Source of the DNA: Candidatus Omnitrophota bacterium
GTDB lineage: Bacteria; Omnitrophota; Gorgyraeia; Gygaellales; UBA12090
Length of the DNA stretch: 64,000 nt
NCBI GenBank assembly: GCA_030674475.1
Contig: JAUSCZ010000017.1
Span: 46,264-110,263 of the forward strand
Direction: 5' to 3'
Below the pieces are notes generated by a model. It worked only from the letters and a program-made list of their open reading frames with translations. It made no database searches and was not told the DNA's origin. Shown piece by piece: positions 1 to 64,000 of the stretch. How positions within the stretch are numbered: position 1 is the first letter of the stretch; each line of letters starts with the position of its first letter. Both the position numbers and the translations under genes were made by a program.

Positions 1-1228
1 CATGCACCCCATAGGGAACAAAATCCACCCATGATACGTCCTTATAATCATCTCCGAAATGGTCCTTAAATATTTCTGTTCCAGGATACGGAACAAGCTT
101 ATTAAAAAAAGCCAAGGTCGGAGAAATACGACAAGCAAAATCAATAGTTTTATTTATAGTTTCTTTAGTGTCTCCTTTATTGCCAAATATAAAATATGCC
201 TGCGTTCTTAATCCTCCTTTTTTAGCAAGGCCTATCGCGCGCTCAATCTGCTTTATACTATTGGCTTTCCTCATATTTTTGAGAACCACTTCATCTGCGG
301 ACTCTACGCCAAAACCTACACAATAACAGCCGGCCTGCCGCATTAAAGAAAACAATTCGGCATCCACTTTTGCCACCTGGGAAAATGCAAACCATTCTAT
401 CTTTAATTTTGCATTAATAATTTTACGACATGTTTCTTTCGCTCTATTTATATCAAATGTAAAGGTATCATCCTGGATTAAAATATGATTAATTCCATAT
501 TCTTCAACAAGTTGCTTTATCTCTTTCAGAACATTATCCGGACTTCTGGCGCGAAACTTTCCGCCCAAGGTAAGCTTTGACGCACAAAAAGTGCACATAA
601 AAGGACAGCCTCTACTAGTAATTATTGTTGCCGTTTTTCCTTTACGAAAATTAAAAGTATGCGGCCTATAGAGCGTTAAATCTACCAAATCTCGAGCAGG
701 AAACGGCAAACTATCTAAATCTTGAATAGCCTCTCGCGGAGATGTCCTAAATGGCTTATTTTCCTTAAGAAAACAAATTCCTTTGATATTATCTAACGCT
801 TTTATATTTCCCTCTAAGAAGCGGCACAACTCAAGCATGGTAAATTCTCCCTCGCCGATGCAGGTAACATCAAAAGATTGAGGATACTTTTCTAAGATAT
901 ACTCCGGCAAAGAAGAAGCATGTATTCCGCCTAAGGCAATAAAAATATTCATATTTTCTTTAATCAACTTTGCTATCTTAAGGGCATTTTTAAAATCAGG
1001 CGTAGTCGCGCTCATACCCACGAGATCAGGATTAAATAATTTAACCTTCTCCAGAATATCCTGAGAGCTAAAACCCTGCACTTCCGGGTCTAGTATAGAT
1101 ACGACATGTCCATTCTCTCTTAAAAAAGCGGCAATATAACCTAACCCTAAAAGAAAATAATTACCCGCGGCTAATTTCATCGGCCCATAGACGTCTCGAT
1201 ACGGCGCTTTTATTAATAAAACTCTCAT
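1..1228 (-). CDS. B12-binding radical SAM protein (partial; C-terminus runs off window start)
   Basis: Minus-strand translation from ATG (cat at 1226-1228) gives MRVLLIKAPYRDVYGPMKLAAGNYFLLGLGYIAAFLRENGHVV... with an N-terminal B12-binding-like domain and an rSAM cysteine motif, TSRGCPFMCTFC. The ATGA overlap with the stop of the downstream GT2 gene supports operon packing. Not in the ORF track because it is truncated by the window edge. Confidence 0.8.
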   Translation of the reverse strand, partial: MRVLLIKAPYRDVYGPMKLAAGNYFLLGLGYIAAFLRENGHVVSILDPEVQGFSSQDILEKVKLFNPDLVGMSATTPDFKNALKIAKLIKENMNIFIALGGIHASSLPEYILEKYPQSFDVTCIGEGEFTMLELCRFLEGNIKALDNIKGICFLKENKPFRTSPREAIQDLDSLPFPARDLVDLTLYRPHTFNFRKGKTATIITSRGCPFMCTFCASKLTLGGKFRARSPDNVLKEIKQLVEEYGINHILIQDDTFTFDINRAKETCRKIINAKLKIEWFAFSQVAKVDAELFSLMRQAGCYCVGFGVESADEVVLKNMRKANSIKQIERAIGLAKKGGLRTQAYFIFGNKGDTKETINKTIDFACRISPTLAFFNKLVPYPGTEIFKDHFGDDYKDVSWVDFVPYGVH

Positions 1229-1908
1229 CTAAACTTACACCTCAATATAGCCAATAAAGAAGTTATTCCTACTGTCCAATGCAACTTCTTGCCTTCCTGG
1301 TAATTTCTGGGATTATAGGTTATAGGAATCTCTAAAATCTTAAATCTATTCTTAAGAATAGAGGCCGTAAGTTCAGCGTCGAAATCAAATCCAGAACATC
1401 TAAATTGCATATTTTTTATTATTTCAGACTTAAAAACCTTATAGCATGTTTCTATGTCAGTAAGGCGACAGCTAAATAAAATATTCGCTGCCGTCGTTAC
1501 CAGCCTATTGCCTAAGTAACTGATAATATTTGTCTTTCCCCTTCCCCGCAGAAATCTTGAACCGTAAACCACGCTAGCCCTGCCTTCTAAAACCGGCTTT
1601 AACAAAAACGGATAGTCTGCCGGATTTATTTCCAAATCCGCGTCTTGAATTAAAATTATATCTCCGCAAGCTAAAGCAAATCCGGACCTTAAAGCATACC
1701 CCTTGCCATTTCTTTTTTCTTCAAAAAATATTTTTATATCTGTCCGGCGTATTCCTCTTAAGATTTCTCTTGTCCCGTCGGTAGAACAACCGTCAACTAT
1801 AATTATCTCTTTCTTAATTCCTATATCTACCCTATCAATTTTATCCAAGACTTGAAGTAGACTATCTTTTTCATTATAAACCGCCATAACTATTGAAAGT
1901 GTGAACAT
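1225..1908 (-). CDS. Family 2 glycosyltransferase (polyprenyl-phosphate sugar transferase-like)
   Basis: MAVYNEKD...IIIVDGCSTDGT...LIQDADLE motifs are typical of GT2 (DPM1-like). Confidence 0.8.
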   Translation of the reverse strand: MFTLSIVMAVYNEKDSLLQVLDKIDRVDIGIKKEIIIVDGCSTDGTREILRGIRRTDIKIFFEEKRNGKGYALRSGFALACGDIILIQDADLEINPADYPFLLKPVLEGRASVVYGSRFLRGRGKTNIISYLGNRLVTTAANILFSCRLTDIETCYKVFKSEIIKNMQFRCSGFDFDAELTASILKNRFKILEIPITYNPRNYQEGKKLHWTVGITSLLAILRCKFR

Positions 1909-1932
1909 TTTTTCTAATATTTATTTCTATAA

Positions 1933-2646
1933 TTACCAAATAATCCTTTTACGGATATATTTATTATTATGCAATTCTTCAAAATGCTGTAATTGCTCCA
2001 GTCCCAGCCAATATTCCTTTATAAGATAGGCGCCTATTGGCTGATTTTTCAATAATAATTTATTTATCAAGTTAGGCATAGTGAAGAATGTATTAGGTGG
2101 CACCTCTTTGATCACGCTTGCTTTAATTATATAAATACCAGCATTTATAATGTTAACTGATACCGGTTTTTCCGTAATTGCCTTAACTACTCCATTTTTA
2201 CTATCAATAAACCCGTAGGGCTTCTCTTCTTTAATCCGCTTAACTCCGATAGTAATCTCATTTTTCTTTCTCTTGTGATAATCCAGCATCTTTAGAAAAT
2301 TCAAATTAGTGAATATATCCCCATTCATTAAAAGGAATGACTCGTCTTTCTTGAATTTTACTTTTTCTTTCAAACACCCCAATGGACCTGCCGTGCCGGA
2401 AGGCTTACTCTCTTCTAAATAAATAATACGCACTCCGTATTGAGAACCATCGCCGCAATACGTCTGAAGCATTTTAGACTTATATCCTACCGCTAACACG
2501 AATTCCCTAAAACCGTTTTTTTTCAATTGGGTTATTATGATTTCTATTATGGGCTTTTCTCCAATAGGCAAAAGCGGTTTTGGTATAGAAAACGTGAATG
2601 GCCTTAATCTTATTCCCATTCCTCCTGCTAATATAACAGCTTTCAT
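1933..2646 (-). CDS. Sugar-phosphate nucleotidyltransferase
   Basis: N-terminal MKAVILAGGMGIRLRPFT...PKPLLPI is the NTP_transferase signature. Ends with TAA. Confidence 0.75.
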   Translation of the reverse strand: MKAVILAGGMGIRLRPFTFSIPKPLLPIGEKPIIEIIITQLKKNGFREFVLAVGYKSKMLQTYCGDGSQYGVRIIYLEESKPSGTAGPLGCLKEKVKFKKDESFLLMNGDIFTNLNFLKMLDYHKRKKNEITIGVKRIKEEKPYGFIDSKNGVVKAITEKPVSVNIINAGIYIIKASVIKEVPPNTFFTMPNLINKLLLKNQPIGAYLIKEYWLGLEQLQHFEELHNNKYIRKRIIW

Positions 2647-3317
2647 TTCTCTACTTTACAGGCTACGAGGTAATTTCCCGGCACAATGAAGCTCCCCATT
2701 TTATATACTTTTTCAATCCTAAAACCACAAGAATAGAGTAATTTATTTATCATTGACCGCGTATAATAGAAATTCGGGCATTTTCTTTTAGCCAGCCAAA
2801 TCATTCTCAGGGGAGTCATTAATGTCCATTTCACAGGAAAAGAAATTATAGCCCTGCCATTAAGGACATTGCGAATCTTAGACAAAAAGGCTTTTGGTTC
2901 ATATATATAGTCAAATATCCCACAAGCAATAACAATATCAAATCGTTTCTCGAAGTTTTTTTTCATGAAATCTGCCATTTCGAATTCGCATAACTTGCTT
3001 AAACCTAAAGCGTCTGCCTTTCTTTGAGCTATTTCAATCATTGAGGCAGACATATCTACGCCTAATACTGACTCCGGTTTTTTTTGGGCCAGATCTACAA
3101 CATATCTTCCTGGGCCGCAACCGATATCAAGGATATTCTTACCTTCTACATTCCCGCATAAATCTATGGTTAATTTCCTGCGTTTTTCCAGTATTGCGTT
3201 GCGAAAAGTAATATCTATAAGCTTATAAAGCCAAAAATCCTGCCCTCCTTCATATACGGCCTCAAAATCAGAAGAAACGCTTTCAAAGTGTTCTAAAACT
3301 TTATCCTCTGCCTCCAA
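2643..3317 (-). CDS. Class I SAM-dependent methyltransferase
   Basis: Motif I ILDIGCGPGRY and acidic post-I residue; 4-nt overlap with neighbours. Confidence 0.75.
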   Translation of the reverse strand: MEAEDKVLEHFESVSSDFEAVYEGGQDFWLYKLIDITFRNAILEKRRKLTIDLCGNVEGKNILDIGCGPGRYVVDLAQKKPESVLGVDMSASMIEIAQRKADALGLSKLCEFEMADFMKKNFEKRFDIVIACGIFDYIYEPKAFLSKIRNVLNGRAIISFPVKWTLMTPLRMIWLAKRKCPNFYYTRSMINKLLYSCGFRIEKVYKMGSFIVPGNYLVACKVEK

Positions 3318-4128
3318 AGAGCACCTCCTCTATGCTTGTAAAATAAAAATCTTTCACCAGTTGCTTAAATTTATCTTCCATCCCATTTATGTTATAATTA
3401 TGGATTATTCTCCATTTTAACTTCATGGATATTTTTGGCTTACCTACATCAATTTCCCAGGGGTGCATATATATAACCGCCGGAATCATCTTTTTATTAA
3501 TATATTTAAGGCCTGATTTGGTAATAAAATACGGCAACGCGCGAAGATAAAATCCACCGCATATGGGCAATCTAAAGCCAAAGATATTTAATACCGAAAG
3601 CGGAAATTCCAATATACCCTTACTTCCCGCTTTATAAATTCTCCTGGGCGCGTCGGGTATCCCATACAAAAAATTCTTCACTGGGAAAATACTCGAATCA
3701 TATTCAAACCCCAGATCAACTAATACATCCAAGGCCCACAGGCAATCTTTTCTAATTGAGAAAAACGGCGCGCGATAGCCTTTTATCTTAGTTTTTGTTA
3801 TTGACTCGATTATGTTCTTGGAACGCAAAACATCATCATAAAATTCATCTTGTGTCTGCGCGTATACAAGACGATGGGAATAACCATGGCTGGCTATTTC
3901 ATGGCCTGCCTGCGCAATCCTGCTTACCAATTTCGGATATTTTTCTGCAACGTAACCCAAAATGAAAAAAGTAGCTTTGGCCCGCGCTGAAGACAATAAT
4001 GCCAGTATTTTTTCTACATTTTGGATTAGGCGGCTTTCATAATTATGCCAATTACTCTGGTCGATCTGCAAAATTCCCTGATACCAATCTTCGATATCTA
4101 AGGATAAAGCGTTTTTTATTCCTGGCAT
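3301..4128 (-). CDS. Polysaccharide deacetylase family protein (DUF3473-type / NodB-like)
   Basis: N-terminus ALSLDIEDWYQ and an HGYSH motif resemble the EPS-locus-associated polysaccharide deacetylase family. Confidence 0.6.
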   Translation of the reverse strand: MPGIKNALSLDIEDWYQGILQIDQSNWHNYESRLIQNVEKILALLSSARAKATFFILGYVAEKYPKLVSRIAQAGHEIASHGYSHRLVYAQTQDEFYDDVLRSKNIIESITKTKIKGYRAPFFSIRKDCLWALDVLVDLGFEYDSSIFPVKNFLYGIPDAPRRIYKAGSKGILEFPLSVLNIFGFRLPICGGFYLRALPYFITKSGLKYINKKMIPAVIYMHPWEIDVGKPKISMKLKWRIIHNYNINGMEDKFKQLVKDFYFTSIEEVLFGGRG

Positions 4129-4142
4129 AAATTTAACTTTTC

Positions 4143-5132
4143 CTATATCGCATATTCTTTAGGATTATAAAGCCGCGGATTATCGCGAATAAAATCTACG
4201 GTTATTCTCAGCCCCTGTTGGAATGTATAATTAGGCCTCCAGTTTAATAGTTTGACAGCTTTTGAATTATCGGCCTTCAATCTTACTACTTCGCTTTTCG
4301 AAGGCCGGATACGCTTTGTCTGCTGTATCACTTTTAACTTCCTGCCAACAACCTCACCAATGATACCAACCGCATCACCTATGGAATAATCGCTGCCTGT
4401 ACCAATATTTATAACATTGCCTACGGATTTATCTGATTCGCATACTTTAATAAATCCTTCGACTGTATCCTTTACGAATGTAAAATCCCTGCGCGGGGCA
4501 AGAGAGCCAAGCTTAACATTATCGCCCTTTAACGCCTGGCATATTATGGCGGGAATTACCGCCCGCGCCGACTGCCTGGGCCCATAAGTATTAAAGGGCC
4601 TGATTATGGCCACCGGAAAAGAAAAACTGTAAAAAAAACTTAAGGCGATGGAATCGGCCGCTATTTTACTTGCTGAATAAGGAGATTGCGGTTTTAATCT
4701 GTCTGTCTCTTTTATGGGGACATTATCCGGAGAGCCATACACCTCGCTGGTAGATGTCTGTATAAACTTCTTTACCCCTAAATCTCTTGCTACCGTAAGC
4801 ATGTTTAATGTTCCTACCATATTAGTCATTACCACTTCATGCGGATTTAAATAAGAATAGGGAATCCCAACCAAGGCGGCCAAATTAAACACAGCATCTG
4901 TTCCCTGCATAGCCTTAGCCAGAATGTCCATTTCCCGAATATCGCCAAAATAAATTTCAATATTATCTTTTATCCTTTTGTCTAGAAAGTCAAGATTACC
5001 GAGATTATGGGTGGAATTATACCTAACCAATGCTTTAACTTTGGCGCCCTTCTTAACAAGATCCTCTATCAAATGGCTGCCTATAAATCCTGCCGCCCCC
5101 GTTACTAATACATTTTTATTCTTCAACTGCAT
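4143..5132 (-). CDS. NAD-dependent epimerase/dehydratase (extended SDR)
   Basis: VLVTGAAGFIGSHL Rossmann motif and YSASK catalytic motif. Confidence 0.8.
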   Translation of the reverse strand: MQLKNKNVLVTGAAGFIGSHLIEDLVKKGAKVKALVRYNSTHNLGNLDFLDKRIKDNIEIYFGDIREMDILAKAMQGTDAVFNLAALVGIPYSYLNPHEVVMTNMVGTLNMLTVARDLGVKKFIQTSTSEVYGSPDNVPIKETDRLKPQSPYSASKIAADSIALSFFYSFSFPVAIIRPFNTYGPRQSARAVIPAIICQALKGDNVKLGSLAPRRDFTFVKDTVEGFIKVCESDKSVGNVINIGTGSDYSIGDAVGIIGEVVGRKLKVIQQTKRIRPSKSEVVRLKADNSKAVKLLNWRPNYTFQQGLRITVDFIRDNPRLYNPKEYAI

Positions 5133-5155
5133 AGCTATACCCCTCTTTTAAGAAA

Positions 5156-6457
5156 TCACCATATTCCGATTTTTTCCGCCATAGCCTTGAAAAATAACTT
5201 TGAATAACCAGAGTTTACGTATAGTAATAAATTAAAAATATACCAGGAAGACAATACAAATGTCACGCCTAATTTAAAATAGTTATTATATAAGTAATTT
5301 ATATATAACGCCATAAAAATTATCAGATACGGCTCAATAGGCAGTCTCGTCCTGGGAACACCCATGATTAATACGGTAATCAATAAAAAATAAATAAACG
5401 GCAAAAGCGGTATTAATGAGAGCCGTGAATATTTTTTACGAAAGGCCAAGGCAATGCCTAAAAAAGACAAAGGAAGCATAAAGGCCGCGGAAAAATTGTA
5501 TGCCCCCTGTTGTCTGAAAGCCACCCAATCAAACACACTGAAAAAATACATAAGTTTTAGCGGAATATATTTATAAAGCTTTGAAGGATCATTCTTGATG
5601 GAAATTAATGTGTGCTTTAATAAAAAATTATTGTATTCCACCTCCGGCTTCCTGGATGCCTCAAGGGTTATATCATCATGGACAGATTTATCCAGCAACT
5701 TGCCTTGCGGAGGGTTATAGGCCGCATAAAGCACTACGCCCGACTCTGTGGCCAAAGGTATGAATTTTTTAAATACAATATAATTTCGCGCTGTCCATAA
5801 AGACATTGGGGTAATAAAGAATAAAAATATGTAAATGATAATTTTACGCAGTTCTTTATATTTTAAAACTAAATGCTTTTTTGTAAAAAATAAATAAATA
5901 ACTGCCATGAATACAAAAAGGAAATAAGCGGAGCGCGTGAGCGTTGCCAAAGCACAGGTCAGTCCGAACATAGCGGCATTGTAACGGGAAGGCCCTTGGC
6001 ATAACTTTAGAAAAAAGAGGATATTTAAAGACAGCCAGAATGTAAACAAATTCTCCGAAAGGATTAATATGCCGTATCTGATAAAAAAATGGTGCAAAGC
6101 CATAAGAATAAAAGCAATAAATGCCACCTGTTTGCCGAAGATTTTCTTGGAAATAAAATATATTATTAAAGCGGTAAATGAACCTAACAGTGCCTCTATG
6201 ATTTTTACGACAAGATAACTATGCCCGAATAAAAAATATACTCCGGATAAAAACATAGGGAATAAAGGCGTTGTATAAGCCGTGGGGTGGCCGTCTTGCG
6301 CACAAAAACCGTTCCCGCTCAATATGGATAAAGCCATTTTGTCATAAATAAGCTCGTCGCCATCAAGCGGCCCGATAGATAGAAAAATAAAAATAAGCCT
6401 TATTAAAAAGGCCAAAACGAAAATAATAATCAATGCCTTGCGCTCTTTCAACATCAT
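5156..6457 (-). CDS. GT-C fold membrane glycosyltransferase (ArnT/PMT-like, GT39/GT83-type)
   Basis: About 12 predicted TM helices, with an N-terminal DGDELIYD-like loop typical of ArnT/PMT_2 proteins. Confidence 0.55.
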   Translation of the reverse strand: MMLKERKALIIIFVLAFLIRLIFIFLSIGPLDGDELIYDKMALSILSGNGFCAQDGHPTAYTTPLFPMFLSGVYFLFGHSYLVVKIIEALLGSFTALIIYFISKKIFGKQVAFIAFILMALHHFFIRYGILILSENLFTFWLSLNILFFLKLCQGPSRYNAAMFGLTCALATLTRSAYFLFVFMAVIYLFFTKKHLVLKYKELRKIIIYIFLFFITPMSLWTARNYIVFKKFIPLATESGVVLYAAYNPPQGKLLDKSVHDDITLEASRKPEVEYNNFLLKHTLISIKNDPSKLYKYIPLKLMYFFSVFDWVAFRQQGAYNFSAAFMLPLSFLGIALAFRKKYSRLSLIPLLPFIYFLLITVLIMGVPRTRLPIEPYLIIFMALYINYLYNNYFKLGVTFVLSSWYIFNLLLYVNSGYSKLFFKAMAEKIGIW

Positions 6458-6475
6458 CTCCTTGGCGATGCTTTA

Positions 6476-7549
6476 TTATGAACTCAAAAAAACTGCCAGC
6501 TTAGGGCTATTGGCATTATAGGAATAAAGCTTTTCTGCTTTCTCCCTGGCATTCTTGCCCATTCTTTCTCTGAGTTTTTTGTCCTTAATTAATATGGAAA
6601 GCTTCTCTATCCATTCCTTTTGCGTCTGGGCCAAAAAACCGGTCAGGCCATCTTCAATAATCTCTTTATTTATGCCTACCGGGGATGCCACAGAAGGGAT
6701 ACCCACAGCCATATATTGAAGCAATTTATACCCGCCTTTGCCGAGGGACCACTCATCGTCACTTAGAGGCATTACCCCTATATCCATACCTTGGAGAGTT
6801 TCCAATTCCCGCTCAAGGATCCACTGGCTAAAATAAATGTTTTTTCCCCAATCCTCTTTGCGAACCTGTGCCCCTATAAGCTTAACGCTCAAATCAACGT
6901 TGCTGTCAGTCAAAACCTTAAATACCTCCTTAAGCGATTCTATATATTTAGTAGAACCAGCGGAACCTATCCATCCGATAACTACTTTTGCGCCATTATC
7001 TTTTTTAAAAGATATGGGCACTAAACGTTGGGTATCTACGGGCGTAGGCAGAACATCTGTATTTTTGTTTATCGCGTAAGATATATTTTTTAGCGCGTTA
7101 TTTGATACTATAACGCGATCAGAAAATGACAAAGTATATTTAAACCGCCTGCCGAATTTTTTTTTATTAAAAATTTGCCTTTTACATGAATCAGCCAGAT
7201 ATATGGCATCATCAAAATCAAAGATAATCTTTTTAGCGAATCGCTTCAAAAACTTTAAAAATAACACCGGGAACAAAACTCTCTGTATAAAAATCACGTC
7301 GTATCCGGCGGCTGTGGACAGATAAAACAAACATTTATAAAATTGATTTATCTTATTAATAATTCTGCCGGTAAAGCCTTTCCTTCTCTCTAAAACGTTA
7401 TCCTGGCAGTCAAGCCGTGTATTATAAGGAATAATCTTTACGCTGAATCCGTCTTTTTCAAGAAAAGGTCTATAATTGTAAACTCTCGTTCTTGAGCTTG
7501 CGGTAATTTCCGTGCCTGTTGTTATAAACAAAACTTTATTATTTGTCAC
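6476..7549 (-). CDS. Glycosyltransferase family 4 (GT-B)
   Basis: C-terminal EGFGLxxLEAMAxG-like region (GGYKLLQYMAVGIPSVASPVG...EDGLTGFL). Confidence 0.75.
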   Translation of the reverse strand: MTNNKVLFITTGTEITASSRTRVYNYRPFLEKDGFSVKIIPYNTRLDCQDNVLERRKGFTGRIINKINQFYKCLFYLSTAAGYDVIFIQRVLFPVLFLKFLKRFAKKIIFDFDDAIYLADSCKRQIFNKKKFGRRFKYTLSFSDRVIVSNNALKNISYAINKNTDVLPTPVDTQRLVPISFKKDNGAKVVIGWIGSAGSTKYIESLKEVFKVLTDSNVDLSVKLIGAQVRKEDWGKNIYFSQWILERELETLQGMDIGVMPLSDDEWSLGKGGYKLLQYMAVGIPSVASPVGINKEIIEDGLTGFLAQTQKEWIEKLSILIKDKKLRERMGKNAREKAEKLYSYNANSPKLAVFLSS

Positions 7550-7621
7550 TTTATGGCTTCCAAGGTAACAGTCATCGCGCCAGCCGCGTTTATAAGACGG
7601 CGGCGTATATATTTTTTAGAC

Positions 7622-9124
7622 TCACTCATTGCCTTCGCCTTTAACATAAGATTCTTTTATTAATGATAATACGGACGTCTTCTTATTTACATATATAACA
7701 AGGGGAATACATGCCAAAATAAAAAATATACCTTTTAAAAATACCACATAACAATCATGCGTTAAATTATTACCCTTACTCGCAATGAATACTCTAAGAG
7801 ACATTAAAACAATAACTACCCACAAAAACGGAAAGTATAATTGAAAGAAAAATTTTATATGCGCGAATATATTTTTCGTGTAGTGGCTAAAGGCATAAGA
7901 CATAAGCAATGTGGTATATAAAAAATAAGTGATAGATGTCGCGATCGCGGCTCCGATAATGCCTAAATGAAATATTTTGATAAAAATATAATTAAGAGGA
8001 AAACCCAAACAAATACCAATAACCCCTATGACCACCATATAAATTTGTTTATTTAAAGCAATCAATAAATAGGCAGGCATATTTACCAGCGCTAAAAATG
8101 ATGAGCCCAGAAGCAAAAGATAAGCCGGCGCTATCCCTGGCTTATAAGCCGGCAACATATAATTTATAAGCAAAGGAAGGGCCAGGATAGCAAAACCTAT
8201 CAGAATAGGGAAAAAATAGGCAAACACCAATGTCGGATTAATAAATAATTCCTTTATTTTATGTATACTTTGCTTCTCCCCGTAAGCCTGATAAAATCTG
8301 GGAAAAATAACCGCATAAATTAAATTCGGCACCTGAACGGCATAAACGCTAGCCATTAAAGCAATAGTGTAAAACCCGAGGCTTTCCCTATCCAATAACC
8401 TGATAATCATAATTCTATCCACATTTCTCAAGGTCAGGTAAATAAAACCCATTATAAAGATTGGAAAACCTATCTTAAGTAAACGGATGATTTCCTGATA
8501 AGGAAAATAAAGAATAAATCTCAAGTCTTGCCTGCTGGCCCTATAAAAATAAACCAGCCCCATCCCGAACGACAGTACGCTGGCCCAGAGAAGCCCAAAT
8601 AAACCGAATTTAATCGTCAAAAAAATCTTTATGCCTATATCAAAAATAGCGACCAATATAGTGTTTATGCTAATTACGGAAAAATTATGCTTTGCCCGGT
8701 TTAAAACAGTATAAAAAGAATTCAACAATTGCAACGCGACCATAAACATTACCACATATAATCCAGACGCGAACATAACATCGCCTTTAAATCGCAGCAC
8801 AATAGACGCGATAAATAAAACGATACTTATAAAAACAGAGATTATTATGCAAAAGCTAAACCCTATGTTCCGCAGCAGCTTAACCTTATCATAATTTTTA
8901 GTGCCGTAAAGATAGGGGAGCTCTCTATCCAATGAATCAATTATTCCAAAATGTGAATATCTCGCGTAATCAAAAACTAACAGTATCTCATTAAAAAGCC
9001 CCATTGCGGCGGGGCGTAAAATATGACGCACCGCGACACCGGTAATAAAATTCAGGATATTCGCGAAAATATTACTTGTAGAATAAAAAACCGCGTCCCT
9101 GAAGAATTTTCTTGTTTTTCCCAT
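7622..9124 (-). CDS. Wzx-like polysaccharide flippase (MOP superfamily)
   Basis: 500 aa, about 12-14 TM helices, with typical polysaccharide biosynthesis protein topology. Confidence 0.65.
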   Translation of the reverse strand: MGKTRKFFRDAVFYSTSNIFANILNFITGVAVRHILRPAAMGLFNEILLVFDYARYSHFGIIDSLDRELPYLYGTKNYDKVKLLRNIGFSFCIIISVFISIVLFIASIVLRFKGDVMFASGLYVVMFMVALQLLNSFYTVLNRAKHNFSVISINTILVAIFDIGIKIFLTIKFGLFGLLWASVLSFGMGLVYFYRASRQDLRFILYFPYQEIIRLLKIGFPIFIMGFIYLTLRNVDRIMIIRLLDRESLGFYTIALMASVYAVQVPNLIYAVIFPRFYQAYGEKQSIHKIKELFINPTLVFAYFFPILIGFAILALPLLINYMLPAYKPGIAPAYLLLLGSSFLALVNMPAYLLIALNKQIYMVVIGVIGICLGFPLNYIFIKIFHLGIIGAAIATSITYFLYTTLLMSYAFSHYTKNIFAHIKFFFQLYFPFLWVVIVLMSLRVFIASKGNNLTHDCYVVFLKGIFFILACIPLVIYVNKKTSVLSLIKESYVKGEGNE

Positions 9125-9134
9125 TTTTAATTGC

Positions 9135-10565
9135 CTATTTACTTCTGGCGAGCATTTTTGAAGAGAGCATCCCTACCGTAGATATGAACCCTTCTTCTCT
9201 TAGATGCTGTTTTACCATAACATATCTTCTTTGCCAATTCTCCACAAATTCAGAAATACAAAACATAATACCCAAATTCCGGCGCGCGGTCATCTCCGCT
9301 ATCTTTTTCATCTCTACTAATTCATTATCCGAGAAATCTGTCAAATTAACTAAAAATGTCGTCCGCATTTCACCTAAACTTTCTAAATACCTATCCTCGT
9401 CATGCCTAAGCCTGCCCATCGTCTTTGCGATAGAGTATAACTCTGTACCTGGATATGGCGTAGCATAGAAGAAACGATAAATAGGAAGGCGCGTCCTTTT
9501 TATAAAATCAAGCGTCTCTTTTATTGTTTCTTTCGTTTCTCCCGGCATACCGAAAATAAACGAACCGGATAATTTTATCCCTGCTTTACGCGTCATTTCT
9601 ATAGCTTCTTTTGCTTGCTTCACCAAAACGCGTTTTTTCATCCTGTCTAACGCTGTCTGCGCTCCGCTTTCAAAACCGTAACTAAGCTCAACGCAACCGG
9701 CCTTACGCATCTTCATAAGCAAACTCTCATTTACCAAATTTACCCTTCCGGAAGCAGACCATTTTATATTTATCTCTTGCGCCAACATCAAATCGCAAAA
9801 TTCCATCACTTTCTTTTCATTAATCAGAAACAGATCGTCTGAAAAATTTATGAAATTAACATTGAATCTGAGTTTTAACTGTTTGATTTCTTCAACGATG
9901 CTCTTTGCAGACCTTGAATACACGTTCCTCCCAAATGGATGAGAACAAAACGTACACTCATAAGGGCATCCCCTAACAGAAGATATGTTCATTTGACGCA
10001 GGCCAAAGCTAGTTGACGAAATAATTGAACCATTTAAATAAACTTCTACCGGAAATAAATCCCAGGCTGGAAAAGGAAGTTCATCCAAATTGGCTATCCT
10101 TTCTCTGCTGGAAGTCCTAACTATATTGCCGTTATCTTTATAAAAAATACCCCTGACATTCCTTAAGCTTCCATTGCATTTTATTGTATGCGCCAAATCC
10201 TTAACCGTCAGCTCCCCTTCGTCTATAACCGCTATATCAACATGGCTATTGGATAGCAATAATTCGGGATGAGCGGTTGAAACCATATTACCGGCTATTA
10301 TGCGGGAATTAGGTTTATATTCTTTAATCAGAGCCGCCAGCCACTTTACGTATTTATACGTAGAGCTCAAGCCCCCGATACCTGCAATGTCAAAATCGCT
10401 GTCCCGTACTACACGCTCAACTTCATCTTCAGAATAACCAAATCCATTAATATCTAAAACGCTTACGTCAAAACCATCCCCCCTAAGAACACTGGCTATA
10501 TAACCTAAGCCTATTGGAAATGTGGTCGGTAATCTGCATTTGGGATTAATTAGCAATATACGCAT
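9135..10565 (-). CDS. B12-binding radical SAM protein
   Basis: N-terminal B12-binding-like domain (MRILLINP...), rSAM cluster motif RGCPYECTFCSHP, and a C-terminal rSAM TIM barrel. Confidence 0.8.
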   Translation of the reverse strand: MRILLINPKCRLPTTFPIGLGYIASVLRGDGFDVSVLDINGFGYSEDEVERVVRDSDFDIAGIGGLSSTYKYVKWLAALIKEYKPNSRIIAGNMVSTAHPELLLSNSHVDIAVIDEGELTVKDLAHTIKCNGSLRNVRGIFYKDNGNIVRTSSRERIANLDELPFPAWDLFPVEVYLNGSIISSTSFGLRQMNISSVRGCPYECTFCSHPFGRNVYSRSAKSIVEEIKQLKLRFNVNFINFSDDLFLINEKKVMEFCDLMLAQEINIKWSASGRVNLVNESLLMKMRKAGCVELSYGFESGAQTALDRMKKRVLVKQAKEAIEMTRKAGIKLSGSFIFGMPGETKETIKETLDFIKRTRLPIYRFFYATPYPGTELYSIAKTMGRLRHDEDRYLESLGEMRTTFLVNLTDFSDNELVEMKKIAEMTARRNLGIMFCISEFVENWQRRYVMVKQHLREEGFISTVGMLSSKMLARSK

Positions 10566-10585
10566 ATGTCTATTTATAATAACTT

Positions 10586-11629
10586 TTATTTTACCTTACT
10601 ATATCTATATTTTTCGACCATATAAGTAGCTATATCAGACCAGTCGCTATCACTATATTCAATAAGAAGCTTATTTAATACAGATACCGACTTTCTATAA
10701 TTCTTATCCGTATCGGCATATAGCAAAGACAGAAAAAACAAGCTATCATCGCGGTATTTACTACCAGGAAAATCATTAATTAACTTAGTGTGCGCGTCAA
10801 TAGCCAGATTTCTCCTGCCATAAAGGCTATAATTCCTAGCCGCGTAAAAAAGCTTATAATCCGGCTCTTTAAAAGAAGGGAGTTTATTTTTTAAATAGGC
10901 ATCCTGATAAACATTAGCAAAGTTGCCACCCCCAAAAAAGTAATATAAATCTAACACTCTGTCAAAGAAACTTATATCCTCTATAAAACTGTTTGATCGC
11001 TTAGGCGGCATCGGAATCGGGAATAGGGTAGAATACCAAGCCATGCGGGACTGATACTCACTCTCCTCTAAATTTTTGAATGCTGGATGTTTAAAAATAA
11101 TCTGCGGATTTCTAGAAAGATCATCCAATGTCGCATATTCACCGTTGGGCAATTTAAAAAATGTGTATTCTATAGGGTCAAAAACAACCCAACGATTATG
11201 AAAATACACTTCTGAAATAGTGTGCCTGGAAACCCTGGTATTATCCATTAACATAGCATAGCGGCTGGGAATACCTTTTTTTGAGAGAAGAACATTAAAA
11301 ACCTTGGCTTGATAATCACACCATCCTATACCCATAATAAGAAAATCGAGAGGCTTGCCGTCATACGGCAGAGAATTTTTAGGTAGAAATAAATTGCTGT
11401 GAGTAAATTCAAAAAGTTTTAAGATTATCTCTTCCCGCGAATTAAAACTTTTCGTCTGGCGTTCAACAATAACTCTATCCGAAAGCTGTCGGTATGCATG
11501 ATTACTGAATTTAGCAGGCAGTAAAAATAAAGATATAAAAGGCGAGATGATCAACACTAAAGATACAACGGCTAAAACCGCAACCGTAAAACGCCACTTA
11601 ACAAACATAGCTGTTTCTCTCTCTATCAA
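10586..11629 (-). CDS. Transglutaminase-like domain membrane protein
   Basis: N-terminal TM helix. A Cys...His...Asp core (GWCDYQAKVF...SRHTISEVYF...WVVFDP) resembles transglutaminase-like cysteine proteases. The C-terminus is TPR-like. Paralogue of 37051-38157. Confidence 0.5.
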   Translation of the reverse strand: MIERETAMFVKWRFTVAVLAVVSLVLIISPFISLFLLPAKFSNHAYRQLSDRVIVERQTKSFNSREEIILKLFEFTHSNLFLPKNSLPYDGKPLDFLIMGIGWCDYQAKVFNVLLSKKGIPSRYAMLMDNTRVSRHTISEVYFHNRWVVFDPIEYTFFKLPNGEYATLDDLSRNPQIIFKHPAFKNLEESEYQSRMAWYSTLFPIPMPPKRSNSFIEDISFFDRVLDLYYFFGGGNFANVYQDAYLKNKLPSFKEPDYKLFYAARNYSLYGRRNLAIDAHTKLINDFPGSKYRDDSLFFLSLLYADTDKNYRKSVSVLNKLLIEYSDSDWSDIATYMVEKYRYSKVK

Positions 11630-11647
11630 AAATATTAATTATCATAA

Positions 11648-13498
11648 CTATAAGCCTCCGTTGCTTGAGCCATGGTAGATACCCTTAATTAAATCCACGA
11701 CTCTTTTGGTGGAATTTCCGTCAATTCTATAAGCATGCCTGGAAATGAAAGCTCTGCGGCTGGAAGCAAGACTAGCTTTTGCATGTTCACTACTAAAAAT
11801 ATTTTTTATCGCTTCAAAAAGTTCGTTAAAATTTTTGGCCCCTAAGGCCGCTCCCTCCTTTACAAACGGAACAAGGTCATCCGTTTTATAAAGATTTAAC
11901 GCTATGACGGGCTTATTAAGTATAACCGCGTCCAGTGCCGCCGAAGAAAAAAGCGATGTTATAACCAAAGAACTCAAAGAGATAAGCTCTAAAATATCCA
12001 CATCCTTAACCACAAAAACATTGGGGTATCTAGCGCTAATATAATCCCTGCCGGCCAAATCAAACGGATGCATTTTAATTATTAGCTGCGTGTCGGTTAG
12101 ATATTCTATCGCCTTTAAAACATAGCCTATGGAAACAAATTCCGAATCTTTAAAATAATATACATTCAACTGTTCATCAAGATCCTTAAAGAAATTCCCT
12201 ATGTAAACTATAGTTTTTTTATCCATCTGGGCGCCTAACTTCAATAAGATATCTTTCTGGGGAGGCCTATCGTAAAATCTTTTATATAACGCGTCATGCT
12301 GGAATTTACCGGTAATAACACATTTATTCGTATCACTTCCATAACGCCCATACCAATCCGTTCCGGATTCGCCCCATAAAGCTATTTTATCCGAATGAAT
12401 TTTTGTATATACGCCCCTCTCAGCTAAAAGCCCGTGCTGAATGACTAAATTCGGTATATTGCAGTTCCTCGCGCTAAGGGTTATTGTCTTTTCAAGCTCC
12501 CTGACAGCTTCCCTCAGCACGATTATCCGCGGCTTAATTTTGTTATATAGATTTGTTAAAAAACATATATTTTTTCTAATTCTGCCAAAATCATCTATAA
12601 TAATTTTTTTGATGTAATTTTCCGAAATTCCCCAGATAGAATGACCTCTATAGTTAAAATGCTTTTTCAATTCTTTTTTGGAACGCGAAAAATACAGATA
12701 TCTGAAAAATAAACCCGCGATATCAAATCCTAACGCGCGGGTTTCCGGTATCAACGGAATAAAAGGAGCTTTTTCTCTTTTGAGCAAATTATAACGCGCG
12801 CGAATCCCTTTTTCTATCAGATACATGTAGGGGCTCAGGCCCTTATCAAGAGAGTTTTTCAATTGGCCGTAAAGACGCGAATCAATAAGCAGGCAATTCT
12901 TTACCCTGCTCGTTAAAAATATTCCGCGCAATATAAAATCCAATATGTTAGCAGTAGTGTCGCTCACAAAACGGCGCAGTTGCGCAATGATATCTTTAAG
13001 AAGATTTACGTCATTATCAATTCTTACAAATGAGCCTGAAATATCAAATTCCTCTTTTACGAATAAGGGAAAACGCGCGAATATGCTGCTACTGCTTATA
13101 AAGATAATGTTATCAGGATGAAATTTATCTATCGCTTTCAATAATATTTCTATTTTTTTTATAAGCATAGTAAATATCCGCTGTGTTTTTTCTTCTACCA
13201 GCGAACCAAGCCGAATACCCTTACAGCTATCAAAACCGTCTTTTGCTCTAAGGTTAAGATACCATTTTCGCGCAAAATCAAATATATAAGCATCCATGAA
13301 CTCATAATCTTTTACTGAAAGCAATTCATCAAAATATACCACATCCACGCCAAGTTCTTTAATAGGGGAGGTATCTACATTTGATGATACGACTTTAAAA
13401 TCGGGTTGCCGGTTATGTATCAAACTTTTTATCTTCCGGACAGCTTTGTCCAGCGAATCAAAATAATCCAGAAAAATAAGGGTCTTTTTATCGCTCAT
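11648..13498 (-). CDS. Hypothetical two-domain protein; C-terminal half is GT-B / 'HP-motif' transferase-like (candidate nonulosonic-acid or capsule transferase)
   Basis: 616 aa. The C-terminal region LIIKMHPFD...ITSLFSSAALDAVILNKPVIAL resembles HP-motif transferases (sialyltransferase/KpsS/TagF-like). The N-terminal half is unassigned. Confidence 0.35.
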   Translation of the reverse strand: MSDKKTLIFLDYFDSLDKAVRKIKSLIHNRQPDFKVVSSNVDTSPIKELGVDVVYFDELLSVKDYEFMDAYIFDFARKWYLNLRAKDGFDSCKGIRLGSLVEEKTQRIFTMLIKKIEILLKAIDKFHPDNIIFISSSSIFARFPLFVKEEFDISGSFVRIDNDVNLLKDIIAQLRRFVSDTTANILDFILRGIFLTSRVKNCLLIDSRLYGQLKNSLDKGLSPYMYLIEKGIRARYNLLKREKAPFIPLIPETRALGFDIAGLFFRYLYFSRSKKELKKHFNYRGHSIWGISENYIKKIIIDDFGRIRKNICFLTNLYNKIKPRIIVLREAVRELEKTITLSARNCNIPNLVIQHGLLAERGVYTKIHSDKIALWGESGTDWYGRYGSDTNKCVITGKFQHDALYKRFYDRPPQKDILLKLGAQMDKKTIVYIGNFFKDLDEQLNVYYFKDSEFVSIGYVLKAIEYLTDTQLIIKMHPFDLAGRDYISARYPNVFVVKDVDILELISLSSLVITSLFSSAALDAVILNKPVIALNLYKTDDLVPFVKEGAALGAKNFNELFEAIKNIFSSEHAKASLASSRRAFISRHAYRIDGNSTKRVVDLIKGIYHGSSNGGL

Positions 13499-13506
13499 TC
13501 ATTTGT

Positions 13507-14555
13507 TTAGAGTTTTTGGGCCAATAAACGCAAATCCCCTTCTCCGAATTTTTCACGCCCATACTTATCAGCCATAATCACGTCATGATCGAAATCTGTG
13601 GGAAATCCTCCTATGAGCCTCCTGAAATTCCCGAATCCAAACCGAGACAATCTAGACGTAATTTCATCCCAGCTCGTATGCCTATAAACTGCGTTTAAAC
13701 CATCGCCAAGATGATATCTTTTGCCGGTTTCAAGATTCAATTTATCAAGTACACCTAATGTAAAATCATGCGGAACATCCCTTAGGATAAAAAGTGAAGC
13801 ATCCCACAAATCATGGCTTATAGCACCACTGCCATCAGTATAATACCAAAACCATCCGCCGGATTTTAGAACACGCCTGGCTTCACAAATCGCGGCATCT
13901 TCATCCTCAAGATGATGAAAAACTCCATTTTGAATCGCAAAATCAAATGTATTATCCGGTTGGGAAACTTTATATACCGATTCAAATTTAAATTCAATTT
14001 TATCTTCCTTGATTCCCAAGCGGTTTCTGGCATCAATGGCATATTTAATTGATTCTCTCCGTAATCTATAGCATAGACGTATTCTGCTCCCTGACGAATC
14101 AAGGCATGGGCAAAATTACCGTGCCCGCATCCAAAATCTATGCATCTAAAATCCTTCAACCAACCGTCATCCAGATTGTTAACTTTAAGTCTATAAATAT
14201 ACCTCTCAATCCTGTTTTCGTATTCTTTCTTATCAAAATTGACCCAAAGTTTCTGAAATAACTCCTTGTGCCCATCCTCTAAAGTAATCCTCTCCCTACT
14301 ATTCATATTTTTTGCGCTATTCTCAATAAAAGAAACATCGCTCCAGATTTTTAAGAACTTTATTGAGTCAAGGATTAAGCCGCGGGTCAAGGCATAGGGG
14401 TGTTCTTTTAGATTGCGGTCTAACATTATTTTCTCATAACGCATATTCAGCATTACCAGCATCAAAACCTTCCCCAATGACATCATGGGAGTATTGGAAA
14501 TCTTATCCGCTTCTTTTTTTAATTCTTCTAAATCATCCAGGTATATTTTTTCCAT
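13507..14555 (-). pseudogene. Class I SAM-dependent methyltransferase disrupted by a frameshift
   Basis: Motif I (CIDFGCGHGNF, post-I AIDYGE) is in ORF 13866-14555. Motifs II/III (FDFAIQNGVFHHL, LKSGGWFW) are in ORF 13507-14019, in a different frame. The frames switch near 14020-14050. Confidence 0.6.
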
Positions 14556-14638
14556 ATTTTCGCTATTTATGTTTTCTTATTGATTCAGGATGCAGGCTGG
14601 AACCTCTCTATACTGCCATCTTCTGTTTGTGCTTTTCA

Positions 14639-15487
14639 CTATTGCTTCCCCAGGCAAGCCAGAAACGCGTATATCGTGTATTTTTCGCTGGGCTCTTTTA
14701 TGGATTCAGACTCTACTATTGAGTAACCACAGGCCTGGCTTAAATAACTAAGCGCATCCGGACTAAAAATAGTATAATGCTCTATATAAAATTCTTCTCT
14801 TTCTGTCAACTTTCCGTTATGAAGCGCGCTTAAACCGTCAGGCAGTTCTATATACACGATACCACCGCGCCCTAAAAATATCCTTGCCTTTTCCAAAAAA
14901 GATACCGGGCAATCCACATGCTCAAGGACTTTATTAAATGTTATAAGGCCGAATTTTAAACCGCTCTGATAAGAGAAAAAATCCCCCTGATAGGCGCCTT
15001 TTACTCCAACGTTATTTAGAGCATGGTTTATGGATATTGCCCCCGGGTCTATGCAATGGCCTTCCACTCCATATTTTTGAAGCTCGCCTAAAAATACGCA
15101 AAGCCCGCTGCCCACATCTAACACGCGCAACCTTTTTAATTCTATCCCCTTTTTTTCAAAAAAACGCGCAATCCTTTCGACGCGGTTTTTATTATCCGAG
15201 GAGGCAGGCGGAAAATTCATTAGCTGGTTATAGCGGGATAATATATTATTATTATAGGTGGCCGTATTATAGCTATCAACATACAGCTTATCAAAATCAT
15301 AATTGTGGAAATTGTTATAAACTCCGCAATGCCTGCATAAACAAATAATCCTATGGTAATCTTCCGGGTCTATGTCGAAATCCGTCTCTTTTTCCGGTTT
15401 TTTTGTAATAACACCGATTACTTCTAATTCTCCACAGTTACACAAATAACATTTCGAATTTTTCAATAAGGCGTTATCGTCATTCAT
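14639..15487 (-). CDS. SAM-dependent methyltransferase with N-terminal Cys4 zinc-ribbon
   Basis: CYLCNCG...CLCRHCG zinc ribbon, followed by LDVGSGLCVF motif I. Confidence 0.7.
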   Translation of the reverse strand: MNDDNALLKNSKCYLCNCGELEVIGVITKKPEKETDFDIDPEDYHRIICLCRHCGVYNNFHNYDFDKLYVDSYNTATYNNNILSRYNQLMNFPPASSDNKNRVERIARFFEKKGIELKRLRVLDVGSGLCVFLGELQKYGVEGHCIDPGAISINHALNNVGVKGAYQGDFFSYQSGLKFGLITFNKVLEHVDCPVSFLEKARIFLGRGGIVYIELPDGLSALHNGKLTEREEFYIEHYTIFSPDALSYLSQACGYSIVESESIKEPSEKYTIYAFLACLGKQ

Positions 15488-15830
15488 CCAACCACCCGGA
15501 TATTTTCATTTTTTCGGTTTTCAAATATTCAGCAAACTCTTTTCTTTTGTCTTTTTCCGCCAGCATTACAAAGTAACGACCCTGGGTATTTTTTACCAGC
15601 GCTGTCTTGAAACCCTGTTTTTTTAATCTTGAATTTAAAGAAGGCGTGGCATAAAAACCCCATTCCTTAGCGGTAACATCATATTCTCTTCCACCTTTAG
15701 TCATAAATGTAACTTGCTCATTTTGCCTAAGATATATTCTCGCGCAATCTAATATGGATATATTATTCTTAATGCCCACCTTAAATACGCGGGGCGGTTT
15801 TTTCTTTATAACTTTCATTTCCACTCCCAA
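15480..15830 (-). CDS. Hypothetical small protein (116 aa), translationally coupled between amidotransferase and methyltransferase
   Basis: Open frame with overlapping start/stop on both sides; no family recognised. Confidence 0.4.
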   Translation of the reverse strand: MGVEMKVIKKKPPRVFKVGIKNNISILDCARIYLRQNEQVTFMTKGGREYDVTAKEWGFYATPSLNSRLKKQGFKTALVKNTQGRYFVMLAEKDKRKEFAEYLKTEKMKISGWLDE

Positions 15831-16936
15831 TCTTTAATAAGAAATCCTTCCATCTTCCAGGCGCCGCTTTTTTTCTTCCAGATTTTTTTATTGCGGAATC
15901 TTTCTATTATCCCAAAAAAACGCTTCTTTGATATGCCCAGATATTTACAAAATTTCTCTATATCGCAAAGTGGAATTTCCTCTTTGCGCTCTTTTACTAT
16001 CTCTATAGCTTTTTCCCTACCTATTCTGCCGTTGCGTATTTCAATAGAAAGGTTATCAAATAACCGCGTAAAACCGAATTTATACCACTTAAGATAATGA
16101 TGAATGGATATAAAATCATCGTCTATGTCGGCATAATTATAATATCCGGTTTTGGCGCCTTCCGCTCTCGGCCTAAATCCATGTTTATAGGCAATATCGT
16201 AACTTCCGCGCGGATCCCATTTAAAATAATAGCCTAAAAACACTGCCTTGATATCCTTATCTTTTAATTTTTTATCCGTAGGTCCGTAATAAGGAGTGAG
16301 TTCTTTCTTCGTAAGGCCTTTAGACACCCAATCAGCCGCGCAAGTAGAATGCGTTACGCCAAACCTCTTGACCCATGCTGAATCAAGAAGAAACCCCTCA
16401 TATCCATCTTTCTCACTTCCGTATTCGAATGCCGAGTTTTCTCCATATACTATTAAGGGTATATTAAACTTAACCGCAATATTTAATGGTATATTAAATA
16501 TCGCCATATGCATAGGTATTCCAGTTGTTCCATAGCGCACGAAAGACTTATAAAGAAATTTTTTTTCGACTTTAGGACTTATCTGATAATCTATGTGGTC
16601 AACGCCCAAATTAATCAAATTATCTAAATTTCTCGCGCCTATACCTGTCCTAGCGGGAGTTTTCCAGGTAACAGCCAATATATTAAGGCCATACTCAAGA
16701 CACTTTATCACCTGCCATGTGCTGTCCTTGCCTCCGCTTACGGGTATAAGGCAATCGTAACCCTTACTGCGTGATTTAGCGCTATGGACAACGCGCTTAA
16801 ACATAAGGCGCCGCCTCTCCCAATCTGTTTCTTCCTGCTTCTTTAAACTGTTTTTACAGGCGTTACAAACACCATTATTTGCGATTACTATGCCGGGACG
16901 CGTATCAGGAAGTATACACTTTTTACAATAATTCAT
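15815..16936 (-). CDS. N-acetyl sugar amidotransferase (PP-loop ATPase; WbuX/PseA-type)
   Basis: N-terminal CxxC...CxxC zinc ribbon (CKKCILPD...CNAC) and PP-loop SGGKDS. Confidence 0.75.
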   Translation of the reverse strand: MNYCKKCILPDTRPGIVIANNGVCNACKNSLKKQEETDWERRRLMFKRVVHSAKSRSKGYDCLIPVSGGKDSTWQVIKCLEYGLNILAVTWKTPARTGIGARNLDNLINLGVDHIDYQISPKVEKKFLYKSFVRYGTTGIPMHMAIFNIPLNIAVKFNIPLIVYGENSAFEYGSEKDGYEGFLLDSAWVKRFGVTHSTCAADWVSKGLTKKELTPYYGPTDKKLKDKDIKAVFLGYYFKWDPRGSYDIAYKHGFRPRAEGAKTGYYNYADIDDDFISIHHYLKWYKFGFTRLFDNLSIEIRNGRIGREKAIEIVKERKEEIPLCDIEKFCKYLGISKKRFFGIIERFRNKKIWKKKSGAWKMEGFLIKDWEWK

Positions 16937-16938
16937 TT

Positions 16939-18759
16939 CTAGCTATTTAGCTCTAAGAATATCTTGGCGTTTATAAAATTAAACAAAAACATACTATAAC
17001 TATTTGCCATAGGCTTTATGTTCATTATTGACTCTATCTTATCCCTTTTAATTAACTTAAAAACCGGGCTATCGCTAAGCAGGTATTCTTTATTTTCTTT
17101 CTTTTCGAAATCCACCAAAGAATGGATAGAAGCATTAAAACCTTTTTTTTGCCTGTCTAAGCGGACCCTATCGTTTAATATGCCTTTCGTTGCTTGTCGC
17201 AGTATATACTTGCCGTAGGCATTCTGAATTAAATACTCGTTAGGTATAGAGTAAGAAAATTTAAACAAGTTTGAGTCCAGGTATGGGCTTCGGTTTTCTA
17301 TGGAATAAAACATTGAATTTAAGTCATCTTCATGCAATATGACCGGTGTCGCCTCATGAAATAATTCGTTTAGCATTCTGTTTCTGAGCAGCGAATCGCA
17401 ATACCTAATCTCGCTAAATTCTTCTTTAAAATCCCGTGTAAGAAAATCCGCGAACACATCATTATTTAAATATATATGATCCCGGAAATTAATATCTTCT
17501 GAATAAAGCCGCGGATTTTGAAGATGCGGATTGCGGATAAACCCCTTCACGTTATCTTCCCATTCCTTAAGGTATCTTGGAAATTTCTGGCTGTCAGCCA
17601 TCTCATAGAGATACAAATTAAAATGGTCGTAATATCCGGTGACCAGCTCATCCGCGGCTGTGCCTGAAGCGACCACTCTGTACCCTGCCTTAGATATTGC
17701 CTCAGAAAGAAGGGAATGAATATAATATGTGATCGTATAAACAGGAGCATCGTGGTATTCTATCAGATTCTTAAGCTTTTTGAGCGTTCCATGCTGCTCT
17801 ATATTAATTATCGTATTTTTGCACCTTAAATCATCTATTGTGGCCTTTATATTGTCATACTCATTATATCTTGGGTCGCTGTCAATTATGGAAAACGTGG
17901 CGACATCATAGTTAAAAACTTTTTGTGCTATAGAAACAATGGCAGATGAATCAACGCCTCCGCTAAGACAAAAAGCCAGAGGCACGTCCGCCCGAAGCCT
18001 TATTTTTATGCTCTCTAAAAGGTAATGTTTAAATCCCTCAACGGCCTCATCTATTGTCATTGAGCGGGGGGTGTATCCGGGCGTCCAATAACGGCTTAAT
18101 TCCGGCTTTAGATCGCCGTTAATTACCATGTTAGCAGCGTAAGGCAGTTCTTTTATCTCTTTAAAGAATGTCTCGTCTGTTTTATAGAGCGCCTTATACC
18201 CATTTACGATATGCCTTAATAAATGATTATTGTTAACGGTTGGGACTATCGCGGATAAAGATTTAATGAATTTTACTTCGGAAGCAAAATATATACCGTC
18301 GGGACAACACATATAATACAAGGGTTTTTCGGCAAAACGGTCGCGGGAAAGAAAAAGTTTATTCTGGCAAGCATCAAAGATCGCGAAACTCCACATACCC
18401 TCAAAATAGCTGACACATTCTTCTTTATATAGAATATAATGCTGCAGCAGTATTTCCGTATCAGATTCGGTTTTAAGCTTGATGCCTTTGTTAATAAGCT
18501 GTTTTTTTAATTCTATGTAGTTATAAATCTCGCCGTTAAAAATCAAAGTATAATCACCTATCGTAAACGGCTGGTTAGATCTGACATCGAGGTCAATAAT
18601 GCTTAATCGCGAATGCAAAAAATAGATATATAAATCCCCGGATTTAAAAACAGCATGGCCCTGATAATCCGGGCCGCGGTTTTTCATTAAATTTAAGGCC
18701 TTTAAGATTCTTTCTTTATTAATCGGTTTTTTTCCTATGTATCCGGCTATACCGCACAT
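16939..18759 (-). CDS. Asparagine synthase (glutamine-hydrolysing) family amidotransferase
   Basis: MCGIAGYIG N-terminal nucleophile and SGGVDSS PP-loop; 606 aa. Confidence 0.85.
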   Translation of the reverse strand: MCGIAGYIGKKPINKERILKALNLMKNRGPDYQGHAVFKSGDLYIYFLHSRLSIIDLDVRSNQPFTIGDYTLIFNGEIYNYIELKKQLINKGIKLKTESDTEILLQHYILYKEECVSYFEGMWSFAIFDACQNKLFLSRDRFAEKPLYYMCCPDGIYFASEVKFIKSLSAIVPTVNNNHLLRHIVNGYKALYKTDETFFKEIKELPYAANMVINGDLKPELSRYWTPGYTPRSMTIDEAVEGFKHYLLESIKIRLRADVPLAFCLSGGVDSSAIVSIAQKVFNYDVATFSIIDSDPRYNEYDNIKATIDDLRCKNTIINIEQHGTLKKLKNLIEYHDAPVYTITYYIHSLLSEAISKAGYRVVASGTAADELVTGYYDHFNLYLYEMADSQKFPRYLKEWEDNVKGFIRNPHLQNPRLYSEDINFRDHIYLNNDVFADFLTRDFKEEFSEIRYCDSLLRNRMLNELFHEATPVILHEDDLNSMFYSIENRSPYLDSNLFKFSYSIPNEYLIQNAYGKYILRQATKGILNDRVRLDRQKKGFNASIHSLVDFEKKENKEYLLSDSPVFKLIKRDKIESIMNIKPMANSYSMFLFNFINAKIFLELNS

Positions 18760-18782
18760 AATTAAAATTGTTTATTTTTCTT

Positions 18783-19793
18783 CTAACTAACATCGCTCCG
18801 CAAAATAAATTCCCCCTTTTTAACCGGCCTAAGAAGAGTTTTTCCTATAATTTCAGACTCCCGGCCAACGGCTAATCCGCAAGAAGGACGAACCCAAGTT
18901 ATATCATCTAACGTCAATATTTTTCCGCAACATAGGTTACGCTTTGCCGTTATCGAACGGCGCACCATATTTATAATCTGCCTTTCGCTTTTCTGCCTGA
19001 TTTTATTTCCATTGCCCATCATTTTCGCTGCCTCATTTATCTTTTTAACCATAAGCCTAAATTCTTTAGGATCAGCGGCTATCTTATGATCATGGAATTC
19101 AGAATAATTTTTATCAATTGTAAAATGTTTCTCAATGATCCTGGCGCCTAAGGCGACGGATAAAACAGCAGCATCTATACCCAAGGTATGATCCGAATAC
19201 CCTACCGTAAGGTCAAGCCTGTCTTTCAATGTCTTTATCGCTAACAAATTTGCCTCCTCAGGCTTTACCGGATAACTTGTTACGCAATGAAGCACCGCAA
19301 GCTCCTGCTTAAATTTTAACCTACGCCAGATATTAAAGATAAAATTCTTCGTTTTGATAATATCGGAAAATTCTGCTAATCCAGTAGATAAGATAATCGG
19401 TTTTTTGGTTTTCGCGATAACCTCTATTAACGGAAAAAAGTTATTATCGCCTGAAGAAATTTTAAAAGCCGGGACTAAATCTCTCAAAAAAATAGCGCTC
19501 TCTATGTCAAAGGGAGTTGAAAGAAATAAAACACGCTCATTTACAGCAACTTTGTTTAATTTTTCGAATTCTTTGTAGGTAAATTGATAACTTCTGAGTT
19601 GTCTTATCCTTTCTTTTTGACCAACAGATACCAATTTCTCCGGAACTATAGTTTGGAATTTAACCGCATGCGCGCCTGATTCAGCCGCAAGCTGTATCAT
19701 TTTCTTCGCTAAACTAAAACTGCCTTCATGATTATTGCCAATCTCGGCAACTATTAAAATATTTTCATCCAGGTCAAAATTATCTATTTTCAT
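18783..19793 (-). CDS. Nonulosonic acid synthase (NeuB/PseI/LegI family)
   Basis: IGNNHEGS...AVKFQT motifs, a C-terminal SAF domain, 336 aa. Confidence 0.85.
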   Translation of the reverse strand: MKIDNFDLDENILIVAEIGNNHEGSFSLAKKMIQLAAESGAHAVKFQTIVPEKLVSVGQKERIRQLRSYQFTYKEFEKLNKVAVNERVLFLSTPFDIESAIFLRDLVPAFKISSGDNNFFPLIEVIAKTKKPIILSTGLAEFSDIIKTKNFIFNIWRRLKFKQELAVLHCVTSYPVKPEEANLLAIKTLKDRLDLTVGYSDHTLGIDAAVLSVALGARIIEKHFTIDKNYSEFHDHKIAADPKEFRLMVKKINEAAKMMGNGNKIRQKSERQIINMVRRSITAKRNLCCGKILTLDDITWVRPSCGLAVGRESEIIGKTLLRPVKKGEFILRSDVS

Positions 19794-19808
19794 TTTTACG
19801 ACATAAAA

Positions 19809-20549
19809 TCACTCATTATGATAATGAAATATATAACTGCTCTCTTTAACCCTAAAACCCGCCTTTTCATAAAGCCTCAATGAAGGGATATTGGCTATCT
19901 GTGTCCCCACTCTCAATAATTTTTTACCCTTAAAATTATTTTCTGTGAAACTTATCATCGCGGAAGCAACGCCTTTGCCCTGATAAAGGATATCTACGGC
20001 AATAAGGTCTATCAAAATAGCATCATCCTTATTAATAAGCTGCAGGAATCCTATGGGTTTTTCTTTGTCTAAAGCCACAACCATCGCATTGCCGCGGATA
20101 CCCTTAAAAAAATTGCGCACCCATTCCACCTTAACAGAATCAGCGATATCTTTAGAAATTAAAGGGTCCCTATGAAACCTGCTGTATTTAAAAGCGGAAC
20201 CGGCGATCTTTTCCAGTCGGGGTTCATCACCGACAACGGCAAATCTTGTTATCCAATTTTTAACGAGTTGAGCGGATGGAAAAATTTCCTTTTCCAATAC
20301 GATATTTGTATCTATCAAATTAAAGCCTGATTTTTCCAATGCCTTAATGCTCTTAATGGACGCAGGTAAAACCTTGGCGTAAATAAAAATAGGCTGTTTC
20401 AGAAATTTTTCAAAAATGCCGTATTCTTTGCTTTCTTTGTCTGATAATGCCGCCGCTAAAATATCGTCCATACTCAAACGATAGGTTTTACGCCCAAGAA
20501 TTTGCGCCAGCCACACATCCTCTATAAAGTTAAGCTGATTATTATCCAT
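19809..20549 (-). CDS. GNAT family N-acetyltransferase
   Basis: C-terminal LYEKAGFRV motif and acetyl-CoA-binding-like QGKGVASAM. Confidence 0.7.
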   Translation of the reverse strand: MDNNQLNFIEDVWLAQILGRKTYRLSMDDILAAALSDKESKEYGIFEKFLKQPIFIYAKVLPASIKSIKALEKSGFNLIDTNIVLEKEIFPSAQLVKNWITRFAVVGDEPRLEKIAGSAFKYSRFHRDPLISKDIADSVKVEWVRNFFKGIRGNAMVVALDKEKPIGFLQLINKDDAILIDLIAVDILYQGKGVASAMISFTENNFKGKKLLRVGTQIANIPSLRLYEKAGFRVKESSYIFHYHNE

Positions 20550-20568
20550 CCATGCCCTTGCTATTTAA

Positions 20569-21627
20569 TTACCGCTTATTAATTACCTCGGCTTTTTTAA
20601 CATCCTGAATATGCGGCCAGATGGATTTATACCATTCAATATATTTCACAAAACCGGCTTCCAGCGGATACCGCGGATTATAACCTAATAATTTTGTCGC
20701 TTTCTCAACCGAAAGCGTGCCTCTATCAGGCATAAGCTTGTCTTTGGGAAGGTATTTTATCTTAACATCCGGGAAATGTTCAACCAGGATAGACGCCATA
20801 TCTTTTATTGAACGCGCCTGGCCATACGTCATATTAAAAATCTGATTCTTTGAATTAGAATTTATCAAAACCTTCACTATCCCTTCCGATAAATCTCCGA
20901 TATAAGTGAAATCTAAGCAGTCGGACCCGTTTCCACTTATTGAAACATCTAACCTCCGGATGGCATTTTCAATAAAAATCTGGCCTACCCGTCTGCTTAC
21001 GCATCTTTCTCCATACAAAGCCGACGGCCTGATTATTGTAAATGGAAGATCAAAAACCTGGTTATAAGCGATAACCATCTTCTCCCCCGCAAATTTTAAT
21101 GCTCCATAAATTCCCAGAGGCTCACAAGGAGTTTCTTCAGTTACATAACCCGCGGGAAAATTACCGTAAACCATGCTGGATGAAAAATAAACAAAATGCT
21201 TGATATTTAACTCCGGAGAGCGCGCGATATCCAAAGCATTCTCTAAGGTACGAAGACTATGGTCAAAAGTTGAATAGGGATCTTTATTTGACCTGTCCGC
21301 GTGCGCGACCGCGGCAAGATGTATTATTGTGTCGGGATTAATTTTTCCTATAATATGGCTCAGTTCTATGTAAGCGCGCGAATCCTGTTCTATCAAAGCA
21401 ATGTCATTCTCCCTCAAAAGATCAAGGCGATGCTGAATTATCTCTAAATAGAGTTTTGAATTGGGAATGGCATCTATATTAGTGTTAAAATAATGGTAGT
21501 TATTCACGGCCAAGCTATCAATAACGAACACTTCCGCGCCCAAGCTGTTAAGCTTGAGTGCCAGATTGTGGCCAATAAAACCTGCTCCACCTATTAATAC
21601 AACGCGCCGCTTTGATAAATTGCTCAT
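20569..21627 (-). CDS. NAD-dependent epimerase/dehydratase (extended SDR)
   Basis: VLIGGAGFIGHNL and YGALK motifs. Confidence 0.75.
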   Translation of the reverse strand: MSNLSKRRVVLIGGAGFIGHNLALKLNSLGAEVFVIDSLAVNNYHYFNTNIDAIPNSKLYLEIIQHRLDLLRENDIALIEQDSRAYIELSHIIGKINPDTIIHLAAVAHADRSNKDPYSTFDHSLRTLENALDIARSPELNIKHFVYFSSSMVYGNFPAGYVTEETPCEPLGIYGALKFAGEKMVIAYNQVFDLPFTIIRPSALYGERCVSRRVGQIFIENAIRRLDVSISGNGSDCLDFTYIGDLSEGIVKVLINSNSKNQIFNMTYGQARSIKDMASILVEHFPDVKIKYLPKDKLMPDRGTLSVEKATKLLGYNPRYPLEAGFVKYIEWYKSIWPHIQDVKKAEVINKR

Positions 21628-21629
21628 AT

Positions 21630-22775
21630 CTACCTCACTTTGATTATTGCTTCTTTAAGACATTTAACCATATACTCCATATCTTCCGCGTTTAAATGCG
21701 GCCCGACAGAAAGAGCGATAGAACTGTTACTAATTATAGAAGCCACAGGGAAACTATTCTTTTTGTAACCATATTTATTTTTATAATATGTAAAATGAGG
21801 AACCGGCTTAGGATAATAAACACTGGTGCCTATACCCCGCTCTTTAAGATAACTGACAATCTCAAAACGTTTTTTAGATATGCTATTTCTTAAAATAACG
21901 GACAGGCAATAGTAGCTGCTTTGATAATCGCCTCCCGAGGACTTTAAGAGGGATAGCTCATCCATATCTTTAAGGCCGTTACTCAATAATTCGTAATTTT
22001 CTTTTCTTATTTTTAAAAACCCGTTGACGCGCTTTAATTGTTCAATACCTAAAGCTGCCTGCAGCTCATTCATTCTATAATTAAAGCCCAGCATATCTAC
22101 GTCGTATATGCCGGGGGTTTTTCTTTCACCCACATGCCTGTCTACGCCGAATGCTTTCTGCCTTAATATCTTTCGCGCTATTTTTTTATGCTTGGTAAGC
22201 AGCATGCCTCCTTCGCAGGTGGTAAAGTGCTTAACCGGATAGAATGAAAAACACCCCACATCTCCGTGTAAACCGGCATGCCGGCCTTTAAAATAAGTAC
22301 CTACCGCCAAAGCGCAATCTTCCACGACGAAAAGATTATGTTTTGCGGCAATTTTATTAATCCTTTGCATATCTACCGGCATACCCAAGAAATGAACAAT
22401 CGAAATAGCCCGGGTGCGCCTGTTGATATTTTTCTCTATCTGGTTTATATCTATATTACCGGTTCTTTCTTCGGCATCTATAAATACGGGTTTAGCCCCG
22501 CAGAATTCTACGGCATGCGCAGTCGCCACATGCGTCTGCGCGGGGACAATTACTTCTTCTTTCGGCTTAAGACCAAGATAGAAATAAGATAAGTGCAGTG
22601 CCGCGGTGCAAGATGAAACCGAAACAGCGTATCCGCCGCCGGTGAAATTTGTAAATTTCTCCTCAAATTCTTCCGCGCGGGGCCCATGCACAAGAATACT
22701 ACCGCTTAGGACTTCTAAAACCGCTTTTTTTTCTTCTTCTTTAATAATAGGCCTGCCAAAAGGTATTGTTCTCAC
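21630..22775 (-). CDS. DegT/DnrJ/EryC1/StrS family PLP-dependent sugar aminotransferase
   Basis: N-terminal IPFGRPII.EEEKKAVLEVL and the overall pattern of the family. Confidence 0.85.
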   Translation of the reverse strand: MRTIPFGRPIIKEEEKKAVLEVLSGSILVHGPRAEEFEEKFTNFTGGGYAVSVSSCTAALHLSYFYLGLKPKEEVIVPAQTHVATAHAVEFCGAKPVFIDAEERTGNIDINQIEKNINRRTRAISIVHFLGMPVDMQRINKIAAKHNLFVVEDCALAVGTYFKGRHAGLHGDVGCFSFYPVKHFTTCEGGMLLTKHKKIARKILRQKAFGVDRHVGERKTPGIYDVDMLGFNYRMNELQAALGIEQLKRVNGFLKIRKENYELLSNGLKDMDELSLLKSSGGDYQSSYYCLSVILRNSISKKRFEIVSYLKERGIGTSVYYPKPVPHFTYYKNKYGYKKNSFPVASIISNSSIALSVGPHLNAEDMEYMVKCLKEAIIKVR

Positions 22776-23788
22776 TTATTAACCTCCTGAATATATTCTA
22801 CTTTAACTTTATTTTTTTCCCCGGCCGCTTTTTCTATGGCAAAACAAACTGACATAGCATCAAAAACTTCCTGATAGGGTATAGCTCCGGTACTTTTGTT
22901 TATAATTCCGTCAATAAAGTCATAAATTAACGCTCCTTTATGGACCCCGGGATAGTCTTCATAAATCTTTTCCGGCTGTCGATCGGCGTCTCGCGACTCA
23001 AAATATAATCCACACTCCAGGCCATTGACAAATGTCCCCTTAGTGCCATAAACCGATAAAGAATGAAAATGCGGAGAAACACACCCCATATTCACCGCCA
23101 ATTTTCCTACAATGCCATTTTCAAAGCGCAAGATAGAAACAACCATATCGTTATATTTAAAAAAACCGCTTGAAGAAATATTATTGCCGTACGCGGTAAC
23201 CTCTATTATTTTTTGTCCCGTAAGCCATAAAAGTAAATCTATTATATGTATGCCGCCGCCATAAACCACGGAATAAAAATCTAATTTTCCGCGCCATCCA
23301 TGCGTTATCTTATTTAACCGTCCATAATTATAATCTCCTTCGACATAAAATATGCCGCCCAGTTTTCCATTTTCAATTAATTTTTTTAAATAAATAAACC
23401 TGGGGCATTTACGCAATATTAAATTCGAAGAAAGTTTCAAATCTACCCTGCTTCTTAAGAGAGAATAGATATGCCTGGCTTCTTCTTCATAAAGACAAAG
23501 AGGTTTTTCCACAAAAACATGCTTATTATTTTTAATCGCCTGGATAATCTGCGGATAATGGTAGTTATCATAGGAAGCTACTGAAACTACGTTAATTTCT
23601 GGGTCATTTAATATATCATCCGGGTTATCGGTAAGCCTTATCCGCGGGTATTTCTTACGGGCTTCTTTTAATTTTTCTTCCGATAAATCACATAAAGCGA
23701 TAACCTGGCATCCGGGATGGCTCTGATATCCGGCCATATGCTGCTCCCCTACCCCCAACCCTATAATTCCGGCTTTTAATTGTTTCAT
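22772..23788 (-). CDS. Gfo/Idh/MocA family oxidoreductase
   Basis: N-terminal Rossmann fold (AGIIGLGVGEQH) and an EKP motif. Confidence 0.8.
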   Translation of the reverse strand: MKQLKAGIIGLGVGEQHMAGYQSHPGCQVIALCDLSEEKLKEARKKYPRIRLTDNPDDILNDPEINVVSVASYDNYHYPQIIQAIKNNKHVFVEKPLCLYEEEARHIYSLLRSRVDLKLSSNLILRKCPRFIYLKKLIENGKLGGIFYVEGDYNYGRLNKITHGWRGKLDFYSVVYGGGIHIIDLLLWLTGQKIIEVTAYGNNISSSGFFKYNDMVVSILRFENGIVGKLAVNMGCVSPHFHSLSVYGTKGTFVNGLECGLYFESRDADRQPEKIYEDYPGVHKGALIYDFIDGIINKSTGAIPYQEVFDAMSVCFAIEKAAGEKNKVKVEYIQEVNK

Positions 23789-23796
23789 TTTATCAA

Positions 23797-24495
23797 TTAG
23801 GCTGGCTGCCTATCAGCTATATCCTTATATATTCTAATAAGTCCTTTAAGGCCGCAGCTCCAATGCGGCTTATCCATATGGCGCACAATCGATGTTATTC
23901 TATCCATGTCAGCCTTCGTATCTACGCATAATCTTATCAAATGATAATCCTCTGATGATATGAGATTAAATATCTTATAATTATTTTGATTTAGATAAAA
24001 AAATCGCGTGACATGCTCGAAGTCCTCCAACTCTTTCATTTCTTCATACCCTTTCAGGAAAATATCCGATTTTAAAAGCTCAACAGACTGACCCTTAGGA
24101 TATGTGCGCTTTAGTACGTTTGTTACAATGTCAAAATCTCCACCTTTAAAAATATCTATTGCCTCGTTTATCAGGCAGGGATCAAGCAAAGGACTATCCG
24201 CGGATAACCTTAAAAAAGCGTCAAAATTATACATGCCTAACACCTCTTTAAATCTTGAAGCAACATTAGTAAGGTGCCCGCGATAAAATGTTATCCCCAG
24301 CCCTTTGCAGAATTCAACTATTGAATTATCATTTTTCTCATCAGACGTAGCTACTACTATATTATCCAAGTACTTGCATTGCCTTATCCGTTCAATCATA
24401 TATTCTAACATCGGCTTGCCGCAAATAGTGCTTAGGACTTTGCCGGGAAGCCTTCGTGAGCCCATCCTTGCCTGAATAACCGCGCCTATATTCAT
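23797..24495 (-). CDS. Acylneuraminate (nonulosonate) cytidylyltransferase family
   Basis: AVIQARMGSRRLPGKVL N-terminal motif of the CTP_transf_3 family. Confidence 0.8.
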   Translation of the reverse strand: MNIGAVIQARMGSRRLPGKVLSTICGKPMLEYMIERIRQCKYLDNIVVATSDEKNDNSIVEFCKGLGITFYRGHLTNVASRFKEVLGMYNFDAFLRLSADSPLLDPCLINEAIDIFKGGDFDIVTNVLKRTYPKGQSVELLKSDIFLKGYEEMKELEDFEHVTRFFYLNQNNYKIFNLISSEDYHLIRLCVDTKADMDRITSIVRHMDKPHWSCGLKGLIRIYKDIADRQPA

Positions 24496-26786
24496 AGTTT
24501 AAATAATACCCTAAAGATAAAACCTTCAAATTTAAACCTATCCGCGTAATTTTCAGGACGGACATAAAGCGCGGTATCGCGAACAATATTTAAAAAATAA
24601 AATAACTTTTCATCTGATTTAACCAAAGAAAGCCCGCCCAAGAAAGAACTTAACTCAGAAAAATCATTTTCCAGAAATCTAATCTTTGAAAACCAATACT
24701 TGCTCTCATCTATATTTCCGGAGAGATTTTTCAAAAATGATAAATAGAACAGACACTCCATATATTCACCTATCTCTTTATTCATCATTTGGGTAATATA
24801 GATAATCCGCGGATGTTCCACAAGGTTATATTCGTTACGATAATATAGAGATAGCTCGCGCACCCAATCATTTAAATCCCTTGCGCCTGTAATCCAAAAA
24901 AGGTCGTCTAATTGTAGATTCCCCAATATAAAATTTAGCAGGTACGGCCTCTGGGATGCCGCGCGGGTTAGTAATTTTTCCGCTTCTTCGTATTTTCCAA
25001 GCCTTAAATTTTCTCGGCCAGAATAAAAATCAATTAAAAAACGGCTTCCCGGCTCTCCTTCGCGGTTAAATACCTCGTAATCTTTAAAACCATAAGTTAA
25101 GTTATTTAACTTATGGGCATCTGCCGGCTGGCCTACCACCACATCCAGAAAGCGCTTATTAAACCTTTGCTTAAAGACAAAATTGATATTATCATTATAC
25201 CGATCAGCCGCGGAAAAACTTCCTTGATTGGTGAAAACAATAGGATTAATATTGTATAAATTTATGGTTTGCGCAAAATTATTGAGTTTGTATTTACTAC
25301 TGATGTCTTCTCTTACCGTATCCGCAATCTTTATATAGTCATATATATAAAAATTATTAGCTGTCTTGCCTCTATATAATGCTATCTTTATTGCCGCCAG
25401 GTTAGGCATTAAAAGGCCCGCGAATATTAATATCATAATAAAATTTATGAAGGCCTTGGGCCTAAATAAAGTTGTAATTTTTGCATAAAGGTAGTCAAAT
25501 ACCGAACAAAAGATAAGGCAAAAAAGCGCGGATAGATATACAAAGTATCTGGACGCGGTGGGATTCCATAAATAAAGATATATCAAGCTAAATATATACC
25601 AGGTAACTAACACCGCATTCTGCCTTTGCTTCAAAATATATGCCTTGGCGAATATGAACGCCATGAATAAAAATAGCAAAATACTGAAAACACTAAACCC
25701 CGCGGGAATAAAATGATATGGACGGAACGAATCAATAGACATTGCCGACTGCAAGGGGAATAAAAAGCTATTAAGCATACCCATAAATGGCACAATAAAA
25801 TTGTAAGGAATCAAAATCTTTCCAAAATTACCTGAAGCTATAGCCAGCATTACCGCTAAAAAAACCGTTGTCAAAAAAAGTAGCTTTGCCCTATCGCTAA
25901 GCATGGGCCTTTTTTGATGCCTTAAAAACAGTCTTAACAGAAAAATAAACAGAATCCCTATGGATAATAATATAAAGAAATTTATTATAAGGTTGTTATT
26001 GCCGAAATTAATAAATGTTATTCCCTTGCTGTTTAAAATTGAAAAAACCGGCCGTAAAAAAGAACCAAATCTTACATCGCCGCTTACTATCCTCAGTAAA
26101 GGATAAAAGAGGTAAATAAAAAATAGCGGAAGCCAAATATCGTATTTTCTAAGCATATCTTTGCGGTCTTTTGAACAAACTAAAATATGCGTCATTATCA
26201 TCGCGGGCAATATTAATATACTTAGCCGGCAGAAAGACGATAATAACGCTACCAATAAAGTCAGAAAGAAAAAGCCATGATATTTCTGTTGGGAAGAAAT
26301 TAAATTATTGGTTTTTAAATAAAATATTAATCCTGAAAGTATAAAAAAAACTACTATGAGATGCTGAAAAGCCATAGGCCACATATACGCATGAAAATGC
26401 GCAAAGAGCATAAGATACATCAAAGATGAAAGAAAGCTGACCCTGGAATTTAGTCCGAGATTTTTTGCCAAAAAATACAACAAAATAGAACAAGAAATAT
26501 GGAATAACATAGCCAGATAAATAAAACTTTTAGCTAAAGGACCGAATAAAAACAAGGTAACCAGCGTATAAATCTTTACGTCGGGAATCTCAAACCATAG
26601 ATGCAGAGGGTTTAAAACATACCAGGCTAATTTCACTAAAGAAAACCCTTCCGTATCTCTGAACAAAACCGGGATAAACCACAAAAGATCCTGCTCAAAA
26701 ACACTCCCTTTTATTTCATTACGAAGTATGATTAAGAATAAAAGTAAAAATACGCAATAAATTCCCAGACGTAATATTTTCGTCAT
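24492..26786 (-). CDS. Large polytopic membrane protein with C-terminal soluble (TPR-like) domain; possible GT-C transferase/polymerase
   Basis: 764 aa. The N-terminal ~450 aa are strongly hydrophobic with many TM helices. The C-terminal ~300 aa are soluble. Confidence 0.4.
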   Translation of the reverse strand: MTKILRLGIYCVFLLLFLIILRNEIKGSVFEQDLLWFIPVLFRDTEGFSLVKLAWYVLNPLHLWFEIPDVKIYTLVTLFLFGPLAKSFIYLAMLFHISCSILLYFLAKNLGLNSRVSFLSSLMYLMLFAHFHAYMWPMAFQHLIVVFFILSGLIFYLKTNNLISSQQKYHGFFFLTLLVALLSSFCRLSILILPAMIMTHILVCSKDRKDMLRKYDIWLPLFFIYLFYPLLRIVSGDVRFGSFLRPVFSILNSKGITFINFGNNNLIINFFILLSIGILFIFLLRLFLRHQKRPMLSDRAKLLFLTTVFLAVMLAIASGNFGKILIPYNFIVPFMGMLNSFLFPLQSAMSIDSFRPYHFIPAGFSVFSILLFLFMAFIFAKAYILKQRQNAVLVTWYIFSLIYLYLWNPTASRYFVYLSALFCLIFCSVFDYLYAKITTLFRPKAFINFIMILIFAGLLMPNLAAIKIALYRGKTANNFYIYDYIKIADTVREDISSKYKLNNFAQTINLYNINPIVFTNQGSFSAADRYNDNINFVFKQRFNKRFLDVVVGQPADAHKLNNLTYGFKDYEVFNREGEPGSRFLIDFYSGRENLRLGKYEEAEKLLTRAASQRPYLLNFILGNLQLDDLFWITGARDLNDWVRELSLYYRNEYNLVEHPRIIYITQMMNKEIGEYMECLFYLSFLKNLSGNIDESKYWFSKIRFLENDFSELSSFLGGLSLVKSDEKLFYFLNIVRDTALYVRPENYADRFKFEGFIFRVLFKL

Positions 26787-28075
26787 AATTTATACTTGGC
26801 GCAGAAATCCGATACTACATTAAGTATGTAATCCAACTCTTTTTCTCCCATATCTTGATGTATGCCTATATGCAAGCCATTATTGCCTATATATTCGGCA
26901 TTGGGAAATTGGCCTAACTTATAGCCTAAATATTCAAAGCCGGGGCATTGGGTAGGCATGGATAAAAATAAATTACGAGTATCTACGCCGTTTTCTTCCA
27001 AATATGAGACCAAATCATCTCTGCTAAATTTATTTTTTTCACCCAGAACAATCGGAAAGGCATGTGGGCCTATCTTTTCATGGGCTTCTTCTTTAATAGT
27101 ATATAAATACGGCTCAAACTCTTTAAATTTGTCCAACATATATAATAAATTATTGCGTCTTTTTTCTAAAATCTTATAATATATTTCTATATTCCCTAAC
27201 CCGATAGCCGCCTCCAATTCGTTCATCTTGCTGGAAAAACCGATACGCTCAAAAACAAAACGTATATCCTTATCTTTATCTTTGCCGTATTTAAACCTCT
27301 TATCACAATAGCCGGAATTAATATTGAGTATACAACTTTCACACTTGCAAGCCCTTCCATGCGCCCTTAAAGACCTCAAAACCTCGGCAAAATCAGCTTT
27401 GTCCGTAACCACCATACCGCCTTCGACAGTTGTAATCATATGTGCTACGTAGAGACTAAATGCCGCCATATCGCCTAAAGTGCCGATATTCTTGCCCCGA
27501 TAAACTGCCCCGTATGCCTCTGCCGCATCCTCTATAACGAAAAGTTTATGTTTTTTAGCAATGTCATTTATTGTATCCATCTCCGCCGGTTTACCCATAA
27601 GATGGACAGGCATTATAGCGCGCGTCTGTTTAGTAATTGCTTTTTCAATCCGGGAAACATCGATATTTAAAGTATGCCTTTCCACATCTACAAATATCGG
27701 CTTAAAACCGGCCTGCAGGACAGCGTTGCCTGTCGCCACAAAAGATAAAGCGGGCACTATTATTTCATCACCCCTTTTCGCTCCATAATCATAGAGAACG
27801 GCCAATGCTAACGCATCCGCATCTGTGCCGCTGCTTACCGATACCGCTTCTTGCGCGTCTATAAGTTTAGCAAATTTTTCCTCAAATTTACGCACGTATT
27901 TTCCGCTGGAAACCCTTTCAGAATCTAATATTTCTCCAATCAGTTTTTTTGAATATTCAGTGATAGCTATGGTTCCAAATGGAATTCTCATTTTCTGCAT
28001 GACTCTTTTGCCCCTTTCCTCTCCAGCCATCTCAAAATTTTGTTTACTAAGCCCTTCTCGGGGTTTGCTCCGCAT
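26783..28075 (-). CDS. DegT/DnrJ/EryC1/StrS family aminotransferase
   Basis: The true start is probably an internal Met (MQKMRIPFG...). The overall pattern of the family is present. Confidence 0.8.
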   Translation of the reverse strand: MRSKPREGLSKQNFEMAGEERGKRVMQKMRIPFGTIAITEYSKKLIGEILDSERVSSGKYVRKFEEKFAKLIDAQEAVSVSSGTDADALALAVLYDYGAKRGDEIIVPALSFVATGNAVLQAGFKPIFVDVERHTLNIDVSRIEKAITKQTRAIMPVHLMGKPAEMDTINDIAKKHKLFVIEDAAEAYGAVYRGKNIGTLGDMAAFSLYVAHMITTVEGGMVVTDKADFAEVLRSLRAHGRACKCESCILNINSGYCDKRFKYGKDKDKDIRFVFERIGFSSKMNELEAAIGLGNIEIYYKILEKRRNNLLYMLDKFKEFEPYLYTIKEEAHEKIGPHAFPIVLGEKNKFSRDDLVSYLEENGVDTRNLFLSMPTQCPGFEYLGYKLGQFPNAEYIGNNGLHIGIHQDMGEKELDYILNVVSDFCAKYKL

Positions 28076-28090
28076 CTACTTTTTCTTTGC

Positions 28091-29101
28091 TCATAAACCT
28101 ATCTCCCGCAATCTTGCCGCCTTCTTGGCCTCTTTCCTCCAGTATGAAAGCAAAAAATCCAAAGTCTCATCTATATCATAATTCTGCTTCCAGCCGGTCT
28201 GTAGTTTGAATTTCTCCACACAAGGGACCTGCAAAGTAACATCCGCCGGCCTCAAAAGAACAGGATCACAGCGGGTAGGGATTGTTTTTTTGCTCATTGC
28301 AATAAGTTTTTTAAGAAAATCTCCTACGGTTATAGTAGCGGTACCGCCTATATTATAAACCTCCCCGTATTTACAATGAATTATTGCCTGCCAATACGCG
28401 GCTACGGCATCGCGCACATCAATGATGGTGCGGACAGAATCAAGGTTGCCATGCACTAACTCTTTCGATAGACCCTGCTCTATCCAGGCAATTTGTTTAG
28501 CAAAAGAAGTGGCAAAAAGATCGGTCCTTCTTGGATTAATATAAGTAAACATGCGCGTGCGAATAATGCGCATACTATAACTTCTAAAATAACTAAAACC
28601 CAATAAGTCCTGCGCTGTTTTAGAAACAGCATACGGGCTTACAGGGTTCAACGGCGTATCTTCTCTAATAGGAACATATTTGGGGTCAACTTGGCCATAA
28701 ACTTCTGAAGTGCTGCAAAGCTGTATCGCAGGGTCAATTTTAGCAAGCCTTATAGCTTCAAAAAGATTAACCGTACCTAAAATGTTATTGCTTAAAAAAC
28801 TGTGCGGGCTGATAAAAGATGTGCGCACATTAGCGTATGCTGCCAAATGAAACACCACCTCCGGCCTTACATCCGCTATGACCGCAAAAGTCGAACCAAA
28901 ATCCATAAGATCGGCTTCATGTACGCTAATTTTACCAGTAATCTCTTTTATGTTGTCGTTCTGTGTGGTGCTGTGCCAACGTGAGATCCCATGAACTTCA
29001 ATCTCAGGGAAATTTTGCAGAATATATTCTGCCAAGTAACTTGCGCCTGAGCCAGAAATTCCCGTGATTAAAACTTTAGAAATTTTTATATTAGAAACCA
29101 T
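28091..29101 (-). CDS. SDR dehydratase (GDP-mannose 4,6-dehydratase-like)
   Basis: ITGISGSGASYLAEYIL resembles the Gmd N-terminus; YAVSK catalytic motif. Confidence 0.6.
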   Translation of the reverse strand: MVSNIKISKVLITGISGSGASYLAEYILQNFPEIEVHGISRWHSTTQNDNIKEITGKISVHEADLMDFGSTFAVIADVRPEVVFHLAAYANVRTSFISPHSFLSNNILGTVNLFEAIRLAKIDPAIQLCSTSEVYGQVDPKYVPIREDTPLNPVSPYAVSKTAQDLLGFSYFRSYSMRIIRTRMFTYINPRRTDLFATSFAKQIAWIEQGLSKELVHGNLDSVRTIIDVRDAVAAYWQAIIHCKYGEVYNIGGTATITVGDFLKKLIAMSKKTIPTRCDPVLLRPADVTLQVPCVEKFKLQTGWKQNYDIDETLDFLLSYWRKEAKKAARLREIGL

Positions 29102-29135
29102 TCTATATATTCTTATCGAAAATACATGTTGATTG

Positions 29136-29849
29136 TTAACTACTTTTACGCCAAAAGAACAATTCCCTTAACACCTCAAAAAGATAAGCGCTGCCCCACT
29201 GTATAACTTTTAACTTTCTTTCCCCGCCTATACGCACTGGTTCATCGCCAGGAATATCAGCGCATTTTAATTTTAACTTTGCCGCCCTTACTGACAATAA
29301 AGGCTCAACGCCAACTTTAGTATGGAACAATTTTTCTTCTACTCGGTAGCTTTCTTCTTTATCTAAATCTAACTCTTTAAAAATTTCTGTCTTCCAGGCG
29401 CGAAACATAACCAAAGAATCTGTGTATTTTGAACCGTAAAAGAAATTTATCAAAGAAGTGAACATTTTATTACCAAAAGCAGTAACACAATCATCATCAT
29501 AACTTTTTGCGCCCTTCGCATATCTGGATACTATAACCATATCATATCCTTCTTTCATCTTAGCGACTAAAGGAGGCATGCGTTCAGGTATAGAGTTGCC
29601 ATCCGGGCTAAAAGTAATTACTATGTCTCCCTCAATGTAAGGCAAAATCTCAATATAGGCATAACGCAAACCCTTATTTTCTTGGGAAAATAACAGATAA
29701 CCTTTTTGTTTACAATACTCAATTGTGCCATCGGTTGATCCGCCATCAACAATCAAGAGCTGGTCATACCAATTATTTTCTATGCGAGGCATAATCTCTT
29801 TCAGGCCGCTTAATTCGTTAAGCGTGAGAATCAGCAATGTCACTTTCAA
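29136..29849 (-). CDS. Family 2 glycosyltransferase
   Basis: LIVDGGSTDGT and other GT2 motifs. Confidence 0.75.
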   Translation of the reverse strand: MKVTLLILTLNELSGLKEIMPRIENNWYDQLLIVDGGSTDGTIEYCKQKGYLLFSQENKGLRYAYIEILPYIEGDIVITFSPDGNSIPERMPPLVAKMKEGYDMVIVSRYAKGAKSYDDDCVTAFGNKMFTSLINFFYGSKYTDSLVMFRAWKTEIFKELDLDKEESYRVEEKLFHTKVGVEPLLSVRAAKLKLKCADIPGDEPVRIGGERKLKVIQWGSAYLFEVLRELFFWRKSS

Positions 29850-29974
29850 ATTGCACCTCCTCGTAGCATACGTTTTCCCTCATAAAATTGTTTTTGACGA
29901 CCTCAATAGTGTACTATCGCCGGAAAAATAAGCTTTGCCGCCGGTAATCATAAAAACAGTATTTTTCAACAATC

Positions 29975-31108
29975 TCACTTTATAAGATTTCCAACAAGCC
30001 CTGTCGAGTATTTAGCAATTGCGAGAGAAGAAGTTAATCCTGGAGATTCTATTCCTATTAAATTTATAAAACCTGTCAATCCTTTATCCGTTTCTTCTTG
30101 TATAATAAAATCCCTAAAATCCTCACCTTCTCTTTGAAGTTTTGGTCTAATACCAGCAATATCCTCGTAAAGATCGTCTTTATTTATAAAAGGAAGCAGC
30201 CTATTAGCCGCAGAGTAGAAATTATTTTTCTGAGAGCTATCCACAGAATAATCCTTATTTCTATTGTTTAGGTATTTCTCATCAGGCCCAAGGCGCAAAC
30301 TTCCACACAGATCCAAAGTAGCATGCACTCCTAAACCAGCGCTTTTTGGCTTGGGGACAGGGTATACTAATCTTTTAATGAAATGGCTTTTTGAGTGATT
30401 AACTCTGAAATACTGCCCTTTACAATAATGAAGCCTATAGTTAAAATGCTCTATATCTATACCCCCCATCTCAGCAATACGATCAGAATCCAATCCTGCG
30501 CTATTTATCACAACCTTTGTATTCAAAAATATGGTTTCATTGTTATTTCTAACCATTACAATATACCCGTAAACGTTCTTTTTGATATCAATTACTTCAG
30601 AAACATAAGACATTATCGCGCCGTTGTTTTGAGCAGTATCTTGAAAAAGTTGCATTAATTTATGAGAATTAATAATGCCGGTTGATGGAGAATGAAGCGC
30701 TGCCACTCCATTTACGCTTGGTTCAATTTTTTTTAAATCAGCCGCATCTATCAGCCGCAAATCATCAACGCCGTTATCTTTGCCTCTTTGAAACAACTCT
30801 TCAAGCGCGGGGATTTCATCTTTTTCACTGGCAACAATCAATTTACCGATTTTCTTAAAGGGTATATTGTTCTTCTGGCAGATTTCATACAATAATGATC
30901 TGCCTTCTACACACATTTTTGCTTTTAAAGTATCTTTAGGATAATAGATGCCCGCATGGATTACTTCGCTGTTACGACTACTTGTTTCTTGACCAAAACT
31001 ATTATGTCTTTCTATGACAACGATTCCTTTGTATTTCTTTGATAATTCCGCGGCTATGGCCAATCCGATTACCCCGGCGCCAATAATCAAAATATCAGCT
31101 TCATCCAT
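29975..31108 (-). CDS. FAD-dependent oxidoreductase (LhgO/DAO family)
   Basis: DILIIGAGVIGLAIA dinucleotide-binding motif. Confidence 0.75.
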   Translation of the reverse strand: MDEADILIIGAGVIGLAIAAELSKKYKGIVVIERHNSFGQETSSRNSEVIHAGIYYPKDTLKAKMCVEGRSLLYEICQKNNIPFKKIGKLIVASEKDEIPALEELFQRGKDNGVDDLRLIDAADLKKIEPSVNGVAALHSPSTGIINSHKLMQLFQDTAQNNGAIMSYVSEVIDIKKNVYGYIVMVRNNNETIFLNTKVVINSAGLDSDRIAEMGGIDIEHFNYRLHYCKGQYFRVNHSKSHFIKRLVYPVPKPKSAGLGVHATLDLCGSLRLGPDEKYLNNRNKDYSVDSSQKNNFYSAANRLLPFINKDDLYEDIAGIRPKLQREGEDFRDFIIQEETDKGLTGFINLIGIESPGLTSSLAIAKYSTGLVGNLIK

Positions 31109-31112
31109 GCTT

Positions 31113-31832
31113 TTATTTACCTTTTAGAAATATCTTTTTTGCCTTAATGTAGCGTTCTGGAGTACCAATATCGATAAACAAGCCGGAAACCGGATAGCCA
31201 AAAATGCGATTAGAGACCATCTCCGGGAAAAAATTTCGTTCCAAAGAAAACTTCGCTTGCCTGGGCATCATACCGAATATCTTCTTATCAAAAATGTATA
31301 CCCCAGCATTTATCAGGCACTTTTTTGCCGAAATGTTCTTTTCCCGAAAATTAAGTATGCGCGAAGACCTGTCTATTTCAATCTCCCCATATTCTTTACC
31401 GCTAGCTACCTGCCGCAATAGAATCGAAACCGGGGATCTATTTTTCTTATGGAATTTCAGAAAAAGCCGCGGATTAAACTTGCATAACGAATCTCCGTTT
31501 AAAACAAAAAAAGGATTACTTTTAATTAACCCTTTCGCGTTCTTAACTGCTCCCCCGGTATCAAGCGGCCTTTCCTCGCGCGAAAAGCGTATGTCCAAAC
31601 CCGGGAATCTTCCGGAAGAATAATAATCCTTAATGATACCCGCCCGATATCCTGTACCCAGAATAAACCGCCTGAATCCAAAACCAGCAATATACTTGAT
31701 GAGCAGGTCAAGGAAAACATAATCGCCGATTTTAACCATCGGCTTAGGAGTGCCACCGGAAACCTTCCGTAACCTCTTCCCTATCCCTCCACAGAGTATA
31801 AAAACATCTATGTCTTTAAGAGTGCCATACAT
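31113..31832 (-). CDS. Sugar-phosphate nucleotidyltransferase
   Basis: ILCGGIGKRLRKVSGGTPKPMVKIG motif. Confidence 0.7.
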   Translation of the reverse strand: MYGTLKDIDVFILCGGIGKRLRKVSGGTPKPMVKIGDYVFLDLLIKYIAGFGFRRFILGTGYRAGIIKDYYSSGRFPGLDIRFSREERPLDTGGAVKNAKGLIKSNPFFVLNGDSLCKFNPRLFLKFHKKNRSPVSILLRQVASGKEYGEIEIDRSSRILNFREKNISAKKCLINAGVYIFDKKIFGMMPRQAKFSLERNFFPEMVSNRIFGYPVSGLFIDIGTPERYIKAKKIFLKGK

Positions 31833-31834
31833 CT

Positions 31835-32827
31835 TTAAATCTGCTGCGGGTTATAATAAATCACCTGACTACCCTCATTTTCAAAACAAAATTTAACTTC
31901 CAGCAATTCTTTTAATGCCTTTTGCACTCTCCGCCGCCTTGCCGGAGAGACAAATAAAAGCATAAAGCCGCCACCGCCTGCACCTAACAGCTTTCCTCCT
32001 AAAGCGCCGTTCTTTATAGCCTTATCATATATATTGTCAATTTCAGGACTCGAGATTTTTTTGGAAAGTTTCTTCTTTATCTGCCAGGATTCGCGCAGGA
32101 GCTTTCCGAAATCAGCAATATCCCTGTTGCTGTTTAAGATATCAACGGCATGGTCAACCATATGCCGCATCGCGGTCAACTCATGCTTATTACTAGAAGT
32201 ATTCTTTATCTGGTCGGCAGCGATCTCCGATGAAAAACGAGATAGCCCCGTAAAAACCAACATCAAATTCTCCTGCAACTCCTGGATCCTTTCCTTCTGG
32301 ATGGTCACCGGCTCTGCCCGGAAATTGTGGTCGTTTAGAAAGATAATCTTATTGAAACCTCCGTAGGCAACCGCAACCTGATCCTGAGAGCCGACATTTT
32401 CCTTAAGGACATTCCTCTCTATATGTATAGCCTGTTTGGCTAAATCGTTTTTTGAGATAATATTGCCTTTTAAGGCATATAGAGAATTGAGCATGCCTAC
32501 GGTAAAAGCCGAACTCGAGCCCAATCCCGAACGCGCAGGCAAATCCCCGTCATGATGAACCTCTACGCCTCTTTGCACCTTAAATAATTTAAGAAGCGCC
32601 CTTACTACGGGATGCTGAATTTCATTAACAGATTTGACGTTTTCTATAAAAGAATAAACTATCCGGTGTTTATGTTCGAAAAAAGGAGGCAGATATCTGA
32701 TGCTTATATAACAGTATTTATCAATAGTTGTTGATAAAACGGCACCGGTATTCTCCTGATACCAGGCGGGATAGTCCGTACCACCGCCGAAAAACGAAAT
32801 CCGAAAAGGAGTTTTACTGATAATCAT
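31835..32827 (-). CDS. GHMP family sugar kinase (heptose-7-phosphate kinase HddA-like)
   Basis: TPFRISFFGGGTDYP N-terminus and PARSGLGSSSA ATP-binding motif. Confidence 0.75.
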   Translation of the reverse strand: MIISKTPFRISFFGGGTDYPAWYQENTGAVLSTTIDKYCYISIRYLPPFFEHKHRIVYSFIENVKSVNEIQHPVVRALLKLFKVQRGVEVHHDGDLPARSGLGSSSAFTVGMLNSLYALKGNIISKNDLAKQAIHIERNVLKENVGSQDQVAVAYGGFNKIIFLNDHNFRAEPVTIQKERIQELQENLMLVFTGLSRFSSEIAADQIKNTSSNKHELTAMRHMVDHAVDILNSNRDIADFGKLLRESWQIKKKLSKKISSPEIDNIYDKAIKNGALGGKLLGAGGGGFMLLFVSPARRRRVQKALKELLEVKFCFENEGSQVIYYNPQQI

Positions 32828-34296
32828 TCCAGCACCTTTCTTTTTAGCCTGGTTTTTGTCATTTCCTCAATATGGGTTCTGACCTTTTTGCCGAATTTAC
32901 TCTCCAGCATATTCAAATAACCGGGATTTTCGAAATACCGGTGAAACGCGTCATCCCTGAATTTTACGACTTCTTTCGGGTTGATATATTTCGTCGGAAG
33001 CGGAAGCATTTCGTAGGAATGTTGGGAAAACCCGTGCCACTCTTTCGGAAGTTCCCACCCCTGCCTGCGGGCGATATCGTAAAGCCTGGAGCCTGGATAG
33101 GCCATAGCGCAATAAAAATTCACGAATTCGCAATTAAGATCAATTGCCATATCGATTGTTTCCTGCATAGTCTGCACCGTATCATCGGGAAGCCCGAAAA
33201 TAAAGTTGCCTATAACCCTTATGCCTGCATCTTGAATACTCCTCACGACATTGGTTATATCTTTGACCCTCATTCGCTTAGAAGCGCCGTCCCTTACATC
33301 GGGATTTGCCGATTCAATCCCCAACGCAAGCCAATTTATGCCCGCCTTTTTCATCTTCAGAAGATTCTCCGGCTTTACTGTATCAACCCGGGCATAAACC
33401 CAGATGTTTAAGTCATAACCCTTAGCTATCAATAGATCCACTATTCTCATATAGTGGTTTTCGTCCAGGACAAAAAGCTCATCTACGATTTTTACATTCT
33501 TTACCCCGTATTTAGTTACCAATAGCCCTATCTCCTGGACTACCATTTCCGGACTCCTGTATCTTATGCCTGGCTTGCCGAAAAGGGCATTAATACAGCA
33601 AAAAACACAACTGTAGGGGCAGCCTAAGCTGGTGTATATCGCCGCATAAGGCATCCTGTTTTCTATATCGTCAAAACAATGCCAATTATGTGCCCGATAT
33701 TTTTCCATCGGCAACAAATCCCAGGCAGCAATCGGCAATTCTTCATCCAGGTTTTCAATAAGCGAGACTTTATGGTTATTTCTGATATTTCCATCTTCAT
33801 CGTAATACCATAAACACGTAATATTAGAATAAATGCCTTTCCCAGATTTTATCGCGCCAATTAACGCCATTAATGTAGCAGGGCCTTCTCCTTCAATAAC
33901 AAAATCGACTTTTTCTTCTATTAGTGTCTGTTTGGGTAGAGCGGACGGATGCAGGCCACCTATAGCGATTTTCCCGAGAGCATTCTCCTTCAACGCCTTG
34001 CAGATTTTTCCGGCAATAGTCATATTCTGCGTGGATGCCGAAGGCTGGGATCCGTAAACTATTACTGCGGATAACAGCGGGTTAATTTTATTAACCTTTT
34101 TTGCTGTCTCATCAGGTGAGAAATTCTCAGCGTTAGCATCAACGATGGCCACGTTAATCCCGCTATTCCTCAGATATGCCGCGATTACCGCAACCCAGAA
34201 AGGCGGCTCAATAGCAGAATAATCCTTTCCTAATCCCTGATAAACCTGCTTATGATCCCCCGGATTTATTAAAACAACTTCTATCTTCCCGCTCAT
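32824..34296 (-). CDS. B12-binding radical SAM protein
   Basis: N-terminal B12-binding-like domain and an rSAM cluster motif, LGCPYSCVFCC. Confidence 0.8.
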   Translation of the reverse strand: MSGKIEVVLINPGDHKQVYQGLGKDYSAIEPPFWVAVIAAYLRNSGINVAIVDANAENFSPDETAKKVNKINPLLSAVIVYGSQPSASTQNMTIAGKICKALKENALGKIAIGGLHPSALPKQTLIEEKVDFVIEGEGPATLMALIGAIKSGKGIYSNITCLWYYDEDGNIRNNHKVSLIENLDEELPIAAWDLLPMEKYRAHNWHCFDDIENRMPYAAIYTSLGCPYSCVFCCINALFGKPGIRYRSPEMVVQEIGLLVTKYGVKNVKIVDELFVLDENHYMRIVDLLIAKGYDLNIWVYARVDTVKPENLLKMKKAGINWLALGIESANPDVRDGASKRMRVKDITNVVRSIQDAGIRVIGNFIFGLPDDTVQTMQETIDMAIDLNCEFVNFYCAMAYPGSRLYDIARRQGWELPKEWHGFSQHSYEMLPLPTKYINPKEVVKFRDDAFHRYFENPGYLNMLESKFGKKVRTHIEEMTKTRLKRKVLE

Positions 34297-35297
34297 ATAT
34301 TTTTCTTGATATTCTCTATGATGCTTTGTTCATCCAGCTTGTTTAACGCGTGCAAATGCTCCCTGTTGCCAATATCAAAAACATACGCGTCGTTAAAACC
34401 CATTCTTTTCAATCGGGTATTGAGGCTATAGTTATCGATTACGCTTGAAACCAGGCTATCTATCCCGCCTTTATTGATAAAACCTTCTTCGAGAGTTATA
34501 ACACATTCATATTTTCGCAAAACTTTCGCAAAGAATCTCTCATTCAACGGCTTTAATAGAAAAACATCGATAACTCCAATTTTTTCTCTATCAAATGCGC
34601 CTGCCGCTTTTATGGCTTTATGGGTCATATATCCAGTCGAAACCAGGCATATCTTTTTACCTTTTCGTATCTGCGAAAAACCATCCTCTATCCTTATCTT
34701 ATCTGTTTCCGAATAAATCCGTGGCAAAGGCTTACCGTCAAGTCTTATATACTTTGGCCTTTTTACCTTTATCGAATATTCGACAAACTTACCTGACAAA
34801 ACCCAGTCGCTAGGCGAAAATACCATAATATTCGGCAAAACCCGCATTATGGTAATATCCTCAAGGCAATGATGCGTAGGGCCGGAGACATCATAACTCA
34901 AGCCGGCGCCTACGCCAATTAAGTTTATGTTTATCTCTTTCAGCTGAGAGTGCAGGGAAAGGTTAATCCGTATCTGCTCGTATGCCCTCATTGTCAGAAA
35001 CGGGGCTATCGCATAGGCATAAACTGTAAAGCCTTCAAGGGCAAGACCCGTAGATACATTGATAAGGTTCTGCTCGGCAATGCCGACGTTTATAAACCTG
35101 TCGCTGAATTTTTTCCTTAAATTGTCGAGTTTAGGAGAACCGAAATCCGCGCAGAGGAAGAAAATATTTCTATCCTTATGCATAAGATTAAAAATATTTT
35201 CGATAAAGACATCCCTCATATTGTTTATTTCGGTCTTCATTCTAACTCCGAAATTATGGTATCGACTTCTTCCGGGCTTAAATTTTTGATGTGGCAT
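34293..35297 (-). CDS. Transketolase, C-terminal (pyrimidine-binding) subunit
   Basis: FINVGIAEQNLINVSTGLALEG motif of the split transketolase B subunit. Confidence 0.8.
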   Translation of the reverse strand: MPHQKFKPGRSRYHNFGVRMKTEINNMRDVFIENIFNLMHKDRNIFFLCADFGSPKLDNLRKKFSDRFINVGIAEQNLINVSTGLALEGFTVYAYAIAPFLTMRAYEQIRINLSLHSQLKEININLIGVGAGLSYDVSGPTHHCLEDITIMRVLPNIMVFSPSDWVLSGKFVEYSIKVKRPKYIRLDGKPLPRIYSETDKIRIEDGFSQIRKGKKICLVSTGYMTHKAIKAAGAFDREKIGVIDVFLLKPLNERFFAKVLRKYECVITLEEGFINKGGIDSLVSSVIDNYSLNTRLKRMGFNDAYVFDIGNREHLHALNKLDEQSIIENIKKNI

Positions 35298-36061
35298 AGC
35301 GGATCTGTTTCAAGGCGCCGAACACCCTTGCCTTTTACGGTATCGGCGATTAATAATTTAGGCTTACCGTTATTTTTCGCTTTAAGGCGTTTTAAGGAAG
35401 TATGTAATTTATCCATCTGGTGCCCATTAACACGTTCTACTTCCCACTTAAAAACCTTGAATTTCTCGCCAAGCGGCTCAAGATCCAAGATGTTCCGACA
35501 ATAATCCAGCATGCATATTTTATTATTATCAATAATAACGATAAGGTTGTCTAAATTATGTTCGCCGGCAAACATTACTGCCTCCCATACAGAACCCTCG
35601 TACAACTCGCCGTCTCCCAGCAAAACAAACACTTTTTCATTTCTTTTCTTCCTTTTTAATGCCAGAGAAATTCCACAGGCAACCCCCAAGCCGTGGCCTA
35701 AAGAACCGTTAATTGTTTCAAAGCCGGGAATAATGGCATCCGGAATCCCCCCTAAAATTGAACCTGCCTTGCAAACTCCTCCCAGTTCCTCTTTAGGAAA
35801 ATACCCCAAATCCGCAAGCACGGGGTAAAACGATATTGCGCCGTGACCTTTGCTGATAATAAACCTATCCCTTTTTTCCCATTTTATATCCCGGGAGTTA
35901 AACCTTACAATTTTTCCGTAGTATAATACCGTAAATATTTCAACCGCCGATAGCGAAGAGGCAAGTCTCGTCTCAGGAGCAGTTTTATGTATTTTTAAAG
36001 TCTCTCTCCGCACCCATAAAGCCTTCCGATCAAGGAAATCGTATATTTTCTTGGATTTCAT
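35237..36061 (-). CDS. Transketolase, N-terminal (TPP-binding) subunit
   Basis: SKGHGAISFYP...GSLGHGLGVACG TPP-binding motifs. Confidence 0.8.
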   Translation of the reverse strand: MKSKKIYDFLDRKALWVRRETLKIHKTAPETRLASSLSAVEIFTVLYYGKIVRFNSRDIKWEKRDRFIISKGHGAISFYPVLADLGYFPKEELGGVCKAGSILGGIPDAIIPGFETINGSLGHGLGVACGISLALKRKKRNEKVFVLLGDGELYEGSVWEAVMFAGEHNLDNLIVIIDNNKICMLDYCRNILDLEPLGEKFKVFKWEVERVNGHQMDKLHTSLKRLKAKNNGKPKLLIADTVKGKGVRRLETDPLCHIKNLSPEEVDTIISELE

Positions 36062-36069
36062 CAGCGTCT

Positions 36070-37014
36070 TTAGACGTTTCCGTATTTGTTGTTTGAGATT
36101 ATCTTGTATGCCTTAATGAGCTCCCTTATCCCAAATTCAAGCGAAAGAATCGGCTTAAACCCGGTTTTTTCAATCTTTTCATTGGAAACAATATAATCCC
36201 GCTTATCCGGGTCCTCGCCTATAGGAGACTCCAGGTATACAAAATCAGCTATCTGTTCTTTTATCTTTGCGCAAAGCTCAAGCTTTGAGAGATTCGCATT
36301 GGACAAGCCGACGTTATACGGTTCATCTTTCACTGTATCAAAATTATCTATCGCATGGATAAATGCCCTGGCCACATCGCGTATATGAATATAGTTCCTT
36401 TTAAAATGCCCTTCAAAAACCACCACAAAACGGTCATTAACAGCACGGTAAGTAAAATCATTTACCAATAAATCTATCCGCATCCTGGGGGACACGCCAA
36501 AAACAGTAGCCAACCTAAAACTTACGGAGTTCTTCCTTTCCAACACAATTTTCTCAGCTTCCATTTTTACCCTGCCGTATAAAGTAATCGGATTCAGGGG
36601 CGTCTCTTCCGTGCAATAGATACCCTTCTGACCAATACCGTATCCACTATTGGTAGTCGGTATAATTATCCTTTGCTCCTTAGACGCCAGCTTGGTAAGC
36701 ATGGCTATGGCGTCCCGGTTAACGGTAACGGCAGCCGTCTTATCCCTATTGCATAAAGGAGCTCCCACCAATGCTGCCAGTGGAATAATATAATCCACTT
36801 CTTTTAAAAGCGGTTTTACGATACCCTCATCGCGGACATCTCCCCGAACTACTTTAAATTTATCATAGGCGCAACAATCAAGCAAAGAATTCTGACTATA
36901 CATAAAATTATCTACGACAGTGACATCATGCTTTAGTTCTAAAAGTTTAGGGACGAGAACTGAACCTATGTAACCCGCGCCGCCTGTAATCAATATTCGC
37001 ATTTTAGAAGCCAT
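36070..37014 (-). CDS. NAD-dependent epimerase/dehydratase
   Basis: ILITGGAGYIGSVL motif. Confidence 0.75.
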   Translation of the reverse strand: MASKMRILITGGAGYIGSVLVPKLLELKHDVTVVDNFMYSQNSLLDCCAYDKFKVVRGDVRDEGIVKPLLKEVDYIIPLAALVGAPLCNRDKTAAVTVNRDAIAMLTKLASKEQRIIIPTTNSGYGIGQKGIYCTEETPLNPITLYGRVKMEAEKIVLERKNSVSFRLATVFGVSPRMRIDLLVNDFTYRAVNDRFVVVFEGHFKRNYIHIRDVARAFIHAIDNFDTVKDEPYNVGLSNANLSKLELCAKIKEQIADFVYLESPIGEDPDKRDYIVSNEKIEKTGFKPILSLEFGIRELIKAYKIISNNKYGNV

Positions 37015-37050
37015 ACAATAACATTGTTATATTTACTATTTCCGCCGGTT

Positions 37051-38157
37051 TTACCTGTTACTTAATATTTTCACTATTCCTGCCGCGGGTATTTTCTCCA
37101 GCCCTACATTTACATATGCCTCACGACTACTTAATTCATCTCCAATAATACCGTAAGACTGCCAAAGAAAATAACTAGCCGGCTTATCCCATTTTCCATA
37201 TTTTTTATCTGTAACTAACCTTAAGGTCTTTATTGCGTTCTGATAATCCTTGATATCATAATATAGTTTTCCAAGGAAAAACAGTACGTCATCGTAATAT
37301 TTACTTTCAGGGAATTCCTTCAATAAGGCCGCATAAGACTGTAATGCTAAGTCCATACGGTAAGCTAAATGGTAATTTCTGGCTTTATAAAATAATGCTG
37401 AATCCGAACTACCTTTAAGGTGCCTGAGCGCAGACCGAATGTATAAATTTTGATAAATATATACGAATTTATTTCCGAATATTTTAAAATAGAAATCCAT
37501 AAGATGATCAAAGATGTGACTTTGTTTCAAGATAGGCGTGGACCTGCGGGGTTCGCCCATAAGAGGCAAGACACGTCGATAGATCGCAATAATGTCTTTA
37601 TACTCCATCCCTGAGTATTGTTTTAATGCGGAAATTTTCTTTATCTCATCTAATAATTCTGGCTGGGCAGTCAAATCATCCAATGAATACATGTCACCTC
37701 TGAAATCAACAAAAACAGTATTCAATGCCGTATCAAATACACACCATTTGTTATTCAGGAAAACTTCATTCAAGGTATGCGGAGAAATACCATTTTTATC
37801 TAACAGCATTGCGTATCGGCTTGGGATACCTGCTATTCCCAAAAGCAGATTTAATGTTCTTGCCTGAAAATCGCAATATGCCTCAGCGTATATTAAAGAT
37901 TCTAATGGTTTACATGAATACGGCGTTCCTTGAAGAAATTCATTATTGACCACATAATTAAACAAAGATAAGGACTTTTCGTAATCAGTCCTATACCCAT
38001 TTGTTTCTTGGGCAACTATGGTGTTTAAAATTAATCTTTGATAGGCATGATATCGTAACCTATACGGAAGGAATAATGAAATTACTGGCGACAACAGTAT
38101 TAAAACAGTTGCTATTATAAGAAAAAGTCTGCAAATAAATTTTAAACGCTTATGCAT
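37051..38157 (-). CDS. Transglutaminase-like domain membrane protein with TPR-like C-terminus (paralogue of 10586-11629)
   Basis: N-terminal TM helix. AYCDFQARTLNLLLGIAGIPSRYAML...HTLNEVFLNNKWCVFD aligns with the paralogue's CDYQAKVFNVLLSKKGIPSRYAML...HTISEVYFHNRWVVFD. Confidence 0.5.
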   Translation of the reverse strand: MHKRLKFICRLFLIIATVLILLSPVISLFLPYRLRYHAYQRLILNTIVAQETNGYRTDYEKSLSLFNYVVNNEFLQGTPYSCKPLESLIYAEAYCDFQARTLNLLLGIAGIPSRYAMLLDKNGISPHTLNEVFLNNKWCVFDTALNTVFVDFRGDMYSLDDLTAQPELLDEIKKISALKQYSGMEYKDIIAIYRRVLPLMGEPRRSTPILKQSHIFDHLMDFYFKIFGNKFVYIYQNLYIRSALRHLKGSSDSALFYKARNYHLAYRMDLALQSYAALLKEFPESKYYDDVLFFLGKLYYDIKDYQNAIKTLRLVTDKKYGKWDKPASYFLWQSYGIIGDELSSREAYVNVGLEKIPAAGIVKILSNR

Positions 38158-38171
38158 TGTTATAAATATGC

Positions 38172-38528
38172 TTACGGCGAAGTTTCAACATTCTGATAAG
38201 CTAATAACATAGTCTTATATGTTTCCAACTCCTCTTTGAGCCTTTCGTATTCGCGGGTTTTCCAGTCAAGGAACTGCTGGATAAGCTGAAATTTTATCCT
38301 AATTCCCTGAGGGGTGAGCAGATACATATAGCTTAACTTATTCTTGGCATTCTTGAAGTTTTTTGCCTCTATTATGCCCTTGTCAATGAGGGCGTTGAGG
38401 AAGTAGTTAATCTTGCCCAGGCTTATTTTGAGTTTCAGGGCCAGGTCGCGCTGGGTTATGGCGGGATTTTGCTCTAACTCTTTGATAACAGAGAGGATTT
38501 TTTCGTGGTGCAATATGTCGGATTTCAT
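38172..38528 (-). CDS. MarR-type winged-helix transcriptional regulator (EPS-locus-associated family), copy 1
   Basis: MKSDILHHEKILSVIKELEQNPAITQRDLALKLKISLGKINYFLNALIDKGII is the wHTH. The true start is cat at 38526-38528, and the longer ORF-track start is an extension. 90% identical to copy 2. Confidence 0.65.
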   Translation of the reverse strand: MKSDILHHEKILSVIKELEQNPAITQRDLALKLKISLGKINYFLNALIDKGIIEAKNFKNAKNKLSYMYLLTPQGIRIKFQLIQQFLDWKTREYERLKEELETYKTMLLAYQNVETSP

Positions 38529-38574
38529 AGAAAAACTATGGGTCGATGGTCTATGGTTCATCTTTTTAAAATTC

Positions 38575-38958
38575 TTAAAGCAACCGTATAATCCCTTTTT
38601 CAAAATTAATCGTCAACTTGAAATTCTTCAAAAAGTCTAAGCCTAAAAGTCCATCTACAAAACCCTCTTCAGGTAAATCATGGCAAGCGACTTCTAAATT
38701 CTTCATTGTCTTACCTAACGCTTTAATACTTTTTAAACTTACCACTGGAACAATTTCAATTCCACTCCCGGTTACAATACGAGTACGGGAAGGGGAACCT
38801 CCCGGATCGCAGCCAATAGCTTCAGCTGCCTCAAAGGGAATCATAGTTCGCGAACAACCCGTGTCTAACGCTAAACGCAAGGTCCGTTCGGCATTCTTCC
38901 TAATTGTGCCCTCTATAATGATTATGGGAAATTTATGGTTAAAAGAAGTCTTTGACAT
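38575..38958 (-). CDS. Retropepsin-like (clan AA) aspartic protease
   Basis: LALDTGCSRTMIP contains the D-T/S-G catalytic motif in a retropepsin-like context; 127 aa. Confidence 0.7.
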   Translation of the reverse strand: MSKTSFNHKFPIIIIEGTIRKNAERTLRLALDTGCSRTMIPFEAAEAIGCDPGGSPSRTRIVTGSGIEIVPVVSLKSIKALGKTMKNLEVACHDLPEEGFVDGLLGLDFLKNFKLTINFEKGIIRLL

Positions 38959-39188
38959 TAAAACATTACCACCAAATCCTTTGGTATGGGCCCGGTATAA
39001 TCGATAGCAAGCGGTTCTTTATATTTCATCTGCTCTCTGTATATAGTGTCTCTCTTTTTACTGTGAGCAATTACCGCCCCCTTGCTTAACCGGTTCATCT
39101 TATCAAACTCATAGTTCGCCAGCAAGATCCACTCTTTAGGAAATCTCTTCCTAATGCTTATTAAGCTTTCCACTCTACTTTTTACCAT
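38958..39188 (-). CDS. Small partner protein of the retropepsin-like protease (hypothetical)
   Basis: 76-aa ORF translationally coupled (ATGA-type overlap) immediately upstream of the protease. Confidence 0.35.
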   Translation of the reverse strand: MVKSRVESLISIRKRFPKEWILLANYEFDKMNRLSKGAVIAHSKKRDTIYREQMKYKEPLAIDYTGPIPKDLVVMF

Positions 39189-39221
39189 TTTTCTTTACCT
39201 CCTGATTTAAGTTAAGAAAGT

Positions 39222-39330
39222 ATTTTGCTCTAACTCTTTGATAACAGAGAGGATTTTTTCGTGGTTTAAGATGTCGGATTTCATGGGAAAATCAAAGGTC
39301 GATAGTTTATAGTCAATAGTCAATGGTCCG
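39222..39330. repeat. Cassette-junction repeat, copy (partial: regulator-5'-end homologue + heptamer tract, no hairpin)
   Basis: ttttgctctaactctttgataacagagaggatttt...atgtcggatttcat followed by gtcgatagtttatagtcaatagtcaatggtcc. Homologous to 38440-38565, 39923-40106, 42530-42665, 46133-46262 and 47168-47305. Confidence 0.7.
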
Positions 39331-39431
39331 GAAAAAAATTACTTCTTTAAATAATTTCGAAAGGCGTGCAGCATTTTTGAGATGTCTTCACAACACTTAT
39401 AAAATAAATCAAATTCTGTAGATTTTCTGTG

Positions 39432-39710
39432 TCATCTGTATGTTAACGGATATTGCTCCGGATTAGCTAAGATTTCTGCGGATAAGTCTATATCTAACTT
39501 TGGCCAGTATAGATGATGATTATGTATCAACTTTACGTTAGTTATTGACGAAATATTAGCGTCTTTAAACCAAGGATACTCACTGAAAGATAAGAAATAT
39601 TCTCTATCTTTCAGGAAAATCCAAAATCCATGTTCTGAAATATTAGTTATTTCTGGCCTTAAAATGTTCTTTCCATTCTTTAATGATTTCATTCCTATGC
39701 CTTTCCACAA
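39432..39710 (-). CDS. DUF2442 family protein (TA-like pair with DUF4160)
   Basis: YPWF...LYWPKLDIDL motif pattern. Confidence 0.6.
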   Translation of the reverse strand: MWKGIGMKSLKNGKNILRPEITNISEHGFWIFLKDREYFLSFSEYPWFKDANISSITNVKLIHNHHLYWPKLDIDLSAEILANPEQYPLTYR

Positions 39711-39891
39711 TTTTTTGTAAAGTTCTTAGCTGCCTTTTAGAAAAACCAGTGTAATTTACCAATTCAACGGCTGGCTCCAACCAGAATTTCGCTTCCCCAT
39801 CCGGAGAAATAATATGAACATGCATCTTCATTTCTTCTTTAGAGAAAAAATGAAACCTGTAATTCCCTATTTTAAATACTGTCGGGCTCAA
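39643..39891 (-). CDS. DUF4160 family protein
   Basis: YRFHFFSKEE..MHVHI motif pattern; overlaps the downstream DUF2442 gene. Confidence 0.6.
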   Translation of the reverse strand: MSPTVFKIGNYRFHFFSKEEMKMHVHIISPDGEAKFWLEPAVELVNYTGFSKRQLRTLQKIVERHRNEIIKEWKEHFKARNN

Positions 39892-39907
39892 AGTTTACTA
39901 TCCCTCA

Positions 39908-40054
39908 TTAAACGATTTTATCCTTGTAAGTGCGATAAATCGCACCGCTACCGCGAATTTTCCGAATAAGTTTGCGCTGGGTTATAGCGGGGTTTTGCTC
40001 TAACTCTTTGATAGCAGAGAGGATCTTGTCGTGGTTTAATATGTCGGTCTTCAT
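39908..40054 (-). CDS. Truncated divergent paralogue of the MarR-EPS regulator (~48-aa mini-ORF) embedded in junction repeat
   Basis: MKTDILNHDKILSAIKELEQNPAITQRKLIRKIRGSGAIYRTYKDKIV. The first ~30 aa match the regulator N-terminus. The divergent tail LIRKIRGSGAIYRTYK is shared with the copies at 46133-46262 and 47168-47305. Confidence 0.4.
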   Translation of the reverse strand: MKTDILNHDKILSAIKELEQNPAITQRKLIRKIRGSGAIYRTYKDKIV

Positions 40055-40106
40055 GGGAAAATCAAGGGTCGATAGTCTATAGTCGATAGTCAATAGTCAA
40101 TGGTCC
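39923..40106. repeat. Cassette-junction repeat, full copy (hairpin GTGCGATAAATCGCAC + regulator-5' homologue + (GTCNATR)5)
   Basis: The hairpin at 39930-39945 has a 6-bp stem and a TAAA loop. Then comes cgctaccgcgaattttccgaataagtttgcgctgggtta..ttttgctctaactctttgata.cagagaggat. Then the heptamer tract gtcgata gtctata gtcgata gtcaata gtcaatg. Confidence 0.7.
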
Positions 40107-40173
40107 AGAAAAAAATTACTTCTTTAAATAATTCCGAAAGGCATGTAGCATTTTTGAGATGTCTTCGTAACGC

Positions 40174-40473
40174 TTATAAAAAAATGCCTTTAATTTTGTT
40201 TTTGGTTCCCGCTTTAGCGGGATAACACAGGCTAATATTGATCTTTTCATATAATGTTTCAGGGGCAATGTCAGCGCCATTTGGCCAGGCAATTGTACCG
40301 CCTTCAATTTTTGCTTTTTTGAAGAATTGTAAATTCTTTAATGGCTTAAAAATATATCCTTTCCTAATGTACTCTATAAAATTCACATCTCCACCTTTAC
40401 CATCATCAAACATAATATAATAAACATAATTATTTTTATACTTAATTGTTTTTACTTCATTCATATCCCACAT
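40174..40473 (-). CDS. DUF2442 family protein (second copy)
   Basis: [17 protein letters not shown]-terminal motif. Confidence 0.55.
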
Positions 40474-40475
40474 AT

Positions 40476-40620
40476 CTCACCTCAAGTTAAAGGGATAATT
40501 TCTCTTATTGTTTTGCCTGCTCTAGCTAATTCCCAATCTTCTTTCAATTCTGTGGAATGGAGATCTATCCATTCCCTGAATAATGTTACCTCTTTAGATA
40601 GTTGCGAATTGTTACCACCT
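40476..40620 (-). pseudogene. DUF4160 gene remnant (C-terminal fragment only)
   Basis: The minus-strand translation ...FREWIDLHSTELKEDWELARAGKTIREIIPLT* resembles a DUF4160 C-terminus. No N-terminus or start codon is present. Confidence 0.35.
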
Positions 40621-40771
40621 CATTCAAAGAACCTATTGATATCTGGATAAAACGCGATAAATCTGTATCGGAATTCCTGCCTTCACCTTCAGCGATATTT
40701 AAACTGATAGAAACTGCGGCTCTGTTTCACTGGCGAACTTGACTGATTCTTGCCATCCCGTTTTTTCTCTA

Positions 40772-41170
40772 TCCTGCTAAAGCAGGTCTTAGCAGTTTTT
40801 TAATTTTTGTAATAAATTTTCTGGCGTCTTCAAGAACACTTTCCGCCTCTTCGGCTGAACCTGTGTAAAATGGCTCATAATCTCCGTCCTCTCTTAAGTC
40901 CTTATCGCGTGAGAGTATTTAGTAATATTCTCTTGGAAGTATACCGGTTTTAACAAAATGGAGGCTAATCATTGTCTGTAAACCAGAATGTGTTTTAGCG
41001 TAAAATCCTTTTGAAGCCAATAGAGCCATTCCAGCGTGATATACCATATAATACCCTCTTGAGATAGCATCCTCATACATCTTACTTTCATAAAGCTTCT
41101 GCGCGGCCTGAAGCTTGCGCTCCGCCTTCTCTATAAGTTTCGTTATTCTTAACCTTAGTTTCTCATCCAT
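40772..41170 (-). pseudogene. HEPN-domain toxin gene interrupted by in-frame TAA (HEPN of MNT/HEPN pair)
   Basis: ORF 40919-41170 encodes ...YYMVYHAGMALLAS...LPREYY, then TAA (40919-40921). The same frame continues for 49 codons as ILSRDKDLREDGDYEPFYTGSAEEAESVLEDARKFI..., which is the canonical HEPN C-terminal R-x-x-x-DY region. Confidence 0.6.
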
Positions 41171-41490
41171 AATATTTTACCTTCATTCTCTATATTCTTC
41201 ATAAATGGCGTCTCTAAGCCCTTTAAGTATGCGTATTGGCTAATATCGTAAACCTTTGTAGATATAGGCCGGCCGTATTTTAAGACAAGGGAAGCGGCGA
41301 TTCTGGTAATCTTTTTCAAAAAGTCTAACCTATTGCCCGAAGCAACTATCAAAAAATCTATATCAGATTCTTTGTTTAATTGATCCCTGCTGGCAGAGCC
41401 AAAAAGAATTACCGCTTGAATTTTTCTTTTGTATTTTTTTACTACTTGCCGGACAAAACTATCAATTTCCTTTTCATCTTGTTTGTTCAT
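41155..41490 (-). CDS. Minimal nucleotidyltransferase (MNT) antitoxin-type protein
   Basis: LFGSASRDQLNKESDIDFLIV is the GS..D.D nucleotidyltransferase motif. Confidence 0.75.
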   Translation of the reverse strand: MNKQDEKEIDSFVRQVVKKYKRKIQAVILFGSASRDQLNKESDIDFLIVASGNRLDFLKKITRIAASLVLKYGRPISTKVYDISQYAYLKGLETPFMKNIENEGKILWMRN

Positions 41491-41597
41491 CTGTTCCCTT
41501 GCCTATCAGGAATCAATGTTGTCAATAAGTCCTCACTGAATTATCCATTTTTGGGTATTTGTTCACGGTCTGAACGCATACTTACAGAAAATTTATA

Positions 41598-41616
41598 TTA
41601 TCATATTTTATGATAA
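41598..41616. promoter_or_regulatory. Palindromic putative operator TTATCATAtttTATGATAA upstream of MNT/HEPN operon
   Basis: Perfect 8-bp inverted arms with a 3-bp spacer, ~110 bp upstream of the MNT start at 41490. Confidence 0.3.
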
Positions 41617-41689
41617 AATCAAGGGTTTTTTAGCTTTACTTGTTACTTGTAACAGTGAACGGAGGAAACTTGCAATTTTTCCCCTCACC

Positions 41690-41755
41690 TAACCCCTCCC
41701 CGCCTCCCCTTGGTAAGGGGAGGATTTCTTACCTCTCCCACAAGGGGAGAGGGAA
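41690..41755. repeat. GC-rich tandem hairpins (CCTCCCC-ttggtaa-GGGGAGG; CCTCTCCC-acaa-GGGAGAGG)
   Basis: Two adjacent stem-loops in a 350-bp non-coding gap. Related to the motif at 50189-50224. Confidence 0.5.
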
Positions 41756-41845
41756 TAGCGGGAGAAGATTTTCCCCTGCTTGGTGAGAAGCTGTAAAAAA
41801 ATACCTAATTATGGCGTAAGTCAGGCTTATTTTGTATTCAAATTT

Positions 41846-42130
41846 TTATTTCCTAATCGTCCAAAAATCAGCAGCTTGGGTTTCTAAATATTCGTAGGGC
41901 ATAGTGAAGTAGCCGCATTTACCCCAAGTCTTGCCCCAGGAATTTCGGATTAAGAAACATTTTTGTTTTTGGTTGTATCCGACTGCTAACACCGCATGTC
42001 CGCCCACCGGCCGTTCATTCTTTTTAGGCATAGGGACAATGCCGGTGCGTTTGACTTTTTCGCTCTCAAAGGATTCATAAACTGTAAAACCGAAGGTAAA
42101 AGGATAACCATCTGCCAGACAAACGAGCAT
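41846..42130 (-). pseudogene. Papain-like (C1) cysteine peptidase, C-terminal fragment
   Basis: GGHAVLAVGY...IRNSWGKTWGKCGYFTMPYEY carries the His/Asn half of the catalytic triad. The N-terminal Cys-containing half is absent. Confidence 0.55.
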
Positions 42131-42149
42131 CTCGGTTACACTCCTTCAT

Positions 42150-42245
42150 CTTCTCCATAATTCTTCCTGTTGTTTCTCCATTAATTTTCCTATCTCATCA
42201 CTATGGTCATAATAACAAGAAAGGGCATCGTAACTTACGTAATCT
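42150..42245 (-). pseudogene. DUF433 gene remnant (C-terminal fragment)
   Basis: Minus-strand translation YVSYDALSCYYDHSDEIGKLMEKQQEELWRR* aligns to the C-terminus of the DUF433 protein at 46815-47153 (SAIYDALSYYYDHADEIERLMEKNREDQWKK). Confidence 0.4.
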
Positions 42246-42628
42246 TAGTACGTTGCGTCCACATTGCTTAATTTAGGTAAAACTTCGGCATTTTGATAAG
42301 CTAATAACATGCTCCTGTAGGTTTCCATTTCTACCTCAAGCCTTTCGTATTCGCGGGTTTTCCAGTCAAGGAACTGCTGGATAAGCTGAAATTTTATCCG
42401 GATTCCCTCTGGCGTTAACATATACATATAGCTCAACTTATTCTTGGCATTCTTGAAGTTTTTGGCCTCTATTATACCCTTGTCAATGAGGGCGTTGAGG
42501 AAGTAGTTAATCTTGCCCAGGCTTATTTTGAGCTTCAGGGCCAGGTCGCGCTGGGTTATGATGGGGTTTTGCTCTAATTCTTTGATAACAGAGAGGATTT
42601 TTTCGTGGTTTAATATGTCGGGTTTCAT
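42245..42628 (-). CDS. MarR-type winged-helix transcriptional regulator (EPS-locus-associated family), copy 2
   Basis: MKPDILNHEKILSVIKELEQNPIITQRDLALKLKISLGKINYFLNALIDKGII...; near-identical to copy 1. Confidence 0.65.
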   Translation of the reverse strand: MKPDILNHEKILSVIKELEQNPIITQRDLALKLKISLGKINYFLNALIDKGIIEAKNFKNAKNKLSYMYMLTPEGIRIKFQLIQQFLDWKTREYERLEVEMETYRSMLLAYQNAEVLPKLSNVDATY

Positions 42629-42694
42629 AGAAAAACTATGGGTCGATAGTCGATGGTTCAGGAACCGTTTTTTAAGAATTTTCGCGCGAATTTG

Positions 42695-43120
42695 CTATCC
42701 ATCCCTATGGGACAGTAACATTAAAAATTGCCGCGGAGTTAAAATCGATACCCCAGACCAGACTTTTAGCTGTAAAATATGAGGATCTCCAGTAATAATG
42801 TATTTAGCTGCAGAAGCTAAAGCACAAGCCAAAACCTTGTCATCGCTTGGATCATCCTTAACCACCGAGTCTATTTTTATATCTGGATATAACGCTGCAA
42901 TATCTGTAATTCCGGCAAATAAATCTTCGCAAGATATATTATGTTTTTTCAAGCGGGAGAAGAATTTTGGCCGTTTTAAAACATCTTTTAACTCTTCCAG
43001 AAAAGCAGGTGTCATGCAAAGAGTAAAAAGCCCCTTTTCTACCGCCATTAATAATTCATGGGAAGGCCCTTACCAAAGAAGCGCGGAAATAAGCACATTT
43101 GTATCTATAACGATTTTCAT
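42695..43120 (-). pseudogene. PIN-domain toxin (TIGR00305-like) interrupted by in-frame TAA
   Basis: From ATG (cat 43118-43120) the sequence reads MKIVIDTNVLISALLW, then TAA (43070-43072), then GPSHELLMAVEKGLF...ITGDPHIL...ILTPRQFL. The ATGA overlap with the upstream AbrB-type antitoxin is retained. Confidence 0.6.
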
Positions 43121-43347
43121 CTTTTTTCTTTACGATAGGCGTGGACCTCTTTCACTATTTCTTTTAAAGATAAAGGCTTTTCTTTAATACGATCAGCTAT
43201 TTCAGAAAGCTTAGAAGGATTAATCTTTTTTACAATAAATGTATCCCCGTCTACAAACCAAGCAATTTTATCAGAAGGCCTAAAAATAGATTGCGCGATT
43301 TTAGGGAGAACTAACGTTCCATTCTTATCAATTTTCAGTGTTTGCAT
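43117..43347 (-). CDS. AbrB/MazE/SpoVT-type antitoxin
   Basis: MQTLKIDKNGTLVLPKIAQSIF...GDTFIVKK looped-hinge helix pattern. Confidence 0.65.
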   Translation of the reverse strand: MQTLKIDKNGTLVLPKIAQSIFRPSDKIAWFVDGDTFIVKKINPSKLSEIADRIKEKPLSLKEIVKEVHAYRKEKR

Positions 43348-43673
43348 TTGTCATCTCCTCCTATATTAACAGTCAATACTTCTCATTGTTACTCGCCTCC
43401 ACAGGTGGTCGCGCTGGATTATGGCAAGAGCGTCTATCTCAACTAACGCTTCAAAACTTCCATATTCGGCATGAAGATGCGGCGGCGCTACATATCTCAG
43501 ACATGGATAATTTCCCTCTTTAAATTAGGAAAAATCTCTTTTTGATTGAACATCAAACCTTCTCCAGCATGCGAATTCATTTTAGGGACATCTGTTGAGC
43601 GAAAAATTGAAGTACTGCTAAGACAGACTTCCGCCTTAAACCCGGAAGGCATCGTTGTATTAATATTTTAAAA

Positions 43674-44519
43674 TTATCGTTTGACAAAATTTTCCAGAAA
43701 TCCGATAATTTTTGGATAAAGAGGCAAGGCCTCTTGAATAAACTTCTCTAAGCGGCCGTAAAGAATCTCCAAATACTCATGGGCAAGGATATTTCTTAAA
43801 TTAGCGAACTTGGACAGCCCTCTTGCTTCTGTTTCGCTTAAACCCGCTAAAAATCCGAAATTAAACAGCGCCTCTTCATAAGTCCGCGGCATTAGCTTTT
43901 TCTCGGAAGCTAAGGTTATTTTAGCGATGTCTATAGTAGCGTTGAGAATATTCTCTGCCCATCTTTCAATGCTACGCCTTTTCATTTTGTCTTTCTGATA
44001 ATCGTCAAAAGTCACCATTTGACAGCTGGGAGTCTCTTTAATCTCTAAATCTAAAAATTGCAGCCTTACTAACAATCTTTCCTTTTGCTCCACGGTAAGC
44101 GACCGGGCTTGCTTATAAATCCGATAAAAATCTTCAGAAAATTCCAAGAAATCTTCTGTTTCCGTGCTCGCCTTTAAATAAGTTTCCAAGTGCAATCTTT
44201 CATCCTTAATCACTAAAGGAATTCCAGTCTTAATTACGCAGGAAACTAAAGACGCCGGCGCGTAATTTAAACAAACCAAATCAATATCTTTATGAATAAT
44301 CCCGGAAATATCCGAGTAAACTTCACTTTCATTTTCATAATAAATTTTATTTTCCGGAGCTTCTGACTTTTGAGGCACGAAATAAACCGCTACATCAAAA
44401 TCTGATTCCGCCGTCTGCCGGCCTTCGGAATAAGAACCAAAAACAAAAGCCATTAAAACTTCTTTTCTTTTTAGAAAATACTCTTTTAATGATTCTATTG
44501 TATCTTTTAAATTATCCAT
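43674..44519 (-). CDS. Fused nucleotidyltransferase (MNT) - HEPN (DUF86/HepT-like) protein
   Basis: N-terminus FGSYSEGRQTAESDFDVAV (MNT); C-terminus LRNILAHEY (R-x4-H HEPN motif). 281 aa in one polypeptide. Confidence 0.6.
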   Translation of the reverse strand: MDNLKDTIESLKEYFLKRKEVLMAFVFGSYSEGRQTAESDFDVAVYFVPQKSEAPENKIYYENESEVYSDISGIIHKDIDLVCLNYAPASLVSCVIKTGIPLVIKDERLHLETYLKASTETEDFLEFSEDFYRIYKQARSLTVEQKERLLVRLQFLDLEIKETPSCQMVTFDDYQKDKMKRRSIERWAENILNATIDIAKITLASEKKLMPRTYEEALFNFGFLAGLSETEARGLSKFANLRNILAHEYLEILYGRLEKFIQEALPLYPKIIGFLENFVKR

Positions 44520-44595
44520 TTTGAAATGTCTTCACAGCGCTTATAAAGCAAATCGGGCACAGGGAGAATCGCTGGTTAAAAGTGCAGCTTCAACA

Positions 44596-44826
44596 TTACA
44601 CCTTCTCCAATATGCGCACTTCTTCTCCGTCCATCTGTTGCGCGGCAAATGCAAGCGCTGCCAAGACAGACTCCTTTTTTAAAGTCGGATATTCTTTCAG
44701 GATATCTTCAACCGTCATCCCGGAAGCCATACATTGGAGAATGAGCGCTACGGAAATACGCGTTCCCTTAATAATCGGCTTCCCGGAAAGAATCTCCCGG
44801 TCACAAGTTATCCATTTCTTAATCAT
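44596..44826 (-). CDS. DUF433 family protein
   Basis: ILSGKPIIKGTRISV motif typical of DUF433. Confidence 0.65.
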   Translation of the reverse strand: MIKKWITCDREILSGKPIIKGTRISVALILQCMASGMTVEDILKEYPTLKKESVLAALAFAAQQMDGEEVRILEKV

Positions 44827-45092
44827 TTTATTTTACCTCCGCGATTTGTACCAATAGTGCCTATGGAATTAAAGAAAATACCTGGTAAGCCGCAAAGCAC
44901 TTGTTCTTCTTTATTAGGGTACTGGGGTTTTCTGTCGGGATAATACAAATTCTTCCCTTTTAGGGAATTTTCTTGCTAAGGCGTATGTCTGGATTGCCCG
45001 GTCAAGCCGGGCAATGACAAAAGTGGAGTTTCACGACAGTCCCCTGACTCATTCCATACCTTTAGTTCCTCAAATTTAAAGGGCATAGGATA

Positions 45093-45130
45093 GTCGATGG
45101 TCTATGGTCTATGGTCTATGGTCTATGGTT
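45093..45130. repeat. Heptanucleotide tandem repeat (GTCNATR)5-6
   Basis: gtcgatg gtctatg gtctatg gtctatg gtctatg gttta. The same unit occurs in 2-5 copies directly upstream of each regulator/mini-ORF start (38541-38562, 39298-39329, 40064-40106, 42641-42660, 46248-46262). Confidence 0.8.
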
Positions 45131-45750
45131 TAACTTAAACTAAAATCAGTAAGCTCTTTCTTAATGATTGCATCGTCAACTTCAAATCCCTTCAGATAGT
45201 CAACCTTTTCCGTGTAGTCTATATCTTTAAAATAGCTCAGTTGCGCCCGGAATAACTTTTCATTAAATTCAGAGCCAAAGATGTGTCTGGTTTTTTTAAT
45301 AATCTTATGGATATCGTAATAGTCTTTCATTACAAAGTAAAGGTCCACATAATCTTTCCACTTCGCCCTCCGGCCTAAGGCATAAGCCTTCATTGCCGCT
45401 AAGGTTAATAAATCCGGCAGTTTTATCACCTGATCAAAATTTTTAGAAAAGCTTATCTTAAATGGATAGCAAAAAAATGTAAATCTTACTTTATGGATAA
45501 CCACTGTATATTGGCCATCTTCATCTCTTAAGACACTATCTATCTTTTTAAACTGTATAATTTTTCTTCTAATTTTCCAATTATCAAACTCTTTATCGGT
45601 AAAAAGATCGAAATCAATTGAACGGCGATGACCCGCAAAAATAGCTATGGCTGTTCCTCCCGCTAAACCAAAGTCTTTAGAAAATGACTTAACCAGCGGT
45701 AAAAGCTCCAGCTGCTCAGCGGTTAGAATCTCCGGATGAATTCTACGCAT
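45130..45750 (-). CDS. AbiEii/AbiGii-family nucleotidyltransferase toxin (type IV TA)
   Basis: GLAGGTAIAIFAGHRRSIDFDLF motif. Confidence 0.6.
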   Translation of the reverse strand: MRRIHPEILTAEQLELLPLVKSFSKDFGLAGGTAIAIFAGHRRSIDFDLFTDKEFDNWKIRRKIIQFKKIDSVLRDEDGQYTVVIHKVRFTFFCYPFKISFSKNFDQVIKLPDLLTLAAMKAYALGRRAKWKDYVDLYFVMKDYYDIHKIIKKTRHIFGSEFNEKLFRAQLSYFKDIDYTEKVDYLKGFEVDDAIIKKELTDFSLS

Positions 45751-46000
45751 ATTTCGCGAAATATAATTTGAAATAGTTTATAATTTTTAGGTCGTAATTA
45801 ACTCGTTTTTGCCGCAGCTGTTTTTTAAAAATTCTGGAAATCTTTTTAATCCCCAAGATAGAGATTAATCCCTTAAAATCGGAGAAATCTCCATAATTTA
45901 AAACAGACTCCACAATTGCCTCTTTAGAGAGGGATTTATAGTCTTTAACATACCAAATTAAATACGGTTTCTTTTTGATAAAATTAGTAAGTGTCAGCAT
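45743..46000 (-). CDS. Hypothetical small protein, putative cognate antitoxin of AbiEii-like toxin
   Basis: 85-aa ORF overlapping the toxin start; no family recognised. Confidence 0.3.
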   Translation of the reverse strand: MLTLTNFIKKKPYLIWYVKDYKSLSKEAIVESVLNYGDFSDFKGLISILGIKKISRIFKKQLRQKRVNYDLKIINYFKLYFAKYA

Positions 46001-46132
46001 GCTTTGATACTGGTTAGTTCTACTCTGGGCGTTGGAGGATTAATTGCCTTTCATCAGTTAAACCCAAAGTCCTGCTAACAACGGTCTGACATCTTCGTCA
46101 AGATAAAGCTTTACTTCTTCCACGGCTCTTCC

Positions 46133-46262
46133 TTGTAAGTGCGATAAATCGCACCGCTACCGCGAATTTTCCGAATAAGTTTGCGCTGGGTTAGGGCGGG
46201 GTTTTGCTCTAACTCTTTGATAACAGAGAGGATTTTCATAGAAAAACTATGGGTCGATGGCC
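46133..46262. repeat. Cassette-junction repeat copy (hairpin + regulator-5' homologue, internal deletion, 2 heptamers)
   Basis: The hairpin gtgcgataaatcgcac at 46139-46154 is followed by cgctaccgcgaattttccgaataagtttgcgctgggttagggcggggttttgctctaactctttgataacagagaggatttt, then cat and gggtcgatgg. It encodes the mini-ORF MKILSVIKELEQNPALTQRKLIRKIRGSGAIYRTYKEEPWKK. Confidence 0.7.
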
Positions 46263-46274
46263 TGGAGACTCGTA

Positions 46275-46520
46275 TTATACAGCTCCTATAGTAGTTATCT
46301 CAACCATATGATGTTTTTTACGGGCATCAGATACAATCTCTTCTATCTTCACTGCCACAGCATCCCCAATCCAGTCAGCGCCGCACTGTGAACATACGGT
46401 AGCTGGGACATCCCTTACCACTACTACCCCAAAGCCCAAGTCCGCGGTAAAAGTAGTCTTCCCGGATTTTTTAGTTCCCCCGCAGAGAGGACATCTGCTC
46501 GCGTCTGATTCAATCACCAT
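46275..46520 (-). CDS. YgiT/MqsA-type zinc-finger antitoxin-like protein
   Basis: CPLCGG...CSQCG zinc ribbon. Confidence 0.6.
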   Translation of the reverse strand: MVIESDASRCPLCGGTKKSGKTTFTADLGFGVVVVRDVPATVCSQCGADWIGDAVAVKIEEIVSDARKKHHMVEITTIGAV

Positions 46521-46524
46521 CGTC

Positions 46525-46833
46525 TCATCTCCTTGTTCTATAATCTGATTGAAAATGATCTAAATCCGGTCTATATGCGGTAACGATAAAACAGTATGTG
46601 CCCTCTGAATCAAAAGCTGCAACCACATGAAACGGCTCTTCTCTAATCCATCCCAAGAATAAAGCGCTTGGATACGGTTTATTGTGAGGGTAATCCTCTA
46701 TAATTTCTCCTGACAATAACACTTTCTTAACTGTATCCCGGAAAATTTCTCTTTCCGCCATTCTCTCAAGAGCATGTCTTTGCCATTCTATTCTACCATT
46801 TATTATCGCTATACTTAATTTTTCTCTATCCAT
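46525..46833 (-). CDS. DUF4258 family protein (putative toxin)
   Basis: WQRHALERMAEREI...EDYPHNKPYPSALFLG...FIVTAYRPD pattern. Confidence 0.55.
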   Translation of the reverse strand: MDREKLSIAIINGRIEWQRHALERMAEREIFRDTVKKVLLSGEIIEDYPHNKPYPSALFLGWIREEPFHVVAAFDSEGTYCFIVTAYRPDLDHFQSDYRTRR

Positions 46834-47153
46834 CTATATTTTCCGGGAAAAATACCTGGTAAGCCGCAAAACACTTGTTCTTTCTTCTTCCACTGATCTT
46901 CCCTGTTCTTCTCCATTAATCTTTCGATTTCATCAGCGTGATCGTAGTAATAAGAAAGGGCGTCATAAATGGCGGATAAAGAAAGATGCGGAAATTCCCT
47001 AGCTAATTCCTCAGGGAGAATTCCCTCTTTGACTATGTAAAATACAACAGACCGGACAGGAAAACGGGTGCCCTTAATTATAGGCTCCCCTCCCTGAATC
47101 CTCGGATTGTGTGTTATATAATAATGATTTACTTTCTCTATAACCTCGCTCAT
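46815..47153 (-). CDS. DUF433 family protein
   Basis: IQGGEPIIKGTRFPV motif. Confidence 0.65.
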   Translation of the reverse strand: MSEVIEKVNHYYITHNPRIQGGEPIIKGTRFPVRSVVFYIVKEGILPEELAREFPHLSLSAIYDALSYYYDHADEIERLMEKNREDQWKKKEQVFCGLPGIFPGKYRWIEKN

Positions 47154-47167
47154 TATGTCACCTCCTG

Positions 47168-47305
47168 GTGAGTGCGATAAATCGCATCGCTACCGCGGAT
47201 TTTCCGAATAAGTTTGCGCTGGGTTAGGGCGGGGTTTTGCTCTAACTCTTTGATAACAGAGAGGATTTTATCGTGGTTCAATATGCCGATTTTATGAATA
47301 TTCAT
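47168..47305. repeat. Cassette-junction repeat copy (hairpin variant + regulator-5' homologue, no heptamers)
   Basis: gtgcgataaatcgcatcgctaccgcggattttccgaataagtttgcgctgggttagggcggggttttgctctaactctttgataacagagaggatttt...; the mini-ORF ends in ...LIRKIRGSDAIYRTH. Confidence 0.7.
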
Positions 47306-47363
47306 CTGTTCAGGGCTTGAACATATATTAACAAAAGTATCGCAATTGTCAAGAGGAGAGTCT

Positions 47364-48452
47364 TTAAGATGGTATTTCCATGGACAAATCTTTTAAAGTA
47401 GCAACCTTTTTTAAGTGAGTCACCTTTTGTTTTATACCTTGATAGGCGGCAGAATTAGATTTTAGAGAAAGCAAGGAATTCTTTATTTCCTCAACTGATT
47501 CTACCTTAATGCCGGCACCGGATTTACAGATTACTCTTTCATTAGATGTCTCCAAGCCAGGGATGCTGGAGAAGAAAATCATTGGCAGGCCTTTGGCTAA
47601 GCTTTCGCTGATGGTCAGGCCGCCGGCTTTGGTGAGAACAACATCAGAAACCGACATTAGTTCATCAACATAATCAATCAAGGGGTAAATTTTAACATTC
47701 ATGAGATTTAGCTTGGTCAGGCGGTCAAAGAGCTTCTGGTTCTTGCCGCAGATAACTAATAATTGAATATCACCGGCTAAGGCCTGGACAATTTCCTCTA
47801 TGGGGCCGATGCCTACGGCTCCGGTCATAATTAAAGCGGTGAATTTTTCCGGGTCAACTCCTAACTTTTGGGCCGCTGTTTTTCTATCTGAAGGTAGATA
47901 AAATTTCTCTCTTACCGGAATGCCATAAACTTTTATTTTATCTTCTATTATTCCTTTTGTCAATAAGCAGTCTTTCACATGATCGCAGGAAGCTATGTAG
48001 GTATCCACGCCTTCTCCTATCCAGTAGGGATGCAGGGTGTAATCAGTTATAATGGTTATCAGGCGAAAAGCATATTGGGGGTATTTTTTCTTGAATATAC
48101 TAAGAACACTGCTGGTTAAAAAGTGGGTGGAAATAACAACGTCGGGTTTTTCTTTTTTTAATAGATCAACAAACGGCTGGCAAGCGAGATAATCAGAGAG
48201 GAGGCGAAAATAATTATTAGCGAAGAAGGACGATAGGCGGTAGAGAAGATACCATGCCCAGGGAAACTTGGTAATAAGGAAGATATAGCCCTTGGAATAT
48301 AAAAACTTAACCACACAGTTAGAATAGTCCAAGATGTCAATAAGCTTTAGGCTTAAGTCGAGCCGGGTTTTTTTAAGATATTCGTAGAGGGCTTCCGCGG
48401 CTTTTTGGTGGCCGGCGCCGGCGGAGGCATAGACGATAAAGACTTTCTTCAC
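47364..48452 (-). CDS. GT28-family glycosyltransferase (MGDG-synthase / UgtP-like)
   Basis: N-terminal IVYASAGAGHQKAAEAL motif typical of MGDG-synthase-like GT28 proteins, with a C-terminal GT-B domain. Confidence 0.65.
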   Translation of the reverse strand: MKKVFIVYASAGAGHQKAAEALYEYLKKTRLDLSLKLIDILDYSNCVVKFLYSKGYIFLITKFPWAWYLLYRLSSFFANNYFRLLSDYLACQPFVDLLKKEKPDVVISTHFLTSSVLSIFKKKYPQYAFRLITIITDYTLHPYWIGEGVDTYIASCDHVKDCLLTKGIIEDKIKVYGIPVREKFYLPSDRKTAAQKLGVDPEKFTALIMTGAVGIGPIEEIVQALAGDIQLLVICGKNQKLFDRLTKLNLMNVKIYPLIDYVDELMSVSDVVLTKAGGLTISESLAKGLPMIFFSSIPGLETSNERVICKSGAGIKVESVEEIKNSLLSLKSNSAAYQGIKQKVTHLKKVATLKDLSMEIPS

Positions 48453-48470
48453 TTGAAAAATCTCATCTTA

Positions 48471-48488
48471 GGTGCGATAAATCGCACC
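48471..48488. repeat. Isolated copy of junction hairpin GGTGCGATAAATCGCACC
   Basis: 7-bp stem and TAAA loop, 19 bp upstream of the GT28 start. The following ~20 bp (gctacgcgacgcgaa) are only loosely related to the junction repeat. Confidence 0.6.
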
Positions 48489-48615
48489 GCTACGCGACGC
48501 GAATAACCCAGCACTATTTTCATGCTCATTGGTATCCTGCTTTCGGCGGGGTATAACTGCTTCATTAGTTATTGATTTTTATAAATAATAATACTGGCCA
48601 TGCTCCTGGGGGGAC

Positions 48616-49164
48616 TCACGATGATGCTGTGGTAATGAACTTTGCGGCGGCGTAGAGGTCTTTGAAGGTAAAATCCGGGCGGGCTGGCCAATTATCCCGG
48701 TTAGACGGTTTTTCTGCTCCGGAGAAAACCAGGATGGATTTACATCCGGCGGCTTTGGCGGTGTGGACATCGCGAATAGTATCGCCGATAAAGAAGGAAT
48801 TTTTTAGGTCAATTTTCTTAGCCTTAACGGCTAATTTGATCAGGCCGGCTTTGGGTTTGCGGCAGGAGCAATGATCTTCATCGCGGTGGGTACAATAATA
48901 TACGGCGTTTATCTTGGCACTGGATTTTTCTAAGGCTTTTAGCATTCGGCTGGTTATGTCATTTAGGGTATTTTGACTGTATAAGCCTTTACTCACTCCG
49001 GCCTGGTTTGAAATTACAAATATGGGGTATTTTTTACCGGCTAATAAAGCAATCGCTTTCTTGACATTGGGCAAAAAGCGAAATTCCTTCCAACTGGTTA
49101 CATATTTGGTATCACCGGGGTATCTATTGATAACGCCGTCGCGGTCAAGAAAAATAGCTTTCAT
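48616..49164 (-). CDS. gmhB: D,D-heptose 1,7-bisphosphate phosphatase (HAD-IIIA, GmhB-like)
   Basis: IFLDRDGVIN HAD motif I and a C-x-H...C-x-C zinc motif (CTHRDEDHCSCRKP). Confidence 0.75.
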   Translation of the reverse strand: MKAIFLDRDGVINRYPGDTKYVTSWKEFRFLPNVKKAIALLAGKKYPIFVISNQAGVSKGLYSQNTLNDITSRMLKALEKSSAKINAVYYCTHRDEDHCSCRKPKAGLIKLAVKAKKIDLKNSFFIGDTIRDVHTAKAAGCKSILVFSGAEKPSNRDNWPARPDFTFKDLYAAAKFITTASS

Positions 49165-50182
49165 TATGGACTACCCAATCAGTGAGGCGGCTGATTCCTT
49201 CTTTTACTGAAATCCTGGGCTGCCAGCCTAAGATTTTTTTGATTTTTGAGATATCGGAAATGTAGACTTTTTGGTCTGAAGGGCGCCAATCGCTAAAGGT
49301 TATTTTGGGGCGTTTGCCCAGGAGGTTTTCAATTTCGTCAATAAATTCTAGAAGTGAGGTTGTGTTTTGGGGGCCTCCGCCGGTGTTGAAAATGCCGTGT
49401 TGGAGCTTGCTGTTCATAAACGCTTCATAGCCTTTAACCAGGTCTTCGGCATACAATAAATCCCGGACCTGCTTGCCGTCGCCGTAGATGGTAATAGGTT
49501 TATTTTTAAGCGTGGCGATAATAAACCAGGCCACCCAGCCCTGATCCTCAAAGCCGAACTGCCGGGCGCCGTAAATACAGGACATACGAAAAACCCCGGT
49601 TTTCATACCATATATATGGGCGTATTCCTGGGTATAGAGGTCGCCGACTAATTTTGAGACTCCGTAAGGGGTATGGCCGGTGAGGTCGGTAAGCATAGCC
49701 TCATCAATACCTTTTCTGTCTTGGTAAATATAGCGGGTTTTAAGCTCCTTTAGAGCAATCTTGTCTATGTTTTCTCCGTATACTTTATTGGTCGAGCAAT
49801 AGACTACTGTTGCCTTCGGGGATTTTTTGCGGGTGCATTCTAAGACATTCAACGTGCCAAAGGCATTGATGCTGAAATCTTCTAAGGGCATTCTTACTGA
49901 AGAAGGCACACCCGGCTGGCCGGCGGTATGGATTACCGCGTCCACGCCTTTACCTAAGGCAATGTTAACATCCTTCTCATTGCGCACATCTCCTTTGATA
50001 CGCTTAATATTTTTATATTGCCCTAAATACTTCCAATTATACTCCACCGAGCCTTTATCGTAACCAAAGATTTGCGAACGCATTAAGTTATCCAGCGCCA
50101 CCACCTCCCATTTTTTCCTGGCAAAATACTCCGCGGCATGAGACCCGACTAACCCGGCTCCTCCGGTAATTAAAATCCTCAT
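49145..50182 (-). CDS. NAD-dependent epimerase/dehydratase (CDP-paratose 2-epimerase-like extended SDR)
   Basis: ILITGGAGLVGSH and YGVSK motifs. Confidence 0.75.
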   Translation of the reverse strand: MRILITGGAGLVGSHAAEYFARKKWEVVALDNLMRSQIFGYDKGSVEYNWKYLGQYKNIKRIKGDVRNEKDVNIALGKGVDAVIHTAGQPGVPSSVRMPLEDFSINAFGTLNVLECTRKKSPKATVVYCSTNKVYGENIDKIALKELKTRYIYQDRKGIDEAMLTDLTGHTPYGVSKLVGDLYTQEYAHIYGMKTGVFRMSCIYGARQFGFEDQGWVAWFIIATLKNKPITIYGDGKQVRDLLYAEDLVKGYEAFMNSKLQHGIFNTGGGPQNTTSLLEFIDEIENLLGKRPKITFSDWRPSDQKVYISDISKIKKILGWQPRISVKEGISRLTDWVVHNESYFS

Positions 50183-50184
50183 CT

Positions 50185-51006
50185 TTAAGCCCCTCCCCTA
50201 TCCCCTCCCGCAAGGGGAGTGGGAATAAATGTATTTTTTGTAGAATTTCTAACAGCCTCTAGCCGAACAATCTCGCGGTATTTTAAATAACTTAAGAATT
50301 GATACAGCCCGGCGAAATAGGCAATTACAAAGCCAAGGAAGCCGTCTTTATAGCCTTTTTTGCCGAAATAGGCCCGAAAAAACCTATCATAGGAGCGCCA
50401 GATAAACCTGCCTAAGCGCATTGGTTTATTTTGGGCGAACCACTTCTGGGCTTCCCGGGTAGTCTGGTTGTTAAGTTTGCTGAGAAAATCCTCAATGCCT
50501 CGATAAGAATAATGAATGATGTCAAACTTCAGGTGGCCGCAGGGATCATCCATAAACGCCCTGGGGTGCACTCCGACCTCTTCGTAACGGAATTTATCCT
50601 TGCGAAATAGCTTTAATTGCGGGCTGGGATACCAGCCGCCGTAGCGCACCCAGTAATTACCGATAAAATTGCGCCTGGGAATGGTAAAGCCGTTGCATGG
50701 GGTTTCTTTACTTAAGGCTTCTTCAATTTCTTTTTTAAGCTCATCAGTTACCCGTTCGTCGGCGTCCAGGCTTAAGACCCATTGGTTTTTGGCCTGGGAA
50801 TAGGCAAAATTCCTCTGTTTTCCCTCTACTTCCATCCTTCGGCTTAATATCTTACTAGTGTAATTGCCGGCTATTTTAACTGTGTTATCACTGCTTATGT
50901 CATCCACCAACACTATCTCATCCGCCCAGCCGTCCACCGACTTAAGGCAATCTTCAATATTTCTTTCTTCGTTTTTGGTCAAGACGACAACTGATAGTTT
51001 AAGCAT
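50185..51006 (-). CDS. Family 2 glycosyltransferase (LPS-core type)
   Basis: LSVVVLTKNEERNIEDCL...DADE motifs. The C-terminal 13 aa (IPTPLAGGDRGGA) are encoded by a GC-rich hairpin motif. Confidence 0.75.
   Translation of the reverse strand: MLKLSVVVLTKNEERNIEDCLKSVDGWADEIVLVDDISSDNTVKIAGNYTSKILSRRMEVEGKQRNFAYSQAKNQWVLSLDADERVTDELKKEIEEALSKETPCNGFTIPRRNFIGNYWVRYGGWYPSPQLKLFRKDKFRYEEVGVHPRAFMDDPCGHLKFDIIHYSYRGIEDFLSKLNNQTTREAQKWFAQNKPMRLGRFIWRSYDRFFRAYFGKKGYKDGFLGFVIAYFAGLYQFLSYLKYREIVRLEAVRNSTKNTFIPTPLAGGDRGGA
50189..50224. repeat. GC-rich hairpin motif cccctcccctatcccctccc-gcaa-ggggagtggg
   Basis: Related to 41690-41755 at both DNA and encoded-peptide level (IPTPLAGGDRGGA* versus IPSPLVGE../PLTKGRRGGVR*). 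Confidence 0.5.
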
Positions 51007-52114
51007 TAAAATATCCTTTTATTGAAGCAATGATATAGTCCTTTTCCTCCCGGGTTAGATCAGGATACACCGGTATGGCTAATGTTTCTTTGCAGGCCTG
51101 CTCCGATACCGGGAAATTGCCTTTTTTATAGCCCAGGGTTTTAAAACATTTTTGCAGATGCAGGGGAACCGGATAGTAAACCCGGGAATCAATACCCTTA
51201 GCCCTTAAATGCTCAGTCAGCTTAAGGCTTGCGCCATTGAGACGCAGAATATACTGATGATAGATATGCGTAGTATATTCGGGGACAAATGGAGTCTTAA
51301 GAGGCAGGCCCTCTAATTGTTGATTAAAGTATTCGGCGTTTTCCTGCCTCCTCTTGTTCCAGCCGTCCAAATATTTAAGCTTTACTTTTAATATCGCCGC
51401 CTGGAGGGTATCCAAACGATTATTATAGCCGATAACCAGATGATAGTATTTTTCCTTGTTCCCCTGGTTCCGGAAAATCTTCAGGCGCTCAGCAATGGTC
51501 TGGCTATTAGTCAAAATCGCCCCGGCATCGCCGAAGGCCCCTAAATTCTTGCCAGGAAACAGGCTCAATGCCCCACAGTCACCAAAAATCCCGGCCTTTT
51601 TACCTCTATAATCCGCGCCAAAAGCCTGGGCAGTATCTTCCACTACTTTCAGCTTATGCTTCTTAGCTATTTTTAATATACCATTCATATCCGCGCATTG
51701 GCCATAAAGATGAACCGGGACAATAGCCTTTATTTTAAGCTTATTCTTTTTCTTTAAGGCCTTTTCTATTCCTTCCAAAGAAATCGTATAGCTGTCCGGC
51801 TCAATATCCACAAAGACCGGAACCGCGCCCATACTGGCTATGGCCCCGGCAGAGGCATAATAAGTAAAGGCCGGACAGATAACCCCTTCGCCGGGCTTAA
51901 TCCCCAAGGCCACCAAGGATAGCTTTATAGCATCGGTGCCGTTAGAGACACCTACCGCGTATTTGGCGCTTGAATATCTTACCAGCTCTTCCTCAAACTC
52001 TTGAATCTCCCCGCCAAAGACAAAATTGGCGTTGTCAATAACCTTCTTGATTGCCTCATCAATTTCAGCCCGAATCGGCGCTATTTGTTTTTTTAGGTCC
52101 AATATTGGTATCAT
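50999..52114 (-). CDS. DegT/DnrJ/EryC1/StrS family aminotransferase
   Basis: IPILDLKKQ.APIRAEIDEAI N-terminus and the overall pattern of the family. Confidence 0.8.
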   Translation of the reverse strand: MIPILDLKKQIAPIRAEIDEAIKKVIDNANFVFGGEIQEFEEELVRYSSAKYAVGVSNGTDAIKLSLVALGIKPGEGVICPAFTYYASAGAIASMGAVPVFVDIEPDSYTISLEGIEKALKKKNKLKIKAIVPVHLYGQCADMNGILKIAKKHKLKVVEDTAQAFGADYRGKKAGIFGDCGALSLFPGKNLGAFGDAGAILTNSQTIAERLKIFRNQGNKEKYYHLVIGYNNRLDTLQAAILKVKLKYLDGWNKRRQENAEYFNQQLEGLPLKTPFVPEYTTHIYHQYILRLNGASLKLTEHLRAKGIDSRVYYPVPLHLQKCFKTLGYKKGNFPVSEQACKETLAIPVYPDLTREEKDYIIASIKGYFNA

Positions 52115-52120
52115 TATAAA

Positions 52121-52372
52121 TTAGCCTCCATTCCTTTTAGAAGCATCCAAAACCGTTATCCCAATAAGCTTCTTATTATGATAACGCAGCAATACTCCAT
52201 TATCCAGCATTTTGCTGTTTGTAGCTTTCTGCGGACGCTGAAGGCTAATATATAAAACATCCGCCCCTTTATCATAATCAACCCAGAATCTATTAGAAGG
52301 GAATTTTATTAAATGCCGCGTAGTTTCAAAAACCTCTTTTATATACTCTTTCTCTAACGTTCCTTTTGCCAT
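52121..52372 (-). CDS. DUF2283 family protein (putative antitoxin-like partner)
   Basis: VDYDKGADVLYISL motif. Confidence 0.5.
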   Translation of the reverse strand: MAKGTLEKEYIKEVFETTRHLIKFPSNRFWVDYDKGADVLYISLQRPQKATNSKMLDNGVLLRYHNKKLIGITVLDASKRNGG

Positions 52373-52656
52373 ACCATTGCCTCCTTTTTGATAGCAGACG
52401 TAAAATAAGCAGTAATCACGAATCCGTCGCTTTTGGAAACTTCCTTATATATGACAGACAGATATAAATTATTCTTAATCTTTACCGCCGCTATCAACGC
52501 GTTTTGATATCCTTTAACTATAAGATCGGGAGCCTCTATTGTCCGCAGGATTTCATCGTAATATCCCGCCAAGTCGTCATGGTTTTCCACAATATGAAAC
52601 CATCTCTCTACCGTAAGACGGATAGGAACATTATTCTGTGAATATACGATATCCAT
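52354..52656 (-). CDS. DUF4258-like small protein (putative toxin partner of DUF2283)
   Basis: 100 aa with an FVITAYFT C-terminal motif. Overlaps the DUF2283 gene start. Confidence 0.4.
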   Translation of the reverse strand: MDIVYSQNNVPIRLTVERWFHIVENHDDLAGYYDEILRTIEAPDLIVKGYQNALIAAVKIKNNLYLSVIYKEVSKSDGFVITAYFTSAIKKEAMVWQKER

Positions 52657-53734
52657 TCTTTCGGGTATCCGACAATATGTTTATCATCTTCAAGACTTCT
52701 TCAACCTCTATACTTTTAAGGCACTCCTGTCTTCTTGAGCATGGGCGAAGGCGAAACCCGCGGTAACAGGGGCTACATTCTATAGCCTTCCTTAAAACAA
52801 TGTGCCGTGTCTCATCCGGCGGATACGGCCCATACACCTTTGGGTCAACCGGGCCGAAGAAAGAAATGGTTTTTCTTTTTAAAGCTGAGGCTATGTGCAG
52901 GAGGCCGCCGTCGTTTCCGATAAATAAATCCGCCTTGTTGATAATAGCGGCTGATTGGGTTAGCGTGGTTCTGCCGGCTAAATTTATAACCTTGCACTGA
53001 AGCTCTGTTTCTATATTTAAGAGCAAATCCCTTTCCTTTAAATCTCCTAATATTATAACCGTAACTTTATATTTTTCAATGATTTTATTGACTAAAAGGG
53101 CGAATTTTTCCTCGGGCCAGCGTTTGATTTTTGCCTCAATTCCCCAACTTGCCCCTCCGCCGGGTGAAAGCGCGATAACCGGGAAGGAGTCATCAATACG
53201 ATACTCCTTAAAAATGCTTTCCGCGCATTGCTTGTCTTCATCGCTTAGATACAATTCCAGGTCCTGATATTTCGGCTCTATCCCGATTAATTCCAAAAGG
53301 CCGTTATAATATTCCACCACATGCTGGTCTTCGTAGCCGCTTAATTTTACTGACTTGGTTAAATAGATTCCCCGGTTTTTATAGTTATAGCCGATCCTTT
53401 TCCTTATCCCAGCCAGCCATAAAAAGAAGCCAAAATTGGAAGATAAGGATAAATCTATGGCCAGGTCAAATCGCGCTTTCTTTATTTGCCGGATAAAAGA
53501 ACTGAATCCTTTAAGCCATTCTAATTTTGAAACTAATAACAATTGCTTAAAGTCATCCCTCTCGTATATAAATATTTCATTAATAAAAGGATTGTTTCTT
53601 AATAGGGGAGCAGCGCGTTTATTACAGAGAAAACCTAATTTACCTTCTGGAAAGGCGTCTTTGAGGGTATGAATCAGGGGAGTAGTAAATAAAACATCAC
53701 CGATGCCAAAGGGATTAACGATGAGAATACTCAT
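52631..53734 (-). CDS. Glycosyltransferase family 9 (heptosyltransferase-like)
   Basis: MSILIVNPFGIGDVLFTTPL N-terminus; GT9 C-terminal GNDGGLLHIAS. Confidence 0.8.
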   Translation of the reverse strand: MSILIVNPFGIGDVLFTTPLIHTLKDAFPEGKLGFLCNKRAAPLLRNNPFINEIFIYERDDFKQLLLVSKLEWLKGFSSFIRQIKKARFDLAIDLSLSSNFGFFLWLAGIRKRIGYNYKNRGIYLTKSVKLSGYEDQHVVEYYNGLLELIGIEPKYQDLELYLSDEDKQCAESIFKEYRIDDSFPVIALSPGGGASWGIEAKIKRWPEEKFALLVNKIIEKYKVTVIILGDLKERDLLLNIETELQCKVINLAGRTTLTQSAAIINKADLFIGNDGGLLHIASALKRKTISFFGPVDPKVYGPYPPDETRHIVLRKAIECSPCYRGFRLRPCSRRQECLKSIEVEEVLKMINILSDTRKNGYRIFTE

Positions 53735-54040
53735 TCAAGTATTTCTCAATCGTCTGGCCAGCTCTTGGTAGACTTTCATATCCTCTCGTTTACCGATAGC
53801 ATAAATAATTACTTCTTTATTCTTTTGGTCCAGCTCATAGAGGATCCGGTATTTTTTCTGAAAGGAATAAAGTTTTCTGTACCCGGTAAGGTCAAAACCC
53901 GCCTTGTCACCTAAAGGTTTCCCCAATTCCGGAGAATTCGCAAGTTTCTTAAATTGAGCGAATGCCTGCTGTTGAATAGATTTATCCAGGCTTCTGAATT
54001 CTTTTTCGGCTTCAGTTTTCCACTTCAAACTATAAGCCAT
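53735..54040 (-). CDS. RelE/ParE family type II toxin
   Basis: 101 aa. The RILYELDQKNKEVIIYAIGKRED pattern is typical of RelE/ParE. Confidence 0.65.
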   Translation of the reverse strand: MAYSLKWKTEAEKEFRSLDKSIQQQAFAQFKKLANSPELGKPLGDKAGFDLTGYRKLYSFQKKYRILYELDQKNKEVIIYAIGKREDMKVYQELARRLRNT

Positions 54041-54317
54041 ACTGTTCTTGCAGTTTTTCCAGAGAAATTTTCTTGGCGGGGCTGATTTTCCGCTGCTGGA
54101 TCACCTTATAAACAGCTATATGCTCCAGTAATTCTTCCAAGTTTTCTAATTTTTGTTTTATTTTTTCATACCGCGCGTAATCCATTAACACGGCTTCAGG
54201 CGAATTGCGTTTAAAAATGAAAATATCATGCAAGGGGAGTTCATTCTCATATTTTTTGAATGACCTTACCAGTTCTGTGCTACTGATAATTTGTTTTTTT
54301 TCAAAGGTAGTGCTCAT
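54030..54317 (-). CDS. Phd/YefM family antitoxin
   Basis: N-terminal ISSTELVRSFKKY...PEAVLMDYARYEKI pattern; overlaps the toxin start. Confidence 0.6.
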   Translation of the reverse strand: MSTTFEKKQIISSTELVRSFKKYENELPLHDIFIFKRNSPEAVLMDYARYEKIKQKLENLEELLEHIAVYKVIQQRKISPAKKISLEKLQEQYGL

Positions 54318-54381
54318 CCGTATCTCCTTTTTGCTTAATTACATACAATAAACATATTTCTATACAAAATATAACACATAT

Positions 54382-54411
54382 TTTATAAGAAGTCAAGTCA
54401 AATTCAGTCAA
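54382..54411 (-). promoter_or_regulatory. Putative sigma70-like promoter for yefM/relE-like pair
   Basis: Minus-strand TTGACT-N18-TATAAA ~60 bp upstream of the antitoxin start, in an AT-rich 110-bp gap. Confidence 0.3.
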
Positions 54412-54430
54412 CAAAATCAAAGAATCAGCA

Positions 54431-55924
54431 CTAGCGCTCTCTCATATAATCATCATCAAATCTCTTGATGTCGTCTTCTTCTAAGTAATCTCCGGTTTGG
54501 ATTTCTACAATCTTAAGCGGGGTGCGGGCGGGATTTTCCAAGCGGTGCTTTGTTCCTTTGGGAATGTATATACTTTGGTTACTATGGACATAGATAATAT
54601 CCTTACCTCGACTCACCTTGGCACAGCCGGAAACCACTACCCAATGCTCCGCTCTCCTGGTGTGAGCCTGCAGGCTGAGCCGTTTTTTGGGTTCTATCTC
54701 AATCAGCTTGATTTTAAAACCAAGAGCCTGTTTTAAAACCGTAAAGAAGCCCCAGGGACGCCTATCCGTCAGATGCATAATATGCTCTTTGCGGTGGGCG
54801 GATTTCAGTTGCTCCACGATTTTCTTGACCTCCTGGGTCTTTTGTTTATCGCAGACCAATAAAGCGTCAGGGGTATCGGCGATAATCAAATCCTTCAGTC
54901 CGATGGTCGCGATAAACCGGTCTCCCCGGCTAAAGGCGCAAACCCCCTGACTGCCGCAATCCAGAGAATTATCGGGAAGCACATTGCCGCTTTTGTCCTT
55001 GTGTAGTAATTCCTCTAAGGCATCCCAACTGCCCAAATCCGACCAATAAAAGTCAGCCGGCACCAGGGCTATTTTCTTAGAATGTTCCATTATGCCGTAA
55101 TCCACGGAAACCGGCTTGATTTTACCCCAGACCTTTTCTATGTCGTCTTTGGTTTGGATTGACTTTAGCTGGGAATAAAGCTCCGGCATATATTTGGCCA
55201 ATTCATCCCTAAAAACCGAAACCTTCCAAATAAACATCCCGCTATTCCAAAAATAATCTCTACTCCTTACATATTCTTCCGCTTTGTTTAAACTCGGCTT
55301 CTCCAGAAACTTTTGCACCTTGAAACTCTTTAAAAAGTCATTGCGAGGAGCGTAGCGACGAAGCAATCTCCCAGGGGATTGCTTCGCACTTCGTGCTCGC
55401 AATGACGGATCAAGCTGATGCTCTACTTTTATATACCCATATCCGGTTGCCGGCTTATTCGGCTTGATCCCGATAGTTACCAGAAAATCGCTTTCCGCGC
55501 ACTTTAGCGCCCGGTTAACACAACCCTGAAATTTTTTTATGTCCTTAATATAGTGGTCAGCGGGAAATACCGCTAAAACCGCGTCTTTATTTTTTTGTTC
55601 AATCAGGCGCGCGCATAGGCCGATAGCCGGAGCGGTATTTTTACCTTGCGGCTCCAGGATAATATTCTCATCCGGTATGTGGAATTTTTCTATCTGTTTC
55701 TTAAGCTCAAAGAAATAGGCCTGATTGGTGATAAAAAATATCCGCTTTGGCCGAATCAGGCCTTCTAAGCGCTTGACTGTATTCTGAAGCAGGCTTTCCT
55801 TGCCGATAATATTGATAAACTGCTTCGGCTCAAGCTCCCGGCTAAAAGGCCAAAAACGGCTGCCTACCCCGCCGGCTAAAATCAAGCCGTATAAGTTATC
55901 CTGAGAACGCTTTTCTGATGCCAT
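54431..55924 (-). CDS. Mannose-1-phosphate guanylyltransferase / mannose-6-phosphate isomerase (ManC/CpsB-like) with ~20-aa insertion
   Basis: LILAGGVGSRFWP N-terminus and a cupin C-terminus. An extra segment, DPSLRARSAKQSPGRLLRRYAPRNDF, lies between GYGYIKVE and KFLEKP. Confidence 0.8.
   Translation of the reverse strand: MASEKRSQDNLYGLILAGGVGSRFWPFSRELEPKQFINIIGKESLLQNTVKRLEGLIRPKRIFFITNQAYFFELKKQIEKFHIPDENIILEPQGKNTAPAIGLCARLIEQKNKDAVLAVFPADHYIKDIKKFQGCVNRALKCAESDFLVTIGIKPNKPATGYGYIKVEHQLDPSLRARSAKQSPGRLLRRYAPRNDFLKSFKVQKFLEKPSLNKAEEYVRSRDYFWNSGMFIWKVSVFRDELAKYMPELYSQLKSIQTKDDIEKVWGKIKPVSVDYGIMEHSKKIALVPADFYWSDLGSWDALEELLHKDKSGNVLPDNSLDCGSQGVCAFSRGDRFIATIGLKDLIIADTPDALLVCDKQKTQEVKKIVEQLKSAHRKEHIMHLTDRRPWGFFTVLKQALGFKIKLIEIEPKKRLSLQAHTRRAEHWVVVSGCAKVSRGKDIIYVHSNQSIYIPKGTKHRLENPARTPLKIVEIQTGDYLEEDDIKRFDDDYMRER
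55338..55407. repeat. ~70-bp imperfect palindrome inserted in-frame within ManC-like CDS
   Basis: tcattgcgaggagcgtagcgacgaagcaatc-tcccaggg-gattgcttcgcacttcgtgctcgcaatga. The outer 10 bp are perfect and the inner arms imperfect. Confidence 0.7.
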
Positions 55925-58145
55925 TTAACACCTCATCCACTTTAATATTCTCAATACGGTCACTTTCAATTACTATATGTTTATCCCCCACCGGACCCCA
56001 TCTTTTAGCGCGGACCGCGGGCGGACTTTTACGAAAAATTGCCACAACCTGAATTCCTAATGCGGCGGCTAAATGCATCGGTCCGGAGTCAACCGTAACT
56101 AACAATCTACTCCTTTTTAACAAACCGGACAGTTCAAGTAAGCTTGTTTTTCCGGTTAAATTAATTACCGGCAAACCCTGGCAGAATTCGCCGGACCTTA
56201 TGGCTTCTTCCCGGCCGCCGATCAACACAAGCCTATATGCTGTCTCACGCGATAATCTGACACATAGATCCCTGAATTTATCCCTTGTCAGCTCTTTTTC
56301 CGGATTGCTTGACCAGGGATGGATAGCAATGAAATTATTATCGCTTATTCCTAATTCAGCTAATCGGTTATCTGGGAAGTCTGATTGTTTTATTTCTAAA
56401 GTAAAACCGTTGTTACCCAAATCATACACCTCCGAGGAGCAGAAAACTGCACCTCGGAGGTGAAGGTTCGATACGGCCTTCAGCAGTTCAAGGTTATAGT
56501 CAACTTCGTGTTTTAGCCCCAGTTCTTTAATGTCTTTTGTCTTACGATTCAGCAGAAAACCCCATTTTCGGTCGTAACCCGCGCGAATAGGGACACCGGA
56601 CAAAAAACTTATCATGTTGAATTCCTGGGAAGGATTAAAAGCTACAGACAGGTCATAACGGCCACCCTTAAGCTCTTGGCTGAATTTTAATATTTCCTTT
56701 AGTCTATGTTTTCTATTCTCCCAAACTATCAGCCTGTTTATAAAGGTTATACGCTCTGCTATGGGCAAGACATTTTTATCAACCACTAAATCTAATTTGA
56801 CCTCAGGATAACTTTGTTTCAATGCGCGTAACGCGGGGATAGTGAGCAAAAACTCTCCGAATCGGTCATTCCTAAATGCCAGGATGTTGTTTGTTCCCAT
56901 GAGTAGGGGCGGGTTCGAACCCGCCCCTACCTTTAGTGCTAATGACAGTCCGGCAATATACCAAAACATCACCGCGACTACCGAATAGTAAAGACTGCTT
57001 TCAGTGAGGCCGTTAACTAAAAAGGCGATCAAACAGGCAATCAAGGAGAGCGAAACCGTTTTAAGGTAACTATCGCCGGTTGAACGATAAATATTCTTAG
57101 ATTCCCTAAACAACCAATAAAGAAACCAGAAGAATATCACCAGGCCGGTCAAGCCTATTTCTCCGGCCATATGCAGATAGTTATTATGCGCCTTCATTTC
57201 ATTCAGGGTAATTATGCCGCGGTATTCGGGAAACTCTTTATACTTTTTATAGCTTTTCATGAAGGTATTGGCCCCGACGCCGATTAAAGGATGGGCTTTG
57301 ATCATATTCAAAGAATGCAGATAGACCGCGATCCGGTCGTCGTTACACATAAAGCGTAAGGGGTTATATTCAACTTCTTTGGCCCACTCTTTCACCGATT
57401 TTGGCATAAGAAACGGCGATACAAGCGTAAATATTAGTAAAAGTAAAAGCAGTGCCTTGCTCTTTTTGGCCAAGCCAAAAAACAATAAGACCATATATAC
57501 CGCCAGCAAGGTAGGCCGAGAGTAGGTCAAGGCAATTCCAATTAACACTAAAAGGCTTATAAAAAAGACAGAAATCTTTTTTATCCCTCTAAAATAATAA
57601 AGCCCCAACCCTAGAATCAGAGGAACTATAGCGCTTAAATAAATCCCCAGGATATTGGCGTCCTTAAAGGAAGCCGTGGCCCTAAGCAGGCCAATATTCA
57701 AAATCGGCTGATACCCCCGGATAAAATCCCGGCCGGTTATTACCTGAAAAATCCCGTTAGAAGAGGCCAAAACCGCGCCCAAAATCAAGGCCCATAAAAT
57801 CTTATTTATTTGAGCCTTATCTTTTACCTCCTCTTTAACGATATAAAAGATAAAGATATATTGCGCTAATCTGAATATACCGCCTTTTAATGTGTCATAA
57901 AGGCTTACCGAATTAATCGCGGATAAGCAGGTGATGATAAAGAAAAACAGTAACGGGATGTTTACCGGATCGCCCCTAAACAACCGTTCTCTGATTAAGA
58001 GTTTCTTAAACAAGAAGGCGGCGATTAAAAATCCCATGAATACATTCATCGGGGCCGGAGCAATGGCAATGGAAAAAGGCAATAAAATCACGCACCAGGA
58101 CAATATCCCATCTAGGATTTTTATTAATCTATCTTTGGGAGGCAT
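55896..58145 (-). CDS. Fusion protein: O-antigen ligase/polymerase-like (Wzy_C) membrane domain + C-terminal GT9 heptosyltransferase-like domain
   Basis: The N-terminal ~420 aa are polytopic. The C-terminal ~330 aa carry GT9 features (LTIPALRALK..., VTVDSGPMHLAAALG). Confidence 0.6.
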   Translation of the reverse strand: MPPKDRLIKILDGILSWCVILLPFSIAIAPAPMNVFMGFLIAAFLFKKLLIRERLFRGDPVNIPLLFFFIITCLSAINSVSLYDTLKGGIFRLAQYIFIFYIVKEEVKDKAQINKILWALILGAVLASSNGIFQVITGRDFIRGYQPILNIGLLRATASFKDANILGIYLSAIVPLILGLGLYYFRGIKKISVFFISLLVLIGIALTYSRPTLLAVYMVLLFFGLAKKSKALLLLLLIFTLVSPFLMPKSVKEWAKEVEYNPLRFMCNDDRIAVYLHSLNMIKAHPLIGVGANTFMKSYKKYKEFPEYRGIITLNEMKAHNNYLHMAGEIGLTGLVIFFWFLYWLFRESKNIYRSTGDSYLKTVSLSLIACLIAFLVNGLTESSLYYSVVAVMFWYIAGLSLALKVGAGSNPPLLMGTNNILAFRNDRFGEFLLTIPALRALKQSYPEVKLDLVVDKNVLPIAERITFINRLIVWENRKHRLKEILKFSQELKGGRYDLSVAFNPSQEFNMISFLSGVPIRAGYDRKWGFLLNRKTKDIKELGLKHEVDYNLELLKAVSNLHLRGAVFCSSEVYDLGNNGFTLEIKQSDFPDNRLAELGISDNNFIAIHPWSSNPEKELTRDKFRDLCVRLSRETAYRLVLIGGREEAIRSGEFCQGLPVINLTGKTSLLELSGLLKRSRLLVTVDSGPMHLAAALGIQVVAIFRKSPPAVRAKRWGPVGDKHIVIESDRIENIKVDEVLNGIRKAFSG
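56903..56930. repeat. Perfect 28-bp palindrome gtaggggcgggttcgaacccgcccctac inside CDS at the domain junction
   Basis: Self-complementary over all 28 nt; encodes ...VGAGSNPPLLMG... between the ligase-like and GT9 domains. Confidence 0.8.
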
Positions 58146-58149
58146 AGTT

Positions 58150-58950
58150 TCACCCTTTCCTTTTAAAGCGGGAACGTATCATGCGAATAATAATCTTAAA
58201 GGCATCGTAATATCTTATCTTCTTGCCCTGGGCGTAACCGCGGGGATGATAGGCAATGGGGATTTCCTGAATTCTTAATTTTCTTCTTATGACCTTACTG
58301 ACAATCTCCTGTTCTAAAGAAAAACCGTCGGCCTCTAAATCCAGGCTGTTATAGACACCGCGCCGGGCAACTTTATAGCAGGTATAGACGTCATTTAATC
58401 TGCTCGCGTATAAAAGATTATGTAATCCGGTCAAAAACTGATTTCCCAGCCTATGCATAAATAACCCTTTATACCCCCGGGAAAACCTCACCCCTAAGAC
58501 CATATCCGCCTGATTACTAATAATCGGAGGAACCAGCCTTAAATAATCATTAGGGTCATATTCCAGGTCGGCATCCTGAATAATCACCACCTCACCGACA
58601 GCCTGTTTAAGACCGGTCCTGAAGGCCGCGCCCTTGCCCAGATTCCTGGGATGAGAAAAGAGCTTCAGGTTAGGCAATTTTAAATTTTCCAGGATCTGGC
58701 GGGTTCGGTCGGTAGAAGCATCGTTAACCACGATAATTTCTTTATCTATATCTACAGCGTTGATAATATTTATTACCTTTTCAAGGGTGCTTTCTTCATT
58801 ATACACCGGAATAATTACTGAGAGAAGCGGCATGGGCATAGTATTTATTAAAAGAGTGTGTAAATAAACGGAGCAACCGCCGAGCTCTGGGTGAAAAATA
58901 TCAACGCCCCTAACAATAACAGCATCACCACAATCGGGGTGATCCACCAT
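58150..58950 (-). CDS. Family 2 glycosyltransferase (polyprenyl-phosphate sugar synthase-like)
   Basis: LSVIIPVYNEE...IVVNDASTDRT...QDADLE motifs. The true start is probably the internal MPLLSVII. Confidence 0.75.
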   Translation of the reverse strand: MVDHPDCGDAVIVRGVDIFHPELGGCSVYLHTLLINTMPMPLLSVIIPVYNEESTLEKVINIINAVDIDKEIIVVNDASTDRTRQILENLKLPNLKLFSHPRNLGKGAAFRTGLKQAVGEVVIIQDADLEYDPNDYLRLVPPIISNQADMVLGVRFSRGYKGLFMHRLGNQFLTGLHNLLYASRLNDVYTCYKVARRGVYNSLDLEADGFSLEQEIVSKVIRRKLRIQEIPIAYHPRGYAQGKKIRYYDAFKIIIRMIRSRFKRKG

Positions 58951-59036
58951 TTCTTATTCTGCAGTAAATACTGCCCGAATTCTTTTAACAAATTCATCTT
59001 ACCCATTATTTTTCCCTCCTCAAAATATCCTCTCAT
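58848..59036 (-). CDS. Small single-TM membrane protein (62 aa)
   Basis: KKWWITPIVVMLLLLGALIFF TM segment. Sits between the SxtJ-like gene and the GT2 gene. Confidence 0.35.
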   Translation of the reverse strand: MRGYFEEGKIMGKMNLLKEFGQYLLQNKKWWITPIVVMLLLLGALIFFTQSSAVAPFIYTLF

Positions 59037-59424
59037 AACTTTCTTTAGCTGAATTTTTTAACTCTCGTTTCAACCAGTAAGTTTCCGCGCCTTTTTCCAA
59101 TCTTAAATTTAAAAGATCCTTTTTGAGTAATCTCATCATTAAACCAATCGGGGTAACTACCAGATAATAAACCAACATCAAAATAATCCGGGTATTTACC
59201 CAGCCCAAACAAAAAGCCAGCCCCATCCAGATTTTATATATCGGTTTTAATAAAATCGCCCGGGCCTGGGCTAAAATAAAAAATATCAATCCTATCGCCC
59301 AAAGCGGTATAAATAATGGCTTATGCCGGAGCAATAAGACCAACCCGATGACCAACAGGCAAAACGCCATTGTTCTACCGAATTTTTTTAGATTAGCATT
59401 GCTTAAATCAAGCTCTTTTAACAT
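59020..59424 (-). CDS. SxtJ-like small membrane protein (carbamoyltransferase-associated)
   Basis: 134 aa, 3-4 TM helices, immediately downstream of the carbamoyltransferase. Confidence 0.4.
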   Translation of the reverse strand: MLKELDLSNANLKKFGRTMAFCLLVIGLVLLLRHKPLFIPLWAIGLIFFILAQARAILLKPIYKIWMGLAFCLGWVNTRIILMLVYYLVVTPIGLMMRLLKKDLLNLRLEKGAETYWLKRELKNSAKESYERIF

Positions 59425-59425
59425 A

Positions 59426-61246
59426 TTAGTCTAAGCTAAATTCCTTCTTCCAATCCGTATCTTTATCCAAGGGTTTCTGTTCCTTTTTATCTAAAAGGAA
59501 ATTACCTATTACCAAATAATCCATACCCGTGCGCATAAAACAGCGGTAGGCCTCCTGGGGCCGGCAGACTAATGGCTCACCCCGGACATTAAAAGAGGTG
59601 TTCACAATCACCGCGCAACCGGTCTTTTTATAAAACTCGTTTATTGTATCATAATAAAGCGGAAAATCATCCCTTTTTATGGTCTGGATCCGGGCGGAAT
59701 AATCAATATGGGTTACCGCCGGTATTTCTGAGCGCTTCACATTTAACTTTTTAATCCCGAATAGGCTATTTTCCTCAGCAGTCATTTTCCTGCGGATACC
59801 CTCCTTAACCGGCGCCACTAAAAGCATATAAGGACTGTCACAATCCAGGTCAAAATAATCCTTAGCCTTATCTTGAAGCACCGTGGGGGCAAAGGGCCGA
59901 AAAGACTCCCGGAATTTTATCTTCAGGTTAAGCTTGGACTGCATCTCTTCAGAACGAGCATCGGCAATTATGGAGCGAGCCCCCAAGGCCCGCGGGCCAA
60001 ACTCCATCCTCCCTTGAAACCAACCGACAACCTTCTCCTGGGATAATAAATCCGCGACTGCCTTAGGCAATTCTTCCCTGGAATACTTTTTATAAGGGAT
60101 GCTCTCATCTTTCAGGAAATCTTCTATTTCCTCATCCGGGTATTCCGGCCCCAGATAAGATGCTTTCTGGGAATCTCGGCCATTCGTGAGACGCTTATTA
60201 TTCAGGTATTTATACCAGACGAATAAGGCCGCCCCCAGGGCCCCTCCGGCGTCCCCGGCTGCCGGCTGAATCCAGATATCCTCAAATATCTTTTCTCTGA
60301 CTATTTTACCGTTAGCCACACAATTTAAAGCCACCCCTCCGGCTAAACAGAGTTTTTTTTGACCGGTAATTTTCTTGAGATGACGGCAAATCCGCAAAAT
60401 TACTTCTTCGGTAACCTCTTGAATAGAGCGGGCGATATCCATATAAAATTGGGTAATCTGGCTTTCCAGACCGCGGGCGGGACAACCAAAAAGATTCTCA
60501 AATCTCTTATTTATCATCCGTAGGCCATAAGAATAAGGAAAATAACCAATATTTAGCTTAAAAGAGCCGTCTTCTTTTAAGTCAATCAGCTCTTTAAGAA
60601 TCAAATCCTCATATTTCGGCTCTCCGTAGGGGGCCAGGCCCATTAGCTTATATTCCCCGGAATTAACCTTGAATCCGGCGTAATAGGTAAAGGCTGAATA
60701 CAAAAGCCCTAAGGAATGGGGGAATTTGATTTCATATTCTAAATTAAAATCATTGTCTTTGCCGGCGCCGAAACTGGTGGTTGCCCACTCTCCCACACCG
60801 TCAAGGGTAAGGATGGCGGCCTCCTGAAACGGGCTGGGATAAAAAGCCGAAGCGGCGTGGGATTCGTGATGGCCAGAGAAAATCAGTTTTCCTTTAAATC
60901 CCGGAAGCCCTTTTTGGATAATATCCGGAATCCACAGCTTCTGTTTGATCCATAAAGGCATCGCCTTCAAAAAAGAGGTAATTCCTAATGGCGCGTAGGC
61001 CAGATAACTTTCCAGCAAGCGCTCAAATTTAATTAAAGGCTTCTCATAAAAAGCCACATAGTCTAAATCCTGGGCCTTTATTCCGGCTTCGCTTAAACAA
61101 TAACTTATGGCGTTCCCGGGGAAAGCATAGTCGTGCTTAACTCGGGTAAAGCGCTCTTCCTGGGCCGCGGCAATAATCTCTCCGTCCTTAACCAACGCCG
61201 CCGCGCTATCATGATAAAATGCCGAAATACCTAAAATATAACTCAT
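59426..61246 (-). CDS. Carbamoyltransferase (NodU/CmcH family)
   Basis: MSYILGISAFYHDSAAALVKDGEIIAAAQEERFTRVKHD N-terminus. The likely start is cat at 61244-61246; the ORF-track start at 61360 is an extension. Confidence 0.85.
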   Translation of the reverse strand: MSYILGISAFYHDSAAALVKDGEIIAAAQEERFTRVKHDYAFPGNAISYCLSEAGIKAQDLDYVAFYEKPLIKFERLLESYLAYAPLGITSFLKAMPLWIKQKLWIPDIIQKGLPGFKGKLIFSGHHESHAASAFYPSPFQEAAILTLDGVGEWATTSFGAGKDNDFNLEYEIKFPHSLGLLYSAFTYYAGFKVNSGEYKLMGLAPYGEPKYEDLILKELIDLKEDGSFKLNIGYFPYSYGLRMINKRFENLFGCPARGLESQITQFYMDIARSIQEVTEEVILRICRHLKKITGQKKLCLAGGVALNCVANGKIVREKIFEDIWIQPAAGDAGGALGAALFVWYKYLNNKRLTNGRDSQKASYLGPEYPDEEIEDFLKDESIPYKKYSREELPKAVADLLSQEKVVGWFQGRMEFGPRALGARSIIADARSEEMQSKLNLKIKFRESFRPFAPTVLQDKAKDYFDLDCDSPYMLLVAPVKEGIRRKMTAEENSLFGIKKLNVKRSEIPAVTHIDYSARIQTIKRDDFPLYYDTINEFYKKTGCAVIVNTSFNVRGEPLVCRPQEAYRCFMRTGMDYLVIGNFLLDKKEQKPLDKDTDWKKEFSLD

Positions 61247-61316
61247 GATATTTACACTCGTGTCCAAATTAGGCCATGAATACCGACAACAAAGTAGTTC
61301 TGAGATTCCAAAACTG

Positions 61317-63497
61317 TCATGCCCGTCCCCGCCTACGCGAGGATAAACTCCGGCGGGCATCCCTGCCTACCGGCAGGCAGGCAGGCTCTTGAGTCAATCG
61401 TGGATTCCCGCCTAAAGATTGCGGGAATGACATGTCGTAACTAATTTTAGACGGCAATGTTACTTTATATATATGGATAGTGGAATTTGAAAAACTTAAA
61501 GTAAACTCTTCGGGGTGCATCCGAGCCCAGATGTCTTCAGTCGGGAAAGCCGTTTCCTTGGTTTGATGCAAAGAATAGATAAATAAATAATCGGTTTTTC
61601 TTTTCTTTAGATTAGCCAGCCATAGCGCGTAATCCGGATGTTCCCGGTAATTCCCCTCGGCCTCTAAATTCTGATGCAATTCCATAAAATCCGTTCCCCA
61701 GCGGTAGCGGCTATTAGGGAAATAATGGGCCATCGCCGGATCGGTCTTATTTACCGAAGCATAGTAAACATTGTTTTTGAAATCCGTCCCGTATAAAGGA
61801 AAAGGCACCGGCCGACCCACATAGGCGATATTATCGCCGATTGTATTAGCGTTAAGCCAATCCCAGGCTTTAACTGCCTCCGGCCAAAATCCCGAATATT
61901 TCACCATAGAAATATAGCGCCGGTATTCATTCTCGCGATAATCAATATTTAATAAGGACAGGCTCACTGCTAAAATCATAAAGGCAATCAACCATCCCTT
62001 AATTTTAAGGCTTCCCAGGAAATTATAGATAGGATTAAAGCCAAAAAAGAGTACCGCCGATAGCGCTAAGGAAGACACCAGCTCCAGACGGGTGGCAATC
62101 TCGGCAGATGAAGCCAGGAAACACAAAATAACTAAAACTCTCACCATAGTTATGAGCGGCTTTTTTTCAGACAACAACATAAACGGAACAATAAACCCCA
62201 GCGCCAGCGCCGGATAAAGATAGCGTAGATTAGCCAGAGGTATACAAAAGCGCCAGATAAAACATAAAATAATCGGCAATAAAAACACGGAAAACTTTTC
62301 AACGTTTATTCTTTTCTTAAGAGCATTAAATACAAAGACAAAAAAAGCCGGGATGACGAACACAATCAGCCCTCCTCCCAACCCCTCGCTAAAAAGTATT
62401 TTATTTAAGGCATAGGCACTCCTATCAACATGCGCGGTATAGACGCTTTTATCAAAAATTCCCTTAAATACAGTCTTCCCCAGAAACTCCACATTCAATG
62501 GATACAGGGGATTTCCGGTCTGGATAAAATTGCGAATATAACCGTATCCACCGCTAATTATAATTAATCCGACTACAAGCAGAAAATAAAAACTAACCCG
62601 GCGTATGCTCAACATTCGACGCCGCTTAAATAAAACCAGACTAAGAACCAGTATCAGCACCGCCGCGTAAGGCAAGGCAATAGTCTTAGTGCCGATTAAA
62701 AAACCCAGACTGAGAGAAAATAAAGCTACATCTTTAAGCCTTTTCTCTCGGTAAAACGAAAGCAGGAAATAACAACCCGACAAGAACCACCCCGCCACCA
62801 TGACATCCACATAAGCAATTTCCATCTGCTTAAAATAATTCGGGGTTATGGTGAAAAGCCCAGCCGCGTAAAAGGAATACTCGCGGCTGATATTAAACTT
62901 CCGGCATATCCCGTATACAGCAATAAAAGAAATCACAAAAAAAGGAATCTGACCCAAGTCCGCCATAAAGGCATTTTTTAAAGGGTACATACCCCAGAGG
63001 TAAATCAGGCTTCCATTGATAGGATAGTAGCTCGGACCCAAATCATCATTGATAGTAATGGGATTGGCTAAATTCTTATGCTTCATCCATTCTACCGGAA
63101 AGCTAAAATGATAATTCAGGCTATCCCAGCCAAAGGGAGGATTGACCAAATTGATGGCTATTTTCACCAAAGCAAAACCCAGGAGAACTGAAACGCAAAA
63201 AACGATTATTTTATTGGCAATAATTTCTTTAGGGATGATAAAAACGGGCGGGTTGTTCTTTTTCGGCTTAATAATAAGAAAAATAATGCTAAAAATTATA
63301 AGCGCTGAAAGGATAAGATTTTCTAAAGACAGTTTTCCCAGGATACCCCAAAAAAGCGGGATCAGAATTATCTGGCTGTAAAATACGACAGCCAAAGTTA
63401 AAAGGCGGGAACTCGCGTTCTCAGTAGAGTTATATTTTCCAGCCAGCCGATACGAAGAGCAAAAGGCGAGCGTGTTGAGTAAAATAAAAACAAACAT
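61317..63497 (-). CDS. Large polytopic membrane protein, GT-C-like (ArnT/PMT-like) with soluble C-terminal domain
   Basis: 726 aa with ~12 TM helices in the N-terminal ~480 aa. The last ~45 codons (basic, low-complexity) are encoded by GC-rich hairpin DNA. Confidence 0.45.
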   Translation of the reverse strand: MFVFILLNTLAFCSSYRLAGKYNSTENASSRLLTLAVVFYSQIILIPLFWGILGKLSLENLILSALIIFSIIFLIIKPKKNNPPVFIIPKEIIANKIIVFCVSVLLGFALVKIAINLVNPPFGWDSLNYHFSFPVEWMKHKNLANPITINDDLGPSYYPINGSLIYLWGMYPLKNAFMADLGQIPFFVISFIAVYGICRKFNISREYSFYAAGLFTITPNYFKQMEIAYVDVMVAGWFLSGCYFLLSFYREKRLKDVALFSLSLGFLIGTKTIALPYAAVLILVLSLVLFKRRRMLSIRRVSFYFLLVVGLIIISGGYGYIRNFIQTGNPLYPLNVEFLGKTVFKGIFDKSVYTAHVDRSAYALNKILFSEGLGGGLIVFVIPAFFVFVFNALKKRINVEKFSVFLLPIILCFIWRFCIPLANLRYLYPALALGFIVPFMLLSEKKPLITMVRVLVILCFLASSAEIATRLELVSSLALSAVLFFGFNPIYNFLGSLKIKGWLIAFMILAVSLSLLNIDYRENEYRRYISMVKYSGFWPEAVKAWDWLNANTIGDNIAYVGRPVPFPLYGTDFKNNVYYASVNKTDPAMAHYFPNSRYRWGTDFMELHQNLEAEGNYREHPDYALWLANLKKRKTDYLFIYSLHQTKETAFPTEDIWARMHPEEFTLSFSNSTIHIYKVTLPSKISYDMSFPQSLGGNPRLTQEPACLPVGRDARRSLSSRRRGRA

Positions 63498-63940
63498 TAG
63501 TTACTTTGCCCAATCAATCGGACGGTAATTAAAGCCCCGGAGGCAAAAACTTTTATGAAAATAGGTGTTTTTGGGCCGTTATCCAATAATACGATTTCGA
63601 TTTTTGATTGATGATAAGGATTTTTATCCCTTCGAAAGATCCGGCCTTTAAGCCTGTAAGCGCCCACAGGACCACTTTTAGTTTGGATATTTTCTTTGCT
63701 GATGTCTCCGGTAAAGGCGTAATTCTTCTGATTAGTATTAATATTTAAATCAAAATTGGACGTCTTATCCAAATCCATCCGTCTTAACTTATGAAGAACA
63801 GAAAGCGGCTCATAAGTCTCAGGGAAGATTGTCCGCTTTTCACCGCCAATTTCCATAACATTACTAATCTGGTTGTATCTCACTTCCTTCTTTAGCACTT
63901 TATCTTTGGTTTGAATGTCTTGCCTGAAAAACACCGGCAA
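63497..63940 (-). CDS. Hypothetical protein (possibly extending beyond window end)
   Basis: 147-aa ORF. Its stop overlaps the start of the downstream membrane protein. No family recognised. Confidence 0.3.
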   Translation of the reverse strand: MPVFFRQDIQTKDKVLKKEVRYNQISNVMEIGGEKRTIFPETYEPLSVLHKLRRMDLDKTSNFDLNINTNQKNYAFTGDISKENIQTKSGPVGAYRLKGRIFRRDKNPYHQSKIEIVLLDNGPKTPIFIKVFASGALITVRLIGQSN

Positions 63941-64000
63941 AAGAGTCTTAGGGTCAAGATAGGAATCAATGCTGGCCGAGAAAGGATAAATCTTAAAGAT

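Follow-up and report, generated by a model that had tools for sequence, protein, structure and literature searches.

In GenK, GenD1 and Fom3, the substrate radical takes a methyl group from methylcobalamin; in OxsB, HpnJ and AprD4, it rearranges or eliminates. The chemistry of HpnJ has, to our knowledge, never been reconstituted. A ring contraction has been proposed for this enzyme (PMC9204698). AprD4 is a 1,2-diol dehydratase; like ArsL it does not bind cobalamin, although both are members of the 'B12-rSAM' similarity network (PMC12931638). ThDP enzymes branch 3-deoxy-4-keto NDP-sugars; yersiniose and other C4-branched sugars are built by such an enzyme together with a 3-dehydratase of the ColD/E1 type (PMC9306805). 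We found no paper that characterises a locus with several B12-binding/radical-SAM genes.

Results

The window, a stretch of 64,000 nucleotides, belongs to a genome assembled from a metagenome, that of an uncultivated groundwater bacterium, Candidatus Omnitrophota (organism from the NCBI names). Three B12-binding/radical-SAM genes, R1 (1-1228), R2 (9135-10565) and R3 (32824-34296), correspond to open reading frames at exactly these coordinates, all on the (-) strand, and are embedded in a cluster of cell-surface sugar genes that extends over more than 38 kb on that strand only. Pfam detected GT9 heptosyltransferases, Wzy_C and Wzx in the window, a bacterial LPS setting that bears out the glycan biosynthesis locus proposed in an earlier sequence-only reading: this is an LPS/O-antigen-type glycan locus. 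Three is a lower bound for such genes, because the window edge cuts the locus. On a contig that shares 95–97% nucleotide identity with positions 1-11170 (L166), three extra genes of this kind lie directly after R1, past the window edge, making six in total; they encode proteins of 494 aa, 770 aa (a class I methyltransferase fusion) and 463 aa. The arrangement is less unusual than had been implied: of the related loci that span 15 kb or more, roughly one in two holds at least two such genes. No cobalamin biosynthesis gene, uptake gene or B12 riboswitch was found within the window, a point against the reading favoured below.

By sequence, R1, R2 and R3 have the class-B radical-SAM architecture, in which a predicted cobalamin-type Rossmann domain at the N-terminus precedes a radical-SAM barrel with the CxxxCxxC motif, as the sequence-only reading had described. 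Pfam places a B12-binding domain (PF02310; E 4.8e-22, 3.3e-16 and 3.4e-17 for R1, R2 and R3) and a Radical_SAM domain (PF04055; E 9e-25, 2.1e-26 and 2.5e-21) in each protein, and the cluster motif reads CPFMCTFC, CPYECTFC and CPYSCVFC, respectively, its cysteines being invariant in a 78-sequence alignment. Chance cannot account for matches of this strength. Pairwise identities are only 34%, 31% and 31% over ~380 aa; the three are therefore old paralogues and not recent duplicates. The B12-binding fold was kept on structure prediction: the AlphaFold models of R2 (pLDDT 93, pTM 0.90) and R3 (pLDDT 88, pTM 0.90), the two of the three proteins that were modelled, align full-length to the solved class-B enzymes TsrM, QCMT, CysS, OxsB and TokK. 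Foldseek matches comprised TsrM, AprD4, QCMT, CysS, OxsB and TokK for R3, and QCMT, AprD4, TsrM and OxsB for R2. Of the cobalamin-tail motifs described in PMC9204698, the R1 family keeps both an invariant GG and a conserved GE. The R3 family shares the invariant GG; the R2 family shares the conserved GE and has G-N in place of GG, as in OxsB. R3 carries Gly-Pro at the position of the Gly-Glu motif; conservation is strong in its N-terminal loops and extends to a seven-residue insertion in the beta3-alpha3 loop.

The neighbours first reported for each gene were found to be correct, namely GT2 and NTP_transferase genes for R1, Wzx flippase and transglutaminase-core genes for R2, and GHMP kinase and split transketolase genes for R3. 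R1 is the end of a methyltransferase–nucleotidyltransferase–GT2 set adjoining a LegB-like dehydratase and a deacetylase:

1..1228, (-): R1, B12-binding-domain/radical-SAM (PF02310 + PF04055; CPFMCTFC; GxSxT, GG and GE cobalamin motifs kept)
1225..1908, (-): GT2_a, small GT2 like polyprenyl-phosphate sugar synthases (AglJ, Dol-P-hexose transferase, ArnC; Pfam Glycos_transf_2)
1933..2646, (-): NTase_a, sugar-1-phosphate nucleotidylyltransferase (Pfam NTP_transferase, E 1.6e-38)
2643..3317, (-): MTase_a, class I SAM methyltransferase (Pfam Methyltransf_31/25/11)
3301-4128, (-): polysaccharide deacetylase/DUF3473 (Pfam)
4143-5132, (-): LegB-like NAD-dependent 4,6-dehydratase (Pfam; TIGR04180 LegB, 424.6 bits vs cut-off 475)

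In the window, 409 aa of R1 are visible, and the remaining ~64 aa, at the C-terminus, fall outside it, before position 1; a full-length homologue of 473 aa (P0241) is 99% identical. The GT2_a gene, whose NCBIfam matches (AglJ, DPhHxTase and ArnC type) are all below cut-off, overlaps the R1 start by 4 bp and is kept beside R1 orthologues. NTase_a orthologues, 60–64% identical, also lie beside R1 orthologues in L169-L171, where MTase_a is conserved; the deacetylase and the dehydratase are conserved upstream of R1 orthologues.

R2 is part of a nonulosonic-acid block, between a BFO_1060-type glycosyltransferase and a Wzx flippase:

5156-6457, (-): PMT_2-type GT-C glycosyltransferase (Pfam)
6476-7549, (-): GT1 (Pfam)
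7622-9124, (-): Wzx-type flippase (Pfam)
9135..10565, (-): R2, B12-binding-domain/radical-SAM, 476 aa, MDO8748051.1 (Pfam; AlphaFold + Foldseek; G-N and GE motifs)
10586-11629, (-): transglutaminase-core protein (Pfam)
11648-13498, (-): 616-aa BFO_1060/TIGR04396-type glycosyltransferase, candidate nonulosonic-acid transferase (Pfam; NCBIfam NF046086 + TIGR04396, below cut-off)
13507..24495, (-): nonulosonic-acid block (Pfam + NCBIfam)

The block comprises methyltransferases, a 116-aa ORF, a WbuX amidotransferase, an AsnB-like protein and a NeuB-family synthase, then a GNAT, an SDR, a DegT aminotransferase (with the catalytic Lys), a GFO/IDH/MocA oxidoreductase and a CMP-type cytidylyltransferase. 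Every R2 orthologue locus examined has the flippase immediately downstream of R2; R2 orthologues are preceded by a large glycosyltransferase of the BFO_1060/TIGR04396 type, and the run of AsnB, WbuX, small ORF and methyltransferase is also found beside them.

The R3 gene set, conserved across many phyla, apparently modifies a seven-carbon sugar, and no earlier study of it is evident:

26783..28075, (-): DegT_b, ColD/E1 (RfbH)-type PLP/PMP sugar 3-dehydratase (best PDB matches E1 3BCX/3BB8, ColD 2GMS/3GR9)
28091-29101, (-): GDP-mannose-4,6-dehydratase-like SDR (Pfam; NCBIfam)
29136-29849, (-): GT2_b, polyprenyl-phosphate sugar synthase-like GT2 (Pfam; NCBIfam)
29975..31108, (-): DAO-family flavoprotein, L-2-hydroxyglutarate oxidase-like (NF008726, 268 bits vs cut-off 299)
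31113-31832, (-): HddC-like nucleotidyltransferase (best PDB matches HddC 6JQ8/5XHW)
31835-32827, (-): HddA-like GHMP heptose kinase (best PDB matches heptose kinases 3K85, 4N3O, 4USK)
32824..34296, (-): R3, B12-binding-domain/radical-SAM, 490 aa, MDO8748072.1 (Pfam; AlphaFold + Foldseek)
34293-35297 (probable true start near 35240), (-): split transketolase-like ThDP enzyme, C-terminal half (Pfam)
35237-36061, (-): split transketolase-like ThDP enzyme, N-terminal half (Pfam)
36070..37014, (-): SDR_d, Cj1427-like GDP-heptose C4 dehydrogenase (383 bits, E 8e-114, ~60% full-length identity to PDB 6VO6/6VO8)
37051..38157, (-): transglutaminase-core + TPR protein, first gene of the block (Pfam)

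We take PDB 6VO6 to be Cj1427. A paralogue of the transglutaminase-core + TPR protein precedes R2. DegT_b (RfbH, 283 bits in NCBIfam) has His instead of the catalytic Lys (FSLYVAHMITT vs FSFYPVKHFTT in DegT_a), and this His is also present in R3-cassette orthologues. R3 orthologues occur in more than 10 phyla at 53–78% identity. In the 38 well-flanked loci (at least 7 kb on both sides), the partners of R3 are the kinase (33/38), the Cj1427-like SDR (32/38), the nucleotidyltransferase (30/38) and the transketolase pair (26/38). The GDP-mannose-4,6-dehydratase-like SDR and GT2_b also recur beside R3 orthologues, the SDR especially in loci without the pair; in the full tabulation of 80 loci the DAO flavoprotein is present in 13, mostly ending the nucleotidyltransferase–kinase run.

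Discussion

The paralogues fall into separate orthologous groups, each with a conserved neighbourhood of its own, and we therefore read every one of the three as a dedicated tailoring enzyme; functions were deduced from the neighbours, because no member of these orthologous groups has been characterised. We lean slightly towards a reading of the whole locus in which three old class-B-type paralogues each tailor a different activated sugar, R3 acting in a GDP-heptose branch.

None of R1, R2 and R3 reaches the cut-off of any curated NCBIfam family, equivalog scores being far below, and the profiles that match best, BchE and HpnJ, are not those of methylases. In addition AprD4, which does without cobalamin, is structurally as close to R2 and R3 as the cobalamin methylases are. 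C-methylation, put forward by the sequence-only reading, is therefore a guess, against which the Gly-Pro of R3 also speaks. An unlikely alternative is that the three enzymes, or some of them and R3 in particular, work without cobalamin as AprD4-like dehydratases or deoxygenases, their Rossmann domain being structural or substrate-binding only. They would take a hydroxyl off a vicinal diol, such as the C6–C7 diol of a heptose side chain. AprD4 (6FD2) is the best PDB sequence match of R3 (phmmer, E 1.1e-18) and gives the highest target-normalised TM-scores, 0.75–0.76, among the top Foldseek matches of R3 and R2; it works on a sugar ahead of an SDR reductase, R3 is flanked by SDRs and is without the Glu of the GE motif, and AprD4 and ArsL themselves sit in the 'B12-rSAM' network. 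The phmmer match, however, is confined to the radical-SAM barrel (residues 195–428) and leaves the N-terminal domain outside. That domain gives a Pfam B12-binding match in all three proteins (E 1e-16 to 1e-22) and shows a weak match to the OxsB cobalamin domain; the conservation of GG and GE in two families each points the same way, and the NCBIfam AprD4 model yields only 85–119 bits vs a cut-off of 500, below the BchE, HpnJ and PhpK models.

It is more doubtful that R1, possibly with others, is HpnJ-like, taking a lipid-linked amino sugar, the product of the adjoining GT2 and deacetylase, and rearranging or contracting its ring to give a carbocyclic (cyclitol-like) head group instead of a methylated sugar. 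In all six paralogues HpnJ ranks first or second among the NCBIfam matches, and the surroundings of R1, a polyprenyl-phosphate-type GT2, a polysaccharide deacetylase/DUF3473 and a radical-SAM enzyme, presumably parallel the hopanoid set HpnI (GT2), HpnK (deacetylase) and HpnJ. Yet the scores, 169–193 bits for the three of the window and 156–176 for those of L166, amount to a third of what the HpnJ cut-off, 577.6, demands, and hopanoid genes are absent. Moreover, BchE equals or exceeds HpnJ in score with R1, R2 and two of the three paralogues on L166; the similarity is therefore generic to the clade.

We give equally little credence to an ordinary split transketolase that only supplies sedoheptulose 7-phosphate and has no functional relation to R3. 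This product is a heptose precursor, the best PDB match is a genuine split transketolase (6YAK/6YAJ), and about a third of the well-flanked R3 loci lack the pair, so that R3 is independent of it. His100 occupies a conserved position in canonical transketolases. Although the ThDP motif GDG...N is kept, the active site is remodelled: five conserved-site residues are replaced (His26 by Arg, His100 by Ile, His461 by Gly, Asp469 by Ser and Arg520 by Gly), and the replacements are conserved in 49 orthologues; the equivalents of all but His100 are substrate-binding in canonical transketolases (PMC4601599). The order TK_N–TK_C–R3, with 4-bp overlaps, is nearly invariant, and in Scalindua the N-half and the Cj1427-like SDR form a single fusion. 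GmhA and GmhB, both needed for heptose synthesis, are absent from the R3 cassette; the lack of GmhA counts against this alternative, and the lack of both counts against the favoured heptose reading.

That the enzymes modify lipids (lipid A acyl chains, polyprenol) or peptides, the glycan locus being incidental, is very improbable: many clade members act on lipids or RiPPs, and the ladderane, HpnR, ApyD and RiPP methylase models also score (NCBIfam), but orthologue-specific synteny with nucleotide-sugar genes holds across phyla, coding regions overlap those of sugar genes, which suggests co-translation, and in the first 38 kb Pfam revealed no genes for precursor peptides or for lipid synthesis.

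Under the favoured reading, the tailoring of activated sugars, the HddA-like kinase and the HddC-like nucleotidyltransferase would produce GDP-D-glycero-D-manno-heptose. The Cj1427-like SDR would oxidise C4 with 2-oxoglutarate, giving off L-2-hydroxyglutarate (chemistry of Cj1427 in PMC10680097), which the adjoining L-2-hydroxyglutarate-oxidase-like flavoprotein could recycle. The ColD/E1-type dehydratase would take off the 3-OH, and the split ThDP enzyme, its canonical sugar-phosphate site lost, would probably add a carbon branch at the 4-keto carbon, like YerE/ErwE. R3 would contribute one radical step on an unactivated carbon, and the small GT2 would load the product onto polyprenyl phosphate. 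The elaborate or branched sugars suggested by the sequence-only reading thus gain indirect support for R3, from the pairing of a ColD/E1-type 3-dehydratase with a ThDP enzyme (PMC9306805).

We infer a radical mechanism for R1, R2 and R3 in which the reduced [4Fe-4S] cluster would cleave SAM to a 5'-deoxyadenosyl radical, which in turn would abstract hydrogen at a carbon of the sugar. From there the substrate radical would follow one of two courses, of which the data favour neither: it would be methylated by methylcobalamin, like the substrates of GenK, GenD1 and Fom3, or rearrange or eliminate, as in OxsB, HpnJ and AprD4.

Three B12-binding radical-SAM genes in a surface-glycan locus

We analysed three genes that each encode a B12-binding/radical-SAM (B12-rSAM) protein:

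R1, 1-1228, minus strand: B12-rSAM protein, cut by the edge of the window
R2, 9135-10565, minus strand: B12-rSAM protein
R3, 32824-34296, minus strand: B12-rSAM protein

The three open reading frames were recovered at exactly the coordinates that the sequence-only reading had assigned to them. Firstly, each carries a Pfam B12-binding domain (PF02310; E = 4.8e-22 for R1, 3.3e-16 for R2 and 3.4e-17 for R3) followed C-terminally by a Radical_SAM domain (PF04055; E = 9e-25, 2.1e-26 and 2.5e-21, respectively), and each has the CxxxCxxC [4Fe-4S]/SAM motif, whose cysteines are invariant in both alignments (A1 and A2). Secondly, their pairwise identity is 31-34%, by which we judge them to be true, but old, paralogues. 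R1 is visible over 409 aa, the window edge cutting the rest; a homologue with 99% identity to it is 473 aa long. Exact-sequence look-up identified R2 and R3 as NCBI entries MDO8748051.1 and MDO8748072.1, annotated merely as 'radical SAM protein'.

From position 1 to ~39,000, all ORFs of at least 100 aa with a family match lie on the minus strand, densely packed with frequent 4-bp overlaps, and the GC content is 36-43%. The genes between R1, R2 and R3 encode small GT2s similar to polyprenyl-phosphate sugar synthases, a PMT_2-type GT-C, a GT1, a Wzx flippase, several class I methyltransferases, the heptose enzymes of the cassette to which R3 belongs, and a full nonulosonic-acid set (NeuB-family synthase, CMP-type cytidylyltransferase, DegT aminotransferase, GNAT, GFO/IDH/MocA oxidoreductase, WbuX and an AsnB-like amidotransferase). 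Further downstream, the window holds two GT9 heptosyltransferases, a Wzy_C O-antigen-ligase domain, ManC and a carbamoyltransferase. Low GC and TFIIE-like HTH matches raised the idea of an archaeal source, which we rejected: the GT9 heptosyltransferases, the Wzy_C domain and the NCBI naming as Candidatus Omnitrophota point to a bacterial glycan cluster of the LPS/O-antigen type. Functions are assigned throughout by homology and synteny.

Several other features of the two glycan regions were recorded. A single 749-aa ORF (55896-58145) joins the Wzy_C domain to a C-terminal GT9 domain, and the carbamoyltransferase nearby (59426-61360) is of the NodU/CmcH type. Two large ORFs, 24492-26786 (764 aa) and 61317-63497 (726 aa), have no Pfam match, and the former has no NCBIfam match either. 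One class I methyltransferase is spread over two overlapping ORFs, 13866-14555 (N-terminal motifs) and 13507-14019 (C-terminal part), with a single 349-aa methyltransferase at this place in the related locus L173; the split gene is frameshifted, either as a pseudogene or through an assembly error. Transglutaminase-core proteins are encoded directly upstream of R2 (10586-11629) and, with TPR repeats, at the opening of the R3 block (37051-38157); a similar gene is found in L169, the locus of an R1 orthologue. Between the two glycan regions lies an island of small toxin-antitoxin-type genes (38900-47350): HEPN (40919-41170) with a Polbeta nucleotidyltransferase (41155-41490), an MNT::HepT fusion (43674-44519), PIN_3 (42695-43048), AbiEii (45130-45750), two DUF2442 genes, DUF4258 with DUF433 and two HTH_24 genes, together with a retropepsin-like aspartyl protease (38575-38958) and a truncated papain-like fragment (41846-42130). 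The GC content rises from ~46 kb, just past this island.

The count of three B12-rSAM genes in the sequence-only reading holds inside the window and is a lower bound for the locus. L166, a Hainich groundwater contig with 95-97% nucleotide identity to positions 1-11170, extends beyond the window start and carries three more: a 494-aa B12/radical-SAM gene directly after R1, then a 770-aa fusion of B12-binding/radical-SAM and class I SAM methyltransferase domains (12976-15288 of L166) and, 4 kb further, a 463-aa gene. Their NCBIfam scores are like those of R1-R3. From this near-identical relative we infer six B12-rSAM genes in the source organism. The same kind of fusion occurs in an R1-like protein of 700 aa (P0330); together with the methyltransferase beside R1, the fusions suggest that these two types of enzyme are functionally linked.

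Glycan loci with several B12-rSAM genes are not rare: among loci of 15 kb or longer, at least two were found in 21 of the 48 with an R3 orthologue and in 14/26 from metagenomes. The metagenome scan, made with R2, returned three full-length orthologues and one short fragment, the others being paralogues of ~30% identity; it serves only for the counts of multi-rSAM loci, and R2 synteny was taken from look-ups. Radical-SAM/SPASM genes lacking a B12 domain were seen in related glycan loci (L001 1143-1940, L173 3086-4207 and L169 21100-21449), so radical chemistry there would not be confined to B12-type enzymes.

Fold, cobalamin motifs and reaction type

AlphaFold models of R3 (pLDDT 88.4, pTM 0.90) and R2 (pLDDT 93.0, pTM 0.90) both show an N-terminal five-stranded alpha/beta domain. 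Foldseek comparison of the models with the PDB gave full-length matches (E = 1e-16 to 1e-26) to TsrM, QCMT/MgmA (9CCB), CysS, OxsB and TokK, all solved with cobalamin. The B12-binding fold on which the earlier claim turned is therefore present, as a predicted fold, in R2 and R3. However, AprD4 (6FD2) is as near to both models as the cobalamin enzymes and is cobalamin-free, so the fold alone is no proof of cobalamin use. A PDB sequence search with the N-terminal domain of R3 alone returned just a weak OxsB match (E = 0.12).

Three motifs hold the cobalamin tail (PMC9204698): a Gly(-Gly) in strand beta4, a Gly-Glu where alpha5 begins and, in a 'downstream' loop, GxS/TxX. The R1 family keeps the beta4 GG, the alpha5 GE and a GxSxT-like downstream loop; the R2 family has G-N on beta4, as in OxsB, and keeps the alpha5 GE. 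The R3 family keeps the beta4 GG, has a conserved G-P in place of the alpha5 GE and has seven strictly conserved residues (VYGSQPSASTQNM) inserted in its downstream loop. That the N-terminal loops of R3 are so highly conserved argues for a functional domain; cobalamin binding is nonetheless less certain in R3 than in the other two. Within the 64-kb window, neither cobalamin genes nor a B12 riboswitch were found.

None of the three proteins reaches the cut-off of a curated NCBIfam family. The top-scoring curated profiles for all paralogues, the three of L166 included, are HpnJ and BchE, at 25-45% of their cut-offs (for R1-R3, 169-193 bits against 577.6 for HpnJ and 147-210 bits against 481.35 for BchE); below them rank PhpK/Sden_1168, ApyD, ladderane, QCMT, AprD4 and HpnR. 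The methylase models (HpnR, KedN5, TsrM, PhpK/Sden_1168, QCMT and RiPP C-methylase) gave 55-169 bits against cut-offs of 282-700, and the AprD4 model (NF033070, cut-off 500 bits) gave 119, 112 and 85 bits for R1, R2 and R3. R1-R3 are members of the class-B-like superfamily and, by these cut-offs, fall outside its characterised families. The suggestion that they may be sugar C-methylases fared less well than that of their fold: no curated methylase cut-off is reached and the two best profiles, HpnJ and BchE, describe enzymes that are not methyltransferases (PMC9204698), which leaves C-methylation as one possibility among several.

Neighbourhoods of R2 and R1

A Wzx flippase gene always lies directly downstream of the R2 orthologues (57-64% identical), with a large glycosyltransferase upstream that is of the BFO_1060/TIGR04396/Glyphos_transf type in most loci; often nearby are an AsnB-WbuX-small ORF-methyltransferase run and NeuB/CMP-transferase genes. 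The substrate of R2 is likely a nonulosonic-acid-containing intermediate. R1 orthologues (64-72% identical) are always last in a methyltransferase-NTP_transferase-small GT2-R1 set, which is preceded by a LegB-like 4,6-dehydratase (425 bits, cut-off 475) and a deacetylase/DUF3473. For R1, an NDP- or polyprenyl-phosphate-linked hexosamine derivative is the likely substrate. The combination of GT2, deacetylase and radical-SAM enzyme around R1 resembles HpnI/HpnK/HpnJ, a rival reading on which the HpnJ score of R1, well under the cut-off, also bears.

R3 belongs to a predicted GDP-heptose cassette

R3 is accompanied by a nucleotidyltransferase, a GHMP kinase and the following genes:

DegT_b, 26783-28075, minus strand: DegT-family protein of the ColD/E1 3-dehydratase type
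DAO, 29975-31108, minus strand: DAO-family flavoprotein
TK_N/TK_C, 34293-36061, minus strand: split transketolase-like pair
SDR, 36070-37014, minus strand: short-chain dehydrogenase/reductase

The best solved relatives of the kinase are D-glycero-D-manno-heptose phosphate kinases (3K85, 4N3O and WcbL, 4USK), and that of the nucleotidyltransferase is HddC (6JQ8/5XHW). The SDR matches PDB 6VO6/6VO8 over its full length (383 bits, E = 8e-114, ~60% identity; residues 5-313 align to 3-311 of 6VO6). We take 6VO6 to be Cj1427 of Campylobacter jejuni; given this close full-length similarity, the SDR is predicted to be a Cj1427-type GDP-heptose C4 dehydrogenase. The flavoprotein scores 268 bits with the L-2-hydroxyglutarate oxidase model (cut-off 299) and is paired with the Cj1427-like SDR in 13/80 related loci. 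Since Cj1427 consumes 2-oxoglutarate in a ping-pong reaction and releases L-2-hydroxyglutarate (PMC10680097), an oxidase-like flavoprotein beside its homologue points to dedicated recycling of this product. DegT_b is nearest to the 3-dehydratases E1/RfbH and ColD, which are its best PDB matches, and has His at the position of the Schiff-base Lys (YVAHMITT, versus YPVKHFTT in DegT_a, the aminotransferase of the nonulosonic-acid block), a replacement common to both DegT variants of the cassette. In C. jejuni HS:5, such a dehydratase acts after Cj1427 to give GDP-3-deoxy-4-keto-heptose (PMC10680097). Judged by these partners, GDP-heptose and its 4-keto and 3-deoxy-4-keto derivatives are plausible products of the cassette; the LPS-core pathway would need to supply GmhA and GmhB.

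The transketolase-like pair keeps the ThDP GDG...N motif (LLGDGELYEG...IDNN), the activating Glu (GIAEQN) and residues equivalent to His66 and His261. It differs at five further conserved positions (His26->Arg, His100->Ile, His461->Gly, Asp469->Ser and Arg520->Gly), and each of these replacements is conserved in 49 orthologues. His100 is, we presume, a conserved active-site residue of transketolases. The equivalents of His26 (26/28), His461, Asp469 and Arg520 bind the substrate in canonical transketolases (PMC4601599). The pair is thus predicted not to be an ordinary transketolase. YerE and ErwE add acyl branches at C4 of a 3-deoxy-4-keto NDP-sugar (PMC9306805), and the like placing of a ThDP enzyme beside a 3-dehydratase leads us to favour, by analogy, the view that the pair adds a branch. 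If the donor is a 2-oxo acid, its carboxylate may be bound by the new Arg.

About one third of the R3 loci lack the pair, often with a GMD-like SDR in its stead, which suggests that R3 is independent of the branch and may have its target in another part of the heptose, such as the C6/C7 side chain. We considered R3 as a C7 methylase yielding an erwiniose- or caryophyllose-type 'octose' and rejected it, such sugars now being explained as C4-acyl-branched 3,6-dideoxyhexoses (PMC9306805); the ThDP-branching logic alone was retained. We tentatively put forward the R3 cassette as an undescribed pathway, spread over more than ten bacterial phyla, that could convert GDP-heptose to a new C-branched and/or C-methylated deoxy-heptose, and we regard this full proposal as rather doubtful.

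The R3 cassette is widespread

The database matches listed include at least 120 R3 homologues of 70-78% identity. A scan of species-representative genomes yielded 182 R3 relatives, of which 80 were compared (49-77% identical), and the cassette is found in more than ten bacterial phyla at 53-78% identity across them. The R3 relatives come from Planctomycetota (the anammox genera Brocadia and Scalindua), Nitrospirota (with magnetotactic lineages), Elusimicrobiota, Omnitrophota, Desulfobacterota (Geobacter and Pelobacter, as metagenome-assembled genomes), Campylobacterota (Sulfurimonas, Sulfuricurvum, Arcobacter), Lentisphaerota (with the cultivable strain zth2), Verrucomicrobiota, Spirochaetia, Methylococcales, Chloroflexota and Patescibacteria; one contig with an R3 relative is in an archaeal Methanoperedens bin. 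All window proteins were compared with the six-frame ORFs of the 80 loci, and partners were counted in those 38 in which R3 is flanked on either side by 7 kb or more. The GHMP kinase was present in 33/38, the SDR in 32, the nucleotidyltransferase in 30, the split transketolase pair in 26 and an additional B12/radical-SAM gene in 17. The usual order is (DAO)-NTase-kinase-DegT-SDR-TK_N-TK_C-R3, with an SDR::TK_N fusion in Scalindua.

Discussion

Cobalamin-domain radical-SAM enzymes rank among the largest of the enzyme groups for which few functions are known and, to our knowledge, the sugar-acting members all come from antibiotic pathways. Full-text literature searches found no O-antigen, capsule or heptose pathway with a characterised B12/radical-SAM enzyme, and neither polysaccharides nor heptoses are named as substrates in recent reviews of the class. 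Here, LPS-type glycan clusters of widespread anaerobes repeatedly contain B12-rSAM genes, often several at once. If our reading is right, R3 would be the first case of a B12-dependent radical reaction in the making of nucleotide sugars for a cell-surface glycan, and loci with up to six such enzymes would make surface sugars of a complexity hitherto met only in antibiotics. The substrates of the cassette are predictable from characterised Campylobacter enzymes, which makes R3 a directly testable entry point, and the chemistry for assays (GDP-heptose, a Cj1427-like dehydrogenase and a ColD-like dehydratase) is available. The cassette bears on the identity of the new sugar, on a transketolase-like enzyme lacking the sugar-phosphate site and on the B12 dependence of surface glycans in uncultivated bacteria.

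Among known systems, GenK, GenD1 and Fms7 are cobalamin-dependent radical-SAM C-methylases of aminoglycoside sugars, and Fom3 methylates a nucleotide-activated substrate, cytidylyl-2-hydroxyethylphosphonate (PMC12931638). All four share the two-domain architecture of R1-R3, a likeness drawn from their description, and are the precedent that the C-methylase suggestion implied; the first three target unactivated sp3 sugar carbons. They belong to actinomycete antibiotic pathways, whereas R1-R3 lie in an LPS-type locus. HpnJ, for which a rearrangement of the lipid-linked glucosamine ring has been proposed (PMC9204698), and BchE are class-B non-methylases, and R1-R3 have neither a hopanoid nor a bacteriochlorophyll context. 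AprD4, the radical-SAM 1,2-diol dehydratase of apramycin, is the top structural and sequence neighbour in the PDB, acts on a sugar and has an N-terminal Rossmann-like domain as in R1-R3; it differs in being cobalamin-free (PMC12931638), and the sequence match is confined to the barrel.

The closest counterpart of the R3 partners is the capsule heptose pathway of C. jejuni, in which conversion of GDP-heptose to the 4-keto and then the 3-deoxy-4-keto form was shown in vitro (PMC10680097); HddA, HddC, Cj1427 and the HS:5 C3-dehydratase all have homologues in the cassette. That pathway has no radical-SAM or ThDP enzyme and ends with epimerases and C4 reductases, whereas the cassette adds the transketolase-like pair, R3 and, in some loci, the L-2-hydroxyglutarate-oxidase-like gene. 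YerE and ErwE are single-chain acetolactate-synthase-type enzymes. They act on CDP-3,6-dideoxy-4-keto-glucose, in the pathways of yersiniose, erwiniose and caryophyllose, by the same logic of 3-dehydration followed by ThDP-dependent branching (PMC9306805); in contrast, the ThDP enzyme of the R3 cassette is split and of the transketolase type, and its sugar is predicted to be a GDP-heptose.

Follow-up and report, generated by a model that had tools for sequence, protein, structure and literature searches.

A widespread ten-gene cassette for a proposed N-modified nonulosonic-acid-type sugar in an Omnitrophota genome

We found one copy of a self-contained ten-gene operon segment on the minus strand, at positions 14639 to 24495, of a 64-kb window (the whole stretch of Candidatus Omnitrophota DNA analysed here). 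On balance, and with moderate confidence, we consider that this cassette directs the synthesis of a nonulosonic-acid-type sugar that is CMP-activated and carries several N-modifications, and that its route is unlike the canonical Neu, Leg and Pse routes.

Results

The ten genes follow the order CTP_transf_3, Gfo/Idh/MocA, DegT, extended SDR, GNAT, NeuB, AsnB, WbuX, u116 and MT282 (Table 1), and they either overlap or are separated by gaps of 2–23 nt. The eight enzyme families named in the initial annotation were borne out by ORF calling, Pfam and NCBIfam as contiguous, intact minus-strand ORFs with their catalytic motifs preserved. The gene content that it gave for the interval 15480–24495 was correct, but the unit is longer, reaching 14639, and a ninth ORF (15480–15818) had been left undescribed.

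Table 1. Genes of the cassette, in cassette order, and two neighbouring genes.
Feature	Position	Strand	Remark
Cytidylyltransferase, CTP_transf_3, 232 aa	23797..24495	-	Proposed CMP-nonulosonate synthetase
Gfo/Idh/MocA NAD(P) oxidoreductase, 338 aa	22772..23788	-	Proposed sugar-hydroxyl dehydrogenase
DegT-family PLP sugar aminotransferase, 381 aa	21630..22775	-	
Extended SDR, 352 aa	20569..21627	-	Epimerase/oxidoreductase type; no recognisable 4,6-dehydratase
Two-domain GNAT N-acetyltransferase, WecD-like, 246 aa	19809..20549	-	
NeuB-family PEP-condensing synthase with SAF domain, 336 aa	18783..19793	-	Separate clade
AsnB-family glutamine-dependent amidotransferase, 606 aa	16939..18759	-	
WbuX/PseA/PtmG-type N-acetyl sugar amidotransferase, 373 aa	15815..16936	-	
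u116, 112 aa, no family	15480..15818	-	Probable detached N-terminal domain of methyltransferase
MT282, class I SAM methyltransferase, N-terminal 4-Cys motif	14639..15487	-	Proposed acetamidino N-methylase
Second methyltransferase, frameshifted	13507..14555	-	Outside conserved cassette
Candidate CMP-sugar transferase, Glyphos_transf/TagB-like GT-B, 616 aa	11648..13498	-	Role predicted

Gene presence was counted in the 49 related loci whose flanks were long enough. All ten genes were present in 15 of these and the first seven in most, and the matches between loci were collinear, with the order unchanged; because of this completeness and collinearity, the arrangement is far beyond chance. Related loci were found in Omnitrophota, Planctomycetota, Desulfobacterota, Bacteroidota, Nitrospirota, Acidobacteriota, Bdellovibrionota and Myxococcota, as well as in Alpha- and Gammaproteobacteria, and the full cassette is carried by plasmid p5 of the cultured Azospirillum brasilense MTCC4039. 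Clustering of the ORFs of 80 related loci revealed no further recurrent family beside the known ones. An Fmt-like formyltransferase occupies the GNAT position and replaces GNAT in seven loci, and in 15 loci GNAT is accompanied by both a deacetylase and a formyltransferase. These variant cassettes, with formyltransferase and with or without deacetylase, imply at least two N-acyl positions.

The NeuB homologue matched Pfam NeuB with 230 bits, has an SAF domain, and found nonulosonate synthases without exception among its PDB matches. It is thus a true member of the NeuB family and not a Kdo8P or DAHP synthase. Its catalytic residues E17, K45, H202 and H223 are intact, and metal and PEP ligands are conserved. 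Against the NCBIfam models it scored 234 for PseI (cut-off 340) and 293.5 for NeuB/LegI (cut-off 399.65). Placement in the Pse, Leg or Neu clades, as envisaged in the initial annotation, was not obtained: in a neighbour-joining tree with PseI, N. meningitidis NeuB, SpsE (Leg-type) and Leptospira NeuB as references, the 74 cassette NeuBs formed one clade, with all four references outside. The homologue is 31–38% identical to these four synthases, which share 31–38% identity among themselves as well. Judged from these comparisons, the cassette NeuBs are a monophyletic group that lies equally far from PseI, NeuB, SpsE and Leptospira NeuB. The protein is 100% identical to one from an Omnitrophota MAG (P0001), and P0424 combines a NeuB from the clade with a CTP_transf_3 domain in one polypeptide.

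The cytidylyltransferase (Pfam CTP_transf_3, 103.7 bits) fell under every NCBIfam equivalog, including PseF (44.8 versus 205.7), and the KdsB models cover only its N-terminal half. Its top PDB match is a Leptospira cytidylyltransferase (6oew, 112 bits), with KdsB entries at ~45; its gene overlaps the gene upstream by 4 nt.

The Gfo/Idh/MocA enzyme matched all three Pfam domains of its family, has the EKP lysine K95 and H181, and is encoded in 42 of the 49 fully flanked loci. The top PDB match is 3ezy (TM_0414; 75 bits), a generic family member, and WlbA (3q2k) is among the matches at 56 bits. The canonical Pse and Leg routes have no step for such an enzyme. The DegT protein (Pfam DegT, 364 bits) retains its Schiff-base lysine (K182, in YPVKH); its nearest NCBIfam model is PseC (309 versus a cut-off of 423.5), it scored 230 versus 420 for the LegC family, and its PDB matches comprise 7b0m (214 bits), QdtB (183) and ArnB (174), with WbpE also listed. 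In one locus (L082), a 768-aa protein fuses the DegT orthologue to the SDR orthologue. The SDR (Pfam Epimerase, 137 bits), which is the best-conserved cassette protein (56–72% identity), fell far under all NCBIfam equivalogs (LegB, 85 versus 475), and its PDB matches, among them Pal (6bwl) and ADP-heptose 6-epimerase (3sxp), reach at most 85 bits. Its GGAGFIG and Y174/K178 motifs are intact, and the epimerase-type site SSSMVYG...YGALK is kept in 53 homologues, in all of which the Asp/Glu after Ser that forms the 4,6-dehydratase acid/base pair for 5,6-elimination (TDE, TDK or TSE) is absent. GNAT matched Pfam Acetyltransf_1, scored 87 bits for the NCBIfam WecD model, under the cut-off, and has TDP-fucosamine acetyltransferase (2fs5) as its sole PDB relative. 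The closest relatives of DegT and GNAT (PseC, ArnB and WecD) act on C4 of NDP-hexoses, and by this likeness a pre-condensation route would fit equally well.

Both of the amidotransferases claimed at the outset were found, with catalytic motifs intact. AsnB (TIGR01536, 369 bits, above the cut-off of 267) carries GATase_7 and Asn_synthase domains with Cys2 and the PP-loop SGGVDS, and WbuX (TIGR03573, 329 bits, above the cut-off of 203) carries paired CxxC motifs (CxxC...CxxC) at its N-terminus, besides the PP-loop SGGKDS. AsnB is the more constant of the two: it comes after NeuB in 44 of the 49 fully flanked loci, WbuX-less loci included, versus 27 of 49 for WbuX, and there are therefore many cassettes with AsnB but without WbuX.

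The WbuX stop overlaps the u116 start, as ATGA, and MT282 overlaps u116 by 8 nt (ATGAATGA). No Pfam or NCBIfam match was found for u116, all 45 of its close homologues are labelled 'hypothetical', and its AF2 model (pLDDT 92) had no Foldseek match in the PDB with E below 1. A profile search returned 473 representatives; among the best 150 of these, about 35 are proteins of 350–413 aa with the u116 domain fused N-terminally. Two of the three fusion proteins tested have a Methyltransf_23 domain, and the third has a hexapeptide-repeat domain. In P0171 and P0183, u116 is joined to a Methyltransf_23 domain, the Pfam family that MT282 also matched, and the methyltransferase part of P0171 is 40% identical to MT282. 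These fusions suggest that u116 is a detached N-terminal domain and that u116 and MT282 form a split two-domain methyltransferase. MT282, a cassette member although it lies beyond the interval first delimited, occurs in 23 of the 49 fully flanked loci, alongside WbuX in all but one of those, and together with u116 the two come and go as a set across loci. The initial description of 'two coupled methyltransferases' was only half correct: the pair that is coupled is u116 and MT282; the second methyltransferase is frameshifted and lies outside the cassette. Its two overlapping ORFs each encode half of a single methyltransferase domain, N-terminal in one and C-terminal in the other; they stem from one gene that a 1-nt frameshift near 14045 has broken. 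Only L047 has an intact homologue, of 347 aa; the gene does not travel with the cassette and is no part of it.

The 616-aa protein matched Pfam Glyphos_transf and, weakly, Capsule_synth, and has an HP motif at residue 477; conservation of the cassette does not extend to its gene. The Tannerella forsythia transferases for Pse/Leg derivatives are TagB-like proteins with HP motifs (PMC5420450), an analogy that makes this protein a candidate transferase for the CMP-sugar.

Discussion

How might the sugar be made? We propose that the NeuB homologue would condense PEP with an N-acetylhexosamine-type aldose, which the cassette itself would not supply, and that the resulting keto-acid would be activated by the cytidylyltransferase. 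Tailoring would follow activation, on the CMP-sugar. A hydroxyl would be oxidised by the Gfo/Idh/MocA enzyme, as by ElaA on CMP-Leg, or by the SDR; the oxidised position would be transaminated by DegT and then N-acetylated by GNAT, and whichever of the two oxidoreductases does not oxidise would set the stereochemistry. WbuX would convert one N-acetyl group to acetamidino, which the split u116 and MT282 methyltransferase would N-methylate, as in PtmG/PtmH. AsnB would catalyse a separate ATP- and glutamine-dependent amidation, our best guess being conversion of the carboxylate to a carboxamide, with a second amidine as the alternative; we know of no natural nonulosonate 1-carboxamide. A doubly modified sugar is possible. 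Because there is no 4,6-dehydratase, the product may retain the 9-hydroxyl and thus differ from Leg and Pse.

The closest functional analogues of the cassette are ElaB/ElaA and PtmG/PtmH. ElaB and ElaA are a cytidylyltransferase and a Gfo/Idh/MocA enzyme that oxidises at the CMP-nonulosonate level; ElaA is a CMP-Leg5,7Ac2 C8 dehydrogenase whose closest solved structure is reported to be 3ezy (PMC13656337). ElaA and the cassette enzyme thus share their closest PDB template, which is a generic family member. ElaC is a classical SDR, whereas the cassette SDR is extended. In Campylobacter, PtmG/PtmH form the acetamidino group and then N-methylate it, and N-methyl-acetimidoyl legionaminic acid is made in this way there and via ORF28/ORF8 in Legionella. 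WbuX followed by a methyltransferase resembles both pairs, and this analogy, together with the joint gain and loss of WbuX, u116 and the methyltransferase, supports the N-methylated-amidino reading of the initial annotation.

That annotation also regarded the region as a complete Pse/Leg-like branch. Its NeuB identity, its amidotransferases and the amidino/methyl analogy stand, but the completeness does not: all pathway-specific models are missed, the SDR is without the dehydratase Asp/Glu, and family scans of the 64-kb window found no PseG, LegG or NeuC-type hydrolase or 2-epimerase. ORF clustering likewise revealed no NDP-sugar hydrolase or 2-epimerase recurring in the 80 related loci. The missing steps could be encoded outside the window, on the rest of the 225-kb contig or in other parts of the genome; to our knowledge, canonical cassettes keep a PseG/LegG/NeuC-type gene in the cluster. 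A canonical-type route, as that annotation proposed, would have the SDR as an atypical NDP-GlcNAc 4,6-dehydratase, DegT as PseC/LegC and GNAT as PseH, with an NDP-sugar hydrolase or 2-epimerase encoded at another site in the genome; NeuB and the cytidylyltransferase would yield CMP-Pse or CMP-Leg, WbuX and the methyltransferase would turn this into an N-methyl-acetimidoyl derivative, and the Gfo/Idh/MocA enzyme would only epimerise, as ElaA does. Among the curated models, DegT indeed scores best with PseC. GNAT is of the same class as PseH, and among solved structures its nearest relative is an acetyltransferase for a 4-amino-6-deoxyhexose. The weak top PDB match of the SDR, Pal, belongs to the Pse pathway of B. 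thuringiensis, and the DegT–SDR fusion recalls a dehydratase/aminotransferase pair. Relatives are labelled legionaminate synthase in the JGI annotation, and environmental bacteria show AcAm and methylated Pse/Leg-type CMP-sugars. Nevertheless, the scores fall well short of every Pse and Leg equivalog cut-off, and given this, the SDR active site, the lack of PseG, LegG or NeuC in the 64-kb window and of any recurrent one in the 80 loci, and a NeuB clade apart from PseI and Leg-type SpsE, we regard this route as unlikely.

Somewhat less likely still, AsnB might not act on the sugar but hydrolyse glutamine and deliver the ammonia to WbuX, in the place of the HisH/HisF-like WbuY/WbuZ pair, so that the acetamidino group would be the sole amidation. 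There is no HisH or HisF homologue in the cassette, only 2 nt separate AsnB from WbuX, and elsewhere HisH/HisF pairs adjoin a more distant WbuX type (L011, L029 and L074). However, AsnB outnumbers WbuX among the loci, HisH, HisF and WbuX co-occur with AsnB in L011 and L029, and a pure glutaminase would not need the complete synthetase domain and intact PP-loop.

WbpB is a Gfo/Idh/MocA, WbpE a DegT and WbpG a WbuX-family protein, and uronamide-forming enzymes are AsnB-like. It is nonetheless improbable that the cassette serves two sugars, a 2-acetamido-3-acetamidino-2,3-dideoxy-uronamide made by Gfo/Idh/MocA, DegT, GNAT, WbuX and AsnB, like that of Pseudomonas aeruginosa WbpB/E/D/G and WbpS, and a plain sialic acid or Kdn made by NeuB and the cytidylyltransferase: these class matches, the WlbA and WbpE structures among the PDB matches, and a UDP-sugar 6-dehydrogenase adjoining the cassette in nine loci are outweighed by the mid-cassette position of NeuB, the inheritance of the whole set as a single block, the lack of a UDP-sugar 6-dehydrogenase or WbpI-type 2-epimerase among the scanned window ORFs of at least 100 aa and of the 6-dehydrogenase in most loci, the weak match to WlbA, and a NeuB still without a ManNAc source.

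We therefore retain the reading of a single, CMP-activated and multiply N-modified sugar. The cassette is widespread across phyla, yet it is uncharacterised and unstudied, and what the window offers is an example of a sialic-acid-like sugar cassette distinct from the pseudaminic and legionaminic acid routes of the textbooks.

Organization and conservation of the cassette

Is this array of genes a coherent biosynthetic unit? All coding in the 64-kb window lies on the minus strand, and nine tightly packed ORFs occupy positions 15480-24495, followed directly by a tenth, the gene of the 282-aa methyltransferase MT282. Family assignment with Pfam and NCBIfam confirmed the gene list of the initial annotation, and the unit reaches further, to position 14639. 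Its genes are separated by 2-23 nt or else overlap; the genes of the amidotransferase WbuX and of the 112-aa protein u116 share ATGA, and those of u116 and MT282 share ATGAATGA. The catalytic motifs are intact in every enzyme of the cassette, and a Candidatus Omnitrophota MAG encodes a protein 100% identical to the cassette NeuB. Promoter and terminator scans gave matches at chance level only, and no tRNA or Rfam element was found. The cassette is a real feature, a locus for nonulosonate biosynthesis with predicted amidino and N-methyl tailoring.

Features of the cassette and its surroundings, with the occurrence of each cassette gene among the 49 related loci that have enough flank on both sides
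Feature	Position	Strand	Description	Loci (of 49)
CTP_transf_3 cytidylyltransferase	24495-23797	minus	232 aa	36
GFO (Gfo/Idh/MocA oxidoreductase)	23788-22772	minus	338 aa	42
DegT aminotransferase	22775-21630	minus	381 aa	46
Extended SDR	21627-20569	minus	352 aa	35
GNAT acetyltransferase	20549-19809	minus	246 aa	34
NeuB + SAF synthase	19793-18783	minus	336 aa	
AsnB amidotransferase	18759-16939	minus	606 aa	44
WbuX amidotransferase	16936-15815	minus	373 aa	27
u116	15818-15480	minus	112 aa, no family	27
MT282, Methyltransf_23	15487-14639	minus	282 aa	23
Second methyltransferase	13507-14555		229-aa and 170-aa ORFs	
TagB-like GT-B protein, HP motif	11648-13498	minus	downstream of cassette	
Polytopic membrane protein	24492-26786	minus	764 aa, upstream; end overlaps cytidylyltransferase start by 4 nt	
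B12-binding radical SAM enzyme	9135-10565		476 aa	
B12-binding radical SAM enzyme	32824-34296		490 aa	
Transglutaminase-core protein	10586-11629			
Transglutaminase-core protein	37051-38157			
Second sugar branch	26783-37014			
Toxin-antitoxin-type island	38575-47305		between two glycan clusters	
O-antigen ligase and heptosyltransferases	52-58 kb			

A scan with the NeuB protein, covering one genome per species, yielded 505 relatives, from which the best 80 loci (40-67% identity to the query) were taken. A tblastn search of these loci with the window proteins recovered the same genes in the same order, and all ten genes were present in 15 of the 49 loci used for counting. The cassette is a conserved unit and not a chance neighbourhood. 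The hosts, as labelled in the records, include Omnitrophota, Planctomycetota (including Scalindua), Desulfobacterota, Bacteroidota, Nitrospirota, Methylomirabilota, Acidobacteriota, Bdellovibrionota, Myxococcota, Fibrobacterota, and Alpha- and Gammaproteobacteria. An UpxY/NusG-like antiterminator, of the kind that stands at the start of polysaccharide operons, often directly precedes the cassette in these related loci. Downstream of MT282, many of the related loci (for example L032 15233-16806, L079, L033; L081 16275-23170) carry more class I methyltransferases and a second, more distant AsnB-related gene, and some also encode an APS kinase and a sulfotransferase. These genes point to a larger decoration module, which the window does not have.

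One complete cassette lies on plasmid p5 of the cultured strain Azospirillum brasilense MTCC4039 (NZ_CP032350.1; L081/L083), where PGAP gives the genes generic labels only. The region appears twice across the origin of this record, at 183.6-194.2 kb and 6.1-16 kb, and the two copies have identical protein accessions and complementary frameshifts, each gene being intact in one copy; this looks like a circularisation overlap of the assembly rather than a true duplication. Our full-text literature search found no paper on this cassette, no nonulosonate for Azospirillum and no natural 5,7-diacylamido-3,5,7-trideoxy nonulosonate. Magnetospirillum gryphiswaldense, whose CMP-sugars have already been profiled, was sought as a link to such data; it was absent from the best 120 matches to a Rhodospirillales-type NeuB query.

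Relationship to the canonical nonulosonate pathways

The synthase is a true member of the NeuB family. It matches Pfam NeuB (PF03102) with 230.2 bits against a cut-off of 22.1 and SAF with 39 bits, and its PDB matches are nonulosonate synthases without exception, which rules out a Kdo8P/DAHP-type enzyme, an alternative raised by the initial annotation. Moreover, its EIGNNH, VKFQT, SDHT and EKHF motifs, with the metal and PEP ligands (E, K and two His), align with those of Neisseria meningitidis NeuB and PseI.

The same annotation had described the region as a complete branch of the pseudaminic or legionaminic acid (Pse/Leg) type. This description did not hold, as every pathway-specific model was missed, the cassette SDR has no PseB-type dehydratase signature, and no PseG, LegG or NeuC was found in the window. 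First, the NeuB protein scored 234 bits against the PseI model TIGR03586 (cut-off 340.25) and 293.5 bits against NeuB_NnaB, the Neu/Leg synthase model TIGR03569 (cut-off 399.65). DegT scored 308.9 bits against PseC (cut-off 423.5) and 229.8 against the LegC-family model TIGR04181 (cut-off 420); LegB (TIGR04180) was matched with 84.7 bits (cut-off 475) and PseF with 44.8 bits (cut-off 205.7), and GNAT gave no match to the PseH model. Second, the NeuB protein is 31-38% identical to PseI (8h2c, 35%), N. meningitidis NeuB (31%), Bacillus subtilis SpsE (36%) and Leptospira NeuB, references that are 29-37% identical among themselves. In a neighbour-joining tree of 74 cassette NeuBs and these four references, the cassette proteins formed one clade without any reference, so that the phylogenetic placement proposed earlier puts no Pse, Leg or Neu reference inside the cassette clade. 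Third, the only SDR of the cassette has a weak Polysacc_synt_2 match (24.8 bits) and PDB matches of at most 85 bits, and its motif SSSMVYG...YGALK, kept in 53 homologues, contains no acidic residue. Ser-Tyr-Lys is the triad of SDR epimerases and reductases, whereas 4,6-dehydratases and decarboxylases eliminate via Asp or Glu (TDE, TDK, TSE); on the active-site motif we rejected a standard 4,6-dehydratase or decarboxylase. Fourth, no NDP-sugar hydrolase/2-epimerase (PseG, LegG or NeuC; Epimerase_2) was found in the scanned ORFs of at least 100 aa in the 64-kb window, nor any recurrent family of this kind among the clustered ORFs of the 80 related loci. Therefore, because the curated cut-offs are missed, NeuB forms its own clade, the SDR lacks dehydratase residues and the hydrolase/2-epimerase is absent from the scanned window ORFs, the cassette does not encode any of the canonical Pse, Leg and Neu pathways.

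Partial resemblances exist. With the canonical Pse pathway (PseB, C, H, G, I, F) the cassette shares a DegT nearest to PseC, a GNAT, a NeuB-family synthase and a CTP_transf_3 protein, but it has neither a PseB-type 5-inverting dehydratase nor PseG, and its equivalog scores are all below cut-off. With the canonical Leg pathway (LegB, C, H, G, I, F; the seven-gene Leptospira-type cassette) it shares the NeuB-family synthase and the cytidylyltransferase, for which a Leptospira structure, 6oew, is the nearest solved one, while another, 6ncs, is among the nearest NeuB structures; however, it has no LegG/NeuC, no LbH-type LegH and no PtmE-like nucleotidyltransferase, and the LegB and LegC models are far below cut-off.

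Amidotransferases and methyltransferases

Pfam at a relaxed threshold gave nothing for WbuX, a PseA/PtmG-type amidotransferase, which scored 329.1 bits against TIGR03573 (cut-off 203.2) and has SGGKDS at residue 67 and CxxC at residues 4 and 24. Enzymes of this type are usually, but not universally, adjoined by a HisH/HisF-like glutaminase/channel pair (WbuY/WbuZ). No such pair was found in the 64-kb window; one adjoins a distant WbuX type in three related loci (L011, L029, L074). AsnB scored 369.1 bits against TIGR01536 (cut-off 267.1) and combines an Ntn glutaminase, with MCG at residue 1 (Cys2), and an Asn_synthase PP-loop domain, with SGGVDS at residue 266, and its gene context argues against a housekeeping asparagine synthase. 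Might AsnB merely donate ammonia to WbuX? This is unlikely, because AsnB is steadier than WbuX (44 against 27 of 49 loci), is also found without WbuX, and elsewhere stands alongside HisH, HisF and WbuX together. AsnB-like enzymes form uronamides in other systems, and by this analogy our best guess is that AsnB acts on a carboxylate; the alternative is that it makes a second amidine.

The protein u116 matched no Pfam family, also at a relaxed threshold, and its AF2 model, although confident (pLDDT 92), found no match in the PDB with Foldseek. A profile search with u116 retrieved 473 cluster representatives, and about 35 of the best 150 of these 473 matches are proteins of 350-413 aa in which u116 is N-terminal. 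Three such fusions were tested; two contain Methyltransf_23 and one contains a hexapeptide-repeat domain. The methyltransferase part of the homologous protein P0171 is 40% identical to MT282. Because u116-methyltransferase fusions occur elsewhere, we predict from sequence that u116 and MT282 are the two parts of a split two-domain methyltransferase. Of the two coupled methyltransferases described earlier, this split enzyme belongs to the unit, and the second gene is a frameshifted neighbour: its two ORFs are halves of one domain, which a single-nucleotide frameshift near 14045 interrupts; the sequence there reads AATCA, and AATTCA would put the halves back in frame. An intact 347-aa homologue occurs at L047 19848-20891, the one related locus in which this methyltransferase accompanies the cassette. 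On account of this single occurrence and the frameshift, we rejected it as a cassette member; the gene has either decayed to a pseudogene or been broken by an error in the MAG assembly.

From gene context, namely its co-occurrence with WbuX, we propose MT282 as a candidate acetimidoyl N-methyltransferase of the PtmH/ORF8 type. In Campylobacter, PtmG (Cj1324) makes the acetimidoyl group and PtmH (Cj1325/6) then methylates it, and ORF28 and ORF8 of the Legionella pneumophila LPS locus do likewise, the methylation leading from CMP-Leg5Am7Ac to CMP-Leg5AmNMe7Ac. The cassette resembles both systems in having a PP-loop amidotransferase of the WbuX/PseA family, followed by a SAM methyltransferase, within a nonulosonate cluster. 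It differs from them in that the methyltransferase comes as two proteins, a 112-aa domain of no recognised fold and a catalytic domain, in that there is no HisH/HisF partner, and in that the underlying sugar pathway is not Leg.

Genomic surroundings

As its neighbouring glycan genes and a second sugar branch indicate, the cassette is one module within a very large locus of the O-antigen or capsule type. The TagB-like protein downstream resembles the nonulosonate transferases of Tannerella forsythia, which are TagB-like with an HP motif (PMC5420450). Beyond it, the locus continues with genes for a transglutaminase-like protein, a B12-radical SAM enzyme, a Wzx flippase and glycosyltransferases, and the window also contains an O-antigen ligase and heptosyltransferases. 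The 764-aa membrane protein upstream matched no Pfam family, relaxed threshold included, apart from a faint TPR match; it is not conserved beside the cassette in other genomes and may be a GT-C-type transferase or polymerase.

The second sugar branch comprises an RfbH/E1-like DegT (430 aa), a CDP-glucose-4,6-dehydratase-like SDR, a GT2, a DAO-type FAD oxidoreductase, an NTP_transferase, a GHMP kinase, a B12-binding radical SAM enzyme, a transketolase split into N and C subunits, and another SDR. It looks like a pathway to a 3,6-dideoxy or branched-chain (two-carbon-extended or C-methylated) sugar. The two B12-binding radical SAM enzymes of the window are possible sugar C-methylases; ten-carbon ulosonic acids of unexplained origin have been reported from M. 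gryphiswaldense (SugarBase preprint). Two transglutaminase-core proteins, one with TPR repeats, also lie in the glycan locus. The toxin-antitoxin-type island consists of small genes, which encode two DUF2442 proteins, a HEPN and MNT pair, a PIN protein, a 281-aa MNT-HepT fusion, AbiEii, a DUF4258 and DUF433 pair, two wHTH regulators, a papain-like fragment and a 127-aa retropepsin-like aspartyl protease.

A possible route and its alternatives

How might these enzymes work together? Gene fusions and variants in other genomes offer some guidance. In P0424 (L082 8001-9590), a CTP_transf_3 domain is joined to a NeuB of the cassette clade that is 51% identical to a Rhodospirillales clade member and 52% to the NeuB of the window. 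In view of this fusion, the substrate of the cytidylyltransferase is most likely what NeuB makes and not a hexose from an early step. The contig also has a single 768-aa ORF (L082 3047-5353) that unites orthologues of DegT and the SDR, each with 63% identity; WbqC and 2-hydroxyacid dehydrogenase genes belong to the same cluster. An Fmt-like formyltransferase takes the place of GNAT in seven loci, and 15 loci have formyltransferase-like and polysaccharide deacetylase genes between NeuB and AsnB, mostly besides GNAT. The presence of a deacetylase and a formyltransferase alongside an acetyltransferase implies a sugar with at least two N-acyl positions; one presumably comes from an N-acetylhexosamine precursor, and the other would be installed by DegT. 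Similar additions have been described from Candidatus Kuenenia stuttgartiensis, whose Leg-related cluster contains a deacetylase and a formyltransferase with legB, legG and two legF homologues, and whose CMP-nonulosonates carry a free and a formylated amine (SugarBase preprint). Unlike that cluster, the window has neither the deacetylase/formyltransferase pair nor legG.

The Ela system provides another parallel. In Acinetobacter baumannii KL49 and Vibrio vulnificus, ElaB-ElaA-ElaC epimerise CMP-Leg5,7Ac2 at C8; in KL49, ElaB is the cytidylyltransferase, ElaA a 323-aa Gfo/Idh/MocA protein proposed to oxidise the C8-OH, and ElaC the SDR for the reduction of the 8-keto intermediate (PMC13656337). 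The Aci enzymes likewise work on finished CMP-sugars. The cassette, too, places a cytidylyltransferase and an SDR with a Gfo/Idh/MocA protein of about 330 aa within a nonulosonate cluster. The top PDB match of GFO is 3EZY, the nearest solved structure reported for ElaA (PMC13656337), and the Lys/His positions agree (K95/H181 in GFO, K91/H181 in ElaA); GFO thus corresponds to ElaA in fold, in catalytic Lys/His and in context, its gene lying 8 nt after that of the cytidylyltransferase. However, ElaC is a classical FabG-like SDR, whereas the cassette SDR is extended and GalE-like, and the Ela genes stand with a complete canonical lga (Leg) module, which is absent here. Furthermore, the cassette differs from Ela in having DegT and GNAT beside its oxidoreductases, which suggests amination and not simple epimerisation.

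In the most likely mechanism, NeuB would condense PEP with an N-acetylhexosamine-type aldose and the cytidylyltransferase would then activate the product. One of the two oxidoreductases, GFO or the SDR, would introduce a keto group on the CMP-sugar, DegT would aminate it and GNAT would acetylate the amine, and the other oxidoreductase would set the stereochemistry. WbuX would subsequently form an acetamidino group, to be N-methylated by u116 and MT282, and AsnB would carry out a further glutamine- and ATP-dependent amidation. Because there is no dehydratase, the 9-OH may be retained in the sugar. Tentatively, and as a possibility rather than a probability, we suggest that this cassette family, widespread in uncultured environmental bacteria, represents an undescribed diamino-nonulosonate route in which GFO or the SDR, DegT and GNAT introduce the second amino group after PEP condensation and CMP activation, so that neither the NDP-hexose 4,6-dehydratase nor the hydrolase step is needed. 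Such a route would yield a new sugar, zwitterionic or of net positive charge, for example a 9-hydroxylated 5,7-diacylamido nonulosonate with an N-methyl-acetamidino group and an AsnB-made amide.

DegT and GNAT most resemble enzymes acting at C4 of NDP-hexoses; amination may therefore, though with lower probability, precede condensation, the missing release step then being provided in trans. An alternative with two sugars, after the model of the WbpB/E/D/G system, agrees with the enzyme classes but not with the inheritance of the genes as a block with NeuB in its middle, and we regard it as improbable; no UDP-GlcNAc 6-dehydrogenase or WbpI-type 2-epimerase was found in the scanned window ORFs of at least 100 aa, and a 6-dehydrogenase lies beside the cassette in only nine of the 80 related loci.

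Implications

Nonulosonic acids cap bacterial surface glycans and influence phage binding, immunity and surface charge, and their gene-based prediction is still built on the three canonical pathways. Mass-spectrometric surveys have revealed many unassigned nonulosonate variants in environmental bacteria (SugarBase preprint). Because the cassette occurs in related loci from about a dozen phyla and curated models give its genes generic names only, it could explain part of this unassigned chemistry. The 112-aa domain u116, which has no recognised fold, gains a first functional context, and the presence of the cassette in the cultivable A. brasilense makes direct testing feasible. If tailoring on the CMP-sugar proves true, the cassette would be a compact enzyme set for aminated, amidinated and N-methylated analogues of sialic acid.

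Follow-up and report, generated by a model that had tools for sequence, protein, structure and literature searches.

A radical SAM and split-transketolase cassette in an Omnitrophota glycan locus and its possible role in the formation of a heptose-derived nine-carbon sugar

The capsular heptose system of Campylobacter jejuni comprises GmhA, HddA, GmhB and HddC, the dehydrogenase Cj1427, the ColD-like C3-dehydratase of HS:5, C3/C5 epimerases and C4 reductases. Cj1427 is a ping-pong dehydrogenase that converts alpha-ketoglutarate to L-2-hydroxyglutarate, and together with the ColD-like C3-dehydratase it yields GDP-3-deoxy-4-keto-heptose in vitro; no ThDP enzyme is involved in this pathway, and the word "transketolase" is absent from the text describing it (PMC10680097). 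The branched sugars of LPS follow another logic, in which an E1-type dehydratase leads to an NDP-3-deoxy-4-keto sugar and a ThDP enzyme then adds an acyl anion at the C4 ketone (PMC9306805, PMC12247030). ThDP enzymes of the DC class and the alpha-KADH2 class have been shown to branch deoxy-keto sugars and split-gene transketolases have been proposed to do so, proof being wanting even for miharamycin biosynthesis (PMC12247030, PMC9306805). Krug et al. reported 13 split transketolases, all from Streptomycetes, with in vitro function demonstrated for none of them. Known class B radical SAM (rSAM) enzymes include the methylases TsrM, MgmA, CysS and TokK, the diol dehydratase AprD4, OxsB, and the ring-forming HpnJ and BchE.

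Here we analyzed a window of 64 kb, meaning the whole stretch of DNA under study (64,000 nucleotides), from a Candidatus Omnitrophota MAG. An initial annotation of positions 31113-36061 had proposed a dedicated route that leads from pentose or heptulose phosphates to an unusual NDP-heptose or higher sugar and involves a two-subunit transketolase (TK-N and TK-C). Every gene that it named was found by Pfam/NCBIfam profile matches on the minus strand, as are all cassette genes, and two partners lie just beyond the ends of that stretch, the FAD oxidoreductase (29975-31108) and the SDR (36070-37014). We consider the chances about even that this operon belongs to a conserved cassette, spread by horizontal transfer, that leads to a heptose-derived C9 sugar nucleotide. 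Most likely, activated GDP-heptose is made by the known route and then converted to the nine-carbon sugar. The features are the following:

5156-6457, minus: PMT_2-family GT-C glycosyltransferase, possible user of a polyprenyl-phosphate-linked sugar (PF13231, PF02366)
24492-26786, minus: polytopic membrane protein, candidate lipid-carrier-dependent transferase (hydropathy scan)
26783-28075, minus: predicted E1/RfbH-type PMP-dependent sugar 3-dehydratase, annotated as DegT aminotransferase (RfbH model, E1/ColD PDB matches)
28091-29101, minus: Gmd/LegB-like extended SDR (4,6-dehydratase-like), pathway role uncertain (PF16363, 213 bits)
29136-29849, minus: small GT2, predicted polyprenyl-phosphate sugar synthase (PF00535)
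29975-31108, minus: LhgO-like FAD oxidoreductase, predicted to re-oxidize L-2-hydroxyglutarate to alpha-ketoglutarate (NF008726 (LhgO), PF01266)
31113-31832, minus: sugar-1-phosphate nucleotidyltransferase, predicted HddC/ManC-like guanylyltransferase (PF00483, NTP_transferase)
31835-32827, minus: HddA-like GHMP sugar kinase, predicted heptose-7-phosphate anomeric kinase (best NCBIfam match NF049969, HddA)
32824-34296, minus: B12-binding (class B) rSAM enzyme (PF02310, PF04055)
34293-35240 (/35297), minus: TK-C, pyrimidine-binding and C-terminal subunit (PF02779, PF02780)
35237-36061, minus: TK-N, ThDP-binding N-terminal subunit of a remodelled split transketolase (PF00456, E 7.5e-32)
36070-37014, minus: extended SDR (SDR1), Cj1427-type, predicted GDP-heptose C4-dehydrogenase with alpha-ketoglutarate as oxidant (PDB 6VO6/6VO8 match)
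38172-38603, minus: MarR-family EPS-associated transcriptional regulator, with which the glycan locus begins (TIGR04176, 120.9 bits, above the cutoff of 88)
48616-49164, minus: HAD-IIIA phosphatase of the LPS-core region, GmhB-like, which probably supplies the phosphatase step (NF006506, TIGR01656, TIGR01662)

Since ATGA overlaps occur at all three junctions, TK-N/TK-C, TK-C/rSAM and rSAM/kinase, these genes appear to form a single translationally coupled operon. Homologs of the rSAM with 50-77% identity were found at 80 GTDB loci, where the same partner genes recur beside them, and this association is far beyond chance. The proposal of a dedicated route to an unusual sugar is supported. Among the phyla whose cell-surface glycan loci carry related cassettes are Omnitrophota, Nitrospirota, Planctomycetota, Campylobacterota, Desulfobacterota and Lentisphaerota. 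The cassette was also found in one archaeal MAG and among Patescibacteria, hosts that may lack a heptose pathway, which counts against our best explanation. The counts out of 48 given below refer to the large loci, related regions from many phyla that span at least 15 kb.

The kinase matches HddA (NF049969) with E 1e-49 and 170 bits, far under the 600-bit equivalog cutoff; in the PDB it is matched best by 3K85, 4N3O and 4USK. It is 54% identical to the kinase of an Arcobacter MAG (L048), which itself lies between gmhB and the dehydratase gene. The nucleotidyltransferase scores 167 bits with NF052502 and 151 bits with HddC (NF049965; cutoff 300), is also matched by ManC-like models, and shares 38% identity with the HddC of L048. 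As the initial annotation had noted, a GmhB-like gene is present 13 kb away, and GmhB is indeed its best match (162.7 bits against a cutoff of 178; TIGR01656 and TIGR01662 are above their cutoffs). The reported lack of GmhA was likewise confirmed, since tblastn with three GmhA-like queries detected none within the 64-kb window; the sole weak match (3682-3825) falls inside a protein named DUF3473 by PGAP. The missing gmhA, and the scores of kinase and nucleotidyltransferase well below the HddA/HddC equivalog cutoffs, count against our best explanation.

In the Arcobacter MAG, genes for LhgO, GmhA, HddC, GmhB and the kinase are located directly upstream of the matching dehydratase, SDR, TK and rSAM genes. 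The pDMC1 cassette of S. magneticus RS-1 includes a GmhA-like SIS protein, and another related locus (L034) a nucleotidyltransferase-GmhB fusion. Because orthologous cassettes carry gmhA, gmhB and hddC, the entry would be the canonical GDP-heptose route, and the suggestion of a non-canonical one does not hold for the L048 and S. magneticus cassettes. A gmhA-hddA-gmhB-hddC set, which the initial annotation had named as evidence against its own model, was thus found in orthologous cassettes and was not found in the window. Since GT9 heptosyltransferases are encoded here (52631-53734 and 55896-58145), the cassette presumably draws its GmhA and GmhB from the heptose pathway of the LPS core.

SDR1 matches PDB 6VO6/6VO8 over its full length (E 7.7e-114, about 60% identity), has the motifs GxGxxG (residue 12) and YGRVK (residue 146), and has orthologs in 40 of the 48 large loci. 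We take 6VO6 to be Cj1427, the C. jejuni GDP-heptose C4-dehydrogenase that converts alpha-ketoglutarate to L-2-hydroxyglutarate. An SDR of this type, making L-2-hydroxyglutarate, would explain the LhgO-like flavoenzyme as its recycler. The FAD enzyme of the window is just under the LhgO cutoff (268 against 299 bits) and only 28% identical to the S. magneticus copy, which passes it with 327.7 bits; LhgO-like genes are present in 11/48 loci. The initial annotation had missed both this oxidation with recycling and the 3-dehydratase nature of the neighboring DegT protein. The second extended SDR (28091-29101) is matched by LegB, Gmd and RmlB models, all below cutoffs, and a gene of its kind adjoins the rSAM gene in three loci without SDR1 (L013, L016, L030).

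The putative dehydratase (26783-27991 with the NCBI start codon) matches best RfbH in NCBIfam (283 bits) and E1 (3BCX) and ColD (2GMS) in the PDB, and its CKCESC-x8-C motif aligns with C251/C253/C261 of E1. His replaces the catalytic Lys in all cassette DegT proteins (21/21 ATa, 29/29 ATb), whose best matches are also E1 and ColD, and because of this replacement the "aminotransferase" is predicted to be an E1/ColD-type 3-dehydratase. No E3-type reductase partnering an E1-type dehydratase is visible, which counts against our explanation. Fcl-like epimerases/reductases are encoded in 27 of the 48 loci; SDR1, the 3-dehydratase and an Fcl-like enzyme would by themselves suffice for the whole formation of a 3-deoxy-heptose as in C. 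jejuni HS:5, and therefore the ThDP enzyme could act elsewhere on the molecule.

TK-N (35237-36013 with the NCBI start codon) has the split transketolase 6YAK as its best PDB match, carries GDG at residue 149 and retains H66, D155, N185 and H261, while TK-C matches 6YAJ best and retains E411, H473 and R358; ThDP-binding and cofactor-activating residues are intact across the family. The clade of the window has lost the binders of the donor C1-hydroxyl (H26 to R and H100 to I in 39 of 40 family members), the phosphate-site residues H461 (to G) and R520 (to G, S or A), and D469, which binds the acceptor C2-hydroxyl (to S in 46/48 family members), whereas characterized and ordinary split transketolases retain these residues. 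H26R and H100I suggest a non-hydroxylated donor. The engineered TKgst H102L/H474S takes pyruvate as donor, and among TKgst variants S385D/H462I/R521H performed best with L-rhamnose and L-arabinose, which are unphosphorylated acceptors (PMC11997939). A two-subunit ThDP enzyme is encoded in 44 of the 48 large loci. In 10 of the 48 the slot is taken by pyruvate-dehydrogenase-type E1 alpha/beta pairs, and across other lineages it is filled by two kinds of such pairs and by other transketolase lineages. Because these pairs replace the TK, and because the thiamine machinery is kept while residues binding hydroxylated donors and sugar-phosphate acceptors are gone, the enzyme is predicted to be a carboligase and not a supplier of sedoheptulose 7-phosphate. 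Aldehydes, not ketones, are the natural acceptors of transketolases, which counts against addition to a C4 ketone.

The Azospirillum sp. B510 cassette consists of a Cj1427-like SDR, a kinase, the split TK and an aldo/keto reductase, and no rSAM was found within 6 kb on each side of it. Within these flanks, the SDR is the most obvious source of a carbonyl for attack by the TK; an epimerase/dehydratase-family gene directly after the TK could be an alternative source.

The rSAM carries the motif CPYSCVFC at residue 226. Its best NCBIfam matches, HpnJ (169 bits, cutoff 578), BchE (147) and AprD4 (85, cutoff 500), are all far below cutoffs; the best PDB sequence match is AprD4 (E 1.1e-18), and the fold neighbors of the AF2 model (pLDDT 86) are TsrM, AprD4, MgmA, OxsB, CysS and TokK (TM 0.63-0.71). 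With more than 7,700 homologs at E<1e-60, it is by sequence a member of its own very large family, and methylation, dehydration and cyclization cannot be told apart from the sequence. In A. lipoferum 4B, the rSAM, the kinase and Fcl are present, and the ThDP enzyme and SDR1 are both absent within 14 kb, which counts against our explanation. The window encodes a second B12-rSAM at 9135-10565.

The best NCBIfam matches of the small GT2 are AglJ and dolichyl-phosphate hexose transferase, and its orthologs occur in 13 related loci and in S. magneticus. The membrane protein at 24492-26786 has about 10-11 hydrophobic segments and a soluble C-terminal domain, no Pfam match, and no similarity to the DUF6044 protein at the same position in L001. 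The S. magneticus cassette contains a PMT-like GT-C; for the GT-C at 5156-6457, a link to the cassette is only inferred.

Taken together, we propose the following pathway. Judging from homology and the orthologous cassettes, the HddA-like kinase would phosphorylate C1 of D-glycero-D-manno-heptose 7-phosphate, with GmhA and GmhB taken from the LPS-core pathway of the same genome; once C7 has been dephosphorylated, the HddC-like nucleotidyltransferase would form GDP-heptose. The Cj1427-type SDR, in view of its 60% identity to the characterized enzyme, would then oxidize C4 with hydride transfer to alpha-ketoglutarate, which the LhgO-like flavoenzyme would regenerate from L-2-hydroxyglutarate. 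The E1-type dehydratase, to judge from its active-site signature, would remove the 3-hydroxyl to give GDP-3-deoxy-4-keto-heptose. In the fourth step, the split TK might serve as a carboligase, adding a two-carbon acyl unit, in the clade of the window probably acetyl from pyruvate, to the C4 ketone, in analogy to YerE and E1-type enzymes in other branched sugars. The B12-type rSAM may subject this scaffold to another radical reaction, which could be C-methylation, ring closure or diol dehydration. Finally, the small GT2 may load the sugar on polyprenyl phosphate, from which a membrane GT-C would transfer it to the surface glycan. For the whole six-step reading, a branched heptose-derived C9 sugar formed via ThDP carboligation, we see an evenly balanced case.

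It is possible, although unlikely, that the ThDP enzyme and the rSAM make a separate acyloin-derived or methylated group that is later joined to a plain 3-deoxy-heptose. The remaining genes would suffice for a C. jejuni-like modified-heptose pathway, many related loci encode extra B12-rSAM paralogs (as the window does) and methyltransferases, and TK and rSAM occur apart in Azospirillum plasmids. However, the cassette has no recurring carrier protein, acyltransferase or ligase, the ThDP slot is found beside keto-sugar-forming enzymes in 44 of the 48 large loci, and acyl-branched sugars are known to be marked by just this pairing of a deoxy-keto-sugar maker with a ThDP enzyme.

We regard as quite improbable a chain extension, in which an AprD4-like rSAM would dehydrate the exocyclic C6-C7 glycol of GDP-heptose to a C7 aldehyde, ThDP-dependent C2 addition would give a linear 6-deoxy-nonose, and SDR1, the 3-dehydratase and the Fcl-like enzyme would introduce the 3-deoxy function of the ring separately. 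This is favored by AprD4 being both the best PDB sequence match and a top fold neighbor, by the natural aldehyde acceptors of transketolases, by TK-C and rSAM being immediate ATGA-coupled neighbors in most loci, and by the three ring enzymes being self-sufficient by analogy with HS:5. The profile match to AprD4 is weak, however, and is outscored by HpnJ and BchE; B510 has TK and the Cj1427-like SDR without an aldehyde-making rSAM; and we know of no earlier example in which a ThDP enzyme acts on the aldehyde of an NDP-sugar.

The model of the initial annotation, that a genuine two-subunit transketolase increases the supply of sedoheptulose 7-phosphate or a higher ketose phosphate for a GmhA-free NDP-heptose route, is very improbable and already contradicted at the sequence level. 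Pfam and NCBIfam do place both subunits in the transketolase family and the window is without gmhA, but practically all members of the clade have replaced the donor, phosphate and acceptor residues (H26R, H100I, H461G, D469S, R520G/S/A) that characterized and ordinary split transketolases retain, the E1 alpha/beta pairs of 10 loci are incapable of making ketose phosphates, and orthologous cassettes carry gmhA and gmhB. In Synechococcus, the conversion to 7-deoxysedoheptulose is reportedly catalyzed by a transketolase. That the TK here similarly disposes of 5-deoxyribose from rSAM-released 5'-deoxyadenosine is hardly credible: an unusual 5-deoxyadenosine salvage into a bioactive molecule has been reported (PMC8102628), the molecule being named as 7-deoxysedoheptulose in the accompanying preprint, and the lost phosphate-binding residues fit an unphosphorylated acceptor, but a nucleosidase/phosphorylase is absent from the cassette, the donor-hydroxyl histidines are gone too, E1 alpha/beta enzymes stand in for TK elsewhere, and B510 has TK without any rSAM.

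Compared with the C. jejuni capsular heptose pathway, the cassette shares the HddA-like kinase, the HddC-like nucleotidyltransferase, the SDR with about 60% identity to 6VO6 and the His-type 3-dehydratase, as well as Fcl-like/RmlC-like epimerases in related loci and gmhA and gmhB in some orthologous cassettes; it differs in the window by the lack of gmhA and by the sub-cutoff kinase and nucleotidyltransferase. To our knowledge, C. jejuni capsule loci contain neither a B12 rSAM enzyme nor a dedicated LhgO. The two-subunit ThDP enzymes of actinomycete antibiotics, the split transketolases proposed for miharamycin/amipurimycin and the alpha-KADH2 enzymes of aldgarose, kibdelomycin and avilamycin, belong to the same two superfamilies as those found here and are also placed in sugar pathways beside keto-sugar-forming oxidoreductases. 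They are encoded in secondary-metabolite clusters, however, whereas the enzymes described here belong to cell-surface glycan loci of many phyla, and H26R with H100I sets the clade of the window apart from miharamycin-type enzymes. The rSAM has the N-terminal B12-binding domain and the CxxxCxxC radical SAM core of known class B members, although it is only 14-19% identical to any solved one.

The acyl-branched LPS sugars yersiniose (YerE/YerF), erwiniose (ErwE) and caryophyllose (MMAR_2332) follow the same logic as proposed here. The enzymes known for these sugars are members of the decarboxylase (acetolactate-synthase-like) superfamily with CDP-3,6-dideoxy-hexose as substrate, whereas here the ThDP enzyme is a split TK or an E1 alpha/beta pair, the sugar would be a heptose, probably GDP-linked, a B12 rSAM enzyme is added, and C4 would be oxidized by an enzyme of the Cj1427 type, an oxidation that spares the 6-hydroxyl in C. 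jejuni. If our reading is true, the cassette represents a variant of the acyl-branched sugar pathways that operates on a heptose.

The minus-strand cassette probably combines the heptose modification of Campylobacter jejuni with ThDP-dependent sugar branching, and it includes a member of a large uncharacterised radical SAM family. The NCBI proteins of the region are MDO8748043-8748111 on a 225-kb contig; these exact protein matches assign the window to a Candidatus Omnitrophota MAG and rule out a Leptospira rfb locus, which the MarR start, the split transketolase and a GC content of 37-40% had suggested. The operon is laid out as follows.

Genes of the cassette operon and its neighbours (window positions)
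38603-38172, minus: MarR-type EPS regulator (winged-helix HTH_24), first gene of the glycan locus
38157-37051, minus: transglutaminase-like/TPR protein
37014-36070, minus: extended SDR
36061-35237, minus: transketolase N-subunit (TK-N)
35240-34293, minus: transketolase C-subunit (TK-C)
34296-32824, minus: B12-domain radical SAM enzyme (rSAM)
32827-31835, minus: GHMP kinase
31832-31113, minus: sugar-phosphate nucleotidyltransferase
31108-29975, minus: FAD oxidoreductase
29849-29136, minus: small GT2
29101-28091, minus: Gmd/LegB-like SDR
28075-26783, minus: DegT-family protein
26786-24492, minus: 764-aa polytopic membrane protein

The module described in the initial annotation is present, and three of its junctions (TK-N/TK-C, TK-C/rSAM and rSAM/kinase) are coupled by ATGA overlaps; most of its genes fall within the assigned interval, 31113-36061, and just beyond it are the FAD enzyme and the SDR. 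For TK-N, TK-C and the DegT-family protein, the longest ORF begins 16-28 codons before the probable start codon, which was taken from the NCBI annotation for TK-N and the DegT-family protein and, for TK-C, from an internal ATG at 35240 that overlaps the TK-N stop. Two long plus-strand ORFs (31204-31623 and 32872-33411), antisense to the nucleotidyltransferase and the rSAM, are almost certainly not genes. No RNA genes turned up when the window was scanned for tRNAs and Rfam families, and the 764-aa membrane protein showed no similarity to the DUF6044 protein at the equivalent position of the related locus L001.

Homologs of the rSAM with 50-77% identity were found in 80 GTDB genomes belonging to Nitrospirota, Omnitrophota, Elusimicrobiota, Planctomycetota (including anammox bacteria), Desulfuromonadia and other Deltaproteobacteria, Campylobacterota, Lentisphaerota, Verrucomicrobiota, Spirochaetia and Patescibacteria, and in one Methanoperedens MAG. 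All ORFs of these loci were clustered, and the partners of the rSAM were counted over the 48 loci that span 15 kb or more.

Partners of the rSAM in the 48 large loci (15 kb or more)
Any two-subunit ThDP enzyme: 44/48
Split transketolase: 34/48
E1 alpha/beta pair: 10/48
GHMP kinase: 41/48
Window-type SDR: 40/48
DegT-like protein: 39/48
Nucleotidyltransferase: 38/48
Fcl-like SDR: 27/48
LhgO-like flavoenzyme: 11/48

No description of this cassette was found in the literature covered by searches that combined its enzyme types with heptose. Proteobacterial cassettes have a NUDIX hydrolase adjoining the kinase (15497-15976 in L086, plasmid pDMC1 of Solidesulfovibrio magneticus RS-1; 16744-17382 in L083, Azospirillum lipoferum 4B; 3995-4579 in the Azospirillum stretch L087), and no nucleotidyltransferase is annotated in L083 and L087. 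On plasmid AZO_p6 (L083, 2598-9760) and in A. ramasamyi (L085, 2666-9827), a reduced cassette of the order Fcl-rSAM-kinase-NUDIX is adjoined by five genes for a PEP-utilising enzyme, a gamma-glutamyl-hydrolase-family protein, a cytidylyltransferase, an APS-kinase-like protein and a methyltransferase, with a sulfotransferase also nearby in L083. This set resembles the O-methyl phosphoramidate genes Cj1415-Cj1420 of C. jejuni. O-methyl phosphoramidate decorates capsular sugars of C. jejuni, heptose among them.

The entry into the pathway is best understood by comparison between loci. The kinase of the window resembles HddA-type kinases (3K85, 4N3O, WcbL; 170 bits against the 600-bit HddA cutoff), and the nucleotidyltransferase resembles HddC and ManC (151 bits against the 300-bit HddC cutoff). 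The GmhB-like HAD phosphatase (48616-49164; 162.7 bits against a cutoff of 178) is 13 kb away among LPS-core heptosyltransferase genes. As the initial annotation had noted, GmhA is not evident in the window: tblastn found none, and a weak GmhA-like match at 3682-3825 was discarded since PGAP calls the protein DUF3473. Its claim that the pathway differs from the canonical GDP/ADP-heptose route is not supported, since the orthologous cassette of an Arcobacter MAG (L048) has the order LhgO-GmhA-HddC-GmhB-kinase-ColD-like-TIM barrel-SDR-Fcl-TK-N-TK-C-rSAM, in which all four canonical genes are adjacent (GmhA 206 bits, HddC 263 bits, GmhB 181.6 bits on TIGR00213, above the 149.6 cutoff). The canonical gmhA-hddA-gmhB-hddC set thus lies together in L048, whereas in the window no GmhA was found and the other three genes score below their cutoffs. 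Moreover, a Spirochaetia locus (L034) encodes a fused nucleotidyltransferase-GmhB together with a GmhA-like gene, and the last gene of the S. magneticus cassette encodes a GmhA-like SIS protein. Because these orthologous cassettes carry Gmh genes, the heptose origin is well supported by comparison. Most simply, the GmhA/GmhB steps that the cassette lacks here would be borrowed from LPS-core synthesis.

The SDR at 36070-37014 matches PDB 6VO6/6VO8 over residues 5-313 (E 7.7e-114, about 60% identity) and has both the Rossmann motif GAGYIG and the YxxxK motif (YGRVK). We take these structures to be Cj1427 of C. jejuni, in agreement with the depositor's molecule name. Full-length close homology and the motifs thus predict a Cj1427-type GDP-heptose C4-dehydrogenase. 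The tightly bound NADH of Cj1427 is re-oxidised by alpha-ketoglutarate, yielding L-2-hydroxyglutarate (PMC10680097), and since oxidation of this type gives that product, the LhgO-like enzyme has a specific predicted job, the regeneration of alpha-ketoglutarate. LhgO-like genes co-occur with the SDR in the window, in 11 of the 48 large loci and in S. magneticus. The FAD enzyme of the window scores 268 bits, in two stretches, on the LhgO model NF008726, below the cutoff of 299, and also matches type-2 glycerol-3-phosphate oxidase (214 bits). Its homolog in the pDMC1 cassette reaches 327.7 bits on NF008726, above the cutoff, and is named lhgO by PGAP.

The DegT-family protein is predicted to be a PMP-dependent sugar 3-dehydratase of the E1/ColD type. 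RfbH is its best-matching family, and among solved structures E1 (3BCX/3BB8) and ColD (2GMS) match best. Histidine stands in for the Schiff-base lysine, as in E1 (His220) and ColD (His188), and the motif YVAHMIT of the window aligns with YPAH(220)HIT of E1 and YSHH of ColD. The same histidine is found in every window-type member (21 of 21) and every ColD-like one (29 of 29), whereas unrelated aminotransferases of the same cluster retain lysine. A role as C4 aminotransferase leading to an amino sugar was ruled out, since the catalytic lysine is histidine. Of the 21 His-type window-type members, 20 conserve cysteines equivalent to E1 C251 and C253. In the window protein another cysteine aligns pairwise with C261, C193 is alanine and CKCESC-x8-C includes one extra cysteine; the ColD-like members have no E1 [2Fe-2S] cysteine motif. 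No gene for an E3-like reductase partner of the dehydratase was seen. Cj1427 together with a ColD-like C3-dehydratase forms GDP-3-deoxy-4-keto-heptose in vitro (PMC10680097).

For the split transketolase, an alignment was made of 40 N-subunits and 48 C-subunits that also included TktA and Dxs of E. coli and the split transketolase characterised from Carboxydothermus hydrogenoformans (E. coli transketolase numbering). D155, N185 and E411 are invariant (the window has GDG at residue 149), and H66, H261 and H473 of the ThDP machinery are likewise conserved. Both histidines that contact the donor C1-OH are replaced in 39 of the 40 N-subunits, H26 by arginine and H100 by isoleucine; E. coli TktA, the C. 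hydrogenoformans enzyme and a Phaeobacter plasmid split transketolase retain them. R358 is kept in the cassette C-subunits, but the rest of the phosphate site is changed (H461 to Gly; R520 to Gly, Ser or Ala), and D469, which contacts the acceptor C2-OH, is serine in 46 of 48. The family therefore has the ThDP/Mg2+ set of a canonical transketolase and neither its donor histidines nor its full phosphate/acceptor site. As judged from these residues, the cassette enzyme is no transketolase in function.

Geobacillus transketolase accepts pyruvate as donor after the exchanges H102L and H474S, and among its variants S385D/H462I/R521H performs best on acceptors that carry no phosphate, for example L-rhamnose and L-arabinose (PMC11997939). 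The engineered H102L has its counterpart in H100I, and H461G and R520G/S/A fall on the engineered positions H462 and R521. Where a locus has no transketolase, an E1 alpha/beta pair, of which there are two kinds, lies near the rSAM, and some cassettes use other transketolase lineages, either keeping H26 and H100 (Azospirillum argentinense Az39, Azospirillum sp. B510) or DXS-like (locus L063). The occurrence of at least four ThDP lineages in one slot beside makers of deoxy-keto-sugars is a recognised signature of acyl-branched sugar synthesis.

The rSAM has a PF02310 domain (residues 29-145) and a PF04055 domain (221-383) with the motif CPYSCVFC (CxxxCxxC), which places it in class B. Its AF2 model (pLDDT 86) matches TsrM, AprD4, MgmA and OxsB with a Foldseek probability of 1.0. 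The nearest structures, at 14-19% identity, are the methylases TsrM, MgmA, CysS and TokK, the diol dehydratase AprD4, and OxsB, and the best-scoring curated families are HpnJ and BchE, far under their cutoffs. Methylases and non-methylases are equally near in sequence and fold; NCBIfam ranking, PDB sequence search and the AF2 model with Foldseek gave no separation of methylase from dehydratase/cyclase. Many related loci have one to three more B12-rSAM paralogs directly after the cassette rSAM. A second B12-rSAM of the window (9135-10565; 31% identical to that of the cassette) adjoins a second transglutaminase-like gene (10586-11629), a pairing that mirrors the transglutaminase-like/TPR gene 37051-38157 upstream of the cassette.

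The favoured sequence of reactions, to which as a whole we would give an even chance, would start with the synthesis of GDP-heptose, its oxidation at C4 with recycling of L-2-hydroxyglutarate, and deoxygenation at C3. ThDP-dependent addition of two carbons at C4 would then give a C9 skeleton that the rSAM may tailor by a radical step, and a polyprenyl-phosphate GT2 followed by a GT-C enzyme would pass the sugar on. The last three steps are what we infer; the firm part is the relationship, judged from sequence, to characterised families. The interpretation of the initial annotation is thus supported in part: a dedicated unusual-sugar cassette finds support, transketolase as phosphate supplier and a non-canonical entry do not.

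The rSAM is separable from the ThDP enzyme. The reduced cassettes on the plasmids of A. lipoferum 4B and A. ramasamyi have no ThDP enzyme or SDR within 14 kb, and Azospirillum sp. B510, whose cassette has no rSAM, shows the arrangements SDR-NUDIX-kinase and TK-N-TK-C-SDR-aldo/keto reductase. Transketolase and rSAM might work on a separate substituent, which we consider unlikely. The B510 arrangement, with transketolase and SDR and no rSAM, favours the SDR-made C4 ketone as acceptor of the carboligase. The same arrangement speaks against the proposal, in our view slightly less likely again than the separate substituent, that an AprD4-like rSAM makes a C7 aldehyde at which the chain is extended. 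AprD4 is among the nearest structures together with the methylases.

We also assign a low probability, a shade below that of the C7 aldehyde, to a carbocyclic or otherwise unprecedented caryose-type C9 sugar as the product. A pyruvate-derived acetyl group would be added onto C4 of GDP-3-deoxy-4-keto-heptose, and an HpnJ/BchE-like rSAM would join heptose C7 to the acetyl carbonyl (C7-C8 ring closure), giving a 4,8-cyclo-3,9-dideoxy-nonose. By our reading of Fischer conventions, only a C5 inversion would convert this nonose into caryose, whose 7+2 carbons, 3-deoxy position, 9-deoxy methyl, quaternary C4 and C5 epimerisation (Fcl-like) all fit the proposed product. The biosynthesis of caryose was called unknown in 2022 (PMC9092360). 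The probability is kept this low because transketolase and rSAM are separable. Among the best 120 matches of a betaproteobacterial rSAM query, most of which lack an organism name, those with a name include no Burkholderia or Trinickia protein. Supply of pentose or heptulose phosphates by the transketolase, as initially annotated, is highly improbable, and a function as sedoheptulose-7-phosphate supplier was rejected on account of the replaced donor, phosphate and acceptor residues and by E1 alpha/beta pairs taking the place of the enzyme in 10 of 48 loci. Salvage of 5'-deoxyadenosine by the transketolase is very unlikely, the least probable of all.

The cassette has further glycan genes around it. 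A nonulosonic-acid gene set of legionaminic or pseudaminic type (15815-24495) encodes a NeuB-like synthase, a GNAT, a 4,6-dehydratase-like SDR, a Lys-type DegT aminotransferase, a GFO oxidoreductase and a CMP-transferase, and is followed by an AsnB-like and an N-acetyl sugar amidotransferase. Counting the cassette, the glycan locus thus holds genes for at least two unusual activated sugars. A true GDP-mannose 4,6-dehydratase (4143-5132) belongs to another sugar-nucleotide module (1225-5132), together with a second HddC-like nucleotidyltransferase (1933-2646), a DUF3473 deacetylase-family protein, a GT2 and a methyltransferase. Small genes of toxin-antitoxin type form an island (38900-47300) between the glycan locus and the LPS-core genes.

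Genes of the toxin-antitoxin island
Within the island: two DUF2442 proteins
40919-41490: HEPN and nucleotidyltransferase (MNT) pair
41846-42130: short ORF with only a partial papain-family protease match
42695-43048: PIN protein
43674-44519: fused Pol-beta-NTase/HepT protein
45130-45750: AbiEii-like protein
46525-47153: DUF4258/DUF433 pair

The island also contains a second HTH_24 regulator (42245-42628), 4 kb upstream of the MarR_EPS regulator (38172-38603). The G+C content is 36-40% over most of the glycan locus and the island (1-46000), 41-43% over the cassette (32-36 kb) and 40-45% in the LPS-core region (46000-62000), a contrast that could reflect a horizontal origin of the glycan genes.

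Should the favoured reading be true, ThDP sugar branching or extension would be common in cell-surface glycans of many, mostly uncultured, bacterial phyla, and evolution would have performed a natural donor-switch experiment at several of the transketolase positions that engineers mutate. More than 7,700 B12-radical SAM homologs (database proteins at E<1e-60 against one member of the family) would be linked to sugar nucleotide chemistry, LhgO genes of glycan loci would gain a concrete job as L-2-hydroxyglutarate recyclers, and the annotations 'DegT aminotransferase' and 'transketolase' would be functionally misleading in these loci. Culturable carriers of the cassette are S. magneticus RS-1 (pDMC1), A. 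argentinense Az39 and Azospirillum sp. B510. If the product were caryose or a near relative, a sugar known from one plant pathogen would be widespread in surface glycans of uncultured bacteria.

Until now, sugar branching or extension by transketolase- and E1-type ThDP enzymes has been associated with antibiotics of actinomycetes, the case of split transketolases being unproven. YerE-type enzymes branch LPS sugars and alpha-KADH2 enzymes do so in antibiotics, while for split transketolases branching has only been proposed, and only in Streptomyces (PMC12247030, PMC9306805). YerE pathways use a ThDP enzyme of the decarboxylase superfamily and a CDP-3,6-dideoxy-4-keto-hexose, whereas the cassette uses the transketolase superfamily or E1 alpha/beta pairs, with GDP as the predicted nucleotide and a heptose as the predicted sugar; the likeness is thus one of pathway logic and not of family membership.
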